A DNA stretch of 56,882 nucleotides, from IMG/VR virus record IMGVR_UViG_3300035136_000021, positions 1 through 56,882 of that record. One strand, given 5' to 3'. The DNA comes from a virus. Its lineage: Duplodnaviria; Caudoviricetes. Made by a program: the position numbers and the translations under genes. How positions within the stretch are numbered: position 1 is the first letter of the stretch; each line of letters opens with the position of its first letter. Below the pieces are notes generated by a model. The model searched no databases. It saw only the letters and a program-made list of their open reading frames with translations, and was not told the DNA's origin. This document shows positions 1 through 56,882 of this stretch, one piece after another.

Positions 1-374
1 TTGCTACAAAATATTCTTTGCTACAAAATATTCTTTGCTACAAAATATTCTTTGCTACAAAATATTCTTTGCTACAAAATATTCTTTGCTACAAAATATT
101 CTTTGCTACAAAATATTCTTTGCTACAAAATATTCTTTGCTACATTAAGATCTTTGCTACATTAAGATCTTTGCTACATTAAGATCTTTGCTACAAAATA
201 TTCTTTGCTACATTAAGATCTTTGCTACATTAAGATCTTTGCTACATTAAGATCTTTGCTACATTAAGATCTTTGCTACATTAAGATCTTTGCTACATTA
301 AGATCTTTGCTACATTAAGATCTTTGCTACAAAATATTCTTTGCTACAAAATATTCTTTGCTACATTAAGATCT
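1..374. repeat. Tandem array of 22 x 17-bp units, two variants: A=TTGCTACAAAATATTCT, B=TTGCTACATTAAGATCT (order A8 B3 A1 B7 A2 B1)
   Basis: Read directly; period 17; ends in a perfect 30-bp palindrome at 357-386. Confidence 0.97.
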
Positions 375-412
375 TAATGTAGCAAAAGAATTTTATGTAT
401 TATAAATAATAT

Positions 413-441
413 TTGACATATTGTATTAATTTTATTATACT
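413..441 (+). promoter_or_regulatory. Sigma-A-type promoter
   Basis: TTGACA-17-TATACT upstream of ORF 482. Confidence 0.8.
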
Positions 442-481
442 TAAAATATATTAAAAAAATCGAAAGGGGTTAATAATAAAA

Positions 482-1159
482 ATGAAAGATATTATGGATG
501 ATATATATTTTGAGAAATTGATTAACAAATTGAAGGTTGAAGAAAAAGACAGTATTGAAGCTAATAATATTATAAATTTATTTACAAAGTATGAATCAGA
601 TTCTATTTTTTATATTGAAATGGATGAAGGAATTTTATGCCTAAATGTTTCTGATATAATATCGATTGAAGATAATTTAATGATTTTAAAGCAAATGATT
701 ATACATGTTACAAATATAAAAAAAATATATGTCACTAATAAAAATGGATGTTATAAAGAAATTAATATTAAAAATAAGTATAAAGATAAAAATAAAGATA
801 TTATAAGACTAATGTATGAGTATGAAGTTTCAGGAATCAAATTAATAGTAGATAAAATGAAGCATGATAATATATCTATTGAAAAAATTGCAAGGTATAT
901 GTATGAAATGAGACGATCTCTTGGAATTAAATATAAATATAAAAGACCGAAAAGTTATAGAAGAAAAATATTTAAAAGAAATCTTGAAAAATATCATAAT
1001 CAATTTGGACCTTTATATATTAATTTTTTCGACCTTGATATCAAAGATCCTTATAATTTCATAATTGAATCAAGTACACGAGTAAATCCAGATTACGAAA
1101 CTTTAAAAGAAAAATATAAATTTGAAGAAATTAAAGATATTGAAGAAATGGAGGATTGA
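482..1159 (+). CDS. Hypothetical protein; C-terminal half resembles a helical polymorphic-toxin-type domain
   Basis: ORF with RBS; motif EKIAR..RR.LG.KYK...RN...Y....GP......IIESS.R.N. Confidence 0.55.
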   Translation: MKDIMDDIYFEKLINKLKVEEKDSIEANNIINLFTKYESDSIFYIEMDEGILCLNVSDIISIEDNLMILKQMIIHVTNIKKIYVTNKNGCYKEINIKNKYKDKNKDIIRLMYEYEVSGIKLIVDKMKHDNISIEKIARYMYEMRRSLGIKYKYKRPKSYRRKIFKRNLEKYHNQFGPLYINFFDLDIKDPYNFIIESSTRVNPDYETLKEKYKFEEIKDIEEMED

Positions 1160-1163
1160 AATA

Positions 1164-1529
1164 ATGGGATATTCTATTTATTGTAAAAATAAAAATAAAA
1201 TTATTACATTTTCTAAACCACATTTCATACAAGGTAGTACGTATGCTGTATCAGGGACGATAGAAGCTTATTACTCAATGACATCTAATTATTCAAAAAT
1301 TATTAGCAAATTTTTGAAAAATGGAATAAAAGAATTACATGATAAAAAAGTTAAAAATACTTTGAAAATTTTAGAAAATATAATGATACAACTTAATAAT
1401 GATACTTATAATGAAAATTATTGGGAATGTACAGAAACTAATGTAAAATTGGCATTATATGACATGTGGAAATTAGGTTTTGAAAGTATGAAAATAGATA
1501 ATGAATGTTTGTGGGATATATCATTTTAA
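1164..1529 (+). CDS. Conserved phage hypothetical protein
   Basis: ATG 1164 after GGAGG; ..TSNYS..GI...YWE.TE.N.K.AL motif typical of a common small phage family. Confidence 0.65.
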   Translation: MGYSIYCKNKNKIITFSKPHFIQGSTYAVSGTIEAYYSMTSNYSKIISKFLKNGIKELHDKKVKNTLKILENIMIQLNNDTYNENYWECTETNVKLALYDMWKLGFESMKIDNECLWDISF

Positions 1530-1605
1530 GTTGATTTTTGTAGATTAAGAAAACAGTTGGTAGACATGTAAAATTTGTTAATAAAATCATAAAGGAGATT
1601 AAATT

Positions 1606-1806
1606 ATGTTGATGGATAGAACTTGTTATTTATCAGAACCTAAAAATATTAAATATATTACCATGATAAAAAATGTAATTGAAAGAGAAATATTAGATGT
1701 AGAAAATAGTAGAAAAAAAACATATACATCTAAACAGGTTATTAAATTATATGAAGCTTTATACAAGAAATTAGCATACAATATAGAATTTAATGAACAC
1801 TTTTAA
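1606..1806 (+). CDS. Hypothetical protein
   Basis: ORF with AAGGAG RBS. Confidence 0.6.
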   Translation: MLMDRTCYLSEPKNIKYITMIKNVIEREILDVENSRKKTYTSKQVIKLYEALYKKLAYNIEFNEHF

Positions 1807-1863
1807 GATATCGATTAATTTTATTAAAACTATAAAAAAAAATAAAGGAGGTATTAAAATAAC

Positions 1864-2304
1864 ATGGATTTAACAAATTTAATTTATATATTATGTTTTG
1901 ATCCAGGTGTCGTTACAGGTTTCATATCTTATGATGTAATAAATCATAAAATAATAGATCATGATTGTTTAAAATCTTATGATGAAATTTATCAAAAATT
2001 CAATCAATTTAAAGATTTTGATTTTTGTACAAATTGTATTAAAAATGGAACAATTGTAATATATGAAAAAAATGTTGGTAAATTAATTACTCAAGACCAA
2101 TTTAATATGTGTAAAAAAGTAGGATTTATCGAAGGGCTTTGTGAATCTTTGAATTTAAAAAGTTTTGCACAAGTGCCAACATTACGATTAGGGTATCTTA
2201 AAATAGCTAAAGAATATTTTAAATCAAATAAAACATCATATGAAATACATGAAATTGATGCGTATGCTCATATATTGAGATTTTTAACAGTTAATAAAAT
2301 ATAA
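1864..2304 (+). CDS. RuvC-like (RNase H fold) Holliday junction resolvase
   Basis: N-terminal ILCFDPG..TG, central IYE, C-terminal HEIDA acidic pattern. Confidence 0.7.
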   Translation: MDLTNLIYILCFDPGVVTGFISYDVINHKIIDHDCLKSYDEIYQKFNQFKDFDFCTNCIKNGTIVIYEKNVGKLITQDQFNMCKKVGFIEGLCESLNLKSFAQVPTLRLGYLKIAKEYFKSNKTSYEIHEIDAYAHILRFLTVNKI

Positions 2305-2326
2305 CTAAAAAATAGGAGGAATTAAC

Positions 2327-2701
2327 ATGTTAACAAAATATGAAATTGCAAAAATAATATTTACAACAGTTAATACTATAAGAAAGTTAAATGATGAAAA
2401 GGATATTGAATCTTTTGATGATATATCTGAAGAAAGAAAAAATCAATTATTAAAAAATATCGATGAAATTTTAGAACATCCTGAAATAACAGCAAAAGAT
2501 GAACATGATATTTGGATGAAATTAAAATTAAAAGATGGTTGGAAATATGGAGAAAAAACAGATAGAAATAATAAAATACATAATTGTTTAATACCATATG
2601 AAAATTTGAACGTATATCAACAATTAAAAGATGAGATAGCAATTTGTATTATTAGAACATTATCAAATAAAGGAGTTGATAAAATTGAAAAAATTAATTA
2701 A
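2327..2701 (+). CDS. Stand-alone RyR-domain protein
   Basis: EHDIWM..K..DGWKYG...D...K.H.CLIPYE.L...QQ.KD. Confidence 0.85.
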   Translation: MLTKYEIAKIIFTTVNTIRKLNDEKDIESFDDISEERKNQLLKNIDEILEHPEITAKDEHDIWMKLKLKDGWKYGEKTDRNNKIHNCLIPYENLNVYQQLKDEIAICIIRTLSNKGVDKIEKIN

Positions 2702-2786
2702 TTGTGGATTAATTTGCAAAGGTAGTAAATGTAAAAATTATAAAAATTGCACATTATTAAAAAAAAAAAGAAAGGATGTAATTAAT

Positions 2787-3095
2787 ATGAAAAAAATAAC
2801 TATGAATAATAAACAATACTGGGAATATAATAAAAATTATTTTGAATGTTCTAAATATGAAGAATCAAATGTTCTGAATATATCAAAAACTTTGATCAAT
2901 TGTATTAATTGTGAAAATTGTGAAAATTGTAAAGATTGTAAAGATTGTAAAGATTGTGAATATTGTGAAGATTGTGAAGATTGTGAAGATTGTGAAAATT
3001 GTTATTATTGTGAAAATTGTTATTATTGTGAAAATTGTGAATATTGTGAATATTGTTATGATTGTTATGATTGTTATGATTGTTATAATAATTAA
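2787..3095 (+). CDS. Cysteine-rich (Cxx)n repeat protein
   Basis: ATG 2787 after AAGGA; 21 Cys at every third residue encoded by 9-bp repeats. Confidence 0.7.
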   Translation: MKKITMNNKQYWEYNKNYFECSKYEESNVLNISKTLINCINCENCENCKDCKDCKDCEYCEDCEDCEDCENCYYCENCYYCENCEYCEYCYDCYDCYDCYNN

Positions 3096-3174
3096 AAAAT
3101 AATATAATAAAGTTTAATAAAAAAATTTTAAAATAAAGTAATTAACGATTAATAAGAAAGGAAATATTAAAAAT

Positions 3175-3741
3175 ATGGATAAATATATAGGAACAAAATT
3201 AATTGAAGCAAAACAAATGAATTTAGGGGATTATAATAAATACAAAGGTTGGACTATTCCTGATAATGAAAACCCTGAAACAGAAGGATATCTTGTAAAA
3301 TATTCTGACTCTTATGAATCTTGGAGTCCTAAAGATGTTTTCGAATATAGTTATAAAAAATTAAATATGAAAACGGATATCCCCGAAATGTTACAACATG
3401 ATTTAATTACATATGATAATACTTATATATCACATGATGAAGAATTATTTAATGCTCCAAATAATTATTTAATTCATGAAAAAAACAGTAAAAGTGGTTA
3501 TGATATATTAGCAGGAATACATTTCCAAGAAGGACCTGTCAAAGTACATGGCTTAAACGGTATATTTATGGAAGATTTACTAGCTATTGTTATCGACAGA
3601 TTATATAAATTTCAGAAAAGTGAATTTAAGTGCCGAGAAAATGCAATAGTTATTACAAAACTGGAAGAATCGTTAATGTGGTTAAGAAAGAGAACGTTAA
3701 ATCGAAAAACAAGAGGAGTTCAAGGAACTTATAAAGTATGA
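3175..3741 (+). CDS. tad1: Anti-defence sponge fusion: N-terminal YIGTK..GYLVKY..YESWSPK domain + C-terminal Tad1 (Thoeris anti-defence 1) domain
   Basis: C-term IHFQEGP....G.NG....DL.....DRL..FQ...F.CRENA...TKLEE.LMWL.KR...R..RGV.GT matches the Tad1 family. Confidence 0.8.
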   Translation: MDKYIGTKLIEAKQMNLGDYNKYKGWTIPDNENPETEGYLVKYSDSYESWSPKDVFEYSYKKLNMKTDIPEMLQHDLITYDNTYISHDEELFNAPNNYLIHEKNSKSGYDILAGIHFQEGPVKVHGLNGIFMEDLLAIVIDRLYKFQKSEFKCRENAIVITKLEESLMWLRKRTLNRKTRGVQGTYKV

Positions 3742-3810
3742 TTACAAAAAAATTTTAGCTTGTCTAATATTAAAAGTATAAAATTAAATATCTGCAAGTA
3801 GGTAATTGCT

Positions 3811-3850
3811 TTAAAAAACCTAAAGATTCTAGAATCTTTAGGTTTTTTAA
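3811..3850. terminator. Perfect 40-bp palindrome, probable bidirectional intrinsic terminator
   Basis: TTAAAAAACCTAAAGATTCT|AGAATCTTTAGGTTTTTTAA. Confidence 0.7.
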
Positions 3851-3862
3851 GTTATGTTAATA

Positions 3863-3891
3863 TTGACAATTCGTATTTATTTTAGTATGAT
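3863..3891 (+). promoter_or_regulatory. Sigma-A-type promoter
   Basis: TTGACA-N11-TTTTAG-TATGAT. Confidence 0.8.
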
Positions 3892-3935
3892 AATAATATA
3901 AATCAATAAAAAAATTTTGAAAGGAGAAAATTAAT

Positions 3936-4394
3936 ATGGGTAAAAAATTATTTGAGCAATATACGTATTATGATTTTCAAAATAAAGGAAAAGAAAGTTT
4001 ACGAACAGGTTATCATATCTGGTATGATGAAAAATGGTTAATGAATTTTTCATCATTTGTGAAATTAAACAATCCAAGGATTAAAGTACCTAAAAGTAAT
4101 TATAAAGAATATATTGATTTTAACTGTTTTATACATGATGATATAAGCCCTCGTCAAGAAATAGATGATAGTAGACATATTATAAAATACAATTCAAAAG
4201 TAAATGAAGTAAATATATATAGTGATAATAGTAATATAAAATTTAATAATAATATTTTTAGATTTATGTGTAAAATGAATAATCAAAATGAATTTTATTA
4301 TCTTACAAGATCTCATACAATATATTTATATACATGGTCTAAAAATCAATATGATTATGAATTTCAAGGTATGTTATTAGGTTTAAGAAGGTAA
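3936..4394 (+). CDS. Hypothetical protein
   Basis: ORF with AAGGAG RBS behind own promoter. Confidence 0.65.
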   Translation: MGKKLFEQYTYYDFQNKGKESLRTGYHIWYDEKWLMNFSSFVKLNNPRIKVPKSNYKEYIDFNCFIHDDISPRQEIDDSRHIIKYNSKVNEVNIYSDNSNIKFNNNIFRFMCKMNNQNEFYYLTRSHTIYLYTWSKNQYDYEFQGMLLGLRR

Positions 4395-4440
4395 GTATGA
4401 AAATAAATATTATAAATTAAAAAAAAGGAGATGTATTAAT

Positions 4441-4593
4441 ATGTCAAAACCTATAATAATGTACAAAGTATTAATTAATGGTAGGTTGAGAGAAGTTTGT
4501 GGTACAAGTTCAATAGCACAAGAATCGAAAATAAAATTTGAACAAGTTGGAAAAACAAGAGTCACTATTGAAAGATATGAAAAATAAAATATG
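4441..4593 (+). CDS. Small hypothetical protein (50 aa, MSKPIIMYKV...)
   Basis: AGGAG RBS; fills the gap before the helicase; below the ORF-track cutoff. Confidence 0.5.
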
Positions 4594-4622
4594 AAATATT
4601 TTTTAAGGAGGTTATAACTAAT

Positions 4623-6341
4623 ATGGAATATAAATTAACTATTGAAAGAAATAAAGTGAAAATTATTGGTGATATATCTATTTTAGATACATCAAATCTA
4701 ATTAATTGGAGTCCTTCGGGACTTCTTGATTCTGGTAGTTTTGACAAAGATAAAGAATCTATAGATTCTTTATGTACTCAAATCAAATCGTTAAATCATA
4801 CTATTGTCGGAGATGATAAAATTAGAACTTGGTATAGAATGCAAAAATCAAAAGAAATGAACGCACAATTGATTCATGATAACACATATCAATTAAATGA
4901 AAATATTTTAAATAATGAGTTAAAAGACTATCAAAAACAAGCTATTAGTTTTTTTGAACAATTAAGAAGTTGTATAATAGCTTACAGCCCAGGTCTTGGG
5001 AAAACATTGATAGGAATAAACTGTATAAAAATTATTAACGCAAAAAAGATATTGGTAGTTTGTCCTAGCTATCTAAAATTTTCTTGGGCTGATGAAATAA
5101 AAAAATGGACTACTGATATGATACCTATCGTCATAAACGGGACTCCAAAACAACGTGATAAACAATACGATAATTTCATTAATACAATTAATTGTACAAA
5201 AATATTAATAGTGAATTATGAACAAATAAGAATCAAAAAATCTAAAAATCATAATGGTAAACAATCTCTAGAAATCAATATTCCAAATATCATAAAAAAT
5301 ATAAATTGGGATATTATAATATGGGATGAAGCTCATCGACTCAAAAGTCGTAATAGCCAAACTACTTTAGGTAATTTTTCACTAAAAACAAAAAATAGAT
5401 TAATGCTCACAGGTACTCCAATAACTAAAAATCCTGGAGAAATTTGGAGTTTATTAAAAATACTTGATAAAGATAGATTCAGAAGTTATTGGGGATTTGT
5501 AAAATTTTATTGCCATGTTTGTGAAGGTTTTAGGAGTCTAGAGATCGGTAATTTAATTAGACCTGAAAAATATAAAAATATGCTTAAACCTTATATGTTG
5601 AGAAAAACTAAAGAAAGTGTGGCTCCGGAATTACCTAAAAAAATATTTAATGAAATATATGTAAGAATGGATGAAAAACAAAAAAAAATATACAACAAAG
5701 CACTTTTAGATTATTTAAAACCAAATTTACAAAGTCCTGGAGAACAAGATATTATCGAGTCAGATATTGAAAAGTTTATTAGATTAAATCAAATAGCTCA
5801 AAATCCAGTTATCTTAGGTGGCGAAAATGTATCTATCATAAAAGATACTTTATCGGATATGTTACAAGATATTGAAGATTCTGTAATTATAGGAACTACA
5901 TATATAAAAATGTCTATAGATTTATATGAATCTATAGCTAAAAAATATAAAAATAGAAATGTATACTTAATCAATTCAAAAGTAAATACAAAAAAACGAT
6001 ATGATATATTAGAAAAATTTAAAAAAGATCTGACAGGTATTCTTATCACAACAATAAGATGTCTTAGTGAAGGTGTTAATTTAGATTGTTGTGATAATAT
6101 TATTTTTTCAGACATTGAGTGGAATTGCGGTGTAAATGAGCAATTTCAGAATAGAATACATAGAATGACAAGTACTAGAGTAAAAACATATTATTTTTTA
6201 GTTGTAAAAGATACTGTTAATGAATATAAACATAAAAAAATATACAAAGAATCTAAAATGAGTCAAAATTCTTTAGGTGATAATGATCAAAAGATTATTA
6301 GAAATTTAATGGCAGAATACAAAAGATCACAAAAGTCTTAA
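4623..6341 (+). CDS. SNF2-family (SF2) helicase
   Basis: YQ Q-motif, PGLGKT, DEAH, LTGTP, EGVNL, Q...RIHR. Confidence 0.92.
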   Translation: MEYKLTIERNKVKIIGDISILDTSNLINWSPSGLLDSGSFDKDKESIDSLCTQIKSLNHTIVGDDKIRTWYRMQKSKEMNAQLIHDNTYQLNENILNNELKDYQKQAISFFEQLRSCIIAYSPGLGKTLIGINCIKIINAKKILVVCPSYLKFSWADEIKKWTTDMIPIVINGTPKQRDKQYDNFINTINCTKILIVNYEQIRIKKSKNHNGKQSLEINIPNIIKNINWDIIIWDEAHRLKSRNSQTTLGNFSLKTKNRLMLTGTPITKNPGEIWSLLKILDKDRFRSYWGFVKFYCHVCEGFRSLEIGNLIRPEKYKNMLKPYMLRKTKESVAPELPKKIFNEIYVRMDEKQKKIYNKALLDYLKPNLQSPGEQDIIESDIEKFIRLNQIAQNPVILGGENVSIIKDTLSDMLQDIEDSVIIGTTYIKMSIDLYESIAKKYKNRNVYLINSKVNTKKRYDILEKFKKDLTGILITTIRCLSEGVNLDCCDNIIFSDIEWNCGVNEQFQNRIHRMTSTRVKTYYFLVVKDTVNEYKHKKIYKESKMSQNSLGDNDQKIIRNLMAEYKRSQKS

Positions 6342-6355
6342 GACTTTTGTGATCT
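6324..6355. terminator. Perfect 32-bp palindrome overlapping the helicase stop
   Basis: AGATCACAAAAGTCTT|AAGACTTTTGTGATCT. Confidence 0.55.
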
Positions 6356-6385
6356 AAATCACAAAATAGGAAGGAATTAATAACT

Positions 6386-6790
6386 ATGTCAGATTTTTAT
6401 CAAACAAAAATTATAAAAACTCGAAAACATCATTTATGTTGTAGTTGCGGATCACTAATACCTTTAGGTCATACATGTAATTATAATCAAGGTATTTTTG
6501 AGGATGAGTGGTTTAGAAATTATATTTGTCAAATATGTGTTAAATTTTTAAAAAAATCAAAAAATGACAATTCATATGATTATTGTTGGTTATTTGATGA
6601 ATTAGATTATATATATGGTGTATATTTTTTAAACATTAATTATATTATAAATCGTATAGATTTTCGATTGAATCATAATAATATTGTAAGTATTGATATT
6701 AAAGAATTTTTAGAATCAATCGATAATAATACTTTCTCAAAAAAATGGCTCAAACGTCAATATAATAAATATATTAAAATATTTAAATAA
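6386..6790 (+). CDS. Zn-finger hypothetical phage protein
   Basis: KTRK.H.C..CG ... C..C. Confidence 0.65.
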   Translation: MSDFYQTKIIKTRKHHLCCSCGSLIPLGHTCNYNQGIFEDEWFRNYICQICVKFLKKSKNDNSYDYCWLFDELDYIYGVYFLNINYIINRIDFRLNHNNIVSIDIKEFLESIDNNTFSKKWLKRQYNKYIKIFK

Positions 6791-6793
6791 TAT

Positions 6794-6822
6794 TTGACAT
6801 ATTGAAAATATTTTAGTATACT
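6794..6822 (+). promoter_or_regulatory. Sigma-A-type promoter for ssb/polB
   Basis: TTGACA-N11-TTTTAG-TATACT. Confidence 0.8.
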
Positions 6823-6871
6823 TAAGTTAAATTTAAAAAAAATCTAAAAAAATCAAAGGAGAATAAATATT

Positions 6872-7594
6872 ATGATTAATAATTCAAAAAGGACTAAAAG
6901 TATCAATTTAACTTTAAAAAGTGATAAGGACATCAGTGTAATCTATCCAAATTTAGCGACACCATGCAAATATAACTTGAAAGACAATAGTTTTACAGTC
7001 CTAGATATTCGTCCTAATAGTTTAGAAGATGGATATAAATATACTGCTACATTATTAATTGATAAAGAAAGTAAAAGTGCAAACGAAATAATGAAAGCAG
7101 TCAAAGAAATTTGGAAAATTTGGGATTTAAAAAATGAAGAAAATCCAAATAACCCAATTAAAGATGGTGATAAAAAAGCGTCTAAACTTGAAAATGAAGA
7201 TAAAAATGGAGATGTATACAAAAATAAATATGTTTTAAGAACATCAACAAAAAAAGTACCAAAAGTTTTTACAAAAACTGGAACATGGAATGGGATTAGA
7301 AAAATTGATGATGAAGCTATCCATGGATATTTTTGTAATGTGATGATATGTGTAAGTTATTATAAAGCTGGTACAAATGTAGGTGTAACATGTTATTTAA
7401 CAGGTTTACAATTAATTGAAGAAAATCCTGATTTACAATATCAAAACCCTGAAAGTGAATTTGATTTTGATGCTAAAGAACCTGAAAAATCAAAAGATGT
7501 AGATTCATTTGATTTTGATGAGGATGATGGTAAAAAAGTAGATGTAAAAAATATAAGTAATGAAGTAGATGATGATGAAGATCCTTTTATGTAA
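6872..7594 (+). CDS. ssb: Single-stranded DNA-binding protein (DUF2815 / T7 gp2.5-like)
   Basis: KY.ATLLI.K, PIKDGD, GV..YL.GLQ motifs; acidic tail ending DPFM; adjacent to polymerase. Confidence 0.8.
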   Translation: MINNSKRTKSINLTLKSDKDISVIYPNLATPCKYNLKDNSFTVLDIRPNSLEDGYKYTATLLIDKESKSANEIMKAVKEIWKIWDLKNEENPNNPIKDGDKKASKLENEDKNGDVYKNKYVLRTSTKKVPKVFTKTGTWNGIRKIDDEAIHGYFCNVMICVSYYKAGTNVGVTCYLTGLQLIEENPDLQYQNPESEFDFDAKEPEKSKDVDSFDFDEDDGKKVDVKNISNEVDDDEDPFM

Positions 7595-7623
7595 TAAAAT
7601 ATACTTTCATTTAATAAATTATC

Positions 7624-7659
7624 TTAAAAAGACTCTTAAATTTTTAAGAGTCTTTTTAA
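7624..7659. terminator. Hairpin terminator
   Basis: TTAAAAAGACTCTTAAA-tt-TTTAAGAGTCTTTTTAA. Confidence 0.6.
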
Positions 7660-7687
7660 AAAAAAATATCTATATGGAGGTCTTAAT

Positions 7688-10327
7688 ATGAATGAATATA
7701 AATTACAATACAATATAATAGATACTGAGTGTTTAAGTGATTATTGGTCTTTTCAATTTAGATCTAGTAATATGGAAAAATCTAAATTAATAGAATGTAC
7801 TAAAGATCATGATTTTTATGAATTTTATAAAATGCTAGAAAAAACTAAAACATCAATGTATTGTTATTCAATAAATTACGACAAAATAATGTTAAATAGT
7901 CTTTGTAAATTTGTAGAAAATCAAGTATCTAACATTAATTGGAAAATGAGAAGAATCAACGATTATTTGATTTCCGGAAACTTACAATATTTTAGAATAA
8001 ATAGAGAATTTTGGTGTGATAACTTTTATAAATTGGTAGATAAAGGATATGAATCTCAAGAATCTTTTCATATGAGTATCGAAAAAATTAAGAGTAAATA
8101 TAATAATGATAAATTTATAATTGCTTTTTTGGATGAATTTCCTTACTTATTAGGAAAATCTAAAGTTTTTAAGAACCTTAATATTATAGACATTCCAAAA
8201 CTAATGTTCTATTATTCTGTCAGGAAAGATGGGATCATTAGACCTACGATAAGTCTTAAAAATTTACAATTATTTCACGAACAAACAAATATAAAGTTTG
8301 ATTTTTCATATAAATCTATAGAAGACATTAAGAAAAATGATTTATATGATACATTTAAAGAATATTCTTTAAACGATACTGATTATTTGTTTAGATTTTT
8401 CAATGAAAATTGTTTACCTATATTAAATACACGTCTTCAAGCGTGTTTAGTAATTAAAAAATTTGATAATGATTTTATATTTAATGATAAAATGATACAT
8501 TCTGAATCTAATACTAATTTATTAGTTGAAGCGTTCAAAGTTCCTGAAAATCAAAGAAATCAACAAATAACAATGAATTATACAGATCATATAAAAGAAA
8601 CTGGTTATCCGGTATTTGATAACATTGTGAAATTTTCGGAAAAACATAAAGATAAAATAAAAAAAGATAAAACTTTAAAATATATGTATTGTAGTGAATA
8701 TAATAAACAATATATCTTCGATGATAGTAATATTGTCGAAGGTAATAATATAGAAACCAAAATAAATTCAATAGATTCTTTTGATTTATTTGGAACCAAT
8801 GTAACTATTGGATTTGGTGGTATACATGGAGCTATTGAAAATTATAATCAAAAAAATTTATGGAACATTGATTATACTAGTATGTATTCAAGTATCATAT
8901 TAAAATTTAAAAAAATTTATAAAAATATAATAAATGTAGATTTATATGAAGCTCTTTATAATTTTAAAAATAAAGATGTGAAAAAATCAATAAAAGAACT
9001 TGATGATAAATTAAAATTATTAAATGATAATATTAAAAAATCAATTAATGATCTTGTATATATATCTGAAAATGAAAGTAATATTGAAAAATTAGAAGTC
9101 GAAAAAGAACAATTAGAAAAATTAAAAGATGGATCAAAACTTTTGTTAAATAATTTATATGGTATATTAAATAGTGAATTCAATCTGCCTATAAGTAATA
9201 AAACATTAGGTCGTTTCATATGCCTCTACGGTCAATATAGAGCAATAGAATTATGTAAGATTATCAACAAAGAATTAAAAGAATCTAAGTTACCTAATAT
9301 CAATACCGATGGTGTATTCATTGAAAATATAGAAGAATCAATAATCGATAAAATAATAGAAATTGATAAAGATGAATATTTAAATCTTGAAAAAACTAAA
9401 ATTGATCAATTAATACAATATGATGTAAATAATTACATCAAAATTGTAGATCGTAAGTTGAAAATTAAAGGGAATACTTTTGGAACTAAAATAAAACAAA
9501 GTTTCACAAGAAATGAAAAATTAAGTTGCAATATGACAAACGCTTTAAAGCTAATCGAAGGTAAAGATACTGATGTAAAGATATTACCTATATATTTTCA
9601 TAATACTAAAGTAAAATCTAGTGTATTGTTGGAAAATGAAGATTCTAGCATGGATAAAATTTATTATTTAACATCTAAAGACAAGGGGAATTTCGCGATT
9701 AAAAACGTAGTAAAACCGTTAATTTTAAATTTAGATGGTGAAATATATTATTTTACTACCAATAAAAAAGATGCAGATATGAAAGAATATTTTAAATTTG
9801 CTCGACTAACTGAAAATAAGATTTTAGATTTTACAGTAAATAAAGTGAAAAATACTATGAAATATATCAAAAACCCGTTAAATCCGGATCATGAAGAAAA
9901 TATAAAATCTAAAAAATCTATAAGACTTAAGATAAATAAAATATTAAAACCTTTTAATATAAATTGTTGTATCATAAATAATAAATTAGAAATATTAATT
10001 GATGAAAATAATAAAGTATCTGAAAATTATAGTAACTATAATTTGACAGATATATTAAAATCAAAAGAATCTGAGATTTTAGGATTAAAAAATATTCAAG
10101 ATATCGTTTTAGTAAGTACAAAAGATCAAAATATTATAAGATCTTTAGATTCTTTTGAAACTTTTTCTATAGAACATAAAATAACAGGTTTCAAATGTTA
10201 CGTTTTTTCACAGGAATTTTTTTGGACTAATGTTGAATTAGGAAATATCAAAACGTTAAATAATGATATAATACCAATTTGGAATACAAATAATAATTAT
10301 ATATGTAATATCAATCAAATAAAATAA
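7688..10327 (+). CDS. DNA polymerase, family B-like, with N-terminal 3'-5' exonuclease
   Basis: DTE (ExoI), YD (ExoII), Y..ND (ExoIII); GGIHG, DYTSMY (A), K...N.LYG (B), NTDG (C). Confidence 0.85.
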   Translation: MNEYKLQYNIIDTECLSDYWSFQFRSSNMEKSKLIECTKDHDFYEFYKMLEKTKTSMYCYSINYDKIMLNSLCKFVENQVSNINWKMRRINDYLISGNLQYFRINREFWCDNFYKLVDKGYESQESFHMSIEKIKSKYNNDKFIIAFLDEFPYLLGKSKVFKNLNIIDIPKLMFYYSVRKDGIIRPTISLKNLQLFHEQTNIKFDFSYKSIEDIKKNDLYDTFKEYSLNDTDYLFRFFNENCLPILNTRLQACLVIKKFDNDFIFNDKMIHSESNTNLLVEAFKVPENQRNQQITMNYTDHIKETGYPVFDNIVKFSEKHKDKIKKDKTLKYMYCSEYNKQYIFDDSNIVEGNNIETKINSIDSFDLFGTNVTIGFGGIHGAIENYNQKNLWNIDYTSMYSSIILKFKKIYKNIINVDLYEALYNFKNKDVKKSIKELDDKLKLLNDNIKKSINDLVYISENESNIEKLEVEKEQLEKLKDGSKLLLNNLYGILNSEFNLPISNKTLGRFICLYGQYRAIELCKIINKELKESKLPNINTDGVFIENIEESIIDKIIEIDKDEYLNLEKTKIDQLIQYDVNNYIKIVDRKLKIKGNTFGTKIKQSFTRNEKLSCNMTNALKLIEGKDTDVKILPIYFHNTKVKSSVLLENEDSSMDKIYYLTSKDKGNFAIKNVVKPLILNLDGEIYYFTTNKKDADMKEYFKFARLTENKILDFTVNKVKNTMKYIKNPLNPDHEENIKSKKSIRLKINKILKPFNINCCIINNKLEILIDENNKVSENYSNYNLTDILKSKESEILGLKNIQDIVLVSTKDQNIIRSLDSFETFSIEHKITGFKCYVFSQEFFWTNVELGNIKTLNNDIIPIWNTNNNYICNINQIK

Positions 10328-10349
10328 ATTTATATAATGTTTTTAAAGT

Positions 10350-10375
10350 TATCAAGATTCTTAAGAATCTTGATA
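10350..10375. terminator. Perfect 26-bp palindrome followed by T-tract
   Basis: TATCAAGATTCTT|AAGAATCTTGATA. Confidence 0.65.
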
Positions 10376-10488
10376 CTTTTTTTATTTTGTAACATAATAT
10401 TATTTGATTTCTTGAATTTATTTTAGTATCATATGAATATAATAAGTTTTCAAACTTATTAAATAAAAAATTATGGAGGATTACTAAC

Positions 10489-11013
10489 ATGTTGAATGAA
10501 AAAATATACAATGAATATTTAAAAAGTATAGAAAAAACTGATATTGCGTATTATACGGATGATGAAAATTTAGATGAATTTTATAAAATGCAAAGTGCTT
10601 ATTTTAACTTATATAATTTATTATCTGAAAATGTGAATAAAATATTTATAGAAAATGAAAATGATTACTTATTAAAATTACTTAAAGAACATGATGTAAA
10701 CTATATTATCATTTACCATTCAGATAATATCGAAATAAAATTAAACACCTGTTATAAAAGCTATACATTACGTGAATTAAGTAAAGATTTACAAGGTTTA
10801 TTAAAAGAAATGGTTTCAATTGTTTGCATATATAAAATTAATAAATCATGGTATTATTATATATTAGATTTTGAAGATCAAGAAGATAAAATATTAAATT
10901 ATTTTTCAAAAATAGATTCAAAAGCATTCATATTAAATCCGTATAATTCTATGGTTTCATTTGATTTAAAATCCATACAATATCATATAAAAAATTCATA
11001 TTATGAATTATAA
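10489..11013 (+). CDS. Hypothetical protein
   Basis: GGAGG RBS; promoter at 10404-10432. Confidence 0.65.
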   Translation: MLNEKIYNEYLKSIEKTDIAYYTDDENLDEFYKMQSAYFNLYNLLSENVNKIFIENENDYLLKLLKEHDVNYIIIYHSDNIEIKLNTCYKSYTLRELSKDLQGLLKEMVSIVCIYKINKSWYYYILDFEDQEDKILNYFSKIDSKAFILNPYNSMVSFDLKSIQYHIKNSYYEL

Positions 11014-11042
11014 TTTTGCAAAACATAAAAACTATATAAGAT

Positions 11043-11076
11043 AGGATCTCAAGATTCTTAAGAATCTTGAGATCCT
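11043..11076. terminator. Perfect 34-bp palindrome
   Basis: AGGATCTCAAGATTCTT|AAGAATCTTGAGATCCT. Confidence 0.55.
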
Positions 11077-11100
11077 TAAAAAAAGGAGATTATTAATTAT

Positions 11101-11565
11101 ATGAATATATTTATATTAGATTTAAATGTTAAATTGAATTCTAGATACCATTGTGATAAACATGTTGTGAAGATGATTACTGAAACGGCTCAATTATTAC
11201 ATAGTACATATTATTTTACTCAAGAATTCAATAAAGCAAACTATAAATTAACTCATAAAAATCATCCATGTAGTATATGGACTAGGAAATCATTAAGTAA
11301 TTGGAATTATTTAAAAAATCTAGGTATTAATCTATATAACGAATATAAATATAGATACGGTAATAAAAAACATAAAAGCGGAGAACTGTTAACTAATAAT
11401 ACACCTATACCAAATCTAAATGATTACGGATTAACATTATTTACTCAATGTATTCCAGATAAATATAAATCAAATGATCCTGTAAAAGCTTATAGAGAAT
11501 ATTATATACATGAAAAAAGTCACTTATTTTCTTGGAAAAATAGAAATAAACCATATTGGGTTTGA
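11101..11565 (+). CDS. Pyrimidine dimer DNA glycosylase / endonuclease V family protein
   Basis: MNIF.LD....HCDKHVVKM..E.AQLL...H.NHPC..W...AYR.YY. Confidence 0.85.
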   Translation: MNIFILDLNVKLNSRYHCDKHVVKMITETAQLLHSTYYFTQEFNKANYKLTHKNHPCSIWTRKSLSNWNYLKNLGINLYNEYKYRYGNKKHKSGELLTNNTPIPNLNDYGLTLFTQCIPDKYKSNDPVKAYREYYIHEKSHLFSWKNRNKPYWV

Positions 11566-11595
11566 TATAATACAGATATAAATATAAGAGAGGAT

Positions 11596-11814
11596 ATGAA
11601 AAATATGGGAAGAAGAAAAAAAACTACACAAGCCGAAATGATAGCTGAACAAATAAAATATGAAGAAGAACAAAAAATCCTTCAAGCAAATGAAATAGAA
11701 ATAAGAAAAAAGATGACTGAACATTATAATAAATATAGACCTACCGAAAATAATGTGTTAGGAAAACACAGATCATGGGATGAATGGACCGTATGGGATA
11801 TATTAAAATGGTAA
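11596..11814 (+). CDS. Hypothetical protein
   Basis: ORF with GAGG RBS. Confidence 0.55.
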   Translation: MKNMGRRKKTTQAEMIAEQIKYEEEQKILQANEIEIRKKMTEHYNKYRPTENNVLGKHRSWDEWTVWDILKW

Positions 11815-11873
11815 AAAAAAAATCAAAGACTCTTTAAGAGTCTTTAAATTAAAAAAAGGAGGTTACTATTAAC

Positions 11874-12413
11874 ATGAAATGTAAATGTTGCAAAGAAGAT
11901 AAAAACCCACTAATCAATATACACGATGAATACTTGTGTTTGACATGTTTTATTAATTTATATAATTCACATAACAATTCTTTAAACTCTTTAGATTCTT
12001 TAATATCTTTAGATTCTTTAGATTCTTTAGATTATTTAAAATCTTTAGATTCTTTAGATTCTTTAGAAATTTTAAAAATATATGTATCTAATATTACAAA
12101 AGTATTAAAAACTTTAAATGATTTAAAACTTAACATATCTAAAAAAATAAAAAATGATTATGAACAATCAAAACAAGCAGATATAAAAATATCAGATCAT
12201 TGTATCATCAGATACTTTGAACGTGTATTAAATTATGATATAGAAGATATAAAAACAAAAATAATAACAAATAATGTAAAATATAAATATCACGAATTGG
12301 GTTTAAATAGTAATAAAATTGAAATCGATAAAGATTTTTCGGTTTTGATAAAAGATAATATAGCCATAACAATATTAAAAAATGAAAAAAGAGAGGGGGA
12401 GGATATTAAATGA
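11874..12413 (+). CDS. Hypothetical protein: N-terminal Zn finger, SLD repeats, C-terminal SDH..IRY.ER domain
   Basis: AGGAGG RBS; motifs visible in the translation. Confidence 0.65.
   Translation: MKCKCCKEDKNPLINIHDEYLCLTCFINLYNSHNNSLNSLDSLISLDSLDSLDYLKSLDSLDSLEILKIYVSNITKVLKTLNDLKLNISKKIKNDYEQSKQADIKISDHCIIRYFERVLNYDIEDIKTKIITNNVKYKYHELGLNSNKIEIDKDFSVLIKDNIAITILKNEKREGEDIK
11977..12069. repeat. 9-bp coding microsatellite (GATTCTTTA)n, encoding SLD
   Basis: Read directly. Confidence 0.9.
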
Positions 12414-12512
12414 GGAAATGTAAAAATTGTGGAAGTGAGAACTTGAGAATGCAAGTACCATAATATAATCATAGCGATATTAAAAAAATGAAAAAAGAGA
12501 GGATATATTAAA

Positions 12513-12968
12513 ATGAAAACTATTGATCAATTAAAACATATCATGCTCCAACTCGAAGAAATTACCAAAAAACCAGAACAATTAAACGATGGTTATCATA
12601 CATTTAATGAATTGTATAACCATAGAATGCAATTAAAACATATCATGCTCCAACTCGAAAAAATTACAGAAAAACCAGAACAATTAAACGATGGTTATCA
12701 TACATTTAGTGAATTGTATAACCATAGAATGATTTTATTTTCAATCATTGTAAATAAACATAAAAATATCGCATGGAAATCAAAATTACATCATGACGGT
12801 ACAATGTTTGAAAATTACTTTATTGTAGGAATTGATACACCAAAAGGTCAATTTACCTATCATTATCAATTAGACAATTGGGATAAATTTAAATGCAAAG
12901 AACTAAAGAAAGCACCGCTTTATGACGGTCATACACCTGACGATATTATTAGACTTTTATCAATTTAA
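12513..12968 (+). CDS. WDGH-domain-type phage protein with a duplicated 34-aa N-terminal segment
   Basis: DGYHTF.ELY.HR, WKS..H.DG, GQ.TYHY, YDGHT. Confidence 0.75.
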   Translation: MKTIDQLKHIMLQLEEITKKPEQLNDGYHTFNELYNHRMQLKHIMLQLEKITEKPEQLNDGYHTFSELYNHRMILFSIIVNKHKNIAWKSKLHHDGTMFENYFIVGIDTPKGQFTYHYQLDNWDKFKCKELKKAPLYDGHTPDDIIRLLSI

Positions 12969-12970
12969 TC

Positions 12971-13012
12971 AAAAAAAAACCATGGATTTTTAAAAATCCA
13001 TGGTTTTTTTTT
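12971..13012. terminator. Perfect 42-bp palindrome, bidirectional terminator
   Basis: A9-CCATGGATTTTT|AAAAATCCATGG-T9. Confidence 0.75.
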
Positions 13013-13037
13013 TGATCTTATTGTAACATAATAATCT

Positions 13038-13066
13038 TTGATAATTCGTATTAATTTTAGTATAAT
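13038..13066 (+). promoter_or_regulatory. Sigma-A-type promoter
   Basis: TTGATA-N11-TTTTAG-TATAAT. Confidence 0.75.
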
Positions 13067-13115
13067 ATAAATATAGTAAGTTATTAAAAAAATTTGAGAG
13101 GGGAAAAAAATTAAT

Positions 13116-13520
13116 ATGAATAATATAAATAAATTAAATGGAAATGATATAAAAAATTGTTTATTTGCAGGTAGGGCAACATTGACATTGGTATCAAGTG
13201 TTACTGATACAAGATATACATACAAAGTGGTTAAAAAAGATAATTTATATTTTGTAAAGTTATTAATGAATGGTGATCAATATAACTACATTGGATATAT
13301 AAAACACAATATATTCAAATGGTCTAAAAAATCATTCGTATCAAAAGATTCTAAAAGTTTTAAAGCTTTTAATTACTTAATTAGAAATATAAATAATGAT
13401 AAAAATTTAGAAAAATTAATAATTTATCATTCAGGAAAATGTTGTAAATGTGGAAAAGAATTAACAACACCAGACAGTATTAAATATGGCTTGGGTCCTA
13501 TTTGCAGGAAATCAAATTAA
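13116..13520 (+). CDS. DUF6011-type Zn-ribbon protein
   Basis: AG.AT.T..S....RYTYKV; C-term C..CG..LT.P.SI..G.GP.C. Confidence 0.75.
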   Translation: MNNINKLNGNDIKNCLFAGRATLTLVSSVTDTRYTYKVVKKDNLYFVKLLMNGDQYNYIGYIKHNIFKWSKKSFVSKDSKSFKAFNYLIRNINNDKNLEKLIIYHSGKCCKCGKELTTPDSIKYGLGPICRKSN

Positions 13521-13896
13521 AAAAAAGTCCTGAGGATATAAAAATCCAGGAGTATTAAGACTCCTGGATTTTTATATCTTATCGTCGATTATACATATTG
13601 CCTATGTTATAATAAATTTTATATAAGAAAATTTATATATTGTTGTCACTATGTGGCAATTGGTGATATTACCTATAAGAAATAGTTTGTGGCTATTTCT
13701 TATTTATGTAAAATTATTATTTATCCAGGAATCTTAAGACTCTCAAATCTTAAGACTCTCAAATCTTAATTTTATTTGATTTTTATTATACGTTATGATA
13801 ATATAATCAATGACAGGAAAACATTAGAATAAAGATTCTTAAGATTTTTAATAATCATCTTAAGAATCTTTATTGAATAAGGAAGGTTTTTTTTTT

Positions 13897-14367
13897 ATGG
13901 ATATTAAATTATTAAGAGAAAAAATAAATAATTGTACATTATCTAAAAGTGAAATAGCTGACAGTATTGGTATAACTTACACAAGTTTGTACAATAAATT
14001 ATCAGGTATTCGAGAATTTAAGATTGATGAAATATATAAATTATTAAAACTAATTGATTTAGAATTTGATGATTTATATATATCTGTTAATTACAGTCCT
14101 TTAATATTTTTTGATTTAACAAAAAATTTAAAAATAAATGATTTTAGAACACAAGTTCTAAAAATTAAGGAAGAATTCAAAGAATTTAAAGAATCTTTAG
14201 AATTTGGTGAACAAATAAAAATAACTAATGAATTATTAGACCTGGTACAAGCTTGTATTAGTTTGTATCATTTACAACATAAAGATTCTTTAGAACATTA
14301 TGATCGATGGTCAACTAAAATTAAAAAACGCTTGAAAAATAATTATGACTGGGGGAAGAAGGTATAA
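13897..14367 (+). CDS. Cro/XRE HTH fused to a MazG-like helical domain
   Basis: SEIADSIGITYTSLYNKLSG.REF HTH; KIKEE..E...ELLDLVQA. Confidence 0.6.
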   Translation: MDIKLLREKINNCTLSKSEIADSIGITYTSLYNKLSGIREFKIDEIYKLLKLIDLEFDDLYISVNYSPLIFFDLTKNLKINDFRTQVLKIKEEFKEFKESLEFGEQIKITNELLDLVQACISLYHLQHKDSLEHYDRWSTKIKKRLKNNYDWGKKV

Positions 14368-14371
14368 AAAA

Positions 14372-14650
14372 ATGGATGATAATAAAATAAAAAAAATAAA
14401 AGAAGTAATCAATAATGATTATTTGAAATTATTATTTATATCAGATCAATTGAATACATGTATGATAAAATACAATTATTTCAAAAATCATTCAATTGAG
14501 GTACATAAAAAAAAATTCTATAATGTTGAATTAAATAAAGAATTAGCTGATTTATATATATTATTAAATATTTATTTATCAGAAGAACTTATCAATTTAA
14601 GAATCGATAAGTTCATTGTACATATTGCCGATTGTAAAAATCAATTATGA
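14372..14650 (+). CDS. Hypothetical protein (degenerate MazG-like, ELADL)
   Basis: ATG 14372 after GAAGG; ELADLYIL motif. Confidence 0.5.
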   Translation: MDDNKIKKIKEVINNDYLKLLFISDQLNTCMIKYNYFKNHSIEVHKKKFYNVELNKELADLYILLNIYLSEELINLRIDKFIVHIADCKNQL

Positions 14651-14850
14651 AAAAAAAGGTGATGAAATTGATAAGACATATTAAAAGAAATAAATTAAAA
14701 AAGTACATAAACTCAAATAAAATCCAAACAACTTGGTTAAATTATCAAATTGAAAAATATGGTTATAAACAATATAAAATAATGTTACTTAAATGTACTG
14801 GTAAACATTATTGAAATAACTTACAATAGAAACTTGGAAATTAATTAATT

Positions 14851-14887
14851 AAAAAAAACATCAAGATACCGAACTTGATGTTTTTTT
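14851..14887. terminator. Bidirectional intrinsic terminator
   Basis: A8-CATCAAG-loop-CTTGATG-T7 between convergent ORFs. Confidence 0.75.
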
Positions 14888-14919
14888 GTATACCTTTGGC
14901 TTAAAATACATGATCTTAA

Positions 14920-15042
14920 TTATAAATCTTTTAATTCAACTATAGTTAGATATAATAGTATTATTAATGCTATTATTGTAAATATGCTAAATATTGCTAC
15001 TATACATCCTGATATACATCCAATATAATCATATATATCCAT
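14920..15042 (-). CDS. 40-aa single-TM peptide MDIYDYIGCISGCIVAIFSIFTIIALIILLYLTIVELKDL
   Basis: AAAGGAG RBS on the minus strand; terminator downstream. Confidence 0.55.
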   Translation of the reverse strand: MDIYDYIGCISGCIVAIFSIFTIIALIILLYLTIVELKDL

Positions 15043-15197
15043 CAATTAACTCCTTTGAACATTTCTACCTTTGGATCTTAAAATACCTTTGGATCTTACA
15101 AATCAAAAGGTATTTTAAATTGCTGAAATGTATATATTTTGTTAAATAATATAATTATACCTTATACTTATAGAAAGATTTCATACACAATATTTAT

Positions 15198-15335
15198 GTG
15201 AACTACTCACCACTTACGCTAACGCTTAGATGTGGGAGCTTCAAAAGAAGTTTGCTAAACTAACCTTATTCTTTTTGGACTATCCACAAGCCCTCTACAC
15301 AGTTTTTCAAAATTGAAATTCTGCTTACTTTTACG
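15198..15335 (-). ncRNA. IS200/IS605(IS607)-type right end, TnpB omega-RNA-like element without tnpB
   Basis: Minus strand ends GAAGCTCCCACATCTAAGCGTTAGCGTAAGTGGTGAGTAGTTCAC; TATAAT box just upstream. Confidence 0.6.
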
Positions 15336-15492
15336 TAATAAATATTATATACCAAAATAATAAAAATTTCTAATATTTTAATATTAGAAATTTTTTAGAA
15401 AAAGTTCATTTGTTCATATCGCACCTTGAATCATTTGAATCATTTTATCATTTTTTTTCAATATTATCATGAAAAATCCAAAAAATCAAATA

Positions 15493-15521
15493 TTGATTTC
15501 TTGGACTCGTTTTAGTATAAT
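15493..15521 (+). promoter_or_regulatory. Sigma-A-type promoter
   Basis: TTGATT-N11-TTTTAG-TATAAT. Confidence 0.7.
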
Positions 15522-15617
15522 TATGTTAACATTTAAATCCACACAATTGTGAAGGGCGAGAATTTTTTATGTTGAAAAATAGTAATTTAATTATATCATA
15601 TAATAGGAGGTATAATA

Positions 15618-15938
15618 ATGATAAAAAAAATAATAAAATTATTATTATTTTCAGATGATGAAATAAATCAAAAGTATTTTAATTTATTAAAGTATCAAAT
15701 AAACAAAAAAGATCAAGAAATTAAAGAACTTAAAATCACTATTAAAATACAAAAAAATACAATCTCTTATATTGAATCAAAAAGTTCATGGTCCTTGATA
15801 GATAAATTAATATTTCTCAGAGATGGTTTATATAAAATCAATGAAATCAAAAAACTAAAGAAGCAAAAAATTAAGGAAGCATCGATTATTGAAAATAAAA
15901 AAATTATAAATTTCAATGATATTCAAAGAAAAATGTAA
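15618..15938 (+). CDS. Hypothetical coiled-coil protein
   Basis: AGGAGG RBS. Confidence 0.6.
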   Translation: MIKKIIKLLLFSDDEINQKYFNLLKYQINKKDQEIKELKITIKIQKNTISYIESKSSWSLIDKLIFLRDGLYKINEIKKLKKQKIKEASIIENKKIINFNDIQRKM

Positions 15939-16266
15939 CCTTAAAAAAAAAAAAAACCATAAGTCCATTTTCTAGCTATTCTATTTATTCATAATCATGA
16001 ATTAATAGATATTGATAAATAGAATCGCTAGAAACTATTAATATTTTAAAACTCTTGATATCAGTAAGTTCTAAAGATTTTTTATGATTTTAAAAACTCA
16101 CTGATATCAAAGGTTCTAGAGTTCTAAATATTTTACTATCAAAATATTATAAAATCACCTTTAAAAAAAAATAATATTAGACATAATAATACATAAATAT
16201 CTAATATGTTAACTGGTGTGATATAATGGATTTATTAAACTATTAAAAAAGGAGGGTTACTAATAT

Positions 16267-17169
16267 ATGGAAATTACAGTATTAACTAAAATATTTAAAA
16301 ATTTAGCATTAAATGATCGTTGTTTGTTTAAATCTATTTATTTAGTTATATATGGAAATGTAAATCATTATAAACATACTGATATTACAAAAATAATAGT
16401 AAAAACTATTGATTATTACATAATAAATAAAAATAATTTAGAAACATTTTTCAAAAGTGATGATGGTAGAATAATGATTTCTAATTCTTTATTATTCATT
16501 AATTTATTAGATTTCTTTAAACTTCACGGATATTCAAATGATCTTGAGGTTAAAGATATTTCTTTAGTTATTCGGAAAAGTAAGATCGATAAGTTCTTAA
16601 ATTTTCTATTTTTATATAAAAAAATAGAAATTCCTAAAAAAATATCTGATTTAAATGCAAATAAATTAACTACAATTCAACATTACCTTATTAATGATAT
16701 TTACAACGGTATTAAAGATGGTTGTATATCCGATAATAAAAGTATATTTAAAATTCCAGAGAACTTAAAATCTTTTGTTAGACCTTATAATGTTAAATCG
16801 AAAATATCTCAAAAATGCTTCAATGCTTTATATAATATAAAATTTAACGAAATAAAAGATATAATGAAATTTGAAGAATTCGTGAATATTAAAAATTTAC
16901 ATTTTCCTACATTTAATCAATATTCAAGATTGTTAAATAATTTTGAATATCAACACAATAAAATAAAATGTAATATTAATAGTAAAATATTTAATATCCA
17001 TAAAAAGTATATAGACTTTGTACATTTAATTTACAGGTACAATATGTTGCAACCTTTAACAAATAATATAGATCTAGGTTTCTTGAGTACTTATGATTCT
17101 TATTCATTAATAATCATACAACATAATGAAATAATAGGTCAGATAATGCCTTTATGTAAAATTATTTAA
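16267..17169 (+). CDS. Hypothetical protein
   Basis: 300-aa ORF, AGGAGG RBS. Confidence 0.7.
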   Translation: MEITVLTKIFKNLALNDRCLFKSIYLVIYGNVNHYKHTDITKIIVKTIDYYIINKNNLETFFKSDDGRIMISNSLLFINLLDFFKLHGYSNDLEVKDISLVIRKSKIDKFLNFLFLYKKIEIPKKISDLNANKLTTIQHYLINDIYNGIKDGCISDNKSIFKIPENLKSFVRPYNVKSKISQKCFNALYNIKFNEIKDIMKFEEFVNIKNLHFPTFNQYSRLLNNFEYQHNKIKCNINSKIFNIHKKYIDFVHLIYRYNMLQPLTNNIDLGFLSTYDSYSLIIIQHNEIIGQIMPLCKII

Positions 17170-17186
17170 AAAAAAGGAGTGTTATT

Positions 17187-17501
17187 ATGAAATCGGTATC
17201 TTGTGATCAATGTAAAAAAATTTTTAAAATAATTCTTAAAAAAATAAAGCTTCAAGAACATTTCATCCATAAAACAATATTTATTTGCCCTCATTGTAAT
17301 AAAGAATATTTATGTTTCTTCGAAAATTCATACACTGATTCATTATTAAATCAAATTAAATTATATGAAATTGGATTAAAACACCTTAACCCACAATCTA
17401 TTAAATATCGTATATTAACTGCAAAAATTCAAGATCTCATGGATAAACGAAAAGATGCTATTAAATACTTGAAACAAGAATATATCCACCTTATTAAATA
17501 A
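17187..17501 (+). CDS. Zn-ribbon hypothetical protein
   Basis: CDQC ... FICPHC followed by a coiled coil. Confidence 0.65.
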   Translation: MKSVSCDQCKKIFKIILKKIKLQEHFIHKTIFICPHCNKEYLCFFENSYTDSLLNQIKLYEIGLKHLNPQSIKYRILTAKIQDLMDKRKDAIKYLKQEYIHLIK

Positions 17502-17520
17502 TATATGCTTCATCTTTATT

Positions 17521-17568
17521 CACAAGGAGACTCCCGCTTCTAAAGCTGTGAGAGGAATTGTGACTACT
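17521..17568 (-). mobile_element. IS200/IS605-like subterminal hairpin remnant
   Basis: Minus strand CAATTCCTCTCAC...GGGAGTCTCCTTG; 38/48 identical to 22167-22214. Confidence 0.5.
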
Positions 17569-17829
17569 CTTAAATTCCTTAAGAGTTTTTTTTTTACCTT
17601 CAATCAATCTAATAACTTGATTCTTTAAATGTATGTTATTTTAAATATACAGGTTCTTTGATTTGTATAGTCTTATGTCGATTTGGAACATACTGTAAAT
17701 TACAGAAATTAGGTGATGTAAAAATTTAGCATGTATATTTCCAATGTATAAAAATGGTCATAAGTATCGTTTAACACATATTACTAAACATGTTAATAAA
17801 AAACATTTGAGATATTGAACAAATACAAA

Positions 17830-18640
17830 AAATTTAGGCAAATTTTTTGCCTGTTACTAATACCTTACATTATACCGTTATAATCCTTACTATTACTAAG
17901 TTTAGAGATTTGTCAGCTAACATAAGCAGGCATTCTTTAGGCACCAATATACATATCGGTCAAAAATTAGCTACCGTCATTACTATCTTATAGAGATCAG
18001 GCATTTTAGGCATAAAATATTAAAGTCAGCTAGCCAGAAAAAACACCCTAATTTTTTTTTACATTATCAAATTATATATTTATTCGTAGAAAATGCCTAA
18101 AATACCTTAGGGTATTGTACAATAGTGATAATCAGTCTTTAAACGGGTTTTGTCATTTGCCTAAAAATGCCTGTCACCTATAGGTGACGAGGTCTGTATA
18201 CCTGTAATGACGATGGCTAGAAGGTAATTAGGTACTAAAAAAACTTAGGCAATTTTTTTGCCTAACTATGCCTAGAGTAGTCATAATCATTAATTGGGCA
18301 AGGGATCAAAAAGGTTCAAAAAAGATTTGTAAAACAATATTGATTAATAGTCAAAAAACTAATACAAAATAGTCAGGTTAAAAATTTGCCTAAAAGTATT
18401 TAAAAAAGTTAGGCAAAAAATTTGCCTAACTGTGCCTAGAGTAGTTATATCAATTGATTTAATGGGTTTTAAGATATTTTGTTTCATATAATATTGATAT
18501 TTAGAAATTAATTTTTAAATATTGATATGGGCCTTTAAAGCATGATATTACTTATTTAAAGTATTTAGTGTATAAAATATTGATTTAGAATTTAAATTCT
18601 AAATATAAGATTCTAGGCATATTTTTTTGCCTAATTTTTA
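17830..18640. repeat. Cluster of TGCCT(A/G) motifs including AGGCA-N7-TGCCT inverted pairs (iteron-like, locus A)
   Basis: Pairs at 17836, 18247, 18411 and 18615 (N8), plus tandem copies. Confidence 0.8.
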
Positions 18641-20044
18641 ATCGTGATTTTTAAAATTTTTAAATCAAAAAGATAAAATTGCTTTAAGACCTTTAGTATC
18701 AATAGATTTAAAGAATTTAAGTACTTTTTTTCAATTGTATCTAAAGATTCTATAATTTTTCGTATTTTTAATATAATCCAGTAATATCAATACCGTCAAG
18801 GTTTTATAAAAGTTAATTTAAATTAAATTAGATATATGCAAAACACTACTCGTTTTTTAATTTTTTAATATATTACGACTTTATGACATGGACATCATAG
18901 AGACATAGCGTTAGTTTAACTGTCATTCCATGTAGTGAATTGCTGACATAGATATTTAAAATAACTTTACCATATTTTGTTAATCCAATTCTTAGCTTCC
19001 TTTGAATCTTTTAGGATCTTTGACATTTTATGTATTTCCGAATATTTTACAATTTAATCTGTTTCCAATAATAGGTGATTGACATACACGAATTCAGATT
19101 ACTTTTTTACTTGATAAATTTGTAAATATAACGCCTTACCAAATGTTTTGTTTATCCACTAATAATTGGAAAAAAAAACTTCCAATTCTTGAAACGCTGA
19201 TTATTCAAAATACAAATAAAATTAGTGACACAAAATTTTCATACTAATAATGAACTTTTGTTTTTTAGAATGGCTATGTAAAATCATGTTAAAAACAACA
19301 ATTCTTAGCTTCCTTTTGATTTTAGTGACTTATAGATGTGTAAAAAATATGTTACTAAAATTTGTAGAAAAAAAAAAATACCATCGGGGGGTATGCTGGT
19401 ACGAACCATAATCACTTAAAAAAAAAATATAGTTTTTAAAACTGACAAAGTACTTTAAGACCAGTGATAGTAATGGTTCTAGAGATCATGTGTAAATAAT
19501 TACCAATTGGAAAACATGGTAATTATTTCAATCAAAAGTATACAAGACGTTCCAAATATTTCCAACGGTTTTACTGGCTTACAGCGATTTAGTTATATTT
19601 AAATATTCAAATATTCAAATATTTGAATATTTACAGTTTGAGGATACTTTTGTAATAAAAATATAGTAAATTAAGTAAATAAAAAACGACTTTTAAAATG
19701 ACAAAATATACGTACTGATATCACTAGTTTACATGTACATGGTCGTGGGAAACCTTGTTACAATCAGACATGTAAGAGCTAAAAAAACTTACTTTTTTTA
19801 ACGCACACGTTTGTTACCATATATTAGTATTGACAAATATTTTAAATATTGTATAATAAAAGGTTTGTTAAAAATTAGTTAATTTTAAAATACTATTTTA
19901 TTAAAAAGTATGATATAATGAAAAAAAATTAAAATTTGTCGTATAATAAGTTAAGATTATGTTGGACAAGGAAGCTAAGAATTATTAGAATTCTCAGCTT
20001 CCTTAAAATAATTTAAATGAAATAATAATAATACTAAAAAAAAT

Positions 20045-20060
20045 TGTTTCATGTGAAACA
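20045..20060. promoter_or_regulatory. parS: parS site (1 mismatch)
   Basis: TGTTTCATGTGAAACA vs consensus TGTTTCACGTGAAACA. Confidence 0.85.
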
Positions 20061-20070
20061 TATAGCATTT

Positions 20071-20500
20071 AGTTCCCTTAGTTCCCTTAGTTCCCTTAGT
20101 TCCCTTAGTTCCCTTAGTTCCTTTAGTTCCCTTAGTTCCCTGAGTTCCCTGAGTTCCCTTAGTTCCCTTAGTTCCCTTAGTTCCCTTAGTTCCCTTAGTT
20201 CCCTTAGTTACTTTAGTTCCCTTAGTTACTTTAGTTCCCTGAGTTCCCTTAGTTCCCTTAGTTCCCTTATTTCCCTTAGTTCCCTGAGTTTCTTTAGTTC
20301 CCTGAGTTTCTTTAGTTCCTTTAGTTCCCTGAGTTTCTTTAGTTCCCTGAGTTTCTTTAGTTCCTTTAGTTCCCTGAGTTCCCTGAGTTCCCTGAATTTA
20401 TTTAGTTCCCTTAGTTCCTTGAGTTCCCTGAGTTCCCTGAGTTTATTTAGTTCCCTTAGTTCCTTGAGTTCCTTGAGTTCCCTGAGTTTATTTAGTTCCT
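20071..20500. repeat. About 48 x 9-bp array (AGTTCCCT[T/G])n
   Basis: Read directly; CT[A/C]AGGGA on the minus strand. Confidence 0.95.
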
Positions 20501-20515
20501 TTTATCATACTATAT

Positions 20516-20544
20516 TTGACAATACGTTTGTATTTTAGTATAAT
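20516..20544 (+). promoter_or_regulatory. Consensus sigma-A promoter
   Basis: TTGACA-N11-TTTTAG-TATAAT. Confidence 0.85.
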
Positions 20545-20604
20545 ATAAACAATAAGTTAACAGATGTAATTTTCATGAAAATTCTGATACTGGGAGTGTT
20601 GATT

Positions 20605-20808
20605 ATGGATTTAAGTATTATTGAAAAAAGTATGACAAATATTAAACCAACAGAAGAACAAATTAAAAAAATTGAATCTTTACGTGAAGATTATAAAAGT
20701 TTAGCAAAATGTGTTAATGAAATATCTAAAGATAGCAGATATAAAAGTTTAGCTATTACAAGTTTAGAAGAATCGTTGATGTGGGCTGTTAAAAATATAT
20801 TGTTGTAA
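20605..20808 (+). CDS. Acb2/Tad1-hairpin family cyclic-nucleotide sponge candidate
   Basis: ATG 20605 after GGGAG; KPTEEQ...I..LR.....LA........SR..SLAIT.LEESLMWA. Confidence 0.72.
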   Translation: MDLSIIEKSMTNIKPTEEQIKKIESLREDYKSLAKCVNEISKDSRYKSLAITSLEESLMWAVKNILL

Positions 20809-20843
20809 TAAAGGAAGCTAAGAATTCTTAGCTTCCTTTATTA
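20806..20843. terminator. Perfect 38-bp palindrome with core AAGGAAGCTAAGAATTCTTAGCTTCCTT
   Basis: Same core repeated at 20901-20928 and 53313-53340. Confidence 0.75.
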
Positions 20844-20931
20844 TTAGGTGATGTTAGTTATCATACATCATGTCAAAAACATTAAATAATGTGAAGTATT
20901 AAGGAAGCTAAGAATTCTTAGCTTCCTTAGT

Positions 20932-21270
20932 ACTGAGACCTGAGGGACTGAGACCTGAGGGACTGAGACCTGAGGGACTGAGACCTGAGGGACTGAGACC
21001 TGAGGGACTGAGACCTGAGGGACTGAGACCTGAGGGACTGATGAACTTATGTGCTGATGAACTTATGTGCTGATGAACTTATGTTATGTGCTGATGGTAC
21101 TAAGGGACTAAGGGACTGAGACCTGAGGATTTATGTGCTGATGGTACTAAGGGACTAAGGGACTGAGACCTGAGGATTTATGTGCTGATGGTACTAAGGG
21201 ACTGAGGGACTGAGGGACTGAGACCTGAGGATTTATGTCCTGATGGTACTAAGGGACTGAGGGACTGATG
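20932..21270. repeat. Composite array: 7 x 15-bp ACTGAGACCTGAGGG, 16-bp units, then about 46-bp units containing CT[A/G]AGGGA
   Basis: Read directly. Confidence 0.93.
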
Positions 21271-21324
21271 ATTGTAATAAGAATGCATTTGATAACACCG
21301 ATTTATTGTAGTAGTTTTTTTAAT

Positions 21325-21340
21325 TGTTTCACGTGAAACA
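21325..21340. promoter_or_regulatory. parS: Perfect parS site
   Basis: TGTTTCACGTGAAACA. Confidence 0.92.
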
Positions 21341-21649
21341 TATAGTATTTAGGAAGCTGAGAACAAAAGTTTTTTTTAAGTTTTATATTTTTTTTTTTGT
21401 TATTTTTAATTTTTTGTAATTTTTTATTTTTTTTGATTTTTTAAAATTCTGGGAAATTATAGAAAATTTATTTTTATTTTTTCCGAGGTAGTGAAAATAA
21501 ATCTACGTAATATTTTTTCAATATACTTAAATAAATCCAAGAATTCAATAAACTTAAAGAATCAAAGAACTTAAAGAATTAATGAAATAAAAAAAAATCC
21601 AAAAACTTAAAGAATCAATGAACTAATGAACACAAGGAGAGGATTGACT

Positions 21650-22036
21650 ATGTTATCAAATACCTTTCAAATTATATTAAAGAAAATAGCCTGTAAAATG
21701 AATTTACAATTAAAAACTGTTGAAAATATTCTTAAGTATATAGAAAATATGAATATTGAAGATTATTTGTATGCAGAAAATTTAGAATCTAAATTTAAAT
21801 TAGACCAAAAAACTATTCTTAAAATATTAACTTTACTTGAAAAAGAAGATATTTTAAAAAAAGTATACAAATTATATTGTCCTAGATGTAATAATTTTAG
21901 TGATGATTCATATGAAACTCTAAAAGATTTAGAGGAATATGAGAATTGTGAAAATTGTGGTAATAAACTAATATCCAAAGATAATTTATATAAATATGTT
22001 ATTATATTTTTTGTGGTGAAAAATAATGGCAAATAA
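21650..22036 (+). CDS. Winged-helix + Zn-ribbon hypothetical protein
   Basis: AGGAGAGG RBS; L.LLEKE.IL...Y...CPRC ... CENCG. Confidence 0.6.
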   Translation: MLSNTFQIILKKIACKMNLQLKTVENILKYIENMNIEDYLYAENLESKFKLDQKTILKILTLLEKEDILKKVYKLYCPRCNNFSDDSYETLKDLEEYENCENCGNKLISKDNLYKYVIIFFVVKNNGK

Positions 22037-22166
22037 AAAAACTTTCTTTCATGAATATTATGAAAGTATGGGCAAAGATTTTTCAAAAATTTCGTTGTCA
22101 TTTAGTAAAGAAGTGAAAAGTCAAGTTAATTTAATAATTTAGAAAGGAGAATGCAAGGAGAGACTT

Positions 22167-22214
22167 AGTAGTCGCAATTCCTCTCACCACCTAAGATGTG
22201 GTAGTATCCTTGCG
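22167..22214 (+). mobile_element. IS200/IS605-like subterminal hairpin remnant
   Basis: GCAATTCCTCTCACCACCTAAGATGTGGTAGTATCCTTGCG. Confidence 0.5.
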
Positions 22215-22221
22215 AGGAGTG

Positions 22222-22647
22222 ATGAAATTAGACAAAGATATATATACAATTCCTGAAGTAGTTAGAATCTTAAGATTAAATGATAAAGAAGTGAGAGAAA
22301 TGTTAAGAAATAAAACTTTATCAGGTTTCAAGATGAATAATGGTGATTGGAGAATTAGTAAAGAAGCGATATTAATTTTTTTAAACGATAAAGAATATAA
22401 TATATTTAAAAATCTTGATGGTTATGTTATTAATATTTATCTAATACATAAAGACGTAGATTTATCTAAACTTAAAGGTAAAGATTTTACAAAATGTAAT
22501 TTAGATGATCATTTATTTTCAGATATTAAAAATAATGAAGTAAAATGTGTATTTGGCGGAGTAGAATTTATAAGGAAAGAAGAATTGAATAAATATATTG
22601 GATATACTTCAAGGAATAGAGAAGAAAACAGATATTATCAGTTATAA
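22222..22647 (+). CDS. Excisionase/MerR-like HTH (HTH_17) domain protein
   Basis: IYTIPEV..IL......V...L....L.GFK...G.WRI; start uncertain. Confidence 0.65.
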   Translation: MKLDKDIYTIPEVVRILRLNDKEVREMLRNKTLSGFKMNNGDWRISKEAILIFLNDKEYNIFKNLDGYVINIYLIHKDVDLSKLKGKDFTKCNLDDHLFSDIKNNEVKCVFGGVEFIRKEELNKYIGYTSRNREENRYYQL

Positions 22648-22957
22648 TTATGATAAAGAACTTAATATTCTAAAGACTTTAATATCTAATGATAAAAAAT
22701 TACAAGAACTTATTGAATTTTATGATAATTATATTATGGACAAATATGAAGATTTAACGACTTTGTTTTCATTTAAGAATTATGAATTGAATTTGATGTA
22801 TCTACAATCAAAAATTTATAAATACCATAGAGAAATTTATTATACTGGTATAAAAGATATTGAAAAATTTGTAATATATTATTTTGATAATTGTTATAAT
22901 AGTAATATAAATATTTATGATTATTTAAATATGATATATTTTACTATAAAATACTAA
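22598..22957 (+). CDS. Hypothetical protein
   Basis: ORF; start uncertain. Confidence 0.45.
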   Translation: MDILQGIEKKTDIISYNYDKELNILKTLISNDKKLQELIEFYDNYIMDKYEDLTTLFSFKNYELNLMYLQSKIYKYHREIYYTGIKDIEKFVIYYFDNCYNSNINIYDYLNMIYFTIKY

Positions 22958-23230
22958 CGAGACCTTAGAAAAAAAAAGACCTGAAAATATTTTAAGGTCC
23001 TTTTTTCCATTAGTATTTAAAAGCAGTATTTAAAAGTAGTCATTATGTAACTTATTTTTTTTTGAAAATCGCTAATTAAAATACTTGTTTTAATTTTTTT
23101 AAAAAATAGGGTAAAAAAGTAATTTCTTTATACTAGTTTATACATCATATGAACTAAATTAATTATAATATATAAGATTATATCTTGTCAATTTTGTTAT
23201 AATATAAATAAAAAAGGAGTACTTTATTAA

Positions 23231-23479
23231 ATGAATGCTTTAAAAATTGATGAATCTTGGTTTATTTCACTAAATAATTATGAATATTTAAATAAAAAAT
23301 TTACTATCTATAAGACTATAATGCATAAAGATACATGGTTACTTTCATGTTTAACTGAAAATATTACAGATTTTGACTTAAAAACTAATGATTTTAATGA
23401 AGCTTTTAACAAATCTATTAAAAGATTAGAAACTTTATCAAATAATGACAAAAGAAGAAGGAGATTTATAAAAAAATGA
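23231..23479 (+). CDS. Hypothetical protein
   Basis: AAGGAG RBS; coupled to the next gene. Confidence 0.55.
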   Translation: MNALKIDESWFISLNNYEYLNKKFTIYKTIMHKDTWLLSCLTENITDFDLKTNDFNEAFNKSIKRLETLSNNDKRRRRFIKK

Positions 23480-24174
23480 GTATAAATGAAAATATTTATA
23501 TGAAAATGATTAAAGAATCAAGGTATTTTATGACTATTTTACATTCAAATCAATGTGAAATATGTAAATTATCTGAAGAATTTAAGATAAAGATAAATTC
23601 AATGATTTTCAGAGATGTAAAACCTGTATTAATACAGTCTGAATTAATTAGATATTATCCGGAAAAATTTACTAAGAATGCTGATAAGATATTAGAATAT
23701 CATCAACAGTATATCAAATGTTTGATTGAAGATTTGAATATTAGGAAAATGTTCAAACATTTATCACATAAGATAAAAAGTATTAACAAATTAAATTCAA
23801 CAGATAAAGCTATATTAATTAATGAAATAGAATTAGAACTTAAAAAAGATAATGATATTTGTGATTTCAATGATCATTTGATAACTATGAAAAATAACTT
23901 ATTTAAAGAAACATTACCGTTATCATTAGCGCGGTTAAATTATGAATTAATCCATGGTATAACTGATAATATAAAAAACATTACTAATTCAGTGAATACC
24001 TTATGGAAAATGATGAATAATATACAAATAGTAGATAATATAGAAAATGGTATTGAAGATTTTGACAAAGTATCACAAGACAAAATAGTATCATTAGCCG
24101 ATAAAATAAAAGAGGCTACAAAAAAAACAATACCTGAAGAAACTGAAGAAACTGAAGAAGAAAAGAAAGGTTAA
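23476..24174 (+). CDS. Probable terminase small subunit
   Basis: Position directly upstream of TerL; helical; no diagnostic motif. Confidence 0.45.
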   Translation: MSINENIYMKMIKESRYFMTILHSNQCEICKLSEEFKIKINSMIFRDVKPVLIQSELIRYYPEKFTKNADKILEYHQQYIKCLIEDLNIRKMFKHLSHKIKSINKLNSTDKAILINEIELELKKDNDICDFNDHLITMKNNLFKETLPLSLARLNYELIHGITDNIKNITNSVNTLWKMMNNIQIVDNIENGIEDFDKVSQDKIVSLADKIKEATKKTIPEETEETEEEKKG

Positions 24175-24177
24175 ATT

Positions 24178-25710
24178 ATGGAATATCCTTATCCTACTAA
24201 ATATAATGATACATGGGAACTTGAAACCATAACCGTACGTGATATCTTTTGGCAAGCTAGTAAAAAAGAACGTATTGAACTTGCTAAAAGTAATCCATGT
24301 ATATTTGGTGAACAATATATAAAACCTTGCATTAAACAATGGATTTATAATACAGCTAAACATCAGTATTATATGCTGTATGAAGCATTGACTAATGACA
24401 ATATTGTAATTCATATCCCGATGGAACATGCAAAATCAACATGGTTCAGTTTAGTTTTACCATTGTGGTTTTTGATCAATGATCGAAACACTTATGGTTG
24501 TATATTGTCTAATACAGCAACACAAGCAACTGGATTTTTATCTGCTATAAAATGGCATATAGAACATAATGAAAAATTTAGAGAGGATTTTCCAGAAATA
24601 CGTCCTGATTATAAATCTAAATGGGCGGAAAATGAGATAAATATTATTCGAGATAAGGATAAACAAAGTAAAGATTATACCATGGTTGCAAAAGGGACAG
24701 GTAATGCTATTCTGGGAGCAAGATTTGAGTGGATTATAGCCGATGATATTTTAGATCTTGAAAATACAGCAACTGAAATCCAAAGAAATAAAGTGAGAAA
24801 ATGGTGGAATCAAACTGTAGATTCTAGAATTATAGAAGGAGGTCGAAAAATAATCATCGGGACATTGCAACATGATAAAGATTTGTTAGTTGAATTAGGT
24901 GAAAAAAAAGATATTTATAAATATATTAATTTAAAAGCATTATATAACAATAAAATTCCATTATGGGAAGAACAATGGAGTTTAAAAAGATTATTGTATA
25001 AAAAAGCTAGTATTGGAATTTTAGATTTTAACAAGACTATGCAAAATGACCGGGAATCTACACAAAATAAATCACTGGATCGTAAATGGTTAAATTATTA
25101 CGGTCCAACAGAACATTATAACTTTAAGATTCATAACCCTAATGTTAGAATATACATAGGTATAGATCCAGCGATAGCTGACGACAAGACAACTGCGGAA
25201 AAAAGACGATTAGATAAATTTGCTCTAATGGTTACTGGTTTCGATTTGACATCAAAGTTGATTTTTGTATGGGATTATTTACAAGGGTACTTTACATTTC
25301 CAGAACAGATTGAAATTATTGATAAACAATATAAAAGATATAAAGAAATTAATGTTGTAAAGGGTATAGGCATAGAACAAACTGCTTATCAAAAAGCGTT
25401 AAAACAACAGGCGTTTTTATTATCTTCACTACCTCCTATAAGAGGTGTAAATACAGGTACATCAAGTAAAGCAACAAGAATTGATAGTCTAGGCGTGTAT
25501 TTTCAGTCTAAAAGAATTTATGTCAAAAGATCTCATGATAGCTTGATAGATGAATTCGTGAGTTATGAACCAGGTGGGTTATCACCTAATTTATTAGATG
25601 CACTGTGCATTATAATAACAATGATCACAGGAGTATCTACTATATCAGATATAAAAGTACATACTAAAAATATTTTTAAAAATGAAAGGAGTTTTATAAC
25701 ACAATGGTAA
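24178..25710 (+). CDS. terL: Terminase large subunit
   Basis: HQ adenine motif, P.EHAKST Walker A, IIADD Walker B, IIGT coupling motif, IGIDPA nuclease. Confidence 0.92.
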   Translation: MEYPYPTKYNDTWELETITVRDIFWQASKKERIELAKSNPCIFGEQYIKPCIKQWIYNTAKHQYYMLYEALTNDNIVIHIPMEHAKSTWFSLVLPLWFLINDRNTYGCILSNTATQATGFLSAIKWHIEHNEKFREDFPEIRPDYKSKWAENEINIIRDKDKQSKDYTMVAKGTGNAILGARFEWIIADDILDLENTATEIQRNKVRKWWNQTVDSRIIEGGRKIIIGTLQHDKDLLVELGEKKDIYKYINLKALYNNKIPLWEEQWSLKRLLYKKASIGILDFNKTMQNDRESTQNKSLDRKWLNYYGPTEHYNFKIHNPNVRIYIGIDPAIADDKTTAEKRRLDKFALMVTGFDLTSKLIFVWDYLQGYFTFPEQIEIIDKQYKRYKEINVVKGIGIEQTAYQKALKQQAFLLSSLPPIRGVNTGTSSKATRIDSLGVYFQSKRIYVKRSHDSLIDEFVSYEPGGLSPNLLDALCIIITMITGVSTISDIKVHTKNIFKNERSFITQW

Positions 25711-26000
25711 AATTAAACAAAATACAACTTAAAGAAATTATAGATTTAGGTAGAGGAATTGAAAATTTAGAAAAAATTAAAGAAATAACGAAGTATCAAA
25801 AAAATGGCGTTGAATTAACTGAAATGTATAAAAATATTAGAGAACAATTGAGTCAAGAAATGTTGAATATTTATTATCAAGAATCTAAAGATGCTTTAGA
25901 ATCTAAAGAATCTAAAGAATCTAAAGAATCTAAAATACCTAAAGAATCTAAAATACCTAAAGAAAGAAAGAAACCAGGTAGACCAAAAACTAATGAATAG
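25704..26000 (+). CDS. Hypothetical protein with ESK repeats and an AT-hook-like KKPGRPK tail
   Basis: Translation. Confidence 0.6.
   Translation: MVKLNKIQLKEIIDLGRGIENLEKIKEITKYQKNGVELTEMYKNIREQLSQEMLNIYYQESKDALESKESKESKESKIPKESKIPKERKKPGRPKTNE
25881..25964. repeat. 9-bp coding microsatellite (GAATCTAAA)n, encoding ESK
   Basis: Same unit as the reverse complement of the 11977-12069 repeat. Confidence 0.9.
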
Positions 26001-26016
26001 AAAGGATATAAAATAA

Positions 26017-27903
26017 ATGACTACTATATATAACGCGAATGGGAAAGTATATAAAAAAATAAAACCTAAAATAAATGAATTAGGTGGTACTGGGAGATAT
26101 AGAAATCAAAGATTTCAAAGTACATTAGATACAGATGAATATTATAGTAGTTTGAAATTTCCTTATGATATAAATATATATAATAAAATGGGACGGTCAG
26201 ATGCTCAAGTACAAGCTGTTTTATTAATGATTTCTTTACCTATTAGAGCTACTCAATGGTTCATTAGACCATTAGACAAATCAAAAAAAGCTCAAAAAAT
26301 AGCTGAATATATTGATAAATGTTTATTTTCAGGAGTTAATAACGGATTGTATATGGGTTTTGATGAATTCATCAAGAATGTAACTACTATGTATCAATAT
26401 GGACATAGTGTTTTTGAAAAAGTTTTTGAAATTAAAAAATCGATGATAAAATGGAAAAAATTTGCTGTTCGACCTCAATCTACAATTTATGATATACATT
26501 ATGACGATGTAGGTGATGTTAATGGTATAAGTCAATATATGATTGATCAATCATGGAGACAACAATATATTGATATAGATAAGTTATTGATTTTTTCACA
26601 TAATATGGAACAAGGTGATATTAGAGGGGGAAGTATTTTAAGAGCTTGTTATAAACATTGGTATATTAAAGATTTTATTTTAAAAATCATGAATGTCGGG
26701 ATCGAAAGAAATTTAGTAGGTACACCAGTTATAAAGTTACCAGAAGGGTATACACAAGATGATAAAGAATTAAGTGATCAAATTGTTACTACTTTAATGA
26801 GTCATAATTTCGGTGGTATAAGGATGCCGGAATCTTTTATATTAGAAATGTTTGAAGGCAAAAGATCTTTGATTGATGTTTTACCATATTTGAAATATCA
26901 AGATCAAATGATTACGATGAGTATCTTAGCACAATTTATGCAGTTAGGTACTGATGGATCAAGTGGATCATTTGCATTATCTAGCGATCAAAGCAGATTG
27001 TTTTTAATGATGCTTGATGCAAGTGCTAAAAATATATCAAATATCATTAATGTGCATGCTATTCCGGAATTGGTTAATTATAATTTTGCAAGTGATTTAT
27101 ACCCGAAATTATGTTTTAAACCGATTGATTCTACGAAACTTATAAATACATTAAGTAGTTTAGTTAGTGGTAAAATCGTATTACCAGATGATGATTTAGA
27201 GGATTATATAAGAGATATGTTAGATATGCCTGTAAAAAATCCTGCTAAAACTCGTGAAGAATATGCATTAATTTTTGAAGAAAATACAGTGAAAAAGGAT
27301 GAAATCAATGAGTCTAGTGTAATTGATAAACAACAAAAATTAGAAAGTAATGATTTGAATAATAAATCTAACAATTCTAAAGGTCTTAATGATAAAAACG
27401 ATTCTAAAGATCTTATAGATAATAATCAAAAAGGATCAAAAAAACCTATCGAAACTAATAGTAAAAAGAAACAATATATGGATAAAATAAAGGATGATAA
27501 GATTAATTTAATTGAAGATGATAATGTGTATGATAATATTAATCATTATAAATCATTAATATATGGTTTATTTAATCAAAAACATAATGAATTTTACGAT
27601 TTATTTTTACCACAAGTTAAAAGGTTAAAAGAATCAGTAATGAATCGAGAATTAAAAGATATTAGTAAAATAAAAAGTGTTGGAAAAAATGATATCAAAA
27701 ATTATTTAAAATCAAAAATAAATAAGAATAGCTCATTTATGACTGAAGATTATTTTGAATCTTTGATAAATATTATCTCAAACGATATTTCAGAAAAATT
27801 AAAATCAACTTTTTTAAATGAATTTTTGTATTATTTTGATGAAAATAGTAAAACATTACATGATAATTTTGAATATGATGTATTAGAAGAATTTAATTTA
27901 TAA
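26017..27903 (+). CDS. Portal protein (DUF935 / Mu gp29-like) with a long C-terminal extension
   Basis: YGHSVFEKV, G.SILR..Y..W..K, ER...G.P, ILAQ motifs; follows TerL. Confidence 0.88.
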   Translation: MTTIYNANGKVYKKIKPKINELGGTGRYRNQRFQSTLDTDEYYSSLKFPYDINIYNKMGRSDAQVQAVLLMISLPIRATQWFIRPLDKSKKAQKIAEYIDKCLFSGVNNGLYMGFDEFIKNVTTMYQYGHSVFEKVFEIKKSMIKWKKFAVRPQSTIYDIHYDDVGDVNGISQYMIDQSWRQQYIDIDKLLIFSHNMEQGDIRGGSILRACYKHWYIKDFILKIMNVGIERNLVGTPVIKLPEGYTQDDKELSDQIVTTLMSHNFGGIRMPESFILEMFEGKRSLIDVLPYLKYQDQMITMSILAQFMQLGTDGSSGSFALSSDQSRLFLMMLDASAKNISNIINVHAIPELVNYNFASDLYPKLCFKPIDSTKLINTLSSLVSGKIVLPDDDLEDYIRDMLDMPVKNPAKTREEYALIFEENTVKKDEINESSVIDKQQKLESNDLNNKSNNSKGLNDKNDSKDLIDNNQKGSKKPIETNSKKKQYMDKIKDDKINLIEDDNVYDNINHYKSLIYGLFNQKHNEFYDLFLPQVKRLKESVMNRELKDISKIKSVGKNDIKNYLKSKINKNSSFMTEDYFESLINIISNDISEKLKSTFLNEFLYYFDENSKTLHDNFEYDVLEEFNL

Positions 27904-27914
27904 GGATGTTATTA

Positions 27915-27998
27915 ATGAAAATTAAAAGATGTTGGAAATGCAATAAAAAAATAAAAAGAAATGATAAAAATTGCCCTTTTTGTGGAGCTATACAATAA
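27915..27998 (+). CDS. 27-aa Zn-ribbon micro-protein MKIKRCWKC...CPFCGAIQ
   Basis: AAGGA RBS; CxxC..CxxC. Confidence 0.5.
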   Translation: MKIKRCWKCNKKIKRNDKNCPFCGAIQ

Positions 27999-28036
27999 AA
28001 AAAAATTAATTTAAATTAAGGAGGTTAAAAGCGATT

Positions 28037-28297
28037 ATGAAAAATTATATAGGTTGTAAAATTATAAAAGCTAAGAAAGTTACATTGAAAGAATATTTTA
28101 TAAAAAAATATGGTAAAGAGTTTCAATACAATGGACAACAAGATTTGAATAGCATGGTATATCTTGTAATATATCCACCTATTGGAATTGATGATAATAA
28201 ACCTTATATTTCAATGAGTCCTGTGTCTGTTTTTGAAAAAGCTTATAGGGAAATTGATAATGATGAAATTAAACTAATGTTGGAGAATATTGATTAA
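28037..28297 (+). CDS. Stand-alone copy of the YIG.K..Y.V.Y..Y.S.SP..VFE.AY domain
   Basis: Aligns by eye with the N-terminus of 3175-3741. Confidence 0.7.
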   Translation: MKNYIGCKIIKAKKVTLKEYFIKKYGKEFQYNGQQDLNSMVYLVIYPPIGIDDNKPYISMSPVSVFEKAYREIDNDEIKLMLENID

Positions 28298-28494
28298 TGG
28301 ATGATACTTTTAATTTTTTAAAAAAAGATTTTCAAGAAGATTTAACAAAATTACTTGATATTTATAATATTGAAATAGATTTTAATTTACCATCATATCA
28401 ATTACAATCCTGTATAATTCAATATTTATTAAGTTTGAAATTAGGAATTCAAGGATATGAAATATTTCATAATATAAAAAAAGGTGATGAATAA
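28297..28494 (+). CDS. Hypothetical protein
   Basis: Coupled ORF, GGAG RBS. Confidence 0.5.
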   Translation: MDDTFNFLKKDFQEDLTKLLDIYNIEIDFNLPSYQLQSCIIQYLLSLKLGIQGYEIFHNIKKGDE

Positions 28495-28725
28495 ATGAGT
28501 CCTGACAATTTAGATAAAATATCAAGTATTTATTTAGGTTGTACTATTTCAGATAGTACTATTATTAAATCAGATACAACTAAATATTTAAATATTAATA
28601 ATGTGTTACATCCTAAGAAAAAAAAAAGAAAACAATGGTATTTATTAACACATGTTAAAAAAATAAGAAAAAAGAAAAAATATTTTAAACAATATCATGG
28701 ATATAAAACAATATCATGGATATAA
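28495..28725 (+). CDS. Basic hypothetical protein
   Basis: AAGGTGA RBS. Confidence 0.5.
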   Translation: MSPDNLDKISSIYLGCTISDSTIIKSDTTKYLNINNVLHPKKKKRKQWYLLTHVKKIRKKKKYFKQYHGYKTISWI

Positions 28726-29086
28726 AAAAAATATAAGATAAATTAAATAATAGAATGTATGAAAAATTATTATTTTTCTGAATTATAAGAAAATTAAGAA
28801 AATTAATAAAATTATTTAAAATATTGAAAATATTTAACTAAATAAAAAATATTGTAATAAAATAAACTATTATGATACAATAGTGTCAAGAAATTTAAAA
28901 TAAATGTGATAAATTTTATATTATGAAAATATTTAATAAATTATATACGAAATATAATGACAAATATTATATAAAATTTAACAATTCTAAGAATCTTGTA
29001 TTTCAACAAGATGACAAAATTGTAAATAGTTTATTTTTCTATTTATTTTAAAATAATAAAAAAAAATTAAAAAAAGGGTGGGTATC

Positions 29087-29455
29087 ATGGGACAAACTAA
29101 AGGGATACCACAATATAAAAAATATCATTACAAACAATCTTGGAGTTCACAAGCTTCTACTAATTCATATGTTAATTTAGGTAATTCTTGGGATACTGCA
29201 GGATTAAAAAATAAAATTATTCAAATAAATAATACAGGTGATACAAATGATATTGATTATAAGATTTTAGGATCTTTAGATAATTCAAATTTTGATTTAT
29301 TGGTTGATACAAGTACAATTGGGGCACTTGATTTTGAAATAATTAATATAGATTCTTTTTTGGAAAATAGTTATATACCTTATTTGATAATACAAATAAA
29401 ATCTAAAGTTGCAGATAGTCATAGTACAGTTACTGCAATTGGGACATCTATTTAG
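29087..29455 (+). CDS. Putative virion beta-sandwich protein
   Basis: S/T/N-rich beta composition; first gene after an AT-rich promoter gap. Confidence 0.55.
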   Translation: MGQTKGIPQYKKYHYKQSWSSQASTNSYVNLGNSWDTAGLKNKIIQINNTGDTNDIDYKILGSLDNSNFDLLVDTSTIGALDFEIINIDSFLENSYIPYLIIQIKSKVADSHSTVTAIGTSI

Positions 29456-29499
29456 AATTTCGGTAGTATGAATATATTATACGAGGAGGTATATAAAAA

Positions 29500-29811
29500 A
29501 TGCCTAAAAGAATAAGAAGTAAAAATAATGAAACTATAGGTACTAGTATAGATAATGGTAAAAAGACTATAACAACATCTAGTACTAAAGTATTAAGTGA
29601 ATGTAATAGATCGTATTTAGTTCTTACAAATGTAAATGCTTATGATGTATGGTTAGGATTTGGTGAAACTGCAGTGATAAATGAAGGTATATTATTAGCA
29701 GGGTTTGGAGGGTCTATAGTATTTACAAAAGATAATATATACCAAGGTGATATTTACATGATTGCGAATGGTGGCAGTAATGATATATCTTATGTGGAAG
29801 GGGTTTTATAA
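29500..29811 (+). CDS. Putative virion protein
   Basis: GAGGAGG RBS; R..L...N.....V.LGFG......GI.L pattern. Confidence 0.55.
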   Translation: MPKRIRSKNNETIGTSIDNGKKTITTSSTKVLSECNRSYLVLTNVNAYDVWLGFGETAVINEGILLAGFGGSIVFTKDNIYQGDIYMIANGGSNDISYVEGVL

Positions 29812-29812
29812 A

Positions 29813-31345
29813 TTGAAATATTATAACATACCTTCTATGAGACAAGAATATATAAATGTATTGGATTTATTGGGTAATTATACAAGAGAAGAAATTATTC
29901 AAGCTGCTATTGATATAGCAGTCCTCAATAATAAATGTGTATATGTACCTGGTGGTATATATGAAATTTCAAATACTGTTATTGTAAAAGATAGTGTAAA
30001 AATATATTTAGATAATGCTATTATTAAACCTACATCAAATATTGATGTAGTACAAATAAAACCAAATGCAAAAATTATCGGCTTAACAGTTGATTGTAGT
30101 GCAATAGAAGGATGGAATAAAACAGCTATACTTATATACGGTGGTGATGTTTTTCGAGGATATGATAGATGTTTTTTGAAAAACATAACATTAATAAATA
30201 CCATTACCGGTGACGGGACATTACATTTAGGTAATGGGATAAAAATGTATTGTGATGTTTTAGGACAAGCAATAGAATTTATAAATTTTGAAAATATATA
30301 TACTCAAGGGTTTGGTAAAGGTATATATATTTATAGTACTATAGCGACTAATTATACAAATAGCCCTTGGATAAATGCGAATAATTTTACGGGTTATCAA
30401 AGTTTTAAAGATACCAGTGCAATTTACATAGACTGCAAATATCAAGCAGAAGGAAATATATTTTCTAATTTCCAAATTCAAGGTGATTATTATGGAAGTA
30501 GTGATTATGGTATATATGTAAAATCCAGTAGAAATAAATTTCACGGTGCTATTTACGATTGGGGCGCGAGTTTTCAATCGGAGACAGCAATATATATTGA
30601 AAGTGGAAGTATTAATAATTCATTTGATTTGGTTAATCAAACTATTTATGATGTGAAAAATATTATAATAGATAATGGGGCTAGGACAGTGTTTGAGACA
30701 AATTCAACAAAATCTTTAAATGCTAATTTATCATTAACTTGTGATAAATACGGGATGAATGGAATTCAAGATAATTTTTTATCGTATGCTGATAAAAAAT
30801 TTAGCTGCAGTTTGACAGGTACACCAACATATGGTGGATTATCTAGAATTTTTGATCCTAATAATTATCTTTTAACTCCATTTTCTGAGCAAACAGTAAT
30901 AATAGAGATTGATATGGGTTCAGAATACATGACTAAATGTTTACATATAGGTATACAGTTTGTTTATGGATATTTTGCAGAAAATATAAAATGTGAAATA
31001 GCTAGAATATCAGAATCTTATCAAACTATTTATGATAAAACTGCTAATAATAGTAATTTAATATTAATAAATTTAGGAATCGATACAGATAATGCAATAA
31101 CAAATATCAATAAAATAAAAATAACTTTTTCTGGTGTTGTGGATACAAATATGACTCTTGAAAAAATATTTGCTATAGATAGTTATAAAATTGGAAATAC
31201 TTGGTTATCTAAAAATGGTGGAAATTTGTATAATGATGTAGAATTTGATCAAAATAAAAGTATAGTTGTATGGACACCTAACGGTAATGATCAATATCGG
31301 ATAGGTGTTGATAATGCAGGGAATATAACTACTACTTTAATTTAG
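29813..31345 (+). CDS. Parallel beta-helix (pectate lyase-like) spike/depolymerase
   Basis: TTG start; IQAAID.A.....VYVPGG.Y.IS; repeated GI.I rungs. Confidence 0.72.
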   Translation: MKYYNIPSMRQEYINVLDLLGNYTREEIIQAAIDIAVLNNKCVYVPGGIYEISNTVIVKDSVKIYLDNAIIKPTSNIDVVQIKPNAKIIGLTVDCSAIEGWNKTAILIYGGDVFRGYDRCFLKNITLINTITGDGTLHLGNGIKMYCDVLGQAIEFINFENIYTQGFGKGIYIYSTIATNYTNSPWINANNFTGYQSFKDTSAIYIDCKYQAEGNIFSNFQIQGDYYGSSDYGIYVKSSRNKFHGAIYDWGASFQSETAIYIESGSINNSFDLVNQTIYDVKNIIIDNGARTVFETNSTKSLNANLSLTCDKYGMNGIQDNFLSYADKKFSCSLTGTPTYGGLSRIFDPNNYLLTPFSEQTVIIEIDMGSEYMTKCLHIGIQFVYGYFAENIKCEIARISESYQTIYDKTANNSNLILINLGIDTDNAITNINKIKITFSGVVDTNMTLEKIFAIDSYKIGNTWLSKNGGNLYNDVEFDQNKSIVVWTPNGNDQYRIGVDNAGNITTTLI

Positions 31346-31372
31346 TTTAATAGAAGGTCAATTATAAATTTT

Positions 31373-31558
31373 ATGAAAAAAATAATTTCAAGTGATCGAG
31401 AAATATCTAAAAATGTACTATCAAATTGCAAATATTGTATTTATAATGATTCAACAGGTACAATATTGATTAGTAATTTATATGATTCTTGTAATACAAA
31501 TACGTTTTACATGAATAGTGGAGATGCTAAACAAGCATATTTATTAGATGTACTATAA
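31373..31558 (+). CDS. Hypothetical protein
   Basis: ORF within the operon. Confidence 0.45.
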   Translation: MKKIISSDREISKNVLSNCKYCIYNDSTGTILISNLYDSCNTNTFYMNSGDAKQAYLLDVL

Positions 31559-31583
31559 GAAAAAATAAGGATATTGATTAAAA

Positions 31584-32714
31584 ATGAATGAATTTAATTA
31601 TATTTGTAAATTAAATGAAGATGAAAATTTACCAGAATCAATTGAAATTTTGAGAAAAGGTTCATGGGATCATCCGATGTATGGGAAATTAGATATTAAT
31701 GATTTAACATTTAATGATTTAATTCAAAATTTTAATAATAATGTTAGAGGTATTGATATTTCTTTTGACTTGGAACATGGTGAAACTAATCATAAAAGTG
31801 AAGCTATAGCATGGGTTAAAAATTTAGAAAAAAAAGATAATAAATTACTAGCATTTATAGATTGGACAAAATTTGGTAAAGAAAAAATAAAAGATAAAAG
31901 TTTTAGATATTTTTCACCAGAATTCAAAAAAATATATAAAGATCCTGAAACTGGTAAATCATATAATAATGTATTATTTGGTGGTAGTTTGACAAATAGA
32001 CCATTTATTAAAAAAATGAAACCTGTTATGTTAAGCGAAGATATTTTCGTTGATAATATTTTTATTGAAAATATCAAAAACAAAAATGAAAAGGGGGATA
32101 TTATGAATCCTGAAATTTTAAAAACACTTAAATTAAGTGAAAATGCAAGTGATGAAGATATAATAAAAACTTTAAAATCTTTAATTGATGATTCAGTAAA
32201 ACTTACAGAAGAAAAAGAAACTTTAACAATTAAACTCAAAGAACTTAACGAATCTTTTGTCAATTTAGAAAAAGAAAAAGAAAATTTGAATACTAAATTG
32301 TCTGAAATCACAAATAAAAAAAGTGATGCTGATAAACAAATTATTAAATTAAATGAAGATGTGAAAAACATTAATTTGAAATTATTAGAAACAGAATGGA
32401 AAAATATAGAAACTATGGGATTAAATGAGGGTAAATTATTACCTAGCATGATTGATACTTTCAAAACTCAATACATGAATAATCCAGAACAAACGCAGAA
32501 AATAATTGATTGTTTACAACCTGTTATAAAATTGGATGAAGCTGGAAGTTCTAAAGGAACTAACGAAACAAGTAATATTAAATTATTTGACGATAAAGTT
32601 AAAAAAATAATGAAAGAAGATAAAAAAGATTATACAGAAGCGGTTATATTAGCAGAAAAAGAAAACCCTGATCTATTTAAACTTGTTGATAATGAAAGGA
32701 GGGGTATTTCATAA
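31584..32714 (+). CDS. Mu-like prohead protease/scaffold
   Basis: D.EH, A.AW, WT..G, RYFSPEF, LTNRPF; coiled-coil scaffold; internal RBS+ATG near 32103. Confidence 0.9.
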   Translation: MNEFNYICKLNEDENLPESIEILRKGSWDHPMYGKLDINDLTFNDLIQNFNNNVRGIDISFDLEHGETNHKSEAIAWVKNLEKKDNKLLAFIDWTKFGKEKIKDKSFRYFSPEFKKIYKDPETGKSYNNVLFGGSLTNRPFIKKMKPVMLSEDIFVDNIFIENIKNKNEKGDIMNPEILKTLKLSENASDEDIIKTLKSLIDDSVKLTEEKETLTIKLKELNESFVNLEKEKENLNTKLSEITNKKSDADKQIIKLNEDVKNINLKLLETEWKNIETMGLNEGKLLPSMIDTFKTQYMNNPEQTQKIIDCLQPVIKLDEAGSSKGTNETSNIKLFDDKVKKIMKEDKKDYTEAVILAEKENPDLFKLVDNERRGIS

Positions 32715-33091
32715 TGAATCAAGTATTAACAAAAACATTTATTGCAGGTGCAGATTTGTCAAGTTATCAATATAGATTTGTATATTTAAGTTCCCAAGGT
32801 ACAGTAACATACACAGGGGCAGGAGAAGCACCAATTGGTATTTTACAAAATGCACCAGAATCAGGACAATTAGCCGAAGTAATGTTAATGGGAATATCAT
32901 TACTAACTATGTCAGCAGCAGTTGCAGTTATGGCAAAAGTTGGAAGTGCTGCAGGTGGTAAAGGGGTAACTATGTCAAGTGATGATGAAATTTATGGTGC
33001 AATTGCAATAGATGAAGCAAGTGCAGACGGAGATCAAACACGTGTGTTATTGTGTCCAGGTGCGCCAACAATTAGTGGATCAGGTGATTAA
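32714..33091 (+). CDS. Capsid decoration/cement protein (DUF2190-like)
   Basis: A.ADL....RFV, IGILQN, G.AIDEA...GD; between protease and capsid genes. Confidence 0.75.
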   Translation: MNQVLTKTFIAGADLSSYQYRFVYLSSQGTVTYTGAGEAPIGILQNAPESGQLAEVMLMGISLLTMSAAVAVMAKVGSAAGGKGVTMSSDDEIYGAIAIDEASADGDQTRVLLCPGAPTISGSGD

Positions 33092-33113
33092 TATTGAAAG
33101 GAGATAATAAATT

Positions 33114-34049
33114 ATGAGACCAACGGCATCACAAGTACATCATGATGGAATATTACAAAATATTACAATCATGTATCGAAATAAAAAGTATATTAATGAA
33201 GAAATAGCACCAGTCATACCTGTAGAATTCGCTAGTGATTATTATTATGAATTCACAAAAGCAGATTTTTATAGGGATACTGCCGATTATAGAGCACCAG
33301 GTACATCCAGTAACAGAAATGGTTTTGGAACTTCTAAGACAAAATACAATTGTAAAGAAATATCACAAAGTACGGATCTACCCGATGAAATATATGCAAA
33401 TGCTGATTCGGTATTACAAATTGATAAATCTAAAACGGATTTTTGCACTGAAAAAATAATGTTGAAAAAAGAAAGAATGGCTGAAAGTTTGTTTATGACA
33501 ACGAGTAATTGGGATAATTCCGCGACTCCTACAAATACATGGGACGATTATGTAAATAGTGATCCTGTTACAGATATTGAAACTGCAATTGATGCTTTAG
33601 AGTATTGCAACACTGCAATAATGGCTAAAGATGTATGGAAAAAATTAAAACATCATCCGGCTTTACTTGCTAAGTTATCTAATAATACAAAAAGGATATT
33701 AACACCTAGTGATTTTCAAGAACTTTTTGAAATTGAAAAATTATTTATAGGTATTGCAAGATATAATACAGAACTTCAAGGACAAACAGCATCTTATAGT
33801 GATATTTGGACAAAAGATATGTGGTTAGGATATATCACAAATACACCTGGCCTCATGGAACCAACAGCAACATATACTTTTAGCTGGGATTATACTGGAA
33901 GTAGTGGAAATGAACTTAAAGGTACTAGAGGCGTAAGACGGTGGAGAGATGAAAACGTACATAGTGATATCATAGAAGCTTATGAGTCTTTTGATATGAA
34001 ATCGGTTGGATCAGATTTAGGGTATGTATTAGAAGATGCTATAAATTAA
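33114..34049 (+). CDS. Major capsid protein
   Basis: Size and position; W.DY.NSDP..DI, L..HP, DLGY...DAI motifs. Confidence 0.85.
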   Translation: MRPTASQVHHDGILQNITIMYRNKKYINEEIAPVIPVEFASDYYYEFTKADFYRDTADYRAPGTSSNRNGFGTSKTKYNCKEISQSTDLPDEIYANADSVLQIDKSKTDFCTEKIMLKKERMAESLFMTTSNWDNSATPTNTWDDYVNSDPVTDIETAIDALEYCNTAIMAKDVWKKLKHHPALLAKLSNNTKRILTPSDFQELFEIEKLFIGIARYNTELQGQTASYSDIWTKDMWLGYITNTPGLMEPTATYTFSWDYTGSSGNELKGTRGVRRWRDENVHSDIIEAYESFDMKSVGSDLGYVLEDAIN

Positions 34050-34081
34050 TTTATTTTTTTAAAGAAAGGAGGTAATAAGTT

Positions 34082-36106
34082 TTGGATTTCAATGATTATT
34101 TAAATAAATCAACAATTAAAAATTTAACAGTTTCACAATCTTTAAAAATTGGTAATCAATCAGTAATAACAAATCAAGGAAATTCGTATTTTGTTGATTC
34201 AGGTGCTACGGGTGCTAGTGATTCAAACGATGGTAAAAGTTGGGCTAATTGTTGTGCTACATTAGATGGTGCAATTAATAAATGTACAGCTAATCAAGGT
34301 GATGTGATTTATATTGCAGAAGGTCATAGCGAATCATGGACGACAACCGGTGCTAAAGCTATTTTTGATACTGCAGGTATTACAGTTATTGGGTTAGGTA
34401 CTGGATCAGATAGACCTACTTTTTCATATGGTCATACTGATGCAACATGGACAATTTCAGCAGCTAATATAACTTTGATTAATTTATTATTTATAACTGC
34501 TGTAGATTCTGTAGTTATTTATGGTACTATCTCAGGTACAGATTGTACAATGATTAATTGTGAATCAAGAGATAGTACTAATAAAGAGGTTCTTGATGCT
34601 TGGACAGTTACTACAACTGCAAATAGATTTAAAGTAGATTTTTATAAACACATAGGTTATATTGGTGGTGATGCTAATGATAGCGTATTCCAATTAACTG
34701 GTGTAGATGATTTTATTATCCAAAATTGTGTTTTCATGACACAATCAGGTACTACAACAGGTTCAGCAGTTATCGAAATGGTTACTGCATGTTTAAGAGG
34801 TTTGATTCAGAATTGTGTTTTTTATGTTGATGGTAAATCTGATTATTCAGATAATATAGTTGATACAGAAGGTACATCAACTGTCATAGTAAAAGATTGT
34901 TATGATTTAGAAGCATGTGGTAAATTTTCAGGTGGTGGTAATGGTTCTTCATTTTCATTAGCAGGTGATGATGTTGGTACTCTTAGTACATCATTAGCAA
35001 CATTACAAGCTGAATTTTCAGGAGCAACAGGAATAACAGCATTTCCAGCAGGAGCAGCAGCAGCAAATAGTGTTTCGGTAGCGGAAGTTATTAGATATAT
35101 TCAAGAAAATATAATTAATGGTGGTACTGTTTTACCTGCAACTCAATCATTATATGATATTTTAGCAGGTACAAATGGAATAGGTACATTTCCAGCAGCA
35201 GCAAATCCAGCTAATGGAGTTTCTATTGCAGAAGTTTTAAGAGATGCATGGGACAACATTGGAGATGCTAAAGCAAGAACAAATCTTCAAAGTTTAGTAG
35301 CTATGTTAGGTAATCCTGATACAGCAGCACAATCTATTTGGGATTGTTTAGCAGGATCGGGCGGTATTGCAACATTTCCAGCAGGAACTGCTGCAGCGAA
35401 TGATGTATCTTTAGCTGAAGTTATTAGATATATTCAAGAAAATATAATCAATGATGGTACTGTTTTACCTGCAACTCAATCATTATATGATATTCTAGCA
35501 GGTGCGAACGGAATAGCTGCATTTCCAGCAGCAGCAGCACCAGCGAACGATGTATCTTTAGCAGAAGTTTTAAGAGATATCTGGGATTCTCTCAGAAATG
35601 GTACTGGTGGAAGTGAGCCAGGAACAAACTTATCTATAATTGATGAGTTGAAAAAAGGTATGGTTCATTATAATAATCCTAATTATTTAGCTGTTACTGC
35701 AGATTTGACTTCTGCAACTTGGAATACAGCAGAAACACATGAATTATTTACTGTGACAGGTTTAGTAAGAATGAGAATTTATGCAGAAGTAACAACAACA
35801 GGTGATGATTCAAGCGGTAACACAGCAAATATTCAGTTAGGTGTTGAAAATACTACAAATGCTTTTATAGCAGCAACAGAAGTTGATGATTTGACTGCAG
35901 GTGAAATTTGGTATGATGCTACACCTACTGTAGTTACAGATGATACAAGTAGTGTAATATTAGATAAAATAGTAAATGGTGAAGATGTAGGTTATGAAAT
36001 AACAGGTGAAGCTGCGATAGATGGTGTTATTGTATTCCATTGTGTATGGGAACCGTTAAATAGTACTGGTAATGTGGTTGCAGGTGATGGCTCAGCTATG
36101 GTTTAG
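34082..36106 (+). CDS. Large virion (head fibre-like) protein with beta-helix and FPA.A..AN.VS.AEV repeats
   Basis: TTG start with AGGAGG; YFVDS.....DG.SW....TL..AI.......GD.I; internal duplication. Confidence 0.65.
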   Translation: MDFNDYLNKSTIKNLTVSQSLKIGNQSVITNQGNSYFVDSGATGASDSNDGKSWANCCATLDGAINKCTANQGDVIYIAEGHSESWTTTGAKAIFDTAGITVIGLGTGSDRPTFSYGHTDATWTISAANITLINLLFITAVDSVVIYGTISGTDCTMINCESRDSTNKEVLDAWTVTTTANRFKVDFYKHIGYIGGDANDSVFQLTGVDDFIIQNCVFMTQSGTTTGSAVIEMVTACLRGLIQNCVFYVDGKSDYSDNIVDTEGTSTVIVKDCYDLEACGKFSGGGNGSSFSLAGDDVGTLSTSLATLQAEFSGATGITAFPAGAAAANSVSVAEVIRYIQENIINGGTVLPATQSLYDILAGTNGIGTFPAAANPANGVSIAEVLRDAWDNIGDAKARTNLQSLVAMLGNPDTAAQSIWDCLAGSGGIATFPAGTAAANDVSLAEVIRYIQENIINDGTVLPATQSLYDILAGANGIAAFPAAAAPANDVSLAEVLRDIWDSLRNGTGGSEPGTNLSIIDELKKGMVHYNNPNYLAVTADLTSATWNTAETHELFTVTGLVRMRIYAEVTTTGDDSSGNTANIQLGVENTTNAFIAATEVDDLTAGEIWYDATPTVVTDDTSSVILDKIVNGEDVGYEITGEAAIDGVIVFHCVWEPLNSTGNVVAGDGSAMV

Positions 36107-36121
36107 AGAAGGTGATTTAAT

Positions 36122-36580
36122 ATGGCTTATTGTACTATAGCAGATGTTCAAAAGTTATTAAAATGGTTTATTTTTTCAGCATCATCAAAAGTAACTAGTA
36201 CTGAAGTTACTAGTTATTATATACCAGAAGCAGATACAATAATCGATTCTAAATTATCTAGAATTTACGAAATACCTATTACAGATAGTGATGATATTGA
36301 AGTTTTAAAATTTATATCTTGTAGAATTGTAGCGTGTGAAATAGCACATGTTTTAATATTGCAATCTGGTGGTGAAATCTCAGAAATCGTGAGTAGATGG
36401 TGTGAACAAGCGAACGAGCGATTAAACGATATATTAACACAAGTAATTTTATTACCTAATTCAACTTTACTTGATAATTCGGGAGATTCTGGAGGTAGAT
36501 TATATTCATTTACAGCTCATGGAAATAGTGATAATGATGCTCCTGAATCTATTTGGAAATTAAATGAGGAACAATGGTGA
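36122..36580 (+). CDS. Head-tail adaptor (Mu gp36-like)
   Basis: MAYCT..DV, A...ID..L...Y..P. Confidence 0.75.
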   Translation: MAYCTIADVQKLLKWFIFSASSKVTSTEVTSYYIPEADTIIDSKLSRIYEIPITDSDDIEVLKFISCRIVACEIAHVLILQSGGEISEIVSRWCEQANERLNDILTQVILLPNSTLLDNSGDSGGRLYSFTAHGNSDNDAPESIWKLNEEQW

Positions 36581-36581
36581 T

Positions 36582-37007
36582 ATGAACATTGGATTCGATA
36601 TACAAGGGATGGATAATATTAAAAAACGGATTAATAAACTAAAATCTACATATAATAATCTATCAGGACCTTTAAAAAAAGTAGTTCAAGATTTTAGTAA
36701 AACAGAATCTAAAGTATTTAATAGTCAAGGTGCTTATGGTTCTAGGCCTCGTTGGACACCGTTAGTGAAACCTGAATTAGGGTCAGGTCGAATTTTGGTA
36801 CAAAGTGGACAATTAAGAAATTCTGTAATAAATCCAAGTACTAAAATTACAAAGAATTCTTTGACTTTGAATTTTAAAGATCGAAAATTCAAGTTTCATC
36901 AAAAAGGAACAAGAAAAATGACTTCAAGACCACCAGTTACCATTACTGAATATCAGAAAAAGAAATGGATCAAAATTATAAGAGATGATATATTGAAAGG
37001 GTTATAA
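36582..37007 (+). CDS. Virion morphogenesis / tail completion protein (Mu gpG-like)
   Basis: F..QG.....W.PL, IL..SG.LR.S, HQ.GT..M..RP. Confidence 0.8.
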   Translation: MNIGFDIQGMDNIKKRINKLKSTYNNLSGPLKKVVQDFSKTESKVFNSQGAYGSRPRWTPLVKPELGSGRILVQSGQLRNSVINPSTKITKNSLTLNFKDRKFKFHQKGTRKMTSRPPVTITEYQKKKWIKIIRDDILKGL

Positions 37008-37478
37008 ATGAATACAGAATACATATTAGGGAATATAAAAACTATTTTAGAAACATATATTGATACTGAAATAGATACAATAGAAATAGAATCAAATAGT
37101 TCAACTTTATTGGATAATATAGCTGAATTTAAATTAGGTGAATTTATTGATCCAAATATTCTTACATTATTTCCTAGTATATGTATTTATAGCCCTGGTT
37201 CAGATAGTAAAAATGATTATCAAAATTTTCAAGAACGTGAAGTAACTATTAATATTTTAACATGGATTGTTGAAAATGATTTAGAAAACTTACATCGATT
37301 TATTTCAAGATGTTCTGATGCAATACAAAGAGTCTTAAGGACTGAAAGTTATTATAATAATAATGATATATATAATCCTATAATAAAAAAGGCAGAAAAC
37401 ACGGATCTTTACAAACGAGATGTTGGTTATGCACAAGGTCTTTTAGTTACTATGACTGTTAATTATTTAATGAGTTAA
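37008..37478 (+). CDS. Probable tail terminator
   Basis: Position before the tail tube gene; FP.I.I motif. Confidence 0.6.
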   Translation: MNTEYILGNIKTILETYIDTEIDTIEIESNSSTLLDNIAEFKLGEFIDPNILTLFPSICIYSPGSDSKNDYQNFQEREVTINILTWIVENDLENLHRFISRCSDAIQRVLRTESYYNNNDIYNPIIKKAENTDLYKRDVGYAQGLLVTMTVNYLMS

Positions 37479-37503
37479 AAAAAATCAGAAAGGAGTTGAT
37501 ACA

Positions 37504-38379
37504 ATGGATCCAAGTAATATACATGCAGGAGCAGGGACGTTAACACTAAATCCTGATTCAGAACCAGTAAGTTTTGATAGTTCGAATGATGGAGCAACAT
37601 TAACATATACGGCGGAATTAGAACCAATTGTAGTTGATCAACATTTAAGTCCTGTAGGTTATTTTGTACCTGGTGAAGAATGTACATTTGAAATGATGGT
37701 AGCAGAAGCAACAGCGACTTATATAAGATATGTGTTAGGTGCTACTGATCAAAGTGTAACTACACAAAGTGCGGATGGAGACAATAAAGCATATACCGAA
37801 ATAAAATTTGGCGGTAATTATACATTAACAGATTATGTTTTAGAATATAAAGCGAAACGAAGAAATGCATCAAACTGTTATGTTGTAATAAGACTTTATA
37901 AAGTAAATATAAGTCCTAATGCAGAATTCGCTTATAAAAAAGATGGAGTATCTTTTTATAAGATTACTTTTAAGGCCAAAGCGGATACAACAAAAACCGT
38001 TGGGCAAAATTTAGGTTATTATAGGTTTGAAACAAGCGATGTCACAGGTGGGACCGCTACATTAGCAGTATCATCAACAGATCCTGCGGATACTGATGAT
38101 GATGTTGGAGTTGATGAAAGTATTGCAATAGTATTTAATAGAAATGTAAAACCAGAATCAATTATAGGAGGTAATTTCATACTTATGACAGATGCTGGTG
38201 TTGAAAAAGCTTGTACTGTAGCATTTACAGGTGATGCAGGTACAAATGTAACGGTAACACCAACAAGTAATTTAACAGGGACGACCACTTATTTACTTGT
38301 AATTAGTGCAAATGTTAGGGCCCTTGATGATAATACACCGATGGCTGCGGATGAAATAGTAGATTTCACAACTGTTTAA
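37504..38379 (+). CDS. Major tail tube protein with C-terminal Ig-like domain
   Basis: I.AGAG.L N-terminus; C-term V.ST.P...V.....I...F, TP...L...T.Y, FTT. Confidence 0.8.
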   Translation: MDPSNIHAGAGTLTLNPDSEPVSFDSSNDGATLTYTAELEPIVVDQHLSPVGYFVPGEECTFEMMVAEATATYIRYVLGATDQSVTTQSADGDNKAYTEIKFGGNYTLTDYVLEYKAKRRNASNCYVVIRLYKVNISPNAEFAYKKDGVSFYKITFKAKADTTKTVGQNLGYYRFETSDVTGGTATLAVSSTDPADTDDDVGVDESIAIVFNRNVKPESIIGGNFILMTDAGVEKACTVAFTGDAGTNVTVTPTSNLTGTTTYLLVISANVRALDDNTPMAADEIVDFTTV

Positions 38380-38402
38380 AATAAAAAAAGGAGTTTATTG
38401 AT

Positions 38403-38864
38403 ATGAATAAAAACGAGAAACTTAAAATTTATGATAAATTTAAACAAAGATCTGAAAAGGAAATATTAACAAATAAAGGAGAAACTTTTAGTTTTGGTAA
38501 AAAATTTGAGGGTATAACTTTATATGAATTAGATTGGGATAGTTCAAATACTTTAGAAGATGTTATTATTGATATTGTTGAAAGTTTTTCAAAAGAGTTA
38601 CAATTTAATATTGACATGAACGATCCAACTAAAAGTTTAAAAAACTTTGATTTTCCTGTGTTGTTAAAAAAAATTAGTAAAAAATTATTAAGAGAAGATA
38701 TATTAAAATTAGCTGAAATAGTATCAGAAGGTAAAGTTACTTTAGAATCTATTAAAGAATATAAAGTATCGAAAAATCAAGTTATCGATATTGTTATGAA
38801 TGGAATACTTTTGAATAATAGTCACATAAAAAACTTAATAACCCTAGGAATGACATTGAAATAA
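38403..38864 (+). CDS. Tail assembly chaperone (G)
   Basis: Between tail tube and tape measure genes; slippery A-AAA-AAC at 38828-38834. Confidence 0.75.
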   Translation: MNKNEKLKIYDKFKQRSEKEILTNKGETFSFGKKFEGITLYELDWDSSNTLEDVIIDIVESFSKELQFNIDMNDPTKSLKNFDFPVLLKKISKKLLREDILKLAEIVSEGKVTLESIKEYKVSKNQVIDIVMNGILLNNSHIKNLITLGMTLK

Positions 38865-39130
38865 AATTAGAAAATGATGTTTTTGACTGGGGTGATATTT
38901 TTGATTTGTTAATGCATGAATATTCTATGAAAATTAAAGATATTATAAAATTAACAAAAAGTCAAATTTTATTATTAGTCGAAAAAATTAAAAAAAGAAT
39001 AAAAAGAAATCAGGATTTTCAAATTTCTTTACATGGTGGTAAACCTAAAAATGAAGGTCTTAATGTAAAAGGAGCAACACCAATCGAACACGTAATTGAA
39101 AATCAAATAAATGATAAAAAAACAATTTGA
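38834..39130 (+). CDS. Tail assembly chaperone -1 frameshift extension (GT)
   Basis: The -1 frame is open from the slippery site to 39130. Confidence 0.72.
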   Translation, partial: LNNPRNDIEIKLENDVFDWGDIFDLLMHEYSMKIKDIIKLTKSQILLLVEKIKKRIKRNQDFQISLHGGKPKNEGLNVKGATPIEHVIENQINDKKTI

Positions 39131-39180
39131 CCGATTAAAAGAATCGGTCAACTTTATTAAGAAAGGAGGGTTTTTTTACA

Positions 39181-41895
39181 ATGGCAAGTTTAGGTGAATT
39201 AATGTTACGTTTAACACTTCGAGGTGCATCTAATGTAACATCAGGATTAAACAGTGTTATGGGAAGTTTAGGTGGAATTGTTCCTATAGGTCTTAAAGCA
39301 GCTAAAGTCTTAGGTGAGATCGCTTTAGCAGGTATCAAAACAGCTATGAAATTTGATCAACAAATGTCTAGAGTTAAAGCTATATCAGGAGCTACCGGGG
39401 ACGAATTTCAACAATTAAGAGACAAAGCACTAGAAATGGGATCAAAAACAATGTTTACGGCATCAGAAACGGCTCAAGCGTTTGAATACATGGGTATGGC
39501 AGGATGGAAAACATCAGATATGATGAGCGGTATTAGTGGTGTAATGAATTTAGCCGCAGCATCTGGTGAAGATTTAGCACTCGTATCTGATATAGTGACC
39601 GATGGAATAACAGCGATGGGTCTTACTGCAAAAGATACAGATATGTTTGTTGATAGTTTAGCTGCAGCAGCAACTAATAGTAATACAAATATTGCCAAAA
39701 TGGGAGAAACTTTCAAATACGCTACACCATTAGCAAATAGCCTAGGATATAATGTAAAAGACTTAGCGGTAGGGATTGGTTTGATGGCTAATGGTGGAAT
39801 TAAAGCAAGTCAAGCAGGTACAAGTTTGAGGATGGGATTGAAAAGATTAGCAGCACCACCAAAAGCAGCAGCAGCAGCGATGGATAAATATGGTATATCA
39901 TTAAAAGATGCAAATGGTAAAATAATGCCGATGTCTCAATTGATGGAACAATTAAGAGGTAAATTAAAAGGTTTGTCTAAAGATGAAAAGATTTCAGCAG
40001 CATCTGCTATTTTTGGAGCTAACGCTATGAGCGGATGGTTAAATGTTATTAATGCATCTGATAAAGATTTTAATAAATTAACTAAAGCTTTGCAAAATAG
40101 TGACGGAGCTGCGGCTAAAATGGCAGAAACAATGCAAGATAATCTTGCCGGTCAAATTACAATAATAAAATCTACAATTGAAGGATTGTTAATAAAAATT
40201 GGGGATCAATTTACTCCAATTTTGAGAGAATTGGCTAAAGCTTTACAAGTTGTTGGTGATTATTTAAATACAAATTTTGAAACAATTTTAATGAGTATTC
40301 ATGATTTAATCCATGGTTTAATTGTAAATGGTTTTCAACCATTTCGAGAAAATGTTTTAAATTTATTTCCACCTGAAATGAAAAATACTGTTAATAATAT
40401 TATTAATAAAATCATTGAATTTAGAACAACTTTAGGTAATGTAGTAAATGCTGTTATGAACTTTTTAGCTCCTATCGGTCAAATGTTCAAGGATACTTTT
40501 ACTGCTATAGATTGGACACCTATTTTAAATGGGTTTAATAGAATTAAAGAAAGTGTCCCGTCCTTATTAAATATTTTAAAATTATTAGGTGTGGTTTTAG
40601 GAATAATAGTAGCTGTGATATTGGGGGTAGTAGTTGGTGCTGTTAATGCTTTAATAGCTGTCTTTGATAATGTAATTGGTATGATTGTAAATGTAATAAA
40701 TATATTTACATCATTAATTGATATCATCGTTGGTTTAGTGACTGGTGATTTTGAAACATTAAAACAAGGGTTTATGAATTTATTTGATAGTATAATAAGT
40801 TTAGTAAATAATTTCAAAGATTTAGCACTTGATTTGATTTTTGGATTTGTCGAAGGAGTTATTCAATTTTTCATGTCGTTGTATCATGCATTGGTCGGAG
40901 GTTCTATTATTCCAGATTTAGTTAATGGAATCATTACATGGTTTACTAATTTGAAAGATAAAGCGATTAATCTTATAAATAGTCTGAAAAATAAATTAAT
41001 AAACATATTTAACACCCTTAAAACAGGTGTTACAAATATTATAAATAAAATAAAATCAACAATAATTAATATTTTTAATAGTATAAAAAATAAAGTAGGA
41101 AATGTTATAAATACTCTTAAAACTAATGCAATTAATAAGTTTAATAGCCTTAAGTCAAGTGCAGTAACTGCAATAAGTAATCTTAGGAATAATGTAATTA
41201 ATAAGTTTAATAGCCTTAAATCGAGTGCAGTAAATGCAATAAGTAATCTTAGAACTAATGCAATTAATAAATTTAATAGCCTTAAATCGAGTGCAGTAAA
41301 TGCAATAAGTAATCTTAGGAATAATGTAATTAATAAGTTTAATAGTCTTAAATCAAGTGCTGTAAATGCAATAAGTAATCTTAGGAATAATGTAATTAAT
41401 AAGTTTAATAGCCTTAAATCAAGCGCCGGAAATGTAATAAATAATTTAAAAAGTTCAATAAGTTCTAAATTTAGTACTTTGGCTAGTTCCGCTTTGAAAT
41501 GGGGATCAAATATAATAAATAATTTTGTTTCAGGGCTTAAAAGCAAATTAAGTTCTGTTAAAACTATAGCTTCAAATATTTCATCGACAATTTCAGGATT
41601 TATTGGATTTAAAAGTCCTACTAAAGAAGGAGCTGGGAGATTTGCTGATGAATGGGCACCAAATTTAATGGATATGTTTATTGATGGAATTAATAATTAT
41701 AAAGGTAAATTAAACAATGTGATGTCAGATATTAGTAATAATATGGGAAATGGATTATCTAATGTAGGTTTAAATACAACAGGTAATAAATCAGCTATAA
41801 TTAATATATATGCTGATAGTTTGACGAATGGTAAAAAAGTAGGTCAAGTTTTGGTAAAAGAATTAAATCGTATGGGTGTGAGAACTCATAAATAA
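39181..41895 (+). CDS. Tail tape measure protein (TP901-type core) with 22-aa repeats
   Basis: FDQQMS.V.A.SGA, MAGW, AGT.LR, FKSP...G; 66-bp repeats at about 41110-41430. Confidence 0.95.
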   Translation: MASLGELMLRLTLRGASNVTSGLNSVMGSLGGIVPIGLKAAKVLGEIALAGIKTAMKFDQQMSRVKAISGATGDEFQQLRDKALEMGSKTMFTASETAQAFEYMGMAGWKTSDMMSGISGVMNLAAASGEDLALVSDIVTDGITAMGLTAKDTDMFVDSLAAAATNSNTNIAKMGETFKYATPLANSLGYNVKDLAVGIGLMANGGIKASQAGTSLRMGLKRLAAPPKAAAAAMDKYGISLKDANGKIMPMSQLMEQLRGKLKGLSKDEKISAASAIFGANAMSGWLNVINASDKDFNKLTKALQNSDGAAAKMAETMQDNLAGQITIIKSTIEGLLIKIGDQFTPILRELAKALQVVGDYLNTNFETILMSIHDLIHGLIVNGFQPFRENVLNLFPPEMKNTVNNIINKIIEFRTTLGNVVNAVMNFLAPIGQMFKDTFTAIDWTPILNGFNRIKESVPSLLNILKLLGVVLGIIVAVILGVVVGAVNALIAVFDNVIGMIVNVINIFTSLIDIIVGLVTGDFETLKQGFMNLFDSIISLVNNFKDLALDLIFGFVEGVIQFFMSLYHALVGGSIIPDLVNGIITWFTNLKDKAINLINSLKNKLINIFNTLKTGVTNIINKIKSTIINIFNSIKNKVGNVINTLKTNAINKFNSLKSSAVTAISNLRNNVINKFNSLKSSAVNAISNLRTNAINKFNSLKSSAVNAISNLRNNVINKFNSLKSSAVNAISNLRNNVINKFNSLKSSAGNVINNLKSSISSKFSTLASSALKWGSNIINNFVSGLKSKLSSVKTIASNISSTISGFIGFKSPTKEGAGRFADEWAPNLMDMFIDGINNYKGKLNNVMSDISNNMGNGLSNVGLNTTGNKSAIINIYADSLTNGKKVGQVLVKELNRMGVRTHK

Positions 41896-41906
41896 GGGTG
41901 ATATAA

Positions 41907-43376
41907 ATGGGTTTAAGACATGTATATATAAATGGTGATAAAGATACTGGTACAGAAATACTTATAAAAAAAGATAATTTTACAGTTACAGAATCTTTAG
42001 GATCAAAGTCAACTTTTGATTTTGTTGTAGAAGATGATAATAGTGAAGATATTAATACTAGTTGTGAAATCACATTATATGAAGATACAACATATCTATG
42101 GGGCGGTAGTATTATTGATGTTAAAGATGAATCTAAAAAAATAAATAGACTTGAATATACTGTAAGTTGTGAAGATTATAATGAATTGGTTGAAAGAATT
42201 TTAATTATTAAAGCTTTTATCAATTATTCTATTGAAGATATGGTAAACTATTTAATTTATAATTTTTTTGATGATTATGATATAACTGCAGGTACTATTA
42301 ATGCTACAACAATTATAAATAAAGTAACTTTTAATTATGTATATGGTCATGAGGCTTTAAATCATTTAAGAGATTTTGGAAATTATGTATGGTATATTGA
42401 TAAAAATAAACAATTACATTTTCATGAAATAGGAAATACAACATCAAGTACTCCTATAGTAGATGCATCTTTATCATCCACAATTAATAATTTTAGAAGA
42501 TCTAGAAATATGACAAATTATAGAAATAGACAGTATACAAAAGGATCTGATAGATTATCGATATTACAAGAAAACAAAACCCCAACCCCTTCACCAGATA
42601 GTAACAATCGAGAATTTTTTGTAAAATATAAAATAGGTAAAGAACCAACCGTTGAAGTTGATACTGGTAGTGGATGGGTAACTCAAGTTATGGGGATTAG
42701 AGGACTTGACGATAATAAAACAGGAGTTCAATGGTGGTGGAATTATGGGAGTCCACAAATAAGTCATAATGAAGATGAAACCGTTTTAAGTGATACAGAC
42801 AGTATAAGAGTTAGTTATTATGGTTTAATTCCTTTGATTGTTGTTACTCAAGATTCAACAGAAGTTAATGAAAAAGGATATTATGACGGATATCAATATA
42901 ATAGATTATTAGAAGATACCGTGGATGCTTTACGATATTCAAATCAGCTATTAACAAAATATGCAAATGAAGCAGATACATTTACATTTACAACTTATAC
43001 TAAATTATATACTGTTAATGAATTAGTGAATGTAACTAATACGATTAGAGGAGTTAGTGAAACTTTTCTTATAAAATCGTGTAACTGGGTACCTCGTGGT
43101 AATAATGCCATGTATTATGAATATGAAATAATCGACGGTACACTATTAGGAGGTTGGGAATGTTACTTCAAAAACAATTGGCAAGTATCAAGAATAAATG
43201 TAGAAGATAATGAAGTTATAATATATGTTGAAAATATACCCGAAGAAATAGATATTAATGGTCAATATACTATAACAAATTATACTTCTTTAATTTATCC
43301 AAGTACTACATTATATCCAAGTACTACATTGTATCCAGGTGGGATCGCTGGTGTACCTGTAATAATAAATGATTAA
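41907..43376 (+). CDS. Tail tip/hub protein
   Basis: Follows tape measure gene; WYID..K.LHF motif. Confidence 0.7.
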   Translation: MGLRHVYINGDKDTGTEILIKKDNFTVTESLGSKSTFDFVVEDDNSEDINTSCEITLYEDTTYLWGGSIIDVKDESKKINRLEYTVSCEDYNELVERILIIKAFINYSIEDMVNYLIYNFFDDYDITAGTINATTIINKVTFNYVYGHEALNHLRDFGNYVWYIDKNKQLHFHEIGNTTSSTPIVDASLSSTINNFRRSRNMTNYRNRQYTKGSDRLSILQENKTPTPSPDSNNREFFVKYKIGKEPTVEVDTGSGWVTQVMGIRGLDDNKTGVQWWWNYGSPQISHNEDETVLSDTDSIRVSYYGLIPLIVVTQDSTEVNEKGYYDGYQYNRLLEDTVDALRYSNQLLTKYANEADTFTFTTYTKLYTVNELVNVTNTIRGVSETFLIKSCNWVPRGNNAMYYEYEIIDGTLLGGWECYFKNNWQVSRINVEDNEVIIYVENIPEEIDINGQYTITNYTSLIYPSTTLYPSTTLYPGGIAGVPVIIND

Positions 43377-43398
43377 AAGTTAGTGGGAGTGATTAAAA

Positions 43399-43872
43399 AT
43401 CAAACTAAAAAATAATATAGAAGTAAACGGAAAATTTAAGATTTATAGTATTAAAAATAAAAAGAAAACTAAAATAGCTGAATTTAAAAATTTAATAACA
43501 AATGATGCCCTTGATAAAGTGGCTTATGGATTCATCGGGAATTCATTAGGATATTATTATGAAATAAAATATTTAGCTATAGGTGATGATAACACTGCGG
43601 TGACTGCTAGTGATATTACCCTTGGTAATGAAGTACATAGATCGTATTATGTATTGAGAGAGAGATCTTCTCAAAAAATTATAACAACGGAATTTTATAT
43701 AACTGATAGTGAATTTAATGGAACTATCGAAGAATTAGGAATTTTTTGCGGTAATGAAGCAAGTGATACAACAGATTCAGGAAATCTTTTGAGTCATGTA
43801 TTATGGAGTTATTCTAAATCAAGTTCTGAAGAATTGTTAGTCCAATATGTATTGACAATATCTACAAGTTAA
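43399..43872 (+). CDS. Tail protein (collar-like), probably with an ATC start
   Basis: Frame open from 43393; GGAG RBS 9 nt before ATC; NLIT, YLAIGD......D..LGNE, EELGIF. Confidence 0.65.
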   Translation: MKLKNNIEVNGKFKIYSIKNKKKTKIAEFKNLITNDALDKVAYGFIGNSLGYYYEIKYLAIGDDNTAVTASDITLGNEVHRSYYVLRERSSQKIITTEFYITDSEFNGTIEELGIFCGNEASDTTDSGNLLSHVLWSYSKSSSEELLVQYVLTISTS

Positions 43873-43882
43873 GGAGATTAAA

Positions 43883-44284
43883 ATGAACACAATAACACAA
43901 AATTTTAAAATAAAAGAAAAAGATAAAAATGGAGATAAATTGAAGGATGAATTTATTTTGAATTGTGAGGCTTTATTTGCTAAATCTATATTAGATTTAG
44001 TTAAAGAAAAAGGAAATGAAATAACAATAAAGAAAGTATTATATAGTAGACAAAATATTGAAGAAGAAGAAAATATAATTGTTAATGATGAAGGTAAACA
44101 AAAGATAGTTAAAGATAAGAAAAAAATAGATTGTTATAATTGTACTGCTTTAATTCAAATTTTAAAAATTACAGATAATACTTTTAGAAATAATAAAAGA
44201 TGTATAAGATCTCTAGAATCTAGAGTATCTTTAAATTCTAATAATGAAATTAGTATTAACAGTAGGAGTGATATACATGGCTAA
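43883..44284 (+). CDS. Hypothetical protein in the tail module
   Basis: AAGGAG RBS. Confidence 0.55.
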   Translation: MNTITQNFKIKEKDKNGDKLKDEFILNCEALFAKSILDLVKEKGNEITIKKVLYSRQNIEEEENIIVNDEGKQKIVKDKKKIDCYNCTALIQILKITDNTFRNNKRCIRSLESRVSLNSNNEISINSRSDIHG

Positions 44285-45995
44285 TTTTAGTGATTATACC
44301 AAATTAACTTATGTTAATAGTACATCTCCCGCGATCAACGCAACAAATTTAAATAAAAACGAAGATTCTTTAGAACTAATTATGGACGAGTTAAATTATG
44401 CCCATGGATGGACTTTTAAAAATGTATTATCTTATTGTTATAACATGTCAACAAGATGTATTGAAAAATTTTTTGACTTGTCTGACGGTTGGACATTTAC
44501 AGGTACTGTTAACGAATATGATATATTATTCGTAAATGAAATTAAAATTGGTAAATCTGGTATAAGAATGGAAGAAACAGATGCATCTAGTGGAACTTTA
44601 GAAATGTACAAAACTTTAACTACTATTGATTGTACAAGTTACCCTGGAGGCACAACATCATATGATAATGATTATATAGTAATGATATTTCATTTATCAG
44701 ATGCTACAAAATTTTCTAATGTTCAGATAAGATTAGGCAATAATGCTGCTAATTTTTATTACTACAATATGACTTATGCAACAGGTCATAATGTAAGATT
44801 AATTCGAAAATCGGTATTTTCGGTAGGTTCTGGAAGTCCTTCATGGTCAACAATTTCTTACATAAATATTAGAGTTATAACAACTGCAAGTGCAACTGGT
44901 GAATATATCACAATGCAAGGAGTATTTTTAACTCGAAGAGATGCAGTAATAACTGAAAGTACTCCTTGGTTTTTTGATGATGGTCAAGGTAATATGTCGG
45001 ATAAACCATACATCAACAATGCATTGAGCTCCCTGGTATATTATGATGATTATTGTAATAAAATGTGTTATCAATTGCTGGAAGAAAATACATCCCCAGC
45101 ATTTGACGATATAATGTGTGATGTGAACAGTTTCGCCATAAAACTTGAAGCTTATTGTAAATATGATGGTTTTGGTCCTGCCGTCATTTGGTATATTGAT
45201 GCATCTAATTATTTCATCGTGGAAGTTGATAGTAATGCTTTGAATTTTTATGAGTATGTTGGTGCATCAGGTTCAAATGTAGCAACACAAACGTTAGATA
45301 TTACAATAGTACCTAATGATAGGATGGAATTATTTATAGAAAAAACATCCGATAATGTGATAAGAGCATCATTAAATACAGATGGTCAACGGTCTGTATT
45401 TCAAGATTATGAAACTAGTTTTTCTACAACTGCACAAGGATGCGTTGGTTTTGTAAATTCTGCTAGTGGTATGCATTATACAATAACTGATATGGTTATC
45501 GGGTATTCACAAGCTAGTTTACCTAATTTTTTAGGATCATTAGAATTAGGAATTTATAAGTATCAAAATGAATATTTGAATAATAGTACAACCGTACAAA
45601 ATGACAATGCATTATTACTTAAATTACCTCCTAATACTACTTTTGAAATCTTTTTGAATATTATAGCATTGTCATCAAGTGATGTACCAGATATTAAAGT
45701 CAAATGGATACTTACAAACGATTATGAAGTAATAACATATAGAAGTAGTATAGGACCACCAACAAGTGTTTCGAATGTTAGTGATACACAATTAAAAAAC
45801 GGATATTATGATTTTAGTACGGAAATTCCATACGGGATTGATGGTACTGCGAATGAATCATATATTTTTGAAAGATGCGTACTGACAACAGGTAATGATG
45901 GATTAAAAATTCAAATTAGATGGGCTCAAAACACATCGAGCGGAACTGAAACGTGTGTAAGAAAAGGAAGTTATATAAGAGCACGAAAAATTTAA
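44277..45995 (+). CDS. Tail fibre / receptor-binding protein
   Basis: N-term Y.K..Y.N...PAINATNLNK.E; beta-rich; last gene before lysis. Confidence 0.7.
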   Translation: MANFSDYTKLTYVNSTSPAINATNLNKNEDSLELIMDELNYAHGWTFKNVLSYCYNMSTRCIEKFFDLSDGWTFTGTVNEYDILFVNEIKIGKSGIRMEETDASSGTLEMYKTLTTIDCTSYPGGTTSYDNDYIVMIFHLSDATKFSNVQIRLGNNAANFYYYNMTYATGHNVRLIRKSVFSVGSGSPSWSTISYINIRVITTASATGEYITMQGVFLTRRDAVITESTPWFFDDGQGNMSDKPYINNALSSLVYYDDYCNKMCYQLLEENTSPAFDDIMCDVNSFAIKLEAYCKYDGFGPAVIWYIDASNYFIVEVDSNALNFYEYVGASGSNVATQTLDITIVPNDRMELFIEKTSDNVIRASLNTDGQRSVFQDYETSFSTTAQGCVGFVNSASGMHYTITDMVIGYSQASLPNFLGSLELGIYKYQNEYLNNSTTVQNDNALLLKLPPNTTFEIFLNIIALSSSDVPDIKVKWILTNDYEVITYRSSIGPPTSVSNVSDTQLKNGYYDFSTEIPYGIDGTANESYIFERCVLTTGNDGLKIQIRWAQNTSSGTETCVRKGSYIRARKI

Positions 45996-46016
45996 AAAAA
46001 AGGAGATGTTATAAGT

Positions 46017-46220
46017 ATGTGTACTGAAAAATGTAATAAACTAGATACTTTATACAGTTATAAAACGGATATCGAATTATTAAAATTACATGTTAGTCAA
46101 TTGACTAATGATCTAAATGAACTAAATAAAAAATTAGCAATGAATAATAAATTATTGATAACATCTCTTACTGGTATTATCATAGGATTAATAGGGATTA
46201 TTGCAATATTTATAAAATAG
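46017..46220 (+). CDS. Holin-like protein (XhlA-type: coiled coil + C-terminal TM)
   Basis: Topology and position. Confidence 0.6.
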   Translation: MCTEKCNKLDTLYSYKTDIELLKLHVSQLTNDLNELNKKLAMNNKLLITSLTGIIIGLIGIIAIFIK

Positions 46221-46235
46221 AAAGGATGTATTAAT

Positions 46236-46988
46236 ATGGGGATAAAAATAAATGAAATATTAGTAATCTTAGATGATGGTCATGGCTTAGAAACTTTAGG
46301 TAAAAGAACACCTAAATATTCCAATGGTATACAAATAAAAGAAAATGTATTTAATCACGCAACAAAAGAACTTTTAATAAATGAATTAAATAAATTCAAT
46401 ATTAACACATATGACGTAAGTCCTGAAAGAACTGATACATCATTAAAAACAAGAACAGATAGAGCAAATTATAAAATGAATAAAAAAGAATATAATTATT
46501 ATATTTTTATTAGTATTCATTTTAATGCTATAGGGTCATATTGGAACGATAATGTAGGAGGTATAGAAACTTATCATTATCCAGGAAGCGAAAAAGGACA
46601 TATATTAGCTAAAAAAGTACATAATCAATTATTAAAAGGTACTGATTTAAAGGATCGACATGTAAAAAGTGCTAATTTTCATGTATTGAGAGAAACAAAG
46701 ATGCCAGCTATTTTATGTGAATGCGGGTTTATGAGTAATCATATAGAAGCTAATTTGATGAATAATATAAGATATCAAAAAGAATGTGCTAGAGAAATAA
46801 CATCAGGTATTTTTGATTACTTTGAAATAAAAAAACCTAATATCATATCAGAACTTGAAAAATTAACAAAAATAATAAGTCCTCAATATCATAAAACATG
46901 GATGAAACATTTTAATAACTATCCAAATTTAAATTGGTTAGGATTTATTAAAAGTACTTTAGAAAAAGGAAGAAAAACTAATGGGTGA
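46236..46988 (+). CDS. Endolysin, N-acetylmuramoyl-L-alanine amidase (Amidase_3)
   Basis: LDDGHG, E, SL..R...AN, FISIHFNA, VLRET.MPAIL.ECGF. Confidence 0.93.
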   Translation: MGIKINEILVILDDGHGLETLGKRTPKYSNGIQIKENVFNHATKELLINELNKFNINTYDVSPERTDTSLKTRTDRANYKMNKKEYNYYIFISIHFNAIGSYWNDNVGGIETYHYPGSEKGHILAKKVHNQLLKGTDLKDRHVKSANFHVLRETKMPAILCECGFMSNHIEANLMNNIRYQKECAREITSGIFDYFEIKKPNIISELEKLTKIISPQYHKTWMKHFNNYPNLNWLGFIKSTLEKGRKTNG

Positions 46989-47147
46989 AGATATAGAAAA
47001 TGGAAATTATTAAATTAATGATATAATAATATAGTATCAATAAACTTAACTTCTATTATTGCAAAAGAATCTTTAATCTTAATCTTTAATTTTTAAGATT
47101 CTTTTGTACATTGTATTAAAAAAAAATTAAGATGAAGATGAAGAAAA

Positions 47148-47363
47148 ATGAAAAAAAAATTAAATCATATTTTAACACTTAAATCTACATATGTGATTTT
47201 AATATCTCAAATCATCTTGTTATTACAAATATTTAATGTTATTGATATTGAAGGTATTAAAAATACTGAAAGAATTTTAACAATAATTTTAGAAACATGT
47301 ACCATATTAGGTTTTGTTTCTGTATATAATACAAAACCTGAAACAAAGGAAGATTACTTATAA
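47148..47363 (+). CDS. Holin candidate (2 TM)
   Basis: Two hydrophobic segments; next to the endolysin. Confidence 0.6.
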   Translation: MKKKLNHILTLKSTYVILISQIILLLQIFNVIDIEGIKNTERILTIILETCTILGFVSVYNTKPETKEDYL

Positions 47364-47371
47364 AGTAATCT

Positions 47372-47551
47372 CTATTTTTTAATAGTTTTTTGTAATTCAA
47401 AATTAAGATTAAAAATTTGATGAGCTTGTGATTCTATAGTCTTTTGTTGTTCATTGATTTTTTCATAACAAAAATTAAGAGTTATATAATTTGTTATAAC
47501 AATTGCGAATAATACAACAAATATTACATGAATTATTGATATGTTCTTCAA
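47372..47551 (-). CDS. 59-aa TM + coiled-coil protein (MKNISIIHVIFVVLFAIV...)
   Basis: TTG start with AAAGGA RBS; last gene of the minus-strand operon. Confidence 0.55.
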   Translation of the reverse strand: MKNISIIHVIFVVLFAIVITNYITLNFCYEKINEQQKTIESQAHQIFNLNFELQKTIKK

Positions 47552-47570
47552 TTATTTAACATCCTTTCTT

Positions 47571-48020
47571 TTATAAACTAATTAATAAAATAATTAATAA
47601 TATATTTAATATCCAAAAAATATTATATAAGAATTTATCAAATTTAATGGTGATATTCAGTTTACTACACCACATATCACCTATACAATGTGTAATATAT
47701 CCAGTAGAAAAACCTATCATAAATGTATTTCTTATTAGTATAATTAAAAAAATAGCAAATATAATACCAGTTTTACCATGTGTTAAGCCTCGATGTTTTA
47801 AAAATCCTAATTTTCTTAATTTATCATCAAAAAAAGGAATTGATTGAGAAATCCAAGATTTATGAGTATCAATATCTGGAAATATACTACCAAAAATTAA
47901 ACCGGGAATAAATTCAAAATACGATATATGATTAATATAATTTAAATTATAATATTTTGACATTGTTATAAAACTTAAACCAATAGTTATACTATTAGCT
48001 ATATGTGTTTTACTTAACAT
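47571..48020 (-). CDS. YdjM-family membrane metal-dependent hydrolase
   Basis: TH, GS.FPDID, HRGLTH, GY.TH..GD. Confidence 0.88.
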   Translation of the reverse strand: MLSKTHIANSITIGLSFITMSKYYNLNYINHISYFEFIPGLIFGSIFPDIDTHKSWISQSIPFFDDKLRKLGFLKHRGLTHGKTGIIFAIFLIILIRNTFMIGFSTGYITHCIGDMWCSKLNITIKFDKFLYNIFWILNILLIILLISL

Positions 48021-49173
48021 TATTTAACTCCTTATCTTTAGTTATTTTTGTTCTATTCCCATAAGATTCTAAAAACCCTTGATTCTTTAAATCATTAATG
48101 TATTTAGAAATTTCTCTTTGTCCTATTTCTAAATTTTCAGAACTTTTTTTAACACCTGGAATTATTGAATTTTTATTATTTTGTTTAATGTATTCAATAT
48201 ATTTATCTTTATTTGTTTGTTTGTTTAATATTATTACATTATTTTTTTTAAGTTCTTTAGATCCATTAAGTTCTTTAGATCCATTAAGTTCTTCAGATCC
48301 ATTAAGTTCTTCAGATCCATTAAGTTCTTTAGATCCATTAAGTTCTTTAGATCCATTAAGTTCTTCAGATCCATTAAGTTCTTCAGATCCATTAAGTTCT
48401 TTAGATCCATTAAGTTCTTTAGATCCATTAAGTTCTTCAGATCCATTAAGTTCTTCAGATCCATTAAGTTCTTCAGATCCATTAAGTTCTTCAGATAACA
48501 TTTTAGTACTATACATTAATATTTGTAATATAGTACCAATTAATAAAAATAATAAAAATATCAAAGTATTACTTTTAATATTTGTTATTTCTTCTAATTT
48601 TAAAATACTATTAGAAATACCTGTTATTTTTATTTTTTTAACAACTGTTTTTTCAGGTTCTTCAAGTTCATTTAATTTTAATTGTATAGATTCTTTATAA
48701 TCTATTAATTTTTGTTTTGCTTGGTCATATTGTTCAATTATTTTTTCTTTTTTTTCCCAACTAGGTATTTGATAAATTTTAATATATTCAGTTATATCAG
48801 GATAATTATTTATATCTTTTTTAGCATCATTTAAATCAATTTTTAAAGCTTTTTTTTCTTCTATATATATTTTATATTTAGGATTTTTAAAGGTCTTATA
48901 TTGACTTTTAAATGCATTATCAATGATATTAATACCATTAGATACAAAACCAAATAAAGAAATTAATGTTGCAAAAAAACAAATTATAATCATTAAAAAT
49001 TTTAACTTAATATTCTTAATATTCTTAAGTTCATTAATATATAACCACATTGATAATTCTAAAATAATAATAACAATAACTAAAATCCAATGTATTTCAA
49101 TATAAAAAGATATACTGAAAATTAAACTAGTAAATAATACTATTATAGATAATATTTTAAAAATATAAGACAT
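48010..49173 (-). CDS. Multi-TM membrane protein with coiled coil, S[EK]ELNG repeats and C-terminal winged helix
   Basis: 3+1 TM segments; C-term IG....SK....LKNQGFLE. Confidence 0.7.
   Translation of the reverse strand: MSYIFKILSIIVLFTSLIFSISFYIEIHWILVIVIIILELSMWLYINELKNIKNIKLKFLMIIICFFATLISLFGFVSNGINIIDNAFKSQYKTFKNPKYKIYIEEKKALKIDLNDAKKDINNYPDITEYIKIYQIPSWEKKEKIIEQYDQAKQKLIDYKESIQLKLNELEEPEKTVVKKIKITGISNSILKLEEITNIKSNTLIFLLFLLIGTILQILMYSTKMLSEELNGSEELNGSEELNGSEELNGSKELNGSKELNGSEELNGSEELNGSKELNGSKELNGSEELNGSEELNGSKELNGSKELKKNNVIILNKQTNKDKYIEYIKQNNKNSIIPGVKKSSENLEIGQREISKYINDLKNQGFLESYGNRTKITKDKELNNVK
48248..48495. repeat. About 13 x 18-bp coding tandem repeat AGTTCTT[T/C]AGATCCATTA
   Basis: Read directly. 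Confidence 0.95.
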
Positions 49174-49208
49174 TTGAAAAACCTCCTTTAAAAATTTACT
49201 ATATTCAT

Positions 49209-49237
49209 ATTATACTAAAATAAATACAATATTTCAA
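49209..49237 (-). promoter_or_regulatory. Sigma-A-type promoter overlapped by an inverted repeat
   Basis: TTGAAA-N11-TTTTAG-TATAAT; IR ATAAATACAATATTTCAA-N8-TTGAAATATTGTATTTAT. Confidence 0.75.
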
Positions 49238-49310
49238 TAGTATTTTTGAAATATTGTATTTATATTTTTGACATAATTTTAAAATAATGGTATTATTCAA
49301 ATATCTTCAT

Positions 49311-51725
49311 TTATATTTTTAAATTAAATTCATTTGAGGATTCATAATCTTTTATGAATTCATCATTTATTTTTATTCTTTTAAAACCTCTTTGATGTTT
49401 TTTATCAAAGATTTCGAGATTTTTTGAAAAAATCACACTAGGAAATTTTGAATGCATTTCTTCAATGAAATTATTTGTTTTCATTTTTGCGGAATATTTA
49501 TTGTTCAATAGTTCTATGCAAAAATATTTATAATATTTCATCATATCTTTTTGTAAAATCATGTCATTATCAAATGTTGTTATAGTACAACAACTAGTAA
49601 TAAAATCAATTACAGGCGAATCAATGATGCTATAATGATCTTTCAGTAAGTTATTTTCTTCAACTTCTGAAAAATTTAAATTATTTTTCATAAGTCTTTT
49701 TAATCCTTCAACCGCCCATGTCAAAACACCTTGAATATTAAATTTATCAATTAAATTTTTGTCTTGTAAATTTTTAGGACAAACGTTATAAAAAGGGATT
49801 ATCAACATTCTATTAAAAAACTCTTTTGATTTATCTCTACTTGGTGGAAATCTATTCATTGAGAATAATAACCTTGAAGTATTTCTTTGAAATATAGGAT
49901 CTTTACCTTTTTTTTCGAATCTCATGTAATCGTCTCCTGTCAAAAGATTGACAATACTTGAATCTTCAATAGGTAATGCTGGGATATCACCACAAATATT
50001 AACTAATGTGTTTCTAAGAGGTGCAGTATTAAATTTTGAATTTTTGTTCGTTAGATCTTGTAATGACATTGCACTCGTTTGATTTTCACCTATTAATCGT
50101 TTCAAAACTTCTAAAATTACAGATTTTCCACAATCACCAGGTCCATATAAACAGAAAAACTTTTTTGCCCTATTGTTGTTAATTAAACAATAACCAAAAA
50201 TTTCTTGAACTATTTTTTGTTGTTCCTGGCTTAAAGTTTCATTTAAAAACTTTAACCAAACATTGCAATTTATAGTTTTATCATAATCGTAATTTATTAT
50301 GTAAGTATTTTTAAATTCTGGAGATTTGTCAATAACTTTAAGGTTATTATATCCTAAAGATGTTTGTAATATCACATTCTTAAGATTTATTATGTTATTG
50401 CATGTATTGAAATGTTTACTTGACATAAAATTTCTTAAGAGTTGATTATATACCTCAGTTACATAATTATCTTTTTTATATTTATTGTTGTATATACTTG
50501 GTAAATGATTTTCTATTATTTTTTTAAGTTCATAAGGTTTTATATTTTTAAAGTAACCAAAATCATCATATATTAATAATTCGTGTTCTGTATTATACAC
50601 ATAATGTTCATAGATCAAATGATTTCTAAGGATCGTCAAATCTATTTCATATTTACCATTATTAAATATTACCCAATCATAATTTAAATCATTTTCAAAG
50701 CTAAAATCTACATTAAGATCAAAAGCTTCATTTATTTTTTTACAAGATTGTAACATGGTACATTTATCCATATGCATTACAAAGTCTATTATACTACCAC
50801 CCTTTTTGCATCCAAAACAATAAAAAGAATTATCACTTAAATAAAATCGAAACGATGGGGTATTATCTTCATGATCGGGTAGTGGACAATTCATGTTTTC
50901 ATTATCATTAAGTTCTATTTCGTAAAGTCTTAAAATTTCTTCAATAGATACTTTTGATTTTATATAATCAAAAATATCATTTTCATCTAATGATTTATTA
51001 CGTTTTTTTTTATCAACATTTTGAAAGATTTTTGATATATCAAAATGTCGATATTCTTCAAATCTTTTGTATATTTTGATTACATTGTTATTTAATTTTC
51101 CAATTTTCTTAGGATTAAAATTTTTATATACATTTCCTGTAAGTATGATGCAATGATTATTATTAAAAAATTCAATTCCAGATTTATTAGATAATTCTTT
51201 ATATTTTATATGTATTTTTTTCATTTTTATTGATAATATTTTTAAATTATTCCATTTGATAGAGTTTTCAAAAATAATATGTAAACCTTTAAAACTTTTA
51301 GAATATTCTATGTAAGGATTCATATTACTTACTTGATCTACAATATCTTGAGCAAAATCATATAAATTATTATTATTATCTATACAATCATCTAAATCTA
51401 TTACAAAAAAATTATTATGCAAACTTAAAGTATAATATAAGTTATTAATATTATTAGATGTTATATTATCAAAAGAATTAAAGTTCTTGTGATCTATACC
51501 ATTTACATTATATTTATCCGTATTACAAGGAGCTCCAAATTCATTTGAATATAACCAACTTTTAGATTCTTTCAATTGATAGGGTATATTTTTTATAGTT
51601 TTATGCGATATGTGATTTTTCATAAATCGTTTCTGTTTATTATTTTTTTCTTTACCTAAAACTTCAAAAGGACTTATATCAATTGTTTCTATATCTTTTA
51701 TTTTTTCCATGGTATTATTACCCAT
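49311..51725 (-). CDS. Primase-helicase: prim-pol + CHC2 Zn finger + P4/D5-type SF3 helicase
   Basis: IDLDDC, E.S.S..GLH; CPLPDH...FYCFGC; LYGPGDCGKS Walker A; RM.IIPF. Confidence 0.9.
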   Translation of the reverse strand: MGNNTMEKIKDIETIDISPFEVLGKEKNNKQKRFMKNHISHKTIKNIPYQLKESKSWLYSNEFGAPCNTDKYNVNGIDHKNFNSFDNITSNNINNLYYTLSLHNNFFVIDLDDCIDNNNNLYDFAQDIVDQVSNMNPYIEYSKSFKGLHIIFENSIKWNNLKILSIKMKKIHIKYKELSNKSGIEFFNNNHCIILTGNVYKNFNPKKIGKLNNNVIKIYKRFEEYRHFDISKIFQNVDKKKRNKSLDENDIFDYIKSKVSIEEILRLYEIELNDNENMNCPLPDHEDNTPSFRFYLSDNSFYCFGCKKGGSIIDFVMHMDKCTMLQSCKKINEAFDLNVDFSFENDLNYDWVIFNNGKYEIDLTILRNHLIYEHYVYNTEHELLIYDDFGYFKNIKPYELKKIIENHLPSIYNNKYKKDNYVTEVYNQLLRNFMSSKHFNTCNNIINLKNVILQTSLGYNNLKVIDKSPEFKNTYIINYDYDKTINCNVWLKFLNETLSQEQQKIVQEIFGYCLINNNRAKKFFCLYGPGDCGKSVILEVLKRLIGENQTSAMSLQDLTNKNSKFNTAPLRNTLVNICGDIPALPIEDSSIVNLLTGDDYMRFEKKGKDPIFQRNTSRLLFSMNRFPPSRDKSKEFFNRMLIIPFYNVCPKNLQDKNLIDKFNIQGVLTWAVEGLKRLMKNNLNFSEVEENNLLKDHYSIIDSPVIDFITSCCTITTFDNDMILQKDMMKYYKYFCIELLNNKYSAKMKTNNFIEEMHSKFPSVIFSKNLEIFDKKHQRGFKRIKINDEFIKDYESSNEFNLKI

Positions 51726-51729
51726 ATAA

Positions 51730-51906
51730 TCACTCCTTTTCATAGTCTATTTCATCAATTAAATGTTCGATTATTTCAGTCATGGTTAAATTATTAGTTT
51801 CACTCATGATTTTTAATTTTTCAATAGTAGTTTCTTTTAATCTAAAATTAATCAGTCTTTTTTTATTTTTTTCGCGATATTCCTTAATATTTGATATAAC
51901 ACTCAT
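51730..51906 (-). CDS. Ribbon-helix-helix (CopG-like) regulator
   Basis: INFRL......L...S.....T.TEIIE.LI; directly upstream of the rep gene. Confidence 0.7.
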   Translation of the reverse strand: MSVISNIKEYREKNKKRLINFRLKETTIEKLKIMSETNNLTMTEIIEHLIDEIDYEKE

Positions 51907-51999
51907 ATTTTTAACACCGTCCTTTATTATTTGATATTTCTTATTATACAGCATTATTTACATTATGTATATACACCTTGTAAATATAATATGGTTATT

Positions 52000-53230
52000 G
52001 TAACTGACAGGCATTTTTTAAAATCCTTGAATCTATTGATATAACTGACTTAAAGACACATAGGTAAAAAAAGCTTAAAACCTTCCTTTAATTTCTGAAA
52101 AAAATTTTAAATCTAAATTTTAATAATTATTAAAAAAAATCTAAAGAACTCTAGATTTATAAGTGTTTTTGATTATATTTATATATTTGAATATTTAGAT
52201 ATTACAATATATTTGTATAAATATGTAAAAAGTACCTTTAGACCACTGATATGAATAGATTCAAAGATCCTTGTATTTTTAAATTATATAACTGTTGATA
52301 AAACTAATGCCTAGACTAACTAAAAAATGCCTAATTCGTGCCTAAACTAACAACACTATATTAAAATTACTAAAATCTTTGACTGGTTCAAATCTACTAT
52401 ATTAGTACAACAGAAAAAAATGGATATTAAATTATACATTAGTTAACAAACCTTAAAACACTATTAAACACTCATTTGATAAAAATAAAAGACAACTGTA
52501 GATAATTTTCGTGCCTAGACTAACAAACGATTAAAATCTAGATGCACTCTTTTGTATCGATAGATTCAAAGGTTTTTTTTAAACCTTAGGCATTTTAGGC
52601 ATTAAAACTGAATAGAATCTATATCAAAAAATTGAATTGAAACATTTATTTACAAAATTTAAAAAAATTATATATGCTGTAATATTACTACAATACATAA
52701 TATAAGTAAAAATAGTATATATTTTATATGTAATATATACATATCTATATATTTTTAAGAAAATTAAAAAAAATAAAATATATATTATAAGCAAATTCAA
52801 TGCCTAAAATGCCTAAAAAAAATGCTGACATATTGAAAGTATTGATATTAGTTACTAGTATTGATAAATTAATAAAAATAAAAAAATGCCTGTTAGTTAT
52901 ACTATCAATGTAATTTTTTATATAATTATTGTGATATCAATGAATTCAAGTTTTTTGTCATGTATACTAACAGGCATTTTTTCAGGCAAAAAAAATGCCT
53001 AAATTAATAAATTGTAAAAATAAGTAAGCATTTATTAGAAATCTTAAGATTCTTAAAGTTATTAAAAATCTTTGAATTTATTGATATTACTGAATTAATA
53101 TTATTATTTTAATTGTAGTATTATTTAAAAAAAAAATTTAAAAATCAAAACAAGGTTTCAAGCTTTTTTTGCCTAAGTGCTTTAAGACTAGTAATATCAA
53201 TAAATTCAAGGATTTTAAAAAATGCCTAAA
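52000..53230. repeat. Non-coding iteron-like cluster (locus B), putative origin
   Basis: Many TGCCTA/TAGGCA copies, AGGCA-N7-TGCCT at 52984, AT-rich core at about 52640-52800. Confidence 0.7.
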
Positions 53231-53310
53231 TTAAAAAAAAGCATGTATTAAAAAAGTATATATGATATAATACAAATTGGATAAAATTTTAATTATTAAC
53301 AAAAAAAAAT

Positions 53311-53342
53311 CAAAGGAAGCTAAGAATTCTTAGCTTCCTTTG
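53311..53342. terminator. Perfect 32-bp palindrome ending the minus-strand operon
   Basis: CAAAGGAAGCTAAGAA|TTCTTAGCTTCCTTTG. Confidence 0.75.
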
Positions 53343-53368
53343 TTTCAAAATAATTCTGATTTGTTTAA

Positions 53369-53617
53369 TTATGTTTTGATATCAAATATAGATTCTATAA
53401 ATAATATAAGTTTATTACCTATTACAATTCCTTTATTTATATCATTCACAAACGCTAATAATATACAACTAATTAATATTTGTATTGATATGTTAATCCA
53501 ATTATCACCTTTAACTAAAGATTTAATAACACTTAAAAACATACCTATCACACAAATTACAAATAATAAAGGATTCAAATTATTTAATATATTATTAGTA
53601 TTATTTATAGCATCCAT
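53369..53617 (-). CDS. Small 2-TM membrane protein (pilin/TcpD-like topology)
   Basis: AGGAG RBS; two hydrophobic helices. Confidence 0.6.
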   Translation of the reverse strand: MDAINNTNNILNNLNPLLFVICVIGMFLSVIKSLVKGDNWINISIQILISCILLAFVNDINKGIVIGNKLILFIESIFDIKT

Positions 53618-53688
53618 TTAAATCACTCCTAAAAAATTTTGATATATTAAAAATATTATATCAAAATTCATACAATATATCAAACTAA

Positions 53689-54468
53689 TTATTTCCTAAT
53701 ATAGAAAATATCATTGAAAATATCATTAAAACTAAGATCAAAAAATTTACAAGTATTCACTATATCTTTATACGTAAATGTCGATTTATTATATAATTTA
53801 TTATAAACATGAGGGGTTGTATAACCCAAACATGTCTTAAAATCTTTTATTTTTTTTTCTTGTTTCTTACATAAATTTTTAAAATCTTCAAAATTTATGT
53901 ATAAATTTAACAAATTTATATCTTTTATTTCATTTATTAATTCTACATTTGTATTTTGCCCAAATATTGTATTATTTATTAATTTAACAGTTGGACAAAA
54001 TACATCATTTACTTTTAAATTCAATTTCAACAATAACTTTATACCTTCTTCTAACGTTATTTTAGTTTTTTGATTTATTTTATCGTAAACTGTTACTCTT
54101 TTTTTACCCCATAATTTTTCAATATCTTTTAATTTTAAATTATGTCGCTTAAATAGTGATCTTAAATATTCATTATTTATATTATATTTATTTGATTTTT
54201 CATAGGGTAATGAGTTTAAAATTTTTGATTCGTTTAATACTAAATTTATTTCAGATATAGTTGGTGCAAATAAATTCAATATATTCATTTTCAACATGTC
54301 TGATATGACAATACCTTCGTAAATATATATTAATGAATAACCTGAGAACTTTATATTTAAAGCATTAAGCGTCAAATTAAGATTATTAGCTATATCTTTT
54401 TTGTTAATATTTTTTAATTTTATTATTTTATAAAGATATTTGTTATTATATGTATAATATCTATTCAT
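53689..54468 (-). CDS. Regulator with three tandem Cro/XRE-like HTH domains
   Basis: Three repeats ending in ...N[DL][LVI]F, each with a K..N/G HTH turn; AGGAG RBS. Confidence 0.7.
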   Translation of the reverse strand: MNRYYTYNNKYLYKIIKLKNINKKDIANNLNLTLNALNIKFSGYSLIYIYEGIVISDMLKMNILNLFAPTISEINLVLNESKILNSLPYEKSNKYNINNEYLRSLFKRHNLKLKDIEKLWGKKRVTVYDKINQKTKITLEEGIKLLLKLNLKVNDVFCPTVKLINNTIFGQNTNVELINEIKDINLLNLYINFEDFKNLCKKQEKKIKDFKTCLGYTTPHVYNKLYNKSTFTYKDIVNTCKFFDLSFNDIFNDIFYIRK

Positions 54469-54497
54469 AAAATCACTCCTTTTTAATTTATATCTGA

Positions 54498-54599
54498 ATT
54501 ATACTAAAATTTTTACAATAAGTCAAAAGACATTTTATGTTATTATATTTGACATATTGTAAAAATTTTATTATGATTATAATTATAATCATAATAAAA
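54498..54599. promoter_or_regulatory. Back-to-back divergent promoters with a 34-bp palindromic operator candidate
   Basis: Minus: TTGACT-17-TATAAT (54526-54498); plus: TTGACA-17-TATGAT (54549-54577); palindrome 54566-54599. Confidence 0.75.
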
Positions 54600-54637
54600 A
54601 TATTAAAAATATTAAAAATATTAAAAAGGGTGATCAT

Positions 54638-56614
54638 ATGAAAAAAACTTTTTTAGATGAATATTTAAATGATCTTGTAAAAACATATAAAATGAGAAAA
54701 AAAAATAAAGATATAAGCGACGTAATTTATTTAAATAATATAAATAAAATATTTGCATATAAAGTATATAATAAATTGAAATTGAACCATAGGAAAAATA
54801 TTTTAAAATATTCAACTATTTGTGGAATCTTAAGTTTTTTAGGTATTCAATATTTCGAATTACCTATAATTTTAGATTTGTGTGTTTCTTTATCATTTAC
54901 TTTATTAATAATTAAGAAAATTAATGAATTAAAATATACTATAGTTTTGTATTATAAAGAAAAATTTAAACAAATTAATTTTTGTAAAGAAAATCAAGCA
55001 CCAAAATTGTTAGGGTTTCATAGAAATAATAATAATAAAGAAGTATATTATTTCAGGACAATGTTACCTTTGATTCATTGGAAAAATAATATAGAAAAAT
55101 TAGAAATGATATTTTCTAAATATATTATAGATATAAATAATCATAAAGGTAAATTAAATACCATTGAACTCACATTATCTAATAAAAAAGAAACTTTAGA
55201 TTTAAAAAGTTCTAAAGTTTCTAATGATGTTAAAATCCAAAAATTTTTTGAATTAAAAAATATAGATTGTAAAATTATGAATTATAAAATTAAAGAATAT
55301 CAAGAAATTATAGATTTTAATACTAGTACTGATTTTAAAGATATTAGTAAATACATCAATGATTTACAAATAAAATGTAAATTATCTAAAATATTTTTAG
55401 AACCTGGAGATATCGGAGATTACAAACTATTGATCAATAAAAAAATAAAATTAATAGATTTTTATGAATTTTACAATTCAGGTAAAATAAAACTTAATGA
55501 AAAAAATAATATAAGTCTTGGAATATCTTCAAATTCTGAGATTCAATATTTAGACATTTACAATATTATACATTTGTTATTGGCTGGTACGACAGGTGGT
55601 GGCAAATCTAACACATTAAATACTATCTTGATATCTCTTTATTTGTCAAATAGGAAAAATATTGCTTTTATTTTACTAGATCCAAAAAAAGCTGAATTAA
55701 AAAAATATAGACATTTACCAAATACTGTTTATTCAGGTGATTTTGATAATATGTTGATATTGTTGAAAGAAGCTGAAAAAGAATTAAACAGAAGAGAAAA
55801 TATAATTGATTCGGATGATTTTGTAAAAGATATTGAAGCATGGAATCGTAAATATCCAGATAATAATATGCATTATATTGTGATAGCTATTGAAGAAATA
55901 GCAGATTTATTAAGTAAAGAAAAAAATAATGAAAATAATGAAGAATTTAAAAGATTATTAAAAAGATTCGCTCAAGTTGGGAGGTCTTTAGGATTTCGAT
56001 TAATTTTGTGTACTCAACATCCAAGAGCTGATATAATTGATACACCAATCAAACTTAATTGTTTGACACGTTTAGCATTCAGTTGTGATAATACAAATAG
56101 TTCAAAGCTTATATTAGACAATAATTTAGCGATCAATCTTAAAAAAGGCGAGAGTGTATTAAAAAATAATGGTTATACATTTCTTAAAATCTTTTATATT
56201 AATGATAAAAAAGATTATGTAACTATAGAATATTTAAAAAAATTATATTCTGAAAATATTAATGAATCTGTGAAACTTATGATATCTAATTTTGAAAATA
56301 GTATAGAATCTAAAATAAATGAACCTAAAATTAATGAACCTAAAATTAATGAACCTAAAATTAATGGATCTACACTCACTATTAAAATAAATAATTGTTT
56401 CGATTTATTAAATTTTTATAAAGAAACTAAAAATAACGATAATTCTATAAAATCATTAAACGAAACTGTAAAGTATACTGATAAAGGGCGAACAACAATA
56501 AATAAAATGAGAGAAGAATTAAAGAATCAAGGATATCTTGAAACAAAAGGTGTTGGAAAAAATAAGAAAATGTATATAACAAATCTTGATAAACCTTTGA
56601 TTAGAATTATGTAA
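54638..56614 (+). CDS. FtsK/SpoIIIE-family DNA translocase: 2 TM, ATPase, C-terminal winged helix
   Basis: HLLLAGTTGGGKS, LDPK..EL, IEEIADL, GRSLG..L..CTQ.P; KINEP linker; LKNQGYLE. Confidence 0.9.
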   Translation: MKKTFLDEYLNDLVKTYKMRKKNKDISDVIYLNNINKIFAYKVYNKLKLNHRKNILKYSTICGILSFLGIQYFELPIILDLCVSLSFTLLIIKKINELKYTIVLYYKEKFKQINFCKENQAPKLLGFHRNNNNKEVYYFRTMLPLIHWKNNIEKLEMIFSKYIIDINNHKGKLNTIELTLSNKKETLDLKSSKVSNDVKIQKFFELKNIDCKIMNYKIKEYQEIIDFNTSTDFKDISKYINDLQIKCKLSKIFLEPGDIGDYKLLINKKIKLIDFYEFYNSGKIKLNEKNNISLGISSNSEIQYLDIYNIIHLLLAGTTGGGKSNTLNTILISLYLSNRKNIAFILLDPKKAELKKYRHLPNTVYSGDFDNMLILLKEAEKELNRRENIIDSDDFVKDIEAWNRKYPDNNMHYIVIAIEEIADLLSKEKNNENNEEFKRLLKRFAQVGRSLGFRLILCTQHPRADIIDTPIKLNCLTRLAFSCDNTNSSKLILDNNLAINLKKGESVLKNNGYTFLKIFYINDKKDYVTIEYLKKLYSENINESVKLMISNFENSIESKINEPKINEPKINEPKINGSTLTIKINNCFDLLNFYKETKNNDNSIKSLNETVKYTDKGRTTINKMREELKNQGYLETKGVGKNKKMYITNLDKPLIRIM

Positions 56615-56779
56615 AATAATACATTATAGTAAATAATTAATAATATGATGTGTCGAAAAATATATAAAACAAGACTTTTGATTTATTGTGTTTATTGTGT
56701 CAAAAGTCTTTTTTTATTAGTGTTTTATTGTGTCAATATTATTTTTTATTGTGCTAATATTATATTATATTTTATTTCT

Positions 56780-56882
56780 TTGCTACAAAATATTCTTTGC
56801 TACAAAATATTCTTTGCTACAAAATATTCTTTGCTACAAAATATTCTTTGCTACAAAATATTCTTTGCTACAAAATATTCTT
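56780..56882. repeat. 6 x 17-bp A-variant units, continuous with the start of the window
   Basis: Identical to 1-103, suggesting a circular molecule or an assembly overlap. Confidence 0.95.

Follow-up and report, generated by a model that had tools for sequence, protein, structure and literature searches.

The open reading frame at positions 3175–3741 (+ strand) of the window, meaning the whole 56,882-bp viral record that was analyzed, most likely encodes a two-module anti-defense protein in which a 62-residue YIGTK domain stands ahead of a Tad1 sponge domain. The YIGTK-Tad1 fusion and the partnership of the YIGTK domain with five sponge families appear to be new, whereas the Tad1 family, fusions between sponges and, in one preprint, the N-terminal domain type itself were known.

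The fusion gene and its Tad1 module

The record is complete, carries direct terminal repeats and is very AT-rich (19–32% GC). The fusion gene is a single open frame encoding 188 aa, from an ATG start to the stop codon at 3739–3741, and a Shine-Dalgarno-like AAAGGA can be read from the sequence at 3157–3162 (+), ~12 nt 5' of the ATG. Residues 1–62 (3175–3360, +) comprise the YIGTK domain, as supported by PHROG matches, 2145 homologues, homology to gp68 of Pectobacterium phage vB_PatP_CB1 (CB1 gp68) and an AlphaFold2 pLDDT of 92, and residues 63–188 (3361–3738, +) the predicted Tad1 sponge domain, placed by PDB sequence matches, Foldseek and hand-mapped residues. On the 3' side of the frame, a terminator scan gave a terminator-like hairpin with a 19-bp stem (3810–3851, +), the one such site near the fusion ORF compared with 0.2 expected from shuffles, and a sequence scan gave a strong promoter-like site (3863–3891) 3' of the hairpin. 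With these two elements lying beyond it, the fusion gene appears to be the last in a short transcription unit.

By sequence and predicted structure, the C-terminal residues 63–188 are a Tad1 domain, a new member of a known family. A PDB sequence search at E ≤ 10 matched seven distinct sequences, namely six Tad1 chains and PhiKZ gp184, with CmTad1 (8kbb) aligned to residues 80–187 (E 2.9e-28) and CbTad1 (7uav) to residues 97–185 (E 1.8e-14). The AlphaFold2 model of the fusion ORF, for which 48 fused homologues served as input, has a mean pLDDT of 92.5 and a pTM of 0.78, with predicted Tad1-module strands within residues 83–117 and helices at 132–147 and 154–180. This is the arrangement of the known Tad1 structures (CmTad1 8KBB–8KBD; CbTad1 7UAV/7UAW/8SMD), in which an antiparallel β-sheet at the N-terminus leads into two long helices at the C-terminus. 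Comparison of the model with CmTad1 in Foldseek resulted in a target-normalized TM-score of 0.87, an rmsd of ~2 Å and 39–41% identity, and with CbTad1 in a target-normalized TM-score of 0.86. The initial annotation had read the C-terminal part as Tad1 and proposed an HMM search and a structure match as checks; the reading is borne out by the CmTad1 match, the fold and the conserved gcADPR pocket described below, and the structure match agrees with it; the HMM result is divided. The profile phrog_2428 matches residues 71–187 at E 7.8e-37, whereas PF24729 (Acb2/Tad1 hairpin), which the precomputed annotation names as PF24729.3, scores 22.4 bits against a cut-off of 27. Eight other proteins of the same Tad1 clade score 17.8–24.0 bits, so that a value below the cut-off is typical of the clade, probably reflects the model itself and weighs neither for nor against Tad1 membership.

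The ligand-binding residues of Tad1 are largely retained. In the available text of Li et al. (10.1101/2023.11.15.567273), the gcADPR/CDN pocket of CbTad1 is made up of F82, N92, R109 and R113, the cyclic-trinucleotide site of CmTad1 of R88 and T95, and the hexamer interface of Q98, E99, M102, W103 and K106. The residues named there were transferred by hand to the PDB search alignments of the fusion with CmTad1 and CbTad1, with numbering offsets of +1 (CbTad1) and −10 (8kbb chain) taken from the fit of all named residues. In this alignment, all four pocket residues are kept as F146, N156, R173 and R177, both trinucleotide-site residues are present as R154 and T161, and the interface positions correspond to E164, E165, M168, W169 and K172, four of the five being identical. 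Across the 48 fused homologues, N156 and R177 never vary and conservation of F146 and R173 reaches at least 90%; R154 and T161 are absent from the positions conserved to that degree. Judged from homology and the conserved residues, it is very probable that the Tad1 module forms a hexamer that sequesters gcADPR and cyclic trinucleotides. The protein differs from characterized Tad1, a single-domain protein of ~120–130 aa, in its additional 62-aa N-terminal domain.

A tblastn search with the fusion protein matched 343 of 50,697 phage records, none of them with a query coverage of at least 80%. The top matches come from large Bacillus phages in which Tad1 is a gene of its own, and one of these genes carries the RefSeq label "Tad1"; several Bacillus phage Tad1 homologues carry the database label "structural protein", which is annotation only. 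The helical region of the Tad1 module is also matched by residues 157–228 of PhiKZ gp184 (PDB 8y6v chain I; E 1.5e-8), described in the available source as an inner-capsid vertex protein of this jumbo phage, and by phrog_22140 in the same manner. On this sequence match gp184 contains a Tad1-like hairpin within a virion protein, and hairpins of the gp184 type probably account for many of the 79 Pseudomonas phage matches in the tblastn search.

The YIGTK domain and its relatives

The N-terminal domain belongs to a genuine family that has no Pfam or NCBIfam model. Neither resource gave a match to residues 1–69, which align with the N-terminal parts of phrog_9467 (1.5e-20), phrog_872 (1.1e-17) and phrog_32732 (4.5e-14), profiles of 155–183 positions. 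An exhaustive phmmer search over 1.84 billion representative proteins found 2145 homologues at E ≤ 1e-3, of which 411 remain at E ≤ 1e-10. In a set of 149 representatives, composed of the window protein and 148 of the best 150 phmmer matches, 17 of the ~62 positions are at least 90% conserved, and several of these sit in a long loop that is modeled at high confidence. The predicted order of elements is strand, strand, helix, long conserved loop, strand, strand and helix. When the domain is modeled in isolation (pLDDT 92.1), residues 1–10 are without a strand partner, and in the full-length model residues 2–5 form a strand. A predicted complex of two YIGTK copies scored 0.35, short of the 0.42 mark but above the controls (0.00–0.02), and weighs neither way on dimerization.

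The model has no convincing structural neighbor in the collections searched. The PDB contained no sequence relative by phmmer and profile searches (best E 0.22), Foldseek with the isolated model gave a best E of 1.7 with a weak row for apo-SPO1 Tad2 (probability 0.23), and VIA-align against 48,161 chains gave a best Z of 3.5. Its best, though weak, neighbors are small β-barrels of the Tudor, chromo and CarD N-terminal type (Z 2.4–3.5 over 37–61 residues), values that lie far below the noise guide of the tool, where Z < 8 may reflect a common arrangement, and that come with no sequence signal, so that the likeness is a resemblance only. Three assignments of the domain to known sponge families were tried and rejected. 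Acb4, first suspected partly through a crAssphage annotation, fails since the fusion ORF has no PF13876 match at E ≤ 10, BLASTP against Ab09 gp59 gives E 2.9, the profile-profile probability is 0.2% (hhalign), and in the homologue P0121 PF13876 lies at residues 75–120, C-terminal to the YIGTK domain. Tad2 (PF11195; hhalign probability 0.1%) and Sequestin (PF21825; 1.0%) likewise sit after the YIGTK domain in fused proteins. Overall, hhalign of the YIGTK core against the Tad1, Tad2, Acb4 and Sequestin profiles gave 0.1–1.0%, compared with 100% for a split-half positive control, and at the level of sequence profiles the domain is thus unrelated to these four families.

A relationship was found to RyR Tad, which is CB1 gp68 (bioRxiv 10.64898/2026.06.04.730250). 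The YIGTK domain aligns with gp68 residues 4–63 at 39% identity over 62 aa (E 1e-8), and positions 6–66 of phrog_18865 match fusion residues 3–60; by this similarity the domain is homologous to the N-domain of RyR Tad. The initial annotation had called the N-terminal domain uncharacterized, which stands insofar as no Pfam or NCBIfam model covers it and fails insofar as this homologue was studied in the 2026 preprint. According to the available text of that preprint, the C-terminal RyR-repeat domain of gp68 is a gcADPR sponge that alone suffices against type I Thoeris, whereas gp68_N (residues 1–86) alone has no apparent anti-type-I-Thoeris activity. The crystal structure described there shows the N-domain as a dimer with a swapped β1 strand and a five-stranded sheet, and in the crystal the domain is described only as a dimerization element. 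The present protein and RyR Tad therefore have the same type of N-domain and the same plan, a YIGTK domain followed by a sponge module, and differ in that the sponge module of gp68 is an RyR repeat and that of the fusion is Tad1, the RyR-type module of the present phage being a separate gene.

This gene, a stand-alone RyR-domain ORF of 124 aa at 2327–2701 (+), encodes a candidate gcADPR sponge. It matches PF02026 at 46.8 bits (cut-off 27.4), positions 99–178 of phrog_18865 and the C-domain of CB1 gp68 (28% identity, E 2e-14). The preprint reports, in its available part, that mutating six gp68 residues weakened gcADPR binding (10.64898/2026.06.04.730250); five of the six (H, W, H, K and D) are kept in the RyR ORF and K147 is replaced by T, according to a hand alignment. 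The ORF lies two ORFs upstream of the fusion and is likely, on these similarities, a second Thoeris sponge, and with it so near the YIGTK-Tad1 fusion the region 2327–3741 looks like a small anti-signaling cluster. Between the two genes lies a Cys-rich ORF (2676–3095, +) that contains a long run of C-x-x-C-type triplet repeats, CENCENCKDCKDC..., and matches phrog_15341 (E 8.7e-11); an overlapping alternative frame is present at 2911–3102 within this repeat region. The ORF at 1864–2304 was considered as Bes1/RuvC-like, a reading that found no support, BLASTP against Ab09 gp60 giving E 11 and neither Pfam nor PHROG a match.

The initial annotation had also noted a stand-alone copy of the domain at 28037, and this copy is confirmed as an ORF of 86 aa at 28037–28297 (+) by PHROG, pairwise and family-profile matches. 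It adjoins the 3' side of a putative portal gene. The match to the family profile has an E of 2.3e-23, and the pairwise alignment with the fusion N-domain shows 34% identity over 74 columns (E 5e-7). This paralogue belongs to a divergent subtype: W26 and W50 are missing from it, and a KYG-type segment takes the place of the GW-IP-ENP loop. W26 and its conserved loop are also absent from 17 of the 48 fused homologues, most of which share the KYG-type segment; the loop is thus not a universal binding site. Stand-alone forms are common, with 33 of the 149 representatives shorter than 100 aa and with ESM Atlas clusters of 75, 78 and 95 aa that contain 58, 114 and 62 members, respectively. The start of a 65-aa ORF (28297–28494, +) overlaps the stop codon of the paralogue. 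It was considered as a hidden Sequestin and rejected, local Sequestin profiles scoring ~0–2 bits and neither Pfam nor PHROG giving a match.

Sponge partners of the YIGTK domain

The YIGTK domain precedes Tad2, Sequestin, Acb4, RyR and Tad1 modules and thereby five sponge families. In nearly all of the 149 carriers it is positioned at or near the N-terminus, and where sponge modules are recognized, one or two of them usually lie behind it. Pfam identifies Tad2-like domains in 35 of these representatives, Sequestin (PF21825) in 22, Acb4 (PF13876) in 21, the Tad1 hairpin in two and OmpA in one. A jackhmmer census of the same set found a known sponge domain in 82, made up of Tad2 (36), Acb4 (18), Sequestin (18), Tad1 (6) and the double partners Acb4 plus Sequestin (3) and Sequestin plus Tad1 (1). 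The last is P0185, a 301-aa chain of three modules in the order YIGTK-Sequestin-Tad1, which Pfam confirms. Named examples are the YIGTK-Tad2 protein of Klebsiella phage phi1_146050 and the YIGTK-Sequestin proteins of Acinetobacter phage 4316 and Bacteroides phage BF1-TP2. In phi1_146050 (L002:897–1968), an Acb4 (PF13876) gene and the YIGTK-Tad2 gene are both labeled "anti-CRISPR protein" in GenBank, labels that are probably inherited from the old anti-CRISPR speculation about DUF2829.

The modules are also found in other combinations. In one locus (L061:3983–4832) a gap of 2 nt separates a YIGTK-Acb4 ORF from the stand-alone Tad1 ORF behind it, and in two others (L022:36–695 and L042:3163–3834) RyR is joined directly to Tad1 in proteins of 219 and 223 aa, PF02026 being N-terminal and Tad1 C-terminal. 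A further Tad1 protein of 223 aa (L050) has ~100 N-terminal residues with no Pfam match. The YIGTK-Tad1 combination itself recurs: among the 120 best-listed protein clusters (90% identity), 48 span 95% or more of the query with identities of 44–100%, seven of 80 IMG/VR loci carry the fusion, and an ESM Atlas structure search, in which clusters of the same architectures came up, returned a YIGTK plus Tad1 hairpin cluster of 193 aa with 121 members. Members are found in Christensenellaceae and Oscillospiraceae MAGs and are all labeled "hypothetical protein".

The YIGTK domain of the fusion shares 70% identity with its counterpart in P0135, which the jackhmmer census classes as YIGTK-Tad2, and this identity across Tad1 and Tad2 partners points to a recent exchange of modules. 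On a tree of the YIGTK domain the partner labels are interleaved, with 27 partner changes compared with a mean of 36.5 for shuffled labels; only seven of the 146 inner branches are well supported, and the tree is too poorly resolved for fusion events to be counted. There are 34 proteins of at least 100 aa among the 149 in which no partner was recognized (P0149, P0203, P0177, P0227 and P0253 among them), with C-terminal parts of up to 174 aa, and a Pfam search of these parts returned nothing save an OmpA domain in P0155. By fusion logic, these proteins are candidates for further anti-defense modules; according to the available text of Tal et al. (bioRxiv 10.1101/2025.07.12.664507), Sequestin was found by the same logic.

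Fusions between sponges have been published, and those named in the available sources are Acb4-Tad2 (Pasteurella phage Pm86), Acb4-Sequestin (Pseudomonas phages YH6 and Ab09, gp59 in the latter) and Tad2-Sequestin. Like the present protein, they join independently folding anti-signaling modules in a short polypeptide; in contrast to it, Tad1 is not among the partners that these sources name. Ab09 gp59 has PF13876 at residues 4–79 and PF21825 at residues 86–143 (Pfam), and its N-terminal module is a true Acb4 with no likeness to the YIGTK domain. In the article text searched, there is no description of a YIGTK-Tad1 fusion and no report of YIGTK as a common partner of five sponge families, the domain appearing only in the RyR Tad preprint. 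Other Thoeris antagonists, Tad3–Tad8, are binders of ThsB or ThsA.

Possible roles of the YIGTK module

The gene product would be a two-module phage counter-defense protein. By homology with characterized Tad1, its C-terminal module would form a hexamer of three dimers. Pockets where the two subunits of each dimer meet would take up Thoeris gcADPR, and possibly some cyclic dinucleotides, two further pockets on the 3-fold axis would bind CBASS cyclic trinucleotides, and host effectors would thereby be deprived of the signal that activates them. The YIGTK module would be a portable β-rich domain placed ahead of one or two sponge modules and, judging from RyR Tad, probably pairs through a β1 strand swap over the 2-fold axis of a sponge dimer. 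If it has a target of its own, this would be either a host defense protein or a signal distinct from gcADPR, and the fusion would allow one small protein to block more defenses.

That the YIGTK module is an autonomous functional unit with a target of its own is the reading we favor, tentatively, and we put it close to an even chance. It is favored because stand-alone genes are common, because 17 of the ~62 positions are at least 90% conserved across diverse phages, because two YIGTK subtypes are present in one genome, and because all other modules of the fusion network are sponges. Counting against it, the single published test of this domain type, in the available text, was negative (gp68_N against type I Thoeris), no solved structure resembles the domain convincingly, the loop around W26 is missing from 17 of the 48 fused homologues, and a domain that is almost always N-terminal could equally have a structural or leader function. 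The suggestion in the initial annotation that the domain is an independent anti-defense or signal-binding module is thus strengthened by the five sponge partners, the stand-alone forms and the conservation, and weakened by the inactivity of gp68_N. In a more specific form, which we hold as possible though somewhat short of an even chance, YIGTK would be a sixth family of anti-defense binders, either sequestering a signal different from gcADPR or directly inhibiting a defense protein, and, lacking a Pfam model, it would have escaped fusion screens that rely on Pfam. YIGTK would then be the most connected node linking Tad1, Tad2, Acb4, Sequestin and RyR Tad, and the present phage would have two YIGTK subtypes, one fused to Tad1 and one alone, beside a gene resembling RyR Tad.

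Alternatively, YIGTK could have no target and serve as a general-purpose accessory, a strand-swapped domain that dimerizes or clamps 2-fold sponge oligomers. In stabilizing these oligomers or cross-linking them into larger assemblies it would add stability or avidity, and the protein would functionally be just a Tad1 sponge. The N-domain of RyR Tad, which dimerizes by a β1 swap and is not needed to inhibit type I Thoeris in the available text of the preprint (10.64898/2026.06.04.730250), would behave in this way, and the five partner families, as far as the available sources describe them, are all dimer-based homo-oligomers (the Tad1 hexamer, the Tad2 and Acb4 tetramers, and the Sequestin and RyR Tad dimers). 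The placement at or near the N-terminus in nearly all 149 carriers is consistent with such a role, as are the first 10 residues, which are unpaired in the isolated model and include a strand (residues 2–5) in the full-length model, as may be expected of a segment that requires a partner. The frequent stand-alone genes, one of them in this complete 57-kb genome, are nevertheless hard to square with a pure helper, the 17 near-invariant positions, loop residues included, exceed the usual needs of a dimer interface, and Tad1, Tad2, Acb4 and Sequestin are described in the available sources as oligomerizing and functioning without a YIGTK domain. We therefore regard the accessory role as plausible but rather doubtful.

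It is improbable, though worth stating, that YIGTK solves a problem common to all sponges, either evading Panoptes-type sensors that use decoy nucleotides or directing the sponge into the virion, in which case it would arrive together with the phage DNA. Such a role would fit a domain that is joined to every sponge family whatever its ligand, and a preprint, as far as its available text goes, reports sponges as triggers of Panoptes. For delivery in the virion, the location of the paralogue (28037–28297) directly 3' of the putative portal gene could be cited, as could the YIGTK-Sequestin gene that comes after the capsid gene in Acinetobacter phage 4316, the Bacillus phage Tad1 homologues labeled as structural and the Tad1-like C-terminal region of the PhiKZ inner-capsid protein gp184. 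This support is circumstantial throughout, those labels being annotation only, and N4-like phages place such genes, in the available description, in an early/middle anti-signaling hotspot outside the structural modules. Finally, an annotation or assembly artifact in which two neighboring genes are read as one, a split layout that does exist at L061, can be dismissed, since the fusion reads as one uninterrupted frame and the record is complete and bears terminal repeats, the same frame recurs in many independent contigs (the clusters down to 44% identity, the seven viral loci and the 193-aa ESM Atlas cluster), and the full-length model is confident throughout.

The Tad1 part of the fusion is thus ordinary, and the interest lies in the YIGTK domain, which is abundant (2145 representatives at E ≤ 1e-3), strongly conserved and found on five unrelated sponge folds. 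If the YIGTK module, as we favor, has its own target, it would add a widespread counter-defense activity and would account for the chaining of these modules in phages; should it only aid oligomerization, it would represent a design principle general to sponge proteins.

Follow-up and report, generated by a model that had tools for sequence, protein, structure and literature searches.

Two chromosomal-type parS sites at the edges of a repeat-rich cassette in a phage without detectable partition or integration genes: possible loading sites for host ParB

The phage genome analysed here carries a pair of chromosomal-type parS sequences at the outer edges of a discrete cassette and encodes no detectable partition or integration protein. 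We hypothesize, with a probability of about one half, that the pair loads the ParB protein of the host and couples the unintegrated phage genome to host segregation. The window, i.e., the whole stretch of DNA analysed, is a record of 56,882 bp that represents a complete siphovirus-like genome of ~57 kb encoding a primase-helicase and a DNA polymerase. The initial annotation had recognised the two sites, which stand, and had overlooked the cassette that they delimit. The sites and the repeats that contain them are listed below.

20042..20072, no strand assigned: left 31-mer direct repeat, containing parS-L
20045-20060: parS-L, sequence TGTTTCATGTGAAACA, 15/16 to the consensus, with C>T in the central CG
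21322..21352, no strand assigned: right 31-mer direct repeat, containing parS-R
21325-21340: parS-R, sequence TGTTTCACGTGAAACA, 16/16 to the consensus TGTTNCACGTGAAACA

A chromosomal-type parS, the ParB/Spo0J site, was defined as a 16-bp palindrome fitting TGTTNCACGTGAAACA, and both palindromes fit it (16/16 and 15/16). They are the sole matches with at most two mismatches in the 56,882-bp record, and both lie in non-coding DNA. The 31-mers are in direct orientation, start 1280 bp apart and differ at 2 of 31 positions, and are alike no further than their edges. The pair amounts to four strand matches against a shuffle mean of 0.10, and none of 100 shuffles reached four, a count to be read with the fact that parS-L and parS-R arose by duplication, so that the second copy is no independent event. 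The expectation from base composition is 1.0e-5 perfect parS per genome, and a chance origin of the sites is ruled out by the shuffles and the composition estimate. The same pattern applied to phi29 (NC_011048) as a positive control gave four perfect sites, a count that none of 200 shuffles reached. The coordinates bear out the earlier description of a perfect and a one-mismatch parS lying 1280 bp apart in duplicated 31-mers. The 22-mer around a parS site has no exact match in IMG/VR.

The earlier claim that the phage has no Par proteins was borne out. A six-frame profile search gave no match to ParB_N (PF02195) or to AAA_31 (PF13614, the ParA-type ATPase), and none to Phage_integrase (tyrosine) or Resolvase (serine recombinase), while the control profiles for these searches gave matches in 10-14 of 14 genomes. 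Of the 124 listed ORFs of at least 50 aa, 69 were scanned with Pfam and PHROGs and gave no Par family; neither did the 17 ORFs scanned with PADLOC or the 20 scanned with NCBIfam. The searches likewise brought up no recombinase or transposase. The phage thus has the cis sites, lacks a detectable trans factor and offers no known route of integration. Since many of its ORFs belong to no family, a very divergent partition protein may hide among them. Two further proposals were rejected. The ORF at 16267-17169 (300 aa), considered as a hidden ParM/ParA-like protein, has no family, the Atlas offered nothing useful for it (best feature score 0.86, TM at most 0.37), and its single-sequence AlphaFold model was unusable (pLDDT 37.8). 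The second was the C-terminus of an FtsK/SpoIIIE-family ATPase (54638-56614) with weak TraB similarity, considered as a gamma-type winged helix; it gave sub-threshold Pfam hints alone, lies in a region without homologs, and its model was likewise unusable (pLDDT 34.4).

We infer that both palindromes are genuine chromosomal-type parS that would act as loading sites for host ParB (Spo0J) on the phage DNA, in a host that would have this parS type. Since the genome shows neither a ParB or ParA-type ATPase nor an integrase or recombinase in these searches, ParB at these sites would link an unintegrated genome to the segregation apparatus of the host. Bound at the two sites, it would spread outward, and the link could run via ParA/Soj positioning; possible loading of SMC is pure conjecture. 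The phage genome might then be carried and inherited as an episome in a non-lytic or delayed phase, and in a sporulating host it might be dragged into the forespore. According to PMC12511625, CTP-bound ParB loads at parS, spreads on the DNA and recruits SMC.

By analogy, the phage probably borrows host ParB as phi29 does. For phi29, PMC2731898 describes five parS sites and the involvement of Spo0J in the prespore segregation of the phage genome, and the precedent invoked in the initial annotation is real; our own scan gives four perfect sites. The work on phi29/Nf was the sole precedent that our literature search returned for host ParB at phage parS sites. The likeness lies in a ParB-less phage with exact host chromosomal parS, the trans factor of phi29 coming from the host. 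However, phi29 is a 19-kb protein-primed podovirus, whereas the present genome is a ~57-kb siphovirus-like one with its own primase-helicase and DNA polymerase, and the phi29 sites are dispersed and mostly in genes, whereas here two non-coding sites 1.28 kb apart bracket a cassette. Moreover, the phi29 strategy depends in addition on Spo0A boxes at early promoters, which hold down the lytic cycle, and the present genome shows no excess of such boxes: TGTCGAA occurs three times against 3.03 expected, at 8734, 40848 and 56651, and not near the promoters at 19830 and 20516 or elsewhere near the cassette. Spore entrapment, cited earlier as the precedent, is therefore unsupported here. In kind the phage joins the phi29 type, and its layout is unusual.

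In B. subtilis, an inserted parS stabilises a plasmid. Elements of the P1/N15 type supply both ParA and ParB themselves and have centromere sequences of their own. The phage resembles such type Ia partition loci (P1, N15) in that an extrachromosomal phage genome without an integrase bears palindromes like those of a centromere, but no parA or parB is detectable in it and a self-encoded ParABS was not found. With chromosomal ParABS (Soj-Spo0J-parS) it shares the identical 16-bp palindrome, at which CTP-dependent loading and spreading of ParB and interaction with ParA and SMC would be expected from PMC12511625; here, in contrast, it is a virus that carries the sites, they do not lie close to an oriC, and there is no adjacent parAB operon.

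The two sites bracket a 1.3-kb cassette that is rich in non-coding DNA and made up of arrays, a promoter, a small gene and hairpins. Its features, with those just outside, are given below.

19830..19857, plus strand: sigma-70/sigma-A-type consensus promoter upstream of the cassette (TTGACA, 16 nt, TATAAT; 12/12)
19968..20006, no strand assigned: variant hairpin of the recurrent GGAAGCT.AGAA/TTCT.AGCTTCC type (dG -11.8 kcal/mol, z -4.3)
20069..20500, plus strand: 9-bp tandem array of 48 units (TTAGTTCCC x23, TGAGTTCCC x8 and further variants), a copy number that is uncertain in the assembly because the array (430 bp) exceeds short-read length
20516..20544, plus strand: second consensus promoter, towards the small gene (TTGACA, 17 nt, TATAAT; 12/12)
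20605..20808, plus strand: 67-aa Acb2/Tad1 hairpin-domain gene with a GGGAG ribosome-binding site; the open frame extends back to 20575
20806..20843, no strand assigned: perfect 19+19 palindrome/hairpin immediately 3' of the stop codon (dG -15.3, z -8.7)
20895..20934, no strand assigned: second copy of the preceding hairpin (dG -14.4, z -7.6)
20932..21041, plus strand: 15-bp-unit array, ACTGAGACCTGAGGG x7.3, 100% matches, G-rich on the plus strand
21038..21084, plus strand: 16-bp-unit array x2.9
21084..21268, plus strand: composite 47/55-bp units x3-4, with the 8-mers ACTAAGGG/ACTGAGGG
21352..21363, minus strand: hairpin-arm half-copy TTCTCAGCTTCC, adjoining the right 31-mer

The hairpin at 19968..20006 ends a short unit opened by the 19830 promoter, and the hairpin at 20806..20843 is followed by a T-rich tail and is terminator-like. 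The left array is C-rich on the plus strand, with 41% GC against 25% for the genome and the core CCCT[T/G]AGT. The reverse complement of ACTAAGGG/ACTGAGGG, namely CCCTTAGT/CCCTCAGT, is this same core, so the array blocks are inverted. All 39 copies of the 8-mer core in the genome lie inside the cassette.

Several other readings of the repeats were rejected. The ORF at 20044-20538 across the left array, with its 'SSL' repeat, has no ribosome-binding site, and the periods of the right arrays are not multiples of 3, which speaks against coding. A genome-wide polar (KOPS-like) motif is excluded by the confinement of the 8-mer core to the cassette. A G-quadruplex symmetry was set aside, since canonical G4 motifs are confined to the left array, on its minus strand, and the right arrays have none. 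The number of DnaA boxes (25 vs 22.9 expected) shows no enrichment and speaks against an oriC-like origin beside parS. Rfam gave no family at the gathering threshold anywhere in the window.

On the preferred reading, that host ParB loads at the parS pair, the cassette delimited by the sites would be an accessory unit gained recently; its core is a strongly promoted, terminator-closed Acb2/Tad1-hairpin gene between inverted short-repeat arrays. These arrays would most likely be sites for a second protein, or roadblocks that retain ParB clamps on the cassette. The direct-repeat layout also fits a recombination scar. The 31-mers may be scars or att-like repeats left by insertion or duplication of a mobile 'moron' cassette, with parS hitch-hiking from a plasmid or chromosomal centromere and having no role here, which we consider unlikely. 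Such an origin agrees with 31-mers that delimit the unit exactly, with likeness ending at their edges, and with the location of the unit inside a hypervariable region (10-23.4 kb) that the nearest relatives, which lack the cassette, do not share. In contig C5 and in one metagenome contig, homologs of this gene likewise have ordinary genes around them and neither arrays nor parS, and the phage genome has expanded tandem repeats at many places. However, a neutral 16-bp palindrome would be unlikely to remain perfect, no recombinase or transposase was found in the record, and a target-site duplication would rarely reach 31 bp.

Alternatively, the arrays, alone or together with the palindromes, could be the phage's own cis site for a phage protein: a centromere flanked by iterons as in Gram-positive theta plasmids, a locus for the phage's FtsK/SpoIIIE/TraB-like translocase, or part of a packaging or genome-end region ahead of the terminase genes, host ParB not being key. 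The two inverted short-repeat blocks flank a promoter, and the concentration of the 8-mer cores in one place would suit such a site, as would the weak TraB similarity and sub-threshold C-terminal winged-helix hints of the phage's FtsK/SpoIIIE-family ATPase and the position of the cassette, which lies 2.1 kb ahead of the probable genes for small terminase and TerL. The repBC locus of pAD1 belongs with the iteron-flanked stability loci of Gram-positive theta plasmids. In the pBMB165-type replicons (pBMB165/pXO2/pAW63), two sets of 8-bp repeats, in both direct and reverse orientation, flank a small unit of two plasmid-stability genes, according to PMC1626470. Two such repeat sets were found here as well (20069-20500 and 20932-21268, inverted, with a common 8-mer core). 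The plasmid sets consist of 3-10 units, in contrast to 48 and about 25 here, and flank a ParA-like ATPase and a small partner gene, whereas here the Acb2/Tad1-hairpin gene stands alone and AAA_31 is lacking. The arrays neither enclose nor adjoin a ParA-like or known centromere-binding gene. They are missing from relatives that have the same terminase and FtsK-like gene and are thus no core site of packaging or translocation, and the translocase gene adjoins an array of different, 17-bp units. The exact identity to parS would also be left unexplained. We consider an own cis site distinctly unlikely.

The protein of 67 aa encoded at the centre matches Pfam PF24729 (53 bits, E 4e-14; cut-off 27 bits) and also phrog_1454. 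Its homologs share 60-79% identity, and PF24729 was detected in all four that were found. It is a probable anti-defence protein and a candidate nucleotide sponge. With the Acb2/Tad1 sponges it has in common the score above the gathering value, the small size and a strong early-type promoter, but it has no match by sequence to any solved structure. Protein-guided scans for the gene found no locus with arrays or parS, and to our knowledge no Acb2 or Tad1 gene has been described with flanking arrays and parS. The arrays that flank this probable anti-defence gene pose a problem of their own.

Palindromes of 16-20 bp are typical targets of dimeric wHTH proteins. Downstream of parS-R, at a distance of 290 bp, begins an ORF for a MarR-like winged-helix protein (21626-22036; sub-threshold MarR match, E 0.0012), and an HTH_17 ORF (22198-22647) follows it. 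The MarR-like product could in principle read the 16-bp palindrome. The palindromes might thus be operators for one of these two phage proteins, their likeness to parS being a coincidence, or a mimicry that lets the phage protein occupy host parS too. We regard this as very unlikely: a 16/16 match to the ParB consensus by coincidence is expected at ~1e-5 per genome, neither consensus promoter overlaps the parS sites, both HTH ORFs lack a homolog in the relatives, and unrelated phages have the identical parS sequence.

The earlier proposal that the phage uses host ParB was upheld in part. The exact parS, the missing Par genes, the phi29 precedent and recurrence in other viruses speak for it; absence from the closest relatives speaks against it. 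The complete relative G001 has no parS at up to two mismatches, none was found in Bacillus phage BSP7 or Weizmannia phage Youna2, and contig C5 has a single match with two mismatches. Beyond this lack of conservation, there are just two sites, which are mutual copies, and in parS-L the central CG has been altered.

ParB-parS of this type is standard in Bacillota. Among cultured phages, those of Bacillus and Weizmannia give the best matches to TerL, with 40-41% identity across about 90%, and the endolysin relatives that bear names are all from Bacillota, while the major capsid protein best matches those of Arthrobacter, Roseobacter and Pseudomonas phages. One bacterial bin with a relative of the phage is labelled Gammaproteobacteria, an assignment that is doubtful for the phage-like contig because its GC content is 26%, against 34-38% in the other sampled contigs. 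This doubtfully assigned bin also contains ParB_N (135 bits) and a one-mismatch parS. The capsid gene occurred in one of 14 genomes of the MAG's order, which was the MAG itself. The hairpin 24-mer has no exact match in IMG/VR, and the array 21-mer matches two unrelated contigs of higher GC (3-4 units each), which we judged uninformative. Among the sequencing runs listed, one DNA dataset, probably that of the source sample, contains the phage, and no RNA dataset does. The earlier label 'host-type' rests on the wide spread of the parS consensus.

If host ParB loads here, the phi29 trick would not be peculiar to one small phage family, and large tailed phages without integrase or partition genes could persist and be inherited without lysogeny, so that 'virulent' metagenomic phages lacking an integrase would need re-reading. 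A more far-reaching reading, which we hold to be speculative and quite improbable, is a self-contained, horizontally acquired 'segregation-hijack' module, in which the two ParB-loading sites would trap host ParB-CTP clamps over the 1.3-kb island and the inverted CCCTTAGT arrays would be a second cis site, either a roadblock or a locus for the phage's own FtsK/SpoIIIE-like pump. With such a module, a phage that has neither ParB nor integrase would be inherited like a plasmid, or would reach daughter cells or forespores, and ParB-less parS clusters would be widespread in uncultured phages as an unrecognised alternative to integration.

A small survey of other viral contigs agrees with the reading that host ParB loads at phage parS. 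At least 137 IMG/VR stretches contain a perfect parS. Of these, 22 contigs were tested: all 17 that reach 30 kb within the 80 matches listed, and the five with the lowest GC. ParB_N was present in three of the 22 and gave no match in the other 19. Among the six ParB-less records that are at least 90% complete, none has a tyrosine integrase and three have three consensus sites each. Among the matches listed, open frames of at least 100 codons cover 51% of 103 distinct parS against 82% of 1580 random positions (Fisher p 1.8e-11), i.e., parS is depleted in long open frames. Recurrent parS clusters in unrelated ParB-less viral genomes, together with the enrichment in intergenic DNA, argue for selection on the sites and against mere recombination scars. 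In one of the six near-complete ParB-less records, two perfect parS lie 156 bp apart inside an intergenic gap of 220 bp.

The genome carries a perfect parS, TGTTTCACGTGAAACA, at 21325-21340 (parS-R) and a one-mismatch parS, TGTTTCATGTGAAACA, at 20045-20060 (parS-L), each enclosed by a 31-mer (21322-21352 and 20042-20072, respectively); the 31-mers are direct repeats with starts 1280 bp apart, differ at 2 of 31 positions, and lose all similarity at their edges. The scan at ≤2 mismatches found no other match in the genome, a count reached in 0/100 dinucleotide shuffles, and from base composition some 1e-5 perfect sites would be expected. With the same pattern, the positive control phi29, a Bacillus phage, returned four perfect sites and 0/200 shuffles reached its count. 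The pair of sites in duplicated 31-mers reported in the initial annotation is confirmed. At 3 mismatches only two additional weak sites appeared, identical strings at 35128-35143 and 35461-35476, 333 bp apart in the repeated part of ORF 34082-36106, where a repeat within the protein, and not ParB binding, probably accounts for them. The palindromes could instead be operators for a phage HTH protein, and a MarR-like ORF does lie 290 bp downstream, but a 16/16 coincidence with parS at ~1e-5 renders this improbable.

Six-frame profile searches for ParB_N, ParA-type AAA_31, Phage_integrase, and Resolvase gave 0 matches in the record and were positive in 10-14 of the 14 control genomes. Partition families were likewise absent among 69 ORFs (of 124 listed ORFs ≥50 aa) compared with Pfam and PHROGs by hmmscan, and among unassigned or DNA-binding ORFs compared with PADLOC (17 ORFs) and NCBIfam (20 ORFs). 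The sizeable upstream orphan ORF 16267-17169 (300 aa) had no family match and no usable Atlas lead, and its single-sequence structure model had a pLDDT of 37.8, too low for use. The claim that the phage encodes no Par proteins therefore stands within the reach of these profile methods (six-frame, Pfam, PHROGs, PADLOC, NCBIfam), with about half of the ORFs lacking an assignment.

We give roughly even odds (about 0.5) to the reading that the parS sites are bound and used by host ParB; any particular downstream function is far less likely. In B. subtilis, parS inserted in an unstable plasmid confers Soj/Spo0J-dependent stabilisation. The injected, unintegrated phage genome would present its two parS sites to the host, host ParB-CTP would load at parS-L and parS-R and then spread, and the complex would tie the phage DNA to positioning by ParA and perhaps also to SMC; according to PMC12511625, ParB that has loaded at parS spreads and recruits SMC. 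The phage genome could be kept and inherited in this way through a carrier or delayed-lysis state, and if the host forms a forespore, it could be pulled in. The proposed precedent of phi29 spore entrapment is real: passages of PMC2731898 describe five parS sites on phi29, the involvement of Spo0J in segregation of its genome into the prespore, and Spo0A boxes that suppress its lytic cycle. The Spo0A-box half of the parallel is absent here (3 matches vs 3.03 expected, 0 near promoters); DnaA boxes are not enriched in the window either. As in phi29, the cis parS sites lie on the phage and the trans factor would come from the host, whereas the phage type, the number and placement of sites, the lack of Spo0A-box enrichment, and the confinement of the sites to a discrete cassette differ. 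Own par genes, the defining feature of a self-encoded ParABS locus, were not found, and the cassette, having no ATPase or partner gene, does not match a pAD1/pBMB165-type stability locus. We place it among the host-parS-bearing phages, a known kind, within which its architecture is unusual.

At least 137 stretches in IMG/VR contain the perfect parS 16-mer. Among the matches listed, ParB_N was present in 3 and absent in 19 of 22 contigs tested (17 with ≥30 kb among 80 listed loci and the 5 lowest-GC loci), in a survey that is crude and partial and may include fragments or contigs with host flanks. Six of the eight records ≥90% complete lacked ParB_N and also tyrosine integrase, and three of these six, G020 (6637-6894, all three sites within 260 bp), G030 (3643-3814 and 10943), and G039 (89, 3062, and 7047), near-complete and unrelated viral genomes, have three consensus sites each; in one, a pair 156 bp apart lies within a 220-bp intergenic gap. 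Among the matches listed, 51% of 103 distinct parS sites fall inside open frames ≥100 codons vs 82% of 1580 positions drawn at random from these loci (Fisher p 1.8e-11). This argues that exact parS on ParB-less phage DNA is recurrent and selected, and hence supports the functional, host-ParB-dependent reading of the sites in the window. In the literature searched, with most subscription-journal papers outside the search, parS without ParB on phages was described only in the phi29/Nf work, and the broader pattern is worth systematic study.

The two parS sites bracket a cassette, a context missed in the initial annotation.

Features of the cassette (array lengths are those of a short-read assembly)
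19830-19857: 12/12 consensus promoter, leftmost, outside parS-L
19968-20006: hairpin between the first promoter and parS-L
20069-20500: left array of 48 tandem 9-bp units (TTAGTTCCC x23, TGAGTTCCC x8, other variants)
20516-20544: second 12/12 consensus promoter
20605-20808: 67-aa gene with GGGAG ribosome-binding site
immediately past the stop codon of this gene: perfect 19+19 hairpin (dG -15.3, z -8.7)
90 bp further: second copy of the 19+19 hairpin (dG -14.4, z -7.6)
20932-21268: right arrays, units of 15 bp (x7.3), 16 bp (x2.9), and 47/55 bp (x3-4)
abutting parS-R: half-hairpin

The 67-aa protein matches the Pfam Acb2/Tad1 hairpin domain (53 bits vs a cut-off of 27), as do its four homologs (60-79% identity); solved structures gave zero sequence matches. 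The most fitting reading of the gene is that of a candidate nucleotide sponge with an anti-defence role, under a host-type early promoter. A 188-aa protein at 3175-3741 (phrog_2428) matches the same domain at 22.4 bits, below the cut-off, and the phage may have two sponge-like genes. The arrays have 41-50% GC vs 25% for the genome. The left-array core CCCTTAGT/CCCTCAGT reappears in the right arrays when these are reverse-complemented, and the two blocks are therefore inverted; all 39 copies of the 8-mer core lie inside the cassette, with 0 elsewhere in the genome. Under the host-ParB reading, the arrays may be sites for another protein, roadblocks confining ParB clamps, or mere travellers with the cassette. 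The hairpin of the cassette, GGAAGCTAAGAATTCTTAGCTTCC, recurs as one full copy at 53315-53338, far away in the regulatory block on the - strand, and its single arms are found upstream at 18989 and 19302. There are 11 arm matches in all vs 0.22 expected, and the hairpin is a terminator or protein-binding palindrome found throughout the phage.

TerL at 64-67% identity is common to three viral contigs and one contig of a bacterial MAG. The long relatives, G001 (56.6 kb) and the MAG contig C5 (70 kb), have replication, structural, and lysis genes in common with the window, but between 10 and 23.4 kb nothing except scattered small genes. At ≤2 mismatches parS is absent from G001 and C5 has a single parS-like match, at 2 mismatches; homologs of the small gene in C5 and on a metagenome contig lie in ordinary operons without arrays. 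Bacillus phage BSP7 and Weizmannia phage Youna2, the nearest to this phage in TerL among cultured phages, lack parS, and IMG/VR has 0 exact matches to the 22-mer that surrounds parS or to the 24-mer of the hairpin. Because these relatives are without cassette, arrays, and parS, the cassette is a recent accessory acquisition, and core roles such as those of pac or ori do not apply to it. A mobile moron cassette might have left the 31-mers behind as a recombination scar, and their direct-repeat geometry and variable-region position fit this, but the palindrome is perfect, no recombinase was found, and parS recurs elsewhere, and we consider a scar unlikely.

Organisation of the genome, nearly all genes of which are on the + strand
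0.5-17.5 kb: early/replication block (SNF2 helicase, Gp2.5-like ssDNA-binding protein, DNA polymerase)
17.5-21.6 kb: largely non-coding stretch
21.6-47.4 kb: packaging/head/tail/lysis block (TerL, Mu-type portal, protease, major capsid protein, tape measure, Amidase_3 endolysin)
24178-25710: TerL gene
47.5-54.5 kb, - strand: primase-helicase and small RHH/HTH proteins
54638-56614: FtsK/SpoIIIE-family ATPase gene (weak TraB, EssC, SspH-like motor similarity)

This FtsK/TraB-like ATPase, together with the likeness of the two-block repeats to the 8-bp iteron sets that flank pBMB165-type stability genes according to PMC1626470, would suit a cis site read by the phage itself: a centromere of the iteron type, a locus recognised by the translocase, or a packaging region. 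We rate this as distinctly unlikely, since a ParA-like gene is absent, the arrays are missing from relatives with the same terminase and translocase genes, and the identity with parS is left unexplained. The probability beyond host ParB and these three alternatives belongs to explanations we have not thought of. The C-terminal 190 aa of the ATPase have zero homologs among 5.8 billion proteins and sub-threshold winged-helix hints only.

The clues to the host are mixed. TerL is 40-41% identical to that of Bacillus/Weizmannia siphophages over ~90% of its length, the endolysin relatives with an organism name are all Bacillota (38-48%; the closer ones, 53-69%, are metagenomic proteins), and the best phage matches of the primase are from Staphylococcus, Oceanotoga, Streptococcus, and Bacillus phages. 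The capsid points elsewhere, its best matches being from Arthrobacter, Roseobacter, and Pseudomonas phages (~30% identity). C5 is binned with a 'Gammaproteobacteria' MAG that has ParB_N and a one-mismatch parS, but the GC of C5 is 26% vs 34-38% for the other contigs sampled from the MAG, and the capsid gene is absent from all 13 order-mates of the MAG; C5 may be a phage placed in the wrong bin or a plasmid-like prophage. Judging from these similarities, Bacillota are the likelier host, as no more than a guess.

The 56,882-bp window (24.6% GC) is an IMG/VR virus record in full, assigned to the class with direct terminal repeats and an estimated completeness of 100%. Among the sequencing runs listed for it are one DNA run, probably the source sample, and no RNA run; the 103-bp 'direct terminal repeat' consists solely of a 17-bp tandem array running over the record junction (TTGCTACAAAATATTCT, ~21.5 + 6.3 copies, 1-365 and 56776-56882). 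Closure of the genome is plausible, though the copy number of this array is ambiguous. Lying just downstream of the FtsK/SpoIIIE-like gene, the array may be an iteron origin or a site for that protein; in the relative C5, 21-bp arrays stand at the start of the contig. Many tandem arrays with units of 9, 18, and 66 bp run in frame through ORFs, at 2908-3083, 11977-12067, 25879-25964, 48248-48496, and 41100-41452; repeats expand unusually readily in this genome, a point relevant to the origin of the cassette arrays. Intergenic arrays of 3-4 units of the TTAGTTCCC type, with an inverted copy nearby, are also found in two unrelated viral contigs of higher GC (L160, 2440-2530; L161, 2498-2560), possibly as a coincidence between short tandem units. 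No tRNA genes or Rfam families were found in the window. The 2.4 kb at 17502-19900, also Rfam-negative and without convincing ORFs, contain an AGGCA-(A/T)n-TGCCT palindrome five times (near 17836, 18248, 18411, and 18616, plus partial copies) with a terminator-like score on the - strand (6 found vs 1.1 expected), and this stretch could be a site of small RNAs or regulator sites.

What the first reader, a model, noticed from the sequence alone, without database searches (positions are those of the whole stretch)
20045..56614. Candidate system: chromosome-mimic segregation/transfer module (host-type parS + polar motif + phage FtsK/SpoIIIE + membrane partners)
Seen: two parS sites without ParA, ParB or integrase; G-rich arrays pointing outward from the parS locus; an FtsK/SpoIIIE ATPase with a C-terminal winged helix, divergent from a triple-HTH regulator and a 2-TM protein; and a second membrane protein ending in a similar winged helix (LKNQGFLE vs LKNQGYLE). 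Known: Spo0J/ParB loads at parS near oriC; SpoIIIE/FtsK read polar SRS/KOPS octamers; phi29 uses parS for spore entrapment; Streptomyces TraB pumps dsDNA after binding 8-bp repeats. Inference: a plasmid-like prophage anchored by host ParB and pumped directionally into the forespore, daughter or a neighbouring cell by its own translocase. FtsK genes occur in other Firmicutes phages, but I know of no description of this combined cis-site architecture.
Basis: partly seen in the sequence, partly recalled or inferred. Interest (0 to 1): 0.88.

Follow-up and report, generated by a model that had tools for sequence, protein, structure and literature searches.

The report
Phage parS island and separate FtsK-like pump
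A 57-kb bacterial virus carries two copies of the host chromosome's centromere site beside odd repeat arrays, and elsewhere a membrane DNA-pump gene, but comparison with relatives suggests these are separate features rather than one machine.

Summary
The sequence features are real. The window is a whole ~57-kb siphovirus record (GC 24.6%) with its own replication genes and no ParA, ParB, integrase or resolvase. Two host-type parS sites (one perfect, one with 1 mismatch; 0.10 expected) flank inverted G-rich 8/9/15-bp arrays and an Acb2-like anti-defence gene. A 658-aa membrane FtsK-like ATPase ends in a modelled winged helix, and a 387-aa membrane protein has a related one.

The proposed single "chromosome-mimic" system is not supported as a conserved module:
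- The array words occur 0 times outside the locus, so they are not KOPS/SRS-like.
- The winged helix is not an FtsK gamma domain.
- Five related records (four lineages) carry an FtsK-like gene, four of them this family. None has a parS or a G-rich array.
- Of 35 other parS-bearing viral records, 0 have FtsK_SpoIIIE over cut-off and 2 have ParB_N.

parS lies within 2 kb upstream of the large-terminase gene in 13 of 18 such loci. One unrelated phage also has an 8-bp x20 array abutting its parS.

Best reading: a host-ParB-recruiting island of the phi29 kind, plus an independent early-region DNA pump of unknown role. The host is unresolved.

The parts
20045..20060 (.). parS-1, 1 mismatch to TGTTNCACGTGAAACA, inside the 31-bp direct repeat 20042-20072
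21325..21340 (.). parS-2, perfect 16-bp palindrome, inside the 31-bp direct repeat 21322-21352
20069..20499 (-). Left array of 47-48 units of 9 bp. Read on the minus strand the unit is GGGAACTAA. 23 units are perfect and the array degenerates towards the centre. It holds all 4 canonical G-quadruplex motifs of the genome.
20575..20808 (+). Acb2/Tad1-hairpin gene (77 aa). It has its own 12/12 promoter at 20516-20544 and two 24-bp palindromic terminator-like hairpins at 20813-20836 and 20903-20926.
   Evidence: (PF24729, 4e-14)
20932..21268 (+). Right arrays: 15-bp ACTGAGACCTGAGGG x7.3, 16-bp x2.9, and 47/55-bp units built of ACTAAGGG / ACTGAGGG
17502..20040 (.). 2.5-kb stretch without ORFs, carrying TTAGGCAAA..TTTGCCTAA dyads and a 12/12 promoter at 19830-19857 that reads towards parS-1
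21626..22036 (+). 136-aa protein with a winged helix plus a CxxC..CxxC ribbon, just downstream of parS-2. The Pfam hits are weak. Look-alike clusters are commonest in Bacillota.
23476..25710 (+). Packaging genes: a 232-aa small-terminase candidate (assigned by position, with homologues in G001 and C5) and the large terminase (phrog_38, 1.8e-63)
54638..56614 (+). 658-aa FtsK-like ATPase. N-terminal long helices (membrane anchor read by eye), FtsK/TcpA-like motor, disordered KINEP-repeat linker at 561-580, C-terminal winged helix at 587-647.
48010..49173 (-). 387-aa membrane protein with ELNGS/KELNGS repeats and a C-terminal winged helix related to that of the FtsK-like protein. No homologues found.
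47571..48020 (-). YdjM-family membrane hydrolase-like gene downstream of the 387-aa gene
   Evidence: PF04307, 3e-16
53369..54468 (-). 82-aa hydrophobic ORF and 259-aa HTH protein, divergent from the FtsK-like gene
49311..51954 (-). Primase / D5-type helicase (810 aa) and an upstream 74-aa Arc/RHH-like ORF. This is the replication module, which lies near the FtsK-like gene in the window, G001 and the mini-elements, though not in C5.
1..375 (.). 17-bp tandem array that continues at 56776-56882. The assembly breaks inside it. It lies about 160 bp downstream of the FtsK-like gene.

Best explanation
The window holds two independent features of one virus, not one machine.

(1) A cargo island sits between the early/replication genes and the packaging operon. 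It carries two copies of the host chromosome's ParB loading site. The phage encodes no ParB, so the sites most likely load the host's ParB (inferred). ParB in turn engages the host ParA/SMC apparatus. Unintegrated phage DNA would then be positioned and inherited like a chromosome origin region: carrier state, or spore entrapment if the host sporulates. This is the phi29 strategy in a siphovirus.

The inverted 8/9/15-bp arrays are local iteron-type arrays, not dispersed polar signals. I take them to be either a binding platform for a phage DNA-binding protein or a structural barrier next to parS. This step is inferred and weak.

(2) The FtsK-like protein belongs to a distinct family with a membrane anchor, an FtsK/TcpA-like motor and its own non-gamma winged helix. 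The family sits in the early/replication regions of related phages and in 15-kb mini-elements, with or without parS. It is probably a membrane-bound, sequence-guided double-stranded DNA pump. Its target and purpose are not known.
For: - The parS pair is far above chance.
- No ParB, ParA, integrase or resolvase was found (Pfam and PHROGs).
- phi29 uses 5 parS sites and host Spo0J for spore entrapment (PMC2731898, passages).
Of 35 such records examined, 2 have ParB_N, and 1 of the 10 that are >=90% complete does.
- 18 of the 80 parS loci hold a TerL-like frame. In 13 of those 18 a parS lies within 2 kb upstream of it (11) or at its 5' edge (2); about 3.6 would be expected if placement were uniform.
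- The window's island is also upstream of the packaging operon.
- In an unrelated complete phage, G093, an 8-bp x20 array starts 4 bp after parS, upstream of a phrog_38 TerL.
- Independence of ftsK: 0 of 5 related records with an FtsK-like gene have parS or G-rich arrays, and 0 of 35 parS records have FtsK_SpoIIIE over cut-off.
- Family definition: 16 full-length members were aligned, with a conserved C-terminal helix-turn-helix. The model has pLDDT 81.5. Foldseek matches the FtsK motor at 6e-24 and the TcpA coupling protein at 2e-23.
Against: - No host is known, so no cognate ParB could be checked.
- Binding by ParB is wholly inferred.
- Spo0A boxes, which phi29 also needs, are not enriched (3 found, 3.03 expected).
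- The phage has its own polymerase, helicase and primase, and no lysogeny gene was identified. A long-lived extrachromosomal state is therefore unproven.
- The recurrent position upstream of the terminase gene could instead mean a packaging role.
- Co-occurrence tests show that ftsK and parS are not a conserved pair. They do not show that the two do not cooperate in this one phage, where the array/parS architecture is unusually elaborate and two membrane proteins share a winged helix.
- Some IMG/VR 'viral' records with parS may be misclassified cellular DNA.
- Several relatives share descent: G005/G006, and L140/L163/L166.
Confidence: 0.5

Rival explanations
1. First reader's single system. 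ParB anchors the parS island, the inverted arrays act as polar loading signals, and the phage's FtsK-like pump, with the 387-aa membrane partner, reads them through its winged helix. It then moves the phage genome directionally into a forespore, a daughter or a neighbouring cell.
For: - The arrays diverge from the centre and each points at a parS.
- Two membrane proteins share a related winged helix.
- The nearest folds of that winged helix are iteron and centromere binders (RepA_N, TubR), though all at E >= 0.024.
- TraB reads direct 8-bp repeats in clt (PMC4447253, passages).
Against: - The array words occur 0 times outside 20040-21345.
- The winged helix is not a gamma domain (hhalign probability 0.15%; no PF09397 hit).
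- ftsK lies 33 kb from the island, or about 20 kb across the junction.
- 0 of 5 related records with an FtsK-like gene have parS or such arrays.
- 0 of 35 parS records have FtsK_SpoIIIE over cut-off.
- The 387-aa partner has no homologue anywhere.
Confidence: 0.1
2. The island is the packaging or terminus region, or an origin. The arrays, and perhaps the palindromes, would be bound by the phage's own small terminase or initiator. Their identity with host parS would be secondary.
For: - The island lies directly upstream of the packaging operon.
- parS lies within 2 kb upstream of the TerL-like frame in 13 of the 18 parS loci that hold one.
- G093 has the same layout, with 47-bp iterons beside it.
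- A 2.5-kb ORF-free stretch with dyad repeats adjoins the island.
- The left array is the only G-quadruplex-capable DNA in the genome.
Against: - The exact 16-bp host consensus is kept in phages of GC 0.37 to 0.57 with unrelated flanks. This points to a conserved host reader rather than diverse phage proteins.
- The closest relatives (G001, C5) package with a 64-66% identical TerL and have no parS or such arrays.
Confidence: 0.2
3. parS acts against the host or for gene control. It could be a decoy that titrates host ParB and disturbs chromosome segregation. Alternatively it could be a ParB-clamp domain whose spread is bounded by the arrays, insulating or timing the anti-defence cassette and the late operon.
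For: - The arrays sit between each parS and the Acb2 cassette, which has its own promoter and terminators.
- In G093 the array abuts parS on one side only.
Against: - Two sites are few for titration.
- No tool result bears on ParB spreading or silencing here.
- Established knowledge of chromosomal ParB gives only weak silencing (recalled, not from a call).
Confidence: 0.1

Closest known systems
phi29 spore entrapment through host Spo0J/ParB and phage-borne parS (PMC2731898, passages read)
   Same: A phage without its own ParB carries host-consensus parS sites. The proposed use is host segregation machinery acting on phage DNA.
   Different: The window is a 57-kb siphovirus with a terminase, not a 19-kb protein-primed podovirus. 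It has 2 sites in one island flanked by tandem arrays, not 5 sites. Spo0A boxes are not enriched. A spore-forming host is not shown.
FtsK/SpoIIIE with KOPS/SRS (motifs as quoted in PMC8190038, passages read)
   Same: The motor fold matches (Foldseek 6e-24, TM by target 0.66-0.75). The protein appears membrane anchored. A C-terminal winged helix is present. G-rich 8-mers are present.
   Different: No gamma domain. No PF17854 alpha-domain record. Two rather than four N-terminal helices. The G-rich words are tandem and confined to one locus rather than dispersed and skewed.
Streptomyces TraB and clt (PMC4447253, passages read)
   Same: An FtsK-like pump whose C terminus recognises a cis locus made of direct 8-bp repeats. 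This is the architecture most like the FtsK-like family here.
   Different: No sequence relation was tested beyond the shared motor. There is no evidence for cell-to-cell transfer. The element is a tailed phage with a full virion module. The 8/9-bp arrays are 33 kb from the gene.
TcpA-type conjugative coupling proteins (pCW3; PDB 6o1x)
   Same: Short membrane anchor plus an FtsK-like ATPase. Foldseek E 2e-23.
   Different: No relaxase or type IV secretion genes were seen in any scan. The extra winged helix is not part of the matched TcpA chains.
FtsK-family module of Bacillus cereus-group and other phages (PMC3335513, passages read; phrog_1358)
   Same: A phage-borne FtsK-family ATPase of untested role. 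phrog_1358 matches at 5.9e-54.
   Different: GenBank phage hits cover at most 67% of the protein at under 30% identity. This family's winged helix and two-helix anchor set it apart.

Membership tests
Chromosomal-type parS (ParABS centromere) | 16-bp palindrome matching TGTTNCACGTGAAACA | tested here: met
   One perfect site and one with 1 mismatch. 0.10 expected, and 0 of 100 shuffles reached the count. The consensus itself is recalled, not from a call.
Chromosomal-type parS (ParABS centromere) | Cognate ParB (and ParA) available | tested here: not met
   None in the phage. The host is unknown, so a host ParB could not be examined.
Chromosomal-type parS (ParABS centromere) | ParB binds and spreads from the site | not testable with these tools
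   Needs EMSA or ChIP.
phi29-type spore entrapment | Spo0A boxes that shut down the lytic cycle | tested here: not met
   TGTCGAA found 3 times against 3.03 expected.
phi29-type spore entrapment | Spore-forming host | not testable with these tools
   Host unresolved. The endolysin is nearest to those of Bacillales phages at 47% identity. A relative sits in a MAG titled Gammaproteobacteria. TerL was not found in 60 relatives of that MAG, apart from one weak hit at 4.8e-5.
FtsK/SpoIIIE proper | RecA-type motor with Walker A | tested here: met
   PF01580 at 3e-22. Invariant GxxGxGKS. Foldseek 6e-24.
FtsK/SpoIIIE proper | Gamma winged helix (PF09397) | tested here: not met
   No Pfam hit at E 0.01. 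hhalign against 31 gamma domains gives probability 0.15%, E 0.39. No row described as FtsK among the rows shown to rank 50.
FtsK/SpoIIIE proper | Alpha domain and four-helix membrane anchor | tested here: inconclusive
   PF17854 is absent from the precomputed domains, yet Foldseek aligns 385-411 columns to the FtsK motor. The model shows two long N-terminal helices. No transmembrane predictor was run.
KOPS/SRS polar motifs | Dispersed over the replicon with strand skew that switches at the origin | tested here: not met
   The 8/9-mers occur 0 times outside 20040-21345. AAGGGA, the one array hexamer also found outside (6 copies), and GGG runs sit mostly or wholly on the plus strand on both sides of the locus.
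TraB/clt transfer | FtsK-like pump with a C-terminal DNA-recognition domain | tested here: met
   This is resemblance of architecture only.
TraB/clt transfer | Direct 8-bp repeats bound by that domain | not testable with these tools
   Arrays exist, but binding is unknown. Relatives with the gene lack them.
TcpA-type coupling protein | Accompanied by a relaxase and mating-channel genes | tested here: not met
   None among the 60 ORFs scanned.

The most novel reading that the evidence does not exclude
In this phage the parS pair and the two inverted arrays form a built mini-centromere. Host ParB nucleates on it, and the phage's own membrane-anchored pump and its 387-aa partner read it through their shared winged helix. 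Together they would act as a TraB/clt-like or SpoIIIE/SRS-like device that moves viral DNA directionally into a daughter cell, a forespore or a neighbour. A weaker but likelier novelty is that parS, sometimes with an abutting short-period array, is a recurrent and undescribed element upstream of phage terminase genes.
Probability: 0.1. Interest if true: 0.85.

Novelty: new variant of a known kind. Interest (0 to 1): 0.5.

Why it matters
If host ParB is indeed loaded here, the phi29 trick of riding the host's chromosome-segregation machinery is not a curiosity of one small phage family. It would be a widespread habit of tailed phages that encode no partition proteins, and that bears on carrier states, persistence and spore carriage in nature. 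The placement of parS just upstream of terminase genes, and the array abutting it in two unrelated phages, are concrete patterns that can be tested. The FtsK-like family with its own winged helix, shared by phages and 15-kb mini-elements, is a defined target for asking what phage-borne FtsK pumps do. A 2012 paper called that question open (PMC3335513), and my four literature searches aimed at phage parS or phage-borne FtsK found no answer to it.

Tried and rejected
- Close DNA relatives in GenBank phages: none (megablast).
- The FtsK protein as a single query found nothing in viral contigs or genome contigs.
- The genome search with the FtsK protein found nothing in G001. My BLASTP then found a distant FtsK-like ORF there (29% over 170 aa), so the earlier blank was a sensitivity miss.
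- The array 18-mer hit 3 IMG/VR stretches. On inspection these are short 2-4-copy repeats in unrelated contigs of GC 0.34-0.64. About that many hits are expected for an 18-mer in a collection of this size (my estimate), so I rejected them as evidence.
- Rfam: no family in the window. tRNAs: none.
- A general link between parS and an adjacent array is weak: 4 of 111 sites have an array within 60 bp against 1.5 expected. Two of the four are not a close parallel: L116's lies in a coding repeat and L136's has only 3.3 copies of a 7-bp unit.
- Host assignment through the MAG that holds relative C5 failed. TerL was found in 2 of 61 genomes: the MAG itself and one weak hit at 4.8e-5.
- The one sequencing run holding the locus is labelled wetland metagenome. 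It may be the source sample, so it is not independent support.
- The protein atlas gave only unnamed clusters for the 136-aa protein.
- The 387-aa protein has no homologue (its low-complexity repeats may have hurt the word search).
- Supplementary files of papers were not consulted. Those of PMC8190038 and PMC4447253 might bear on motif lists.
- Literature: searches found no description of the combined architecture, nor of parS upstream of terminase genes. Subscription papers are not covered.

Full report
WHAT THE WINDOW IS

The window is the whole of one virus record (56,882 bp). IMG/VR classes it as having direct terminal repeats, but those 'repeats' are a 17-bp tandem array at both contig ends (1-375 and 56776-56882). 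Closure and copy number there are therefore uncertain. GC is 24.6%.

PHROGs and Pfam show a siphovirus:
- large terminase 24178-25710
- portal 26017-27903
- protease 31584-32714
- major head protein 33114-34049
- tape measure 39181-41895
- endolysin 46236-46988
- own replication set: helicase 4623-6341, Gp2.5-like SSB 6872-7594, DNA polymerase 7688-10327, primase/D5-type helicase 49311-51743 on the minus strand

No close DNA relative is in GenBank phages.

There are two parS sites, one perfect and one with one mismatch, against 0.10 expected. Each lies inside a 31-bp direct repeat, 1280 bp apart.

Between them lie, in order:
- a 9-bp array of 47-48 units (TRF 47.9 copies) whose G-rich strand is the minus strand
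- an Acb2/Tad1-hairpin gene with a perfect sigma-70-like promoter and two palindromic hairpins
- 15-, 16- and 47/55-bp arrays whose G-rich strand is the plus strand

Six-frame searches found no ParB_N, Phage_integrase, AAA_31, Resolvase or CbiA, with controls ringing. Scans of 60 ORFs found none either.

The FtsK-like gene (54638-56614) matches PF01580 at 3e-22. Modelled with 16 family members, it has pLDDT 81.5 and a C-terminal helix-helix-helix-hairpin domain at pLDDT 84-91. The domain modelled alone gives pLDDT 85.

The 387-aa membrane protein aligns to that domain with hhalign probability 72.6%, E 3.2e-5.

THE ARRAYS ARE LOCAL, NOT POLAR SIGNALS

The 8/9-mers of the arrays occur 16 times on the plus strand and 18-23 times on the minus strand inside 20040-21345, and 0 times elsewhere. 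AAGGGA, the one array hexamer also found outside (6 copies), and GGG runs lie mostly or wholly on the plus strand on both sides of the locus. There is therefore no polarity switch in the genome at large. This is unlike KOPS/SRS, which are dispersed; the motifs are quoted in PMC8190038.

The left array holds all 4 canonical G-quadruplex motifs of the genome.

THE PUMP IS NOT FtsK PROPER

It lacks a gamma domain:
- no Pfam hit
- hhalign of the family's C terminus against 31 gamma domains gives probability 0.15%
- Foldseek of the domain alone gives no hit at E <= 0.001. The best hits are RepA_N initiators, TubR and MarR/ArsR/GntR-type proteins.

The motor matches both FtsK (6e-24) and the TcpA coupling protein of pCW3 (2e-23).

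An exhaustive profile-free search found 42 representatives at E <= 1e-30. Of the best hits, 15 that matched over most of the query, in most cases through the C-terminal domain, were chosen and aligned with it (16 rows). The C-terminal helix-turn-helix is conserved among them.

CO-OCCURRENCE TEST

I fetched or searched five related records that carry an FtsK-like gene.
- G001: 56.6 kb, complete, TerL 66% identical. Its FtsK-like ORF is distant.
- G004: 39.1 kb.
- G005 and G006: 15.6 and 15.3 kb, near-identical mini-elements with an FtsK-like gene, a tape-measure-like gene, a primase and a 29-bp x9-17 array.
- G007:C5: a 70.3-kb contig, phage-like throughout, in a MAG titled Gammaproteobacteria. 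TerL is 64% identical, the family member scores E 1e-203, and an Acb2-like gene is present.

None has parS at <=1 mismatch. The one parS in the MAG is on another contig. None has G-rich short-period arrays (TRF).

I examined 35 of these records: the 17 with two or more sites and 18 longer ones, out of 80 loci returned. Two have ParB_N. None has FtsK_SpoIIIE over the cut-off; one has sub-threshold matches. The same search on the window rings at 1e-23. parS and ftsK are thus doubly dissociated.

A PATTERN THAT EMERGED

With a TerL profile built from the window, G001 and L150 and iterated on the 80 parS loci, 18 loci hold a TerL-like frame.
- In 11 a parS lies 1-2000 bp upstream of it.
- In 2 more it lies at the frame's 5' edge.
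- In 3 it lies 3-4.7 kb upstream.
- In 2 it lies only downstream.

Uniform placement would give about 3.6 of 18 within 2 kb upstream. The flanks are mostly unrelated and GC runs from 0.37 to 0.57. L140, L163 and L166 share descent, and the multi-site loci L126, L165 and L177 may too.

In G093 (54.5 kb, complete, GC 0.50) an 8-bp x20 array begins 4 bp after parS. It sits in a 1.3-kb ORF-free stretch upstream of a 167-aa / 252-aa / TerL (phrog_38) operon, which is the same position as in the window. Over all sites the parS-array adjacency is only weakly enriched: 4 of 111 against 1.5 expected.

INTERPRETATION

The island is best read as a host-ParB recruiting element of the phi29 kind (PMC2731898), sitting in the cargo-rich gap before the packaging operon. 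The role of the arrays is open. The FtsK-like gene is an independent early-region gene of a distinct family. The single-system reading stays possible for this one phage but has no comparative support.

Host and lifestyle are unresolved:
- The endolysin is nearest to those of Bacillales phages at 47% identity.
- Look-alike clusters of the 136-aa protein are commonest in Bacillota.
- One relative is binned with a gammaproteobacterial MAG.
- Spo0A boxes are at chance level.

LIMITS

- Transmembrane helices were judged by eye and from the model.
- All binding steps are inferred.

Noticed in passing
window 17509-17568 and 22167-22226: A 60-nt inverted repeat (77% complementary) brackets the whole ORF-free stretch plus the parS island and the 136-aa gene. 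The 22-mer core occurs only at these two places. It could mark a mobile cassette or a structured RNA element.
   Followed up: partly
G005 (L090) and G006 (L091), whole records: These are 15.6- and 15.3-kb elements classed as complete, at GC 0.25. Each carries an FtsK-like family gene, a 943-aa tape-measure-like gene (49% identical to G001's), a primase and a 2.6-3.1-kb ORF-free stretch with a 29-bp x9-17 array. They may be satellites, plasmids or assembly products.
   Followed up: partly
L150 11566-11750 (record G093): An unrelated complete phage has a perfect parS followed after 4 bp by an 8-bp x20 array (TGAGAGCC-type units), beside three 47-bp repeats and upstream of its terminase operon.
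   Followed up: partly
L106-L185 (80 IMG/VR loci with a perfect parS): parS lies within 2 kb upstream of a TerL-like frame in 13 of 18 loci that hold one. 33 of 35 records examined lack ParB_N.
   Followed up: partly
window 20084-20284, minus strand: All 4 canonical G-quadruplex motifs of the genome lie in the left array. There are none on the plus strand.
   Followed up: yes
window 3175-3741 and 20575-20808; G007:C5 3269-3454: The window has two Acb2/Tad1-hairpin genes, one fused to an N-terminal extension. The relative C5 has a 47%-identical copy at a different place.
   Followed up: partly
window 19830-19857: A 12/12 sigma-70-type promoter reads towards parS-1 and the left array, with a hairpin at about 19970-20005 in between. 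It may make a short RNA.
   Followed up: no
window 48248-48496 and 56306-56366: In-frame tandem repeats sit just before both winged helices: ELNGS/KELNGS x14 in the 387-aa protein and KINEP x4 in the FtsK-like linker. The linker is disordered in the model.
   Followed up: partly
window 17836-18634: Four to five TTAGGCAAA..TTTGCCTAA dyads score as terminator-like on the minus strand. Relative C5 has 21-bp arrays of a similar dyad at both contig ends.
   Followed up: no
G004 23496-25542 (L093): In G004 a 75-aa homologue of the N terminus of the window's HTH_17 protein (22198-22647) sits directly upstream of the FtsK-like gene.
   Followed up: no
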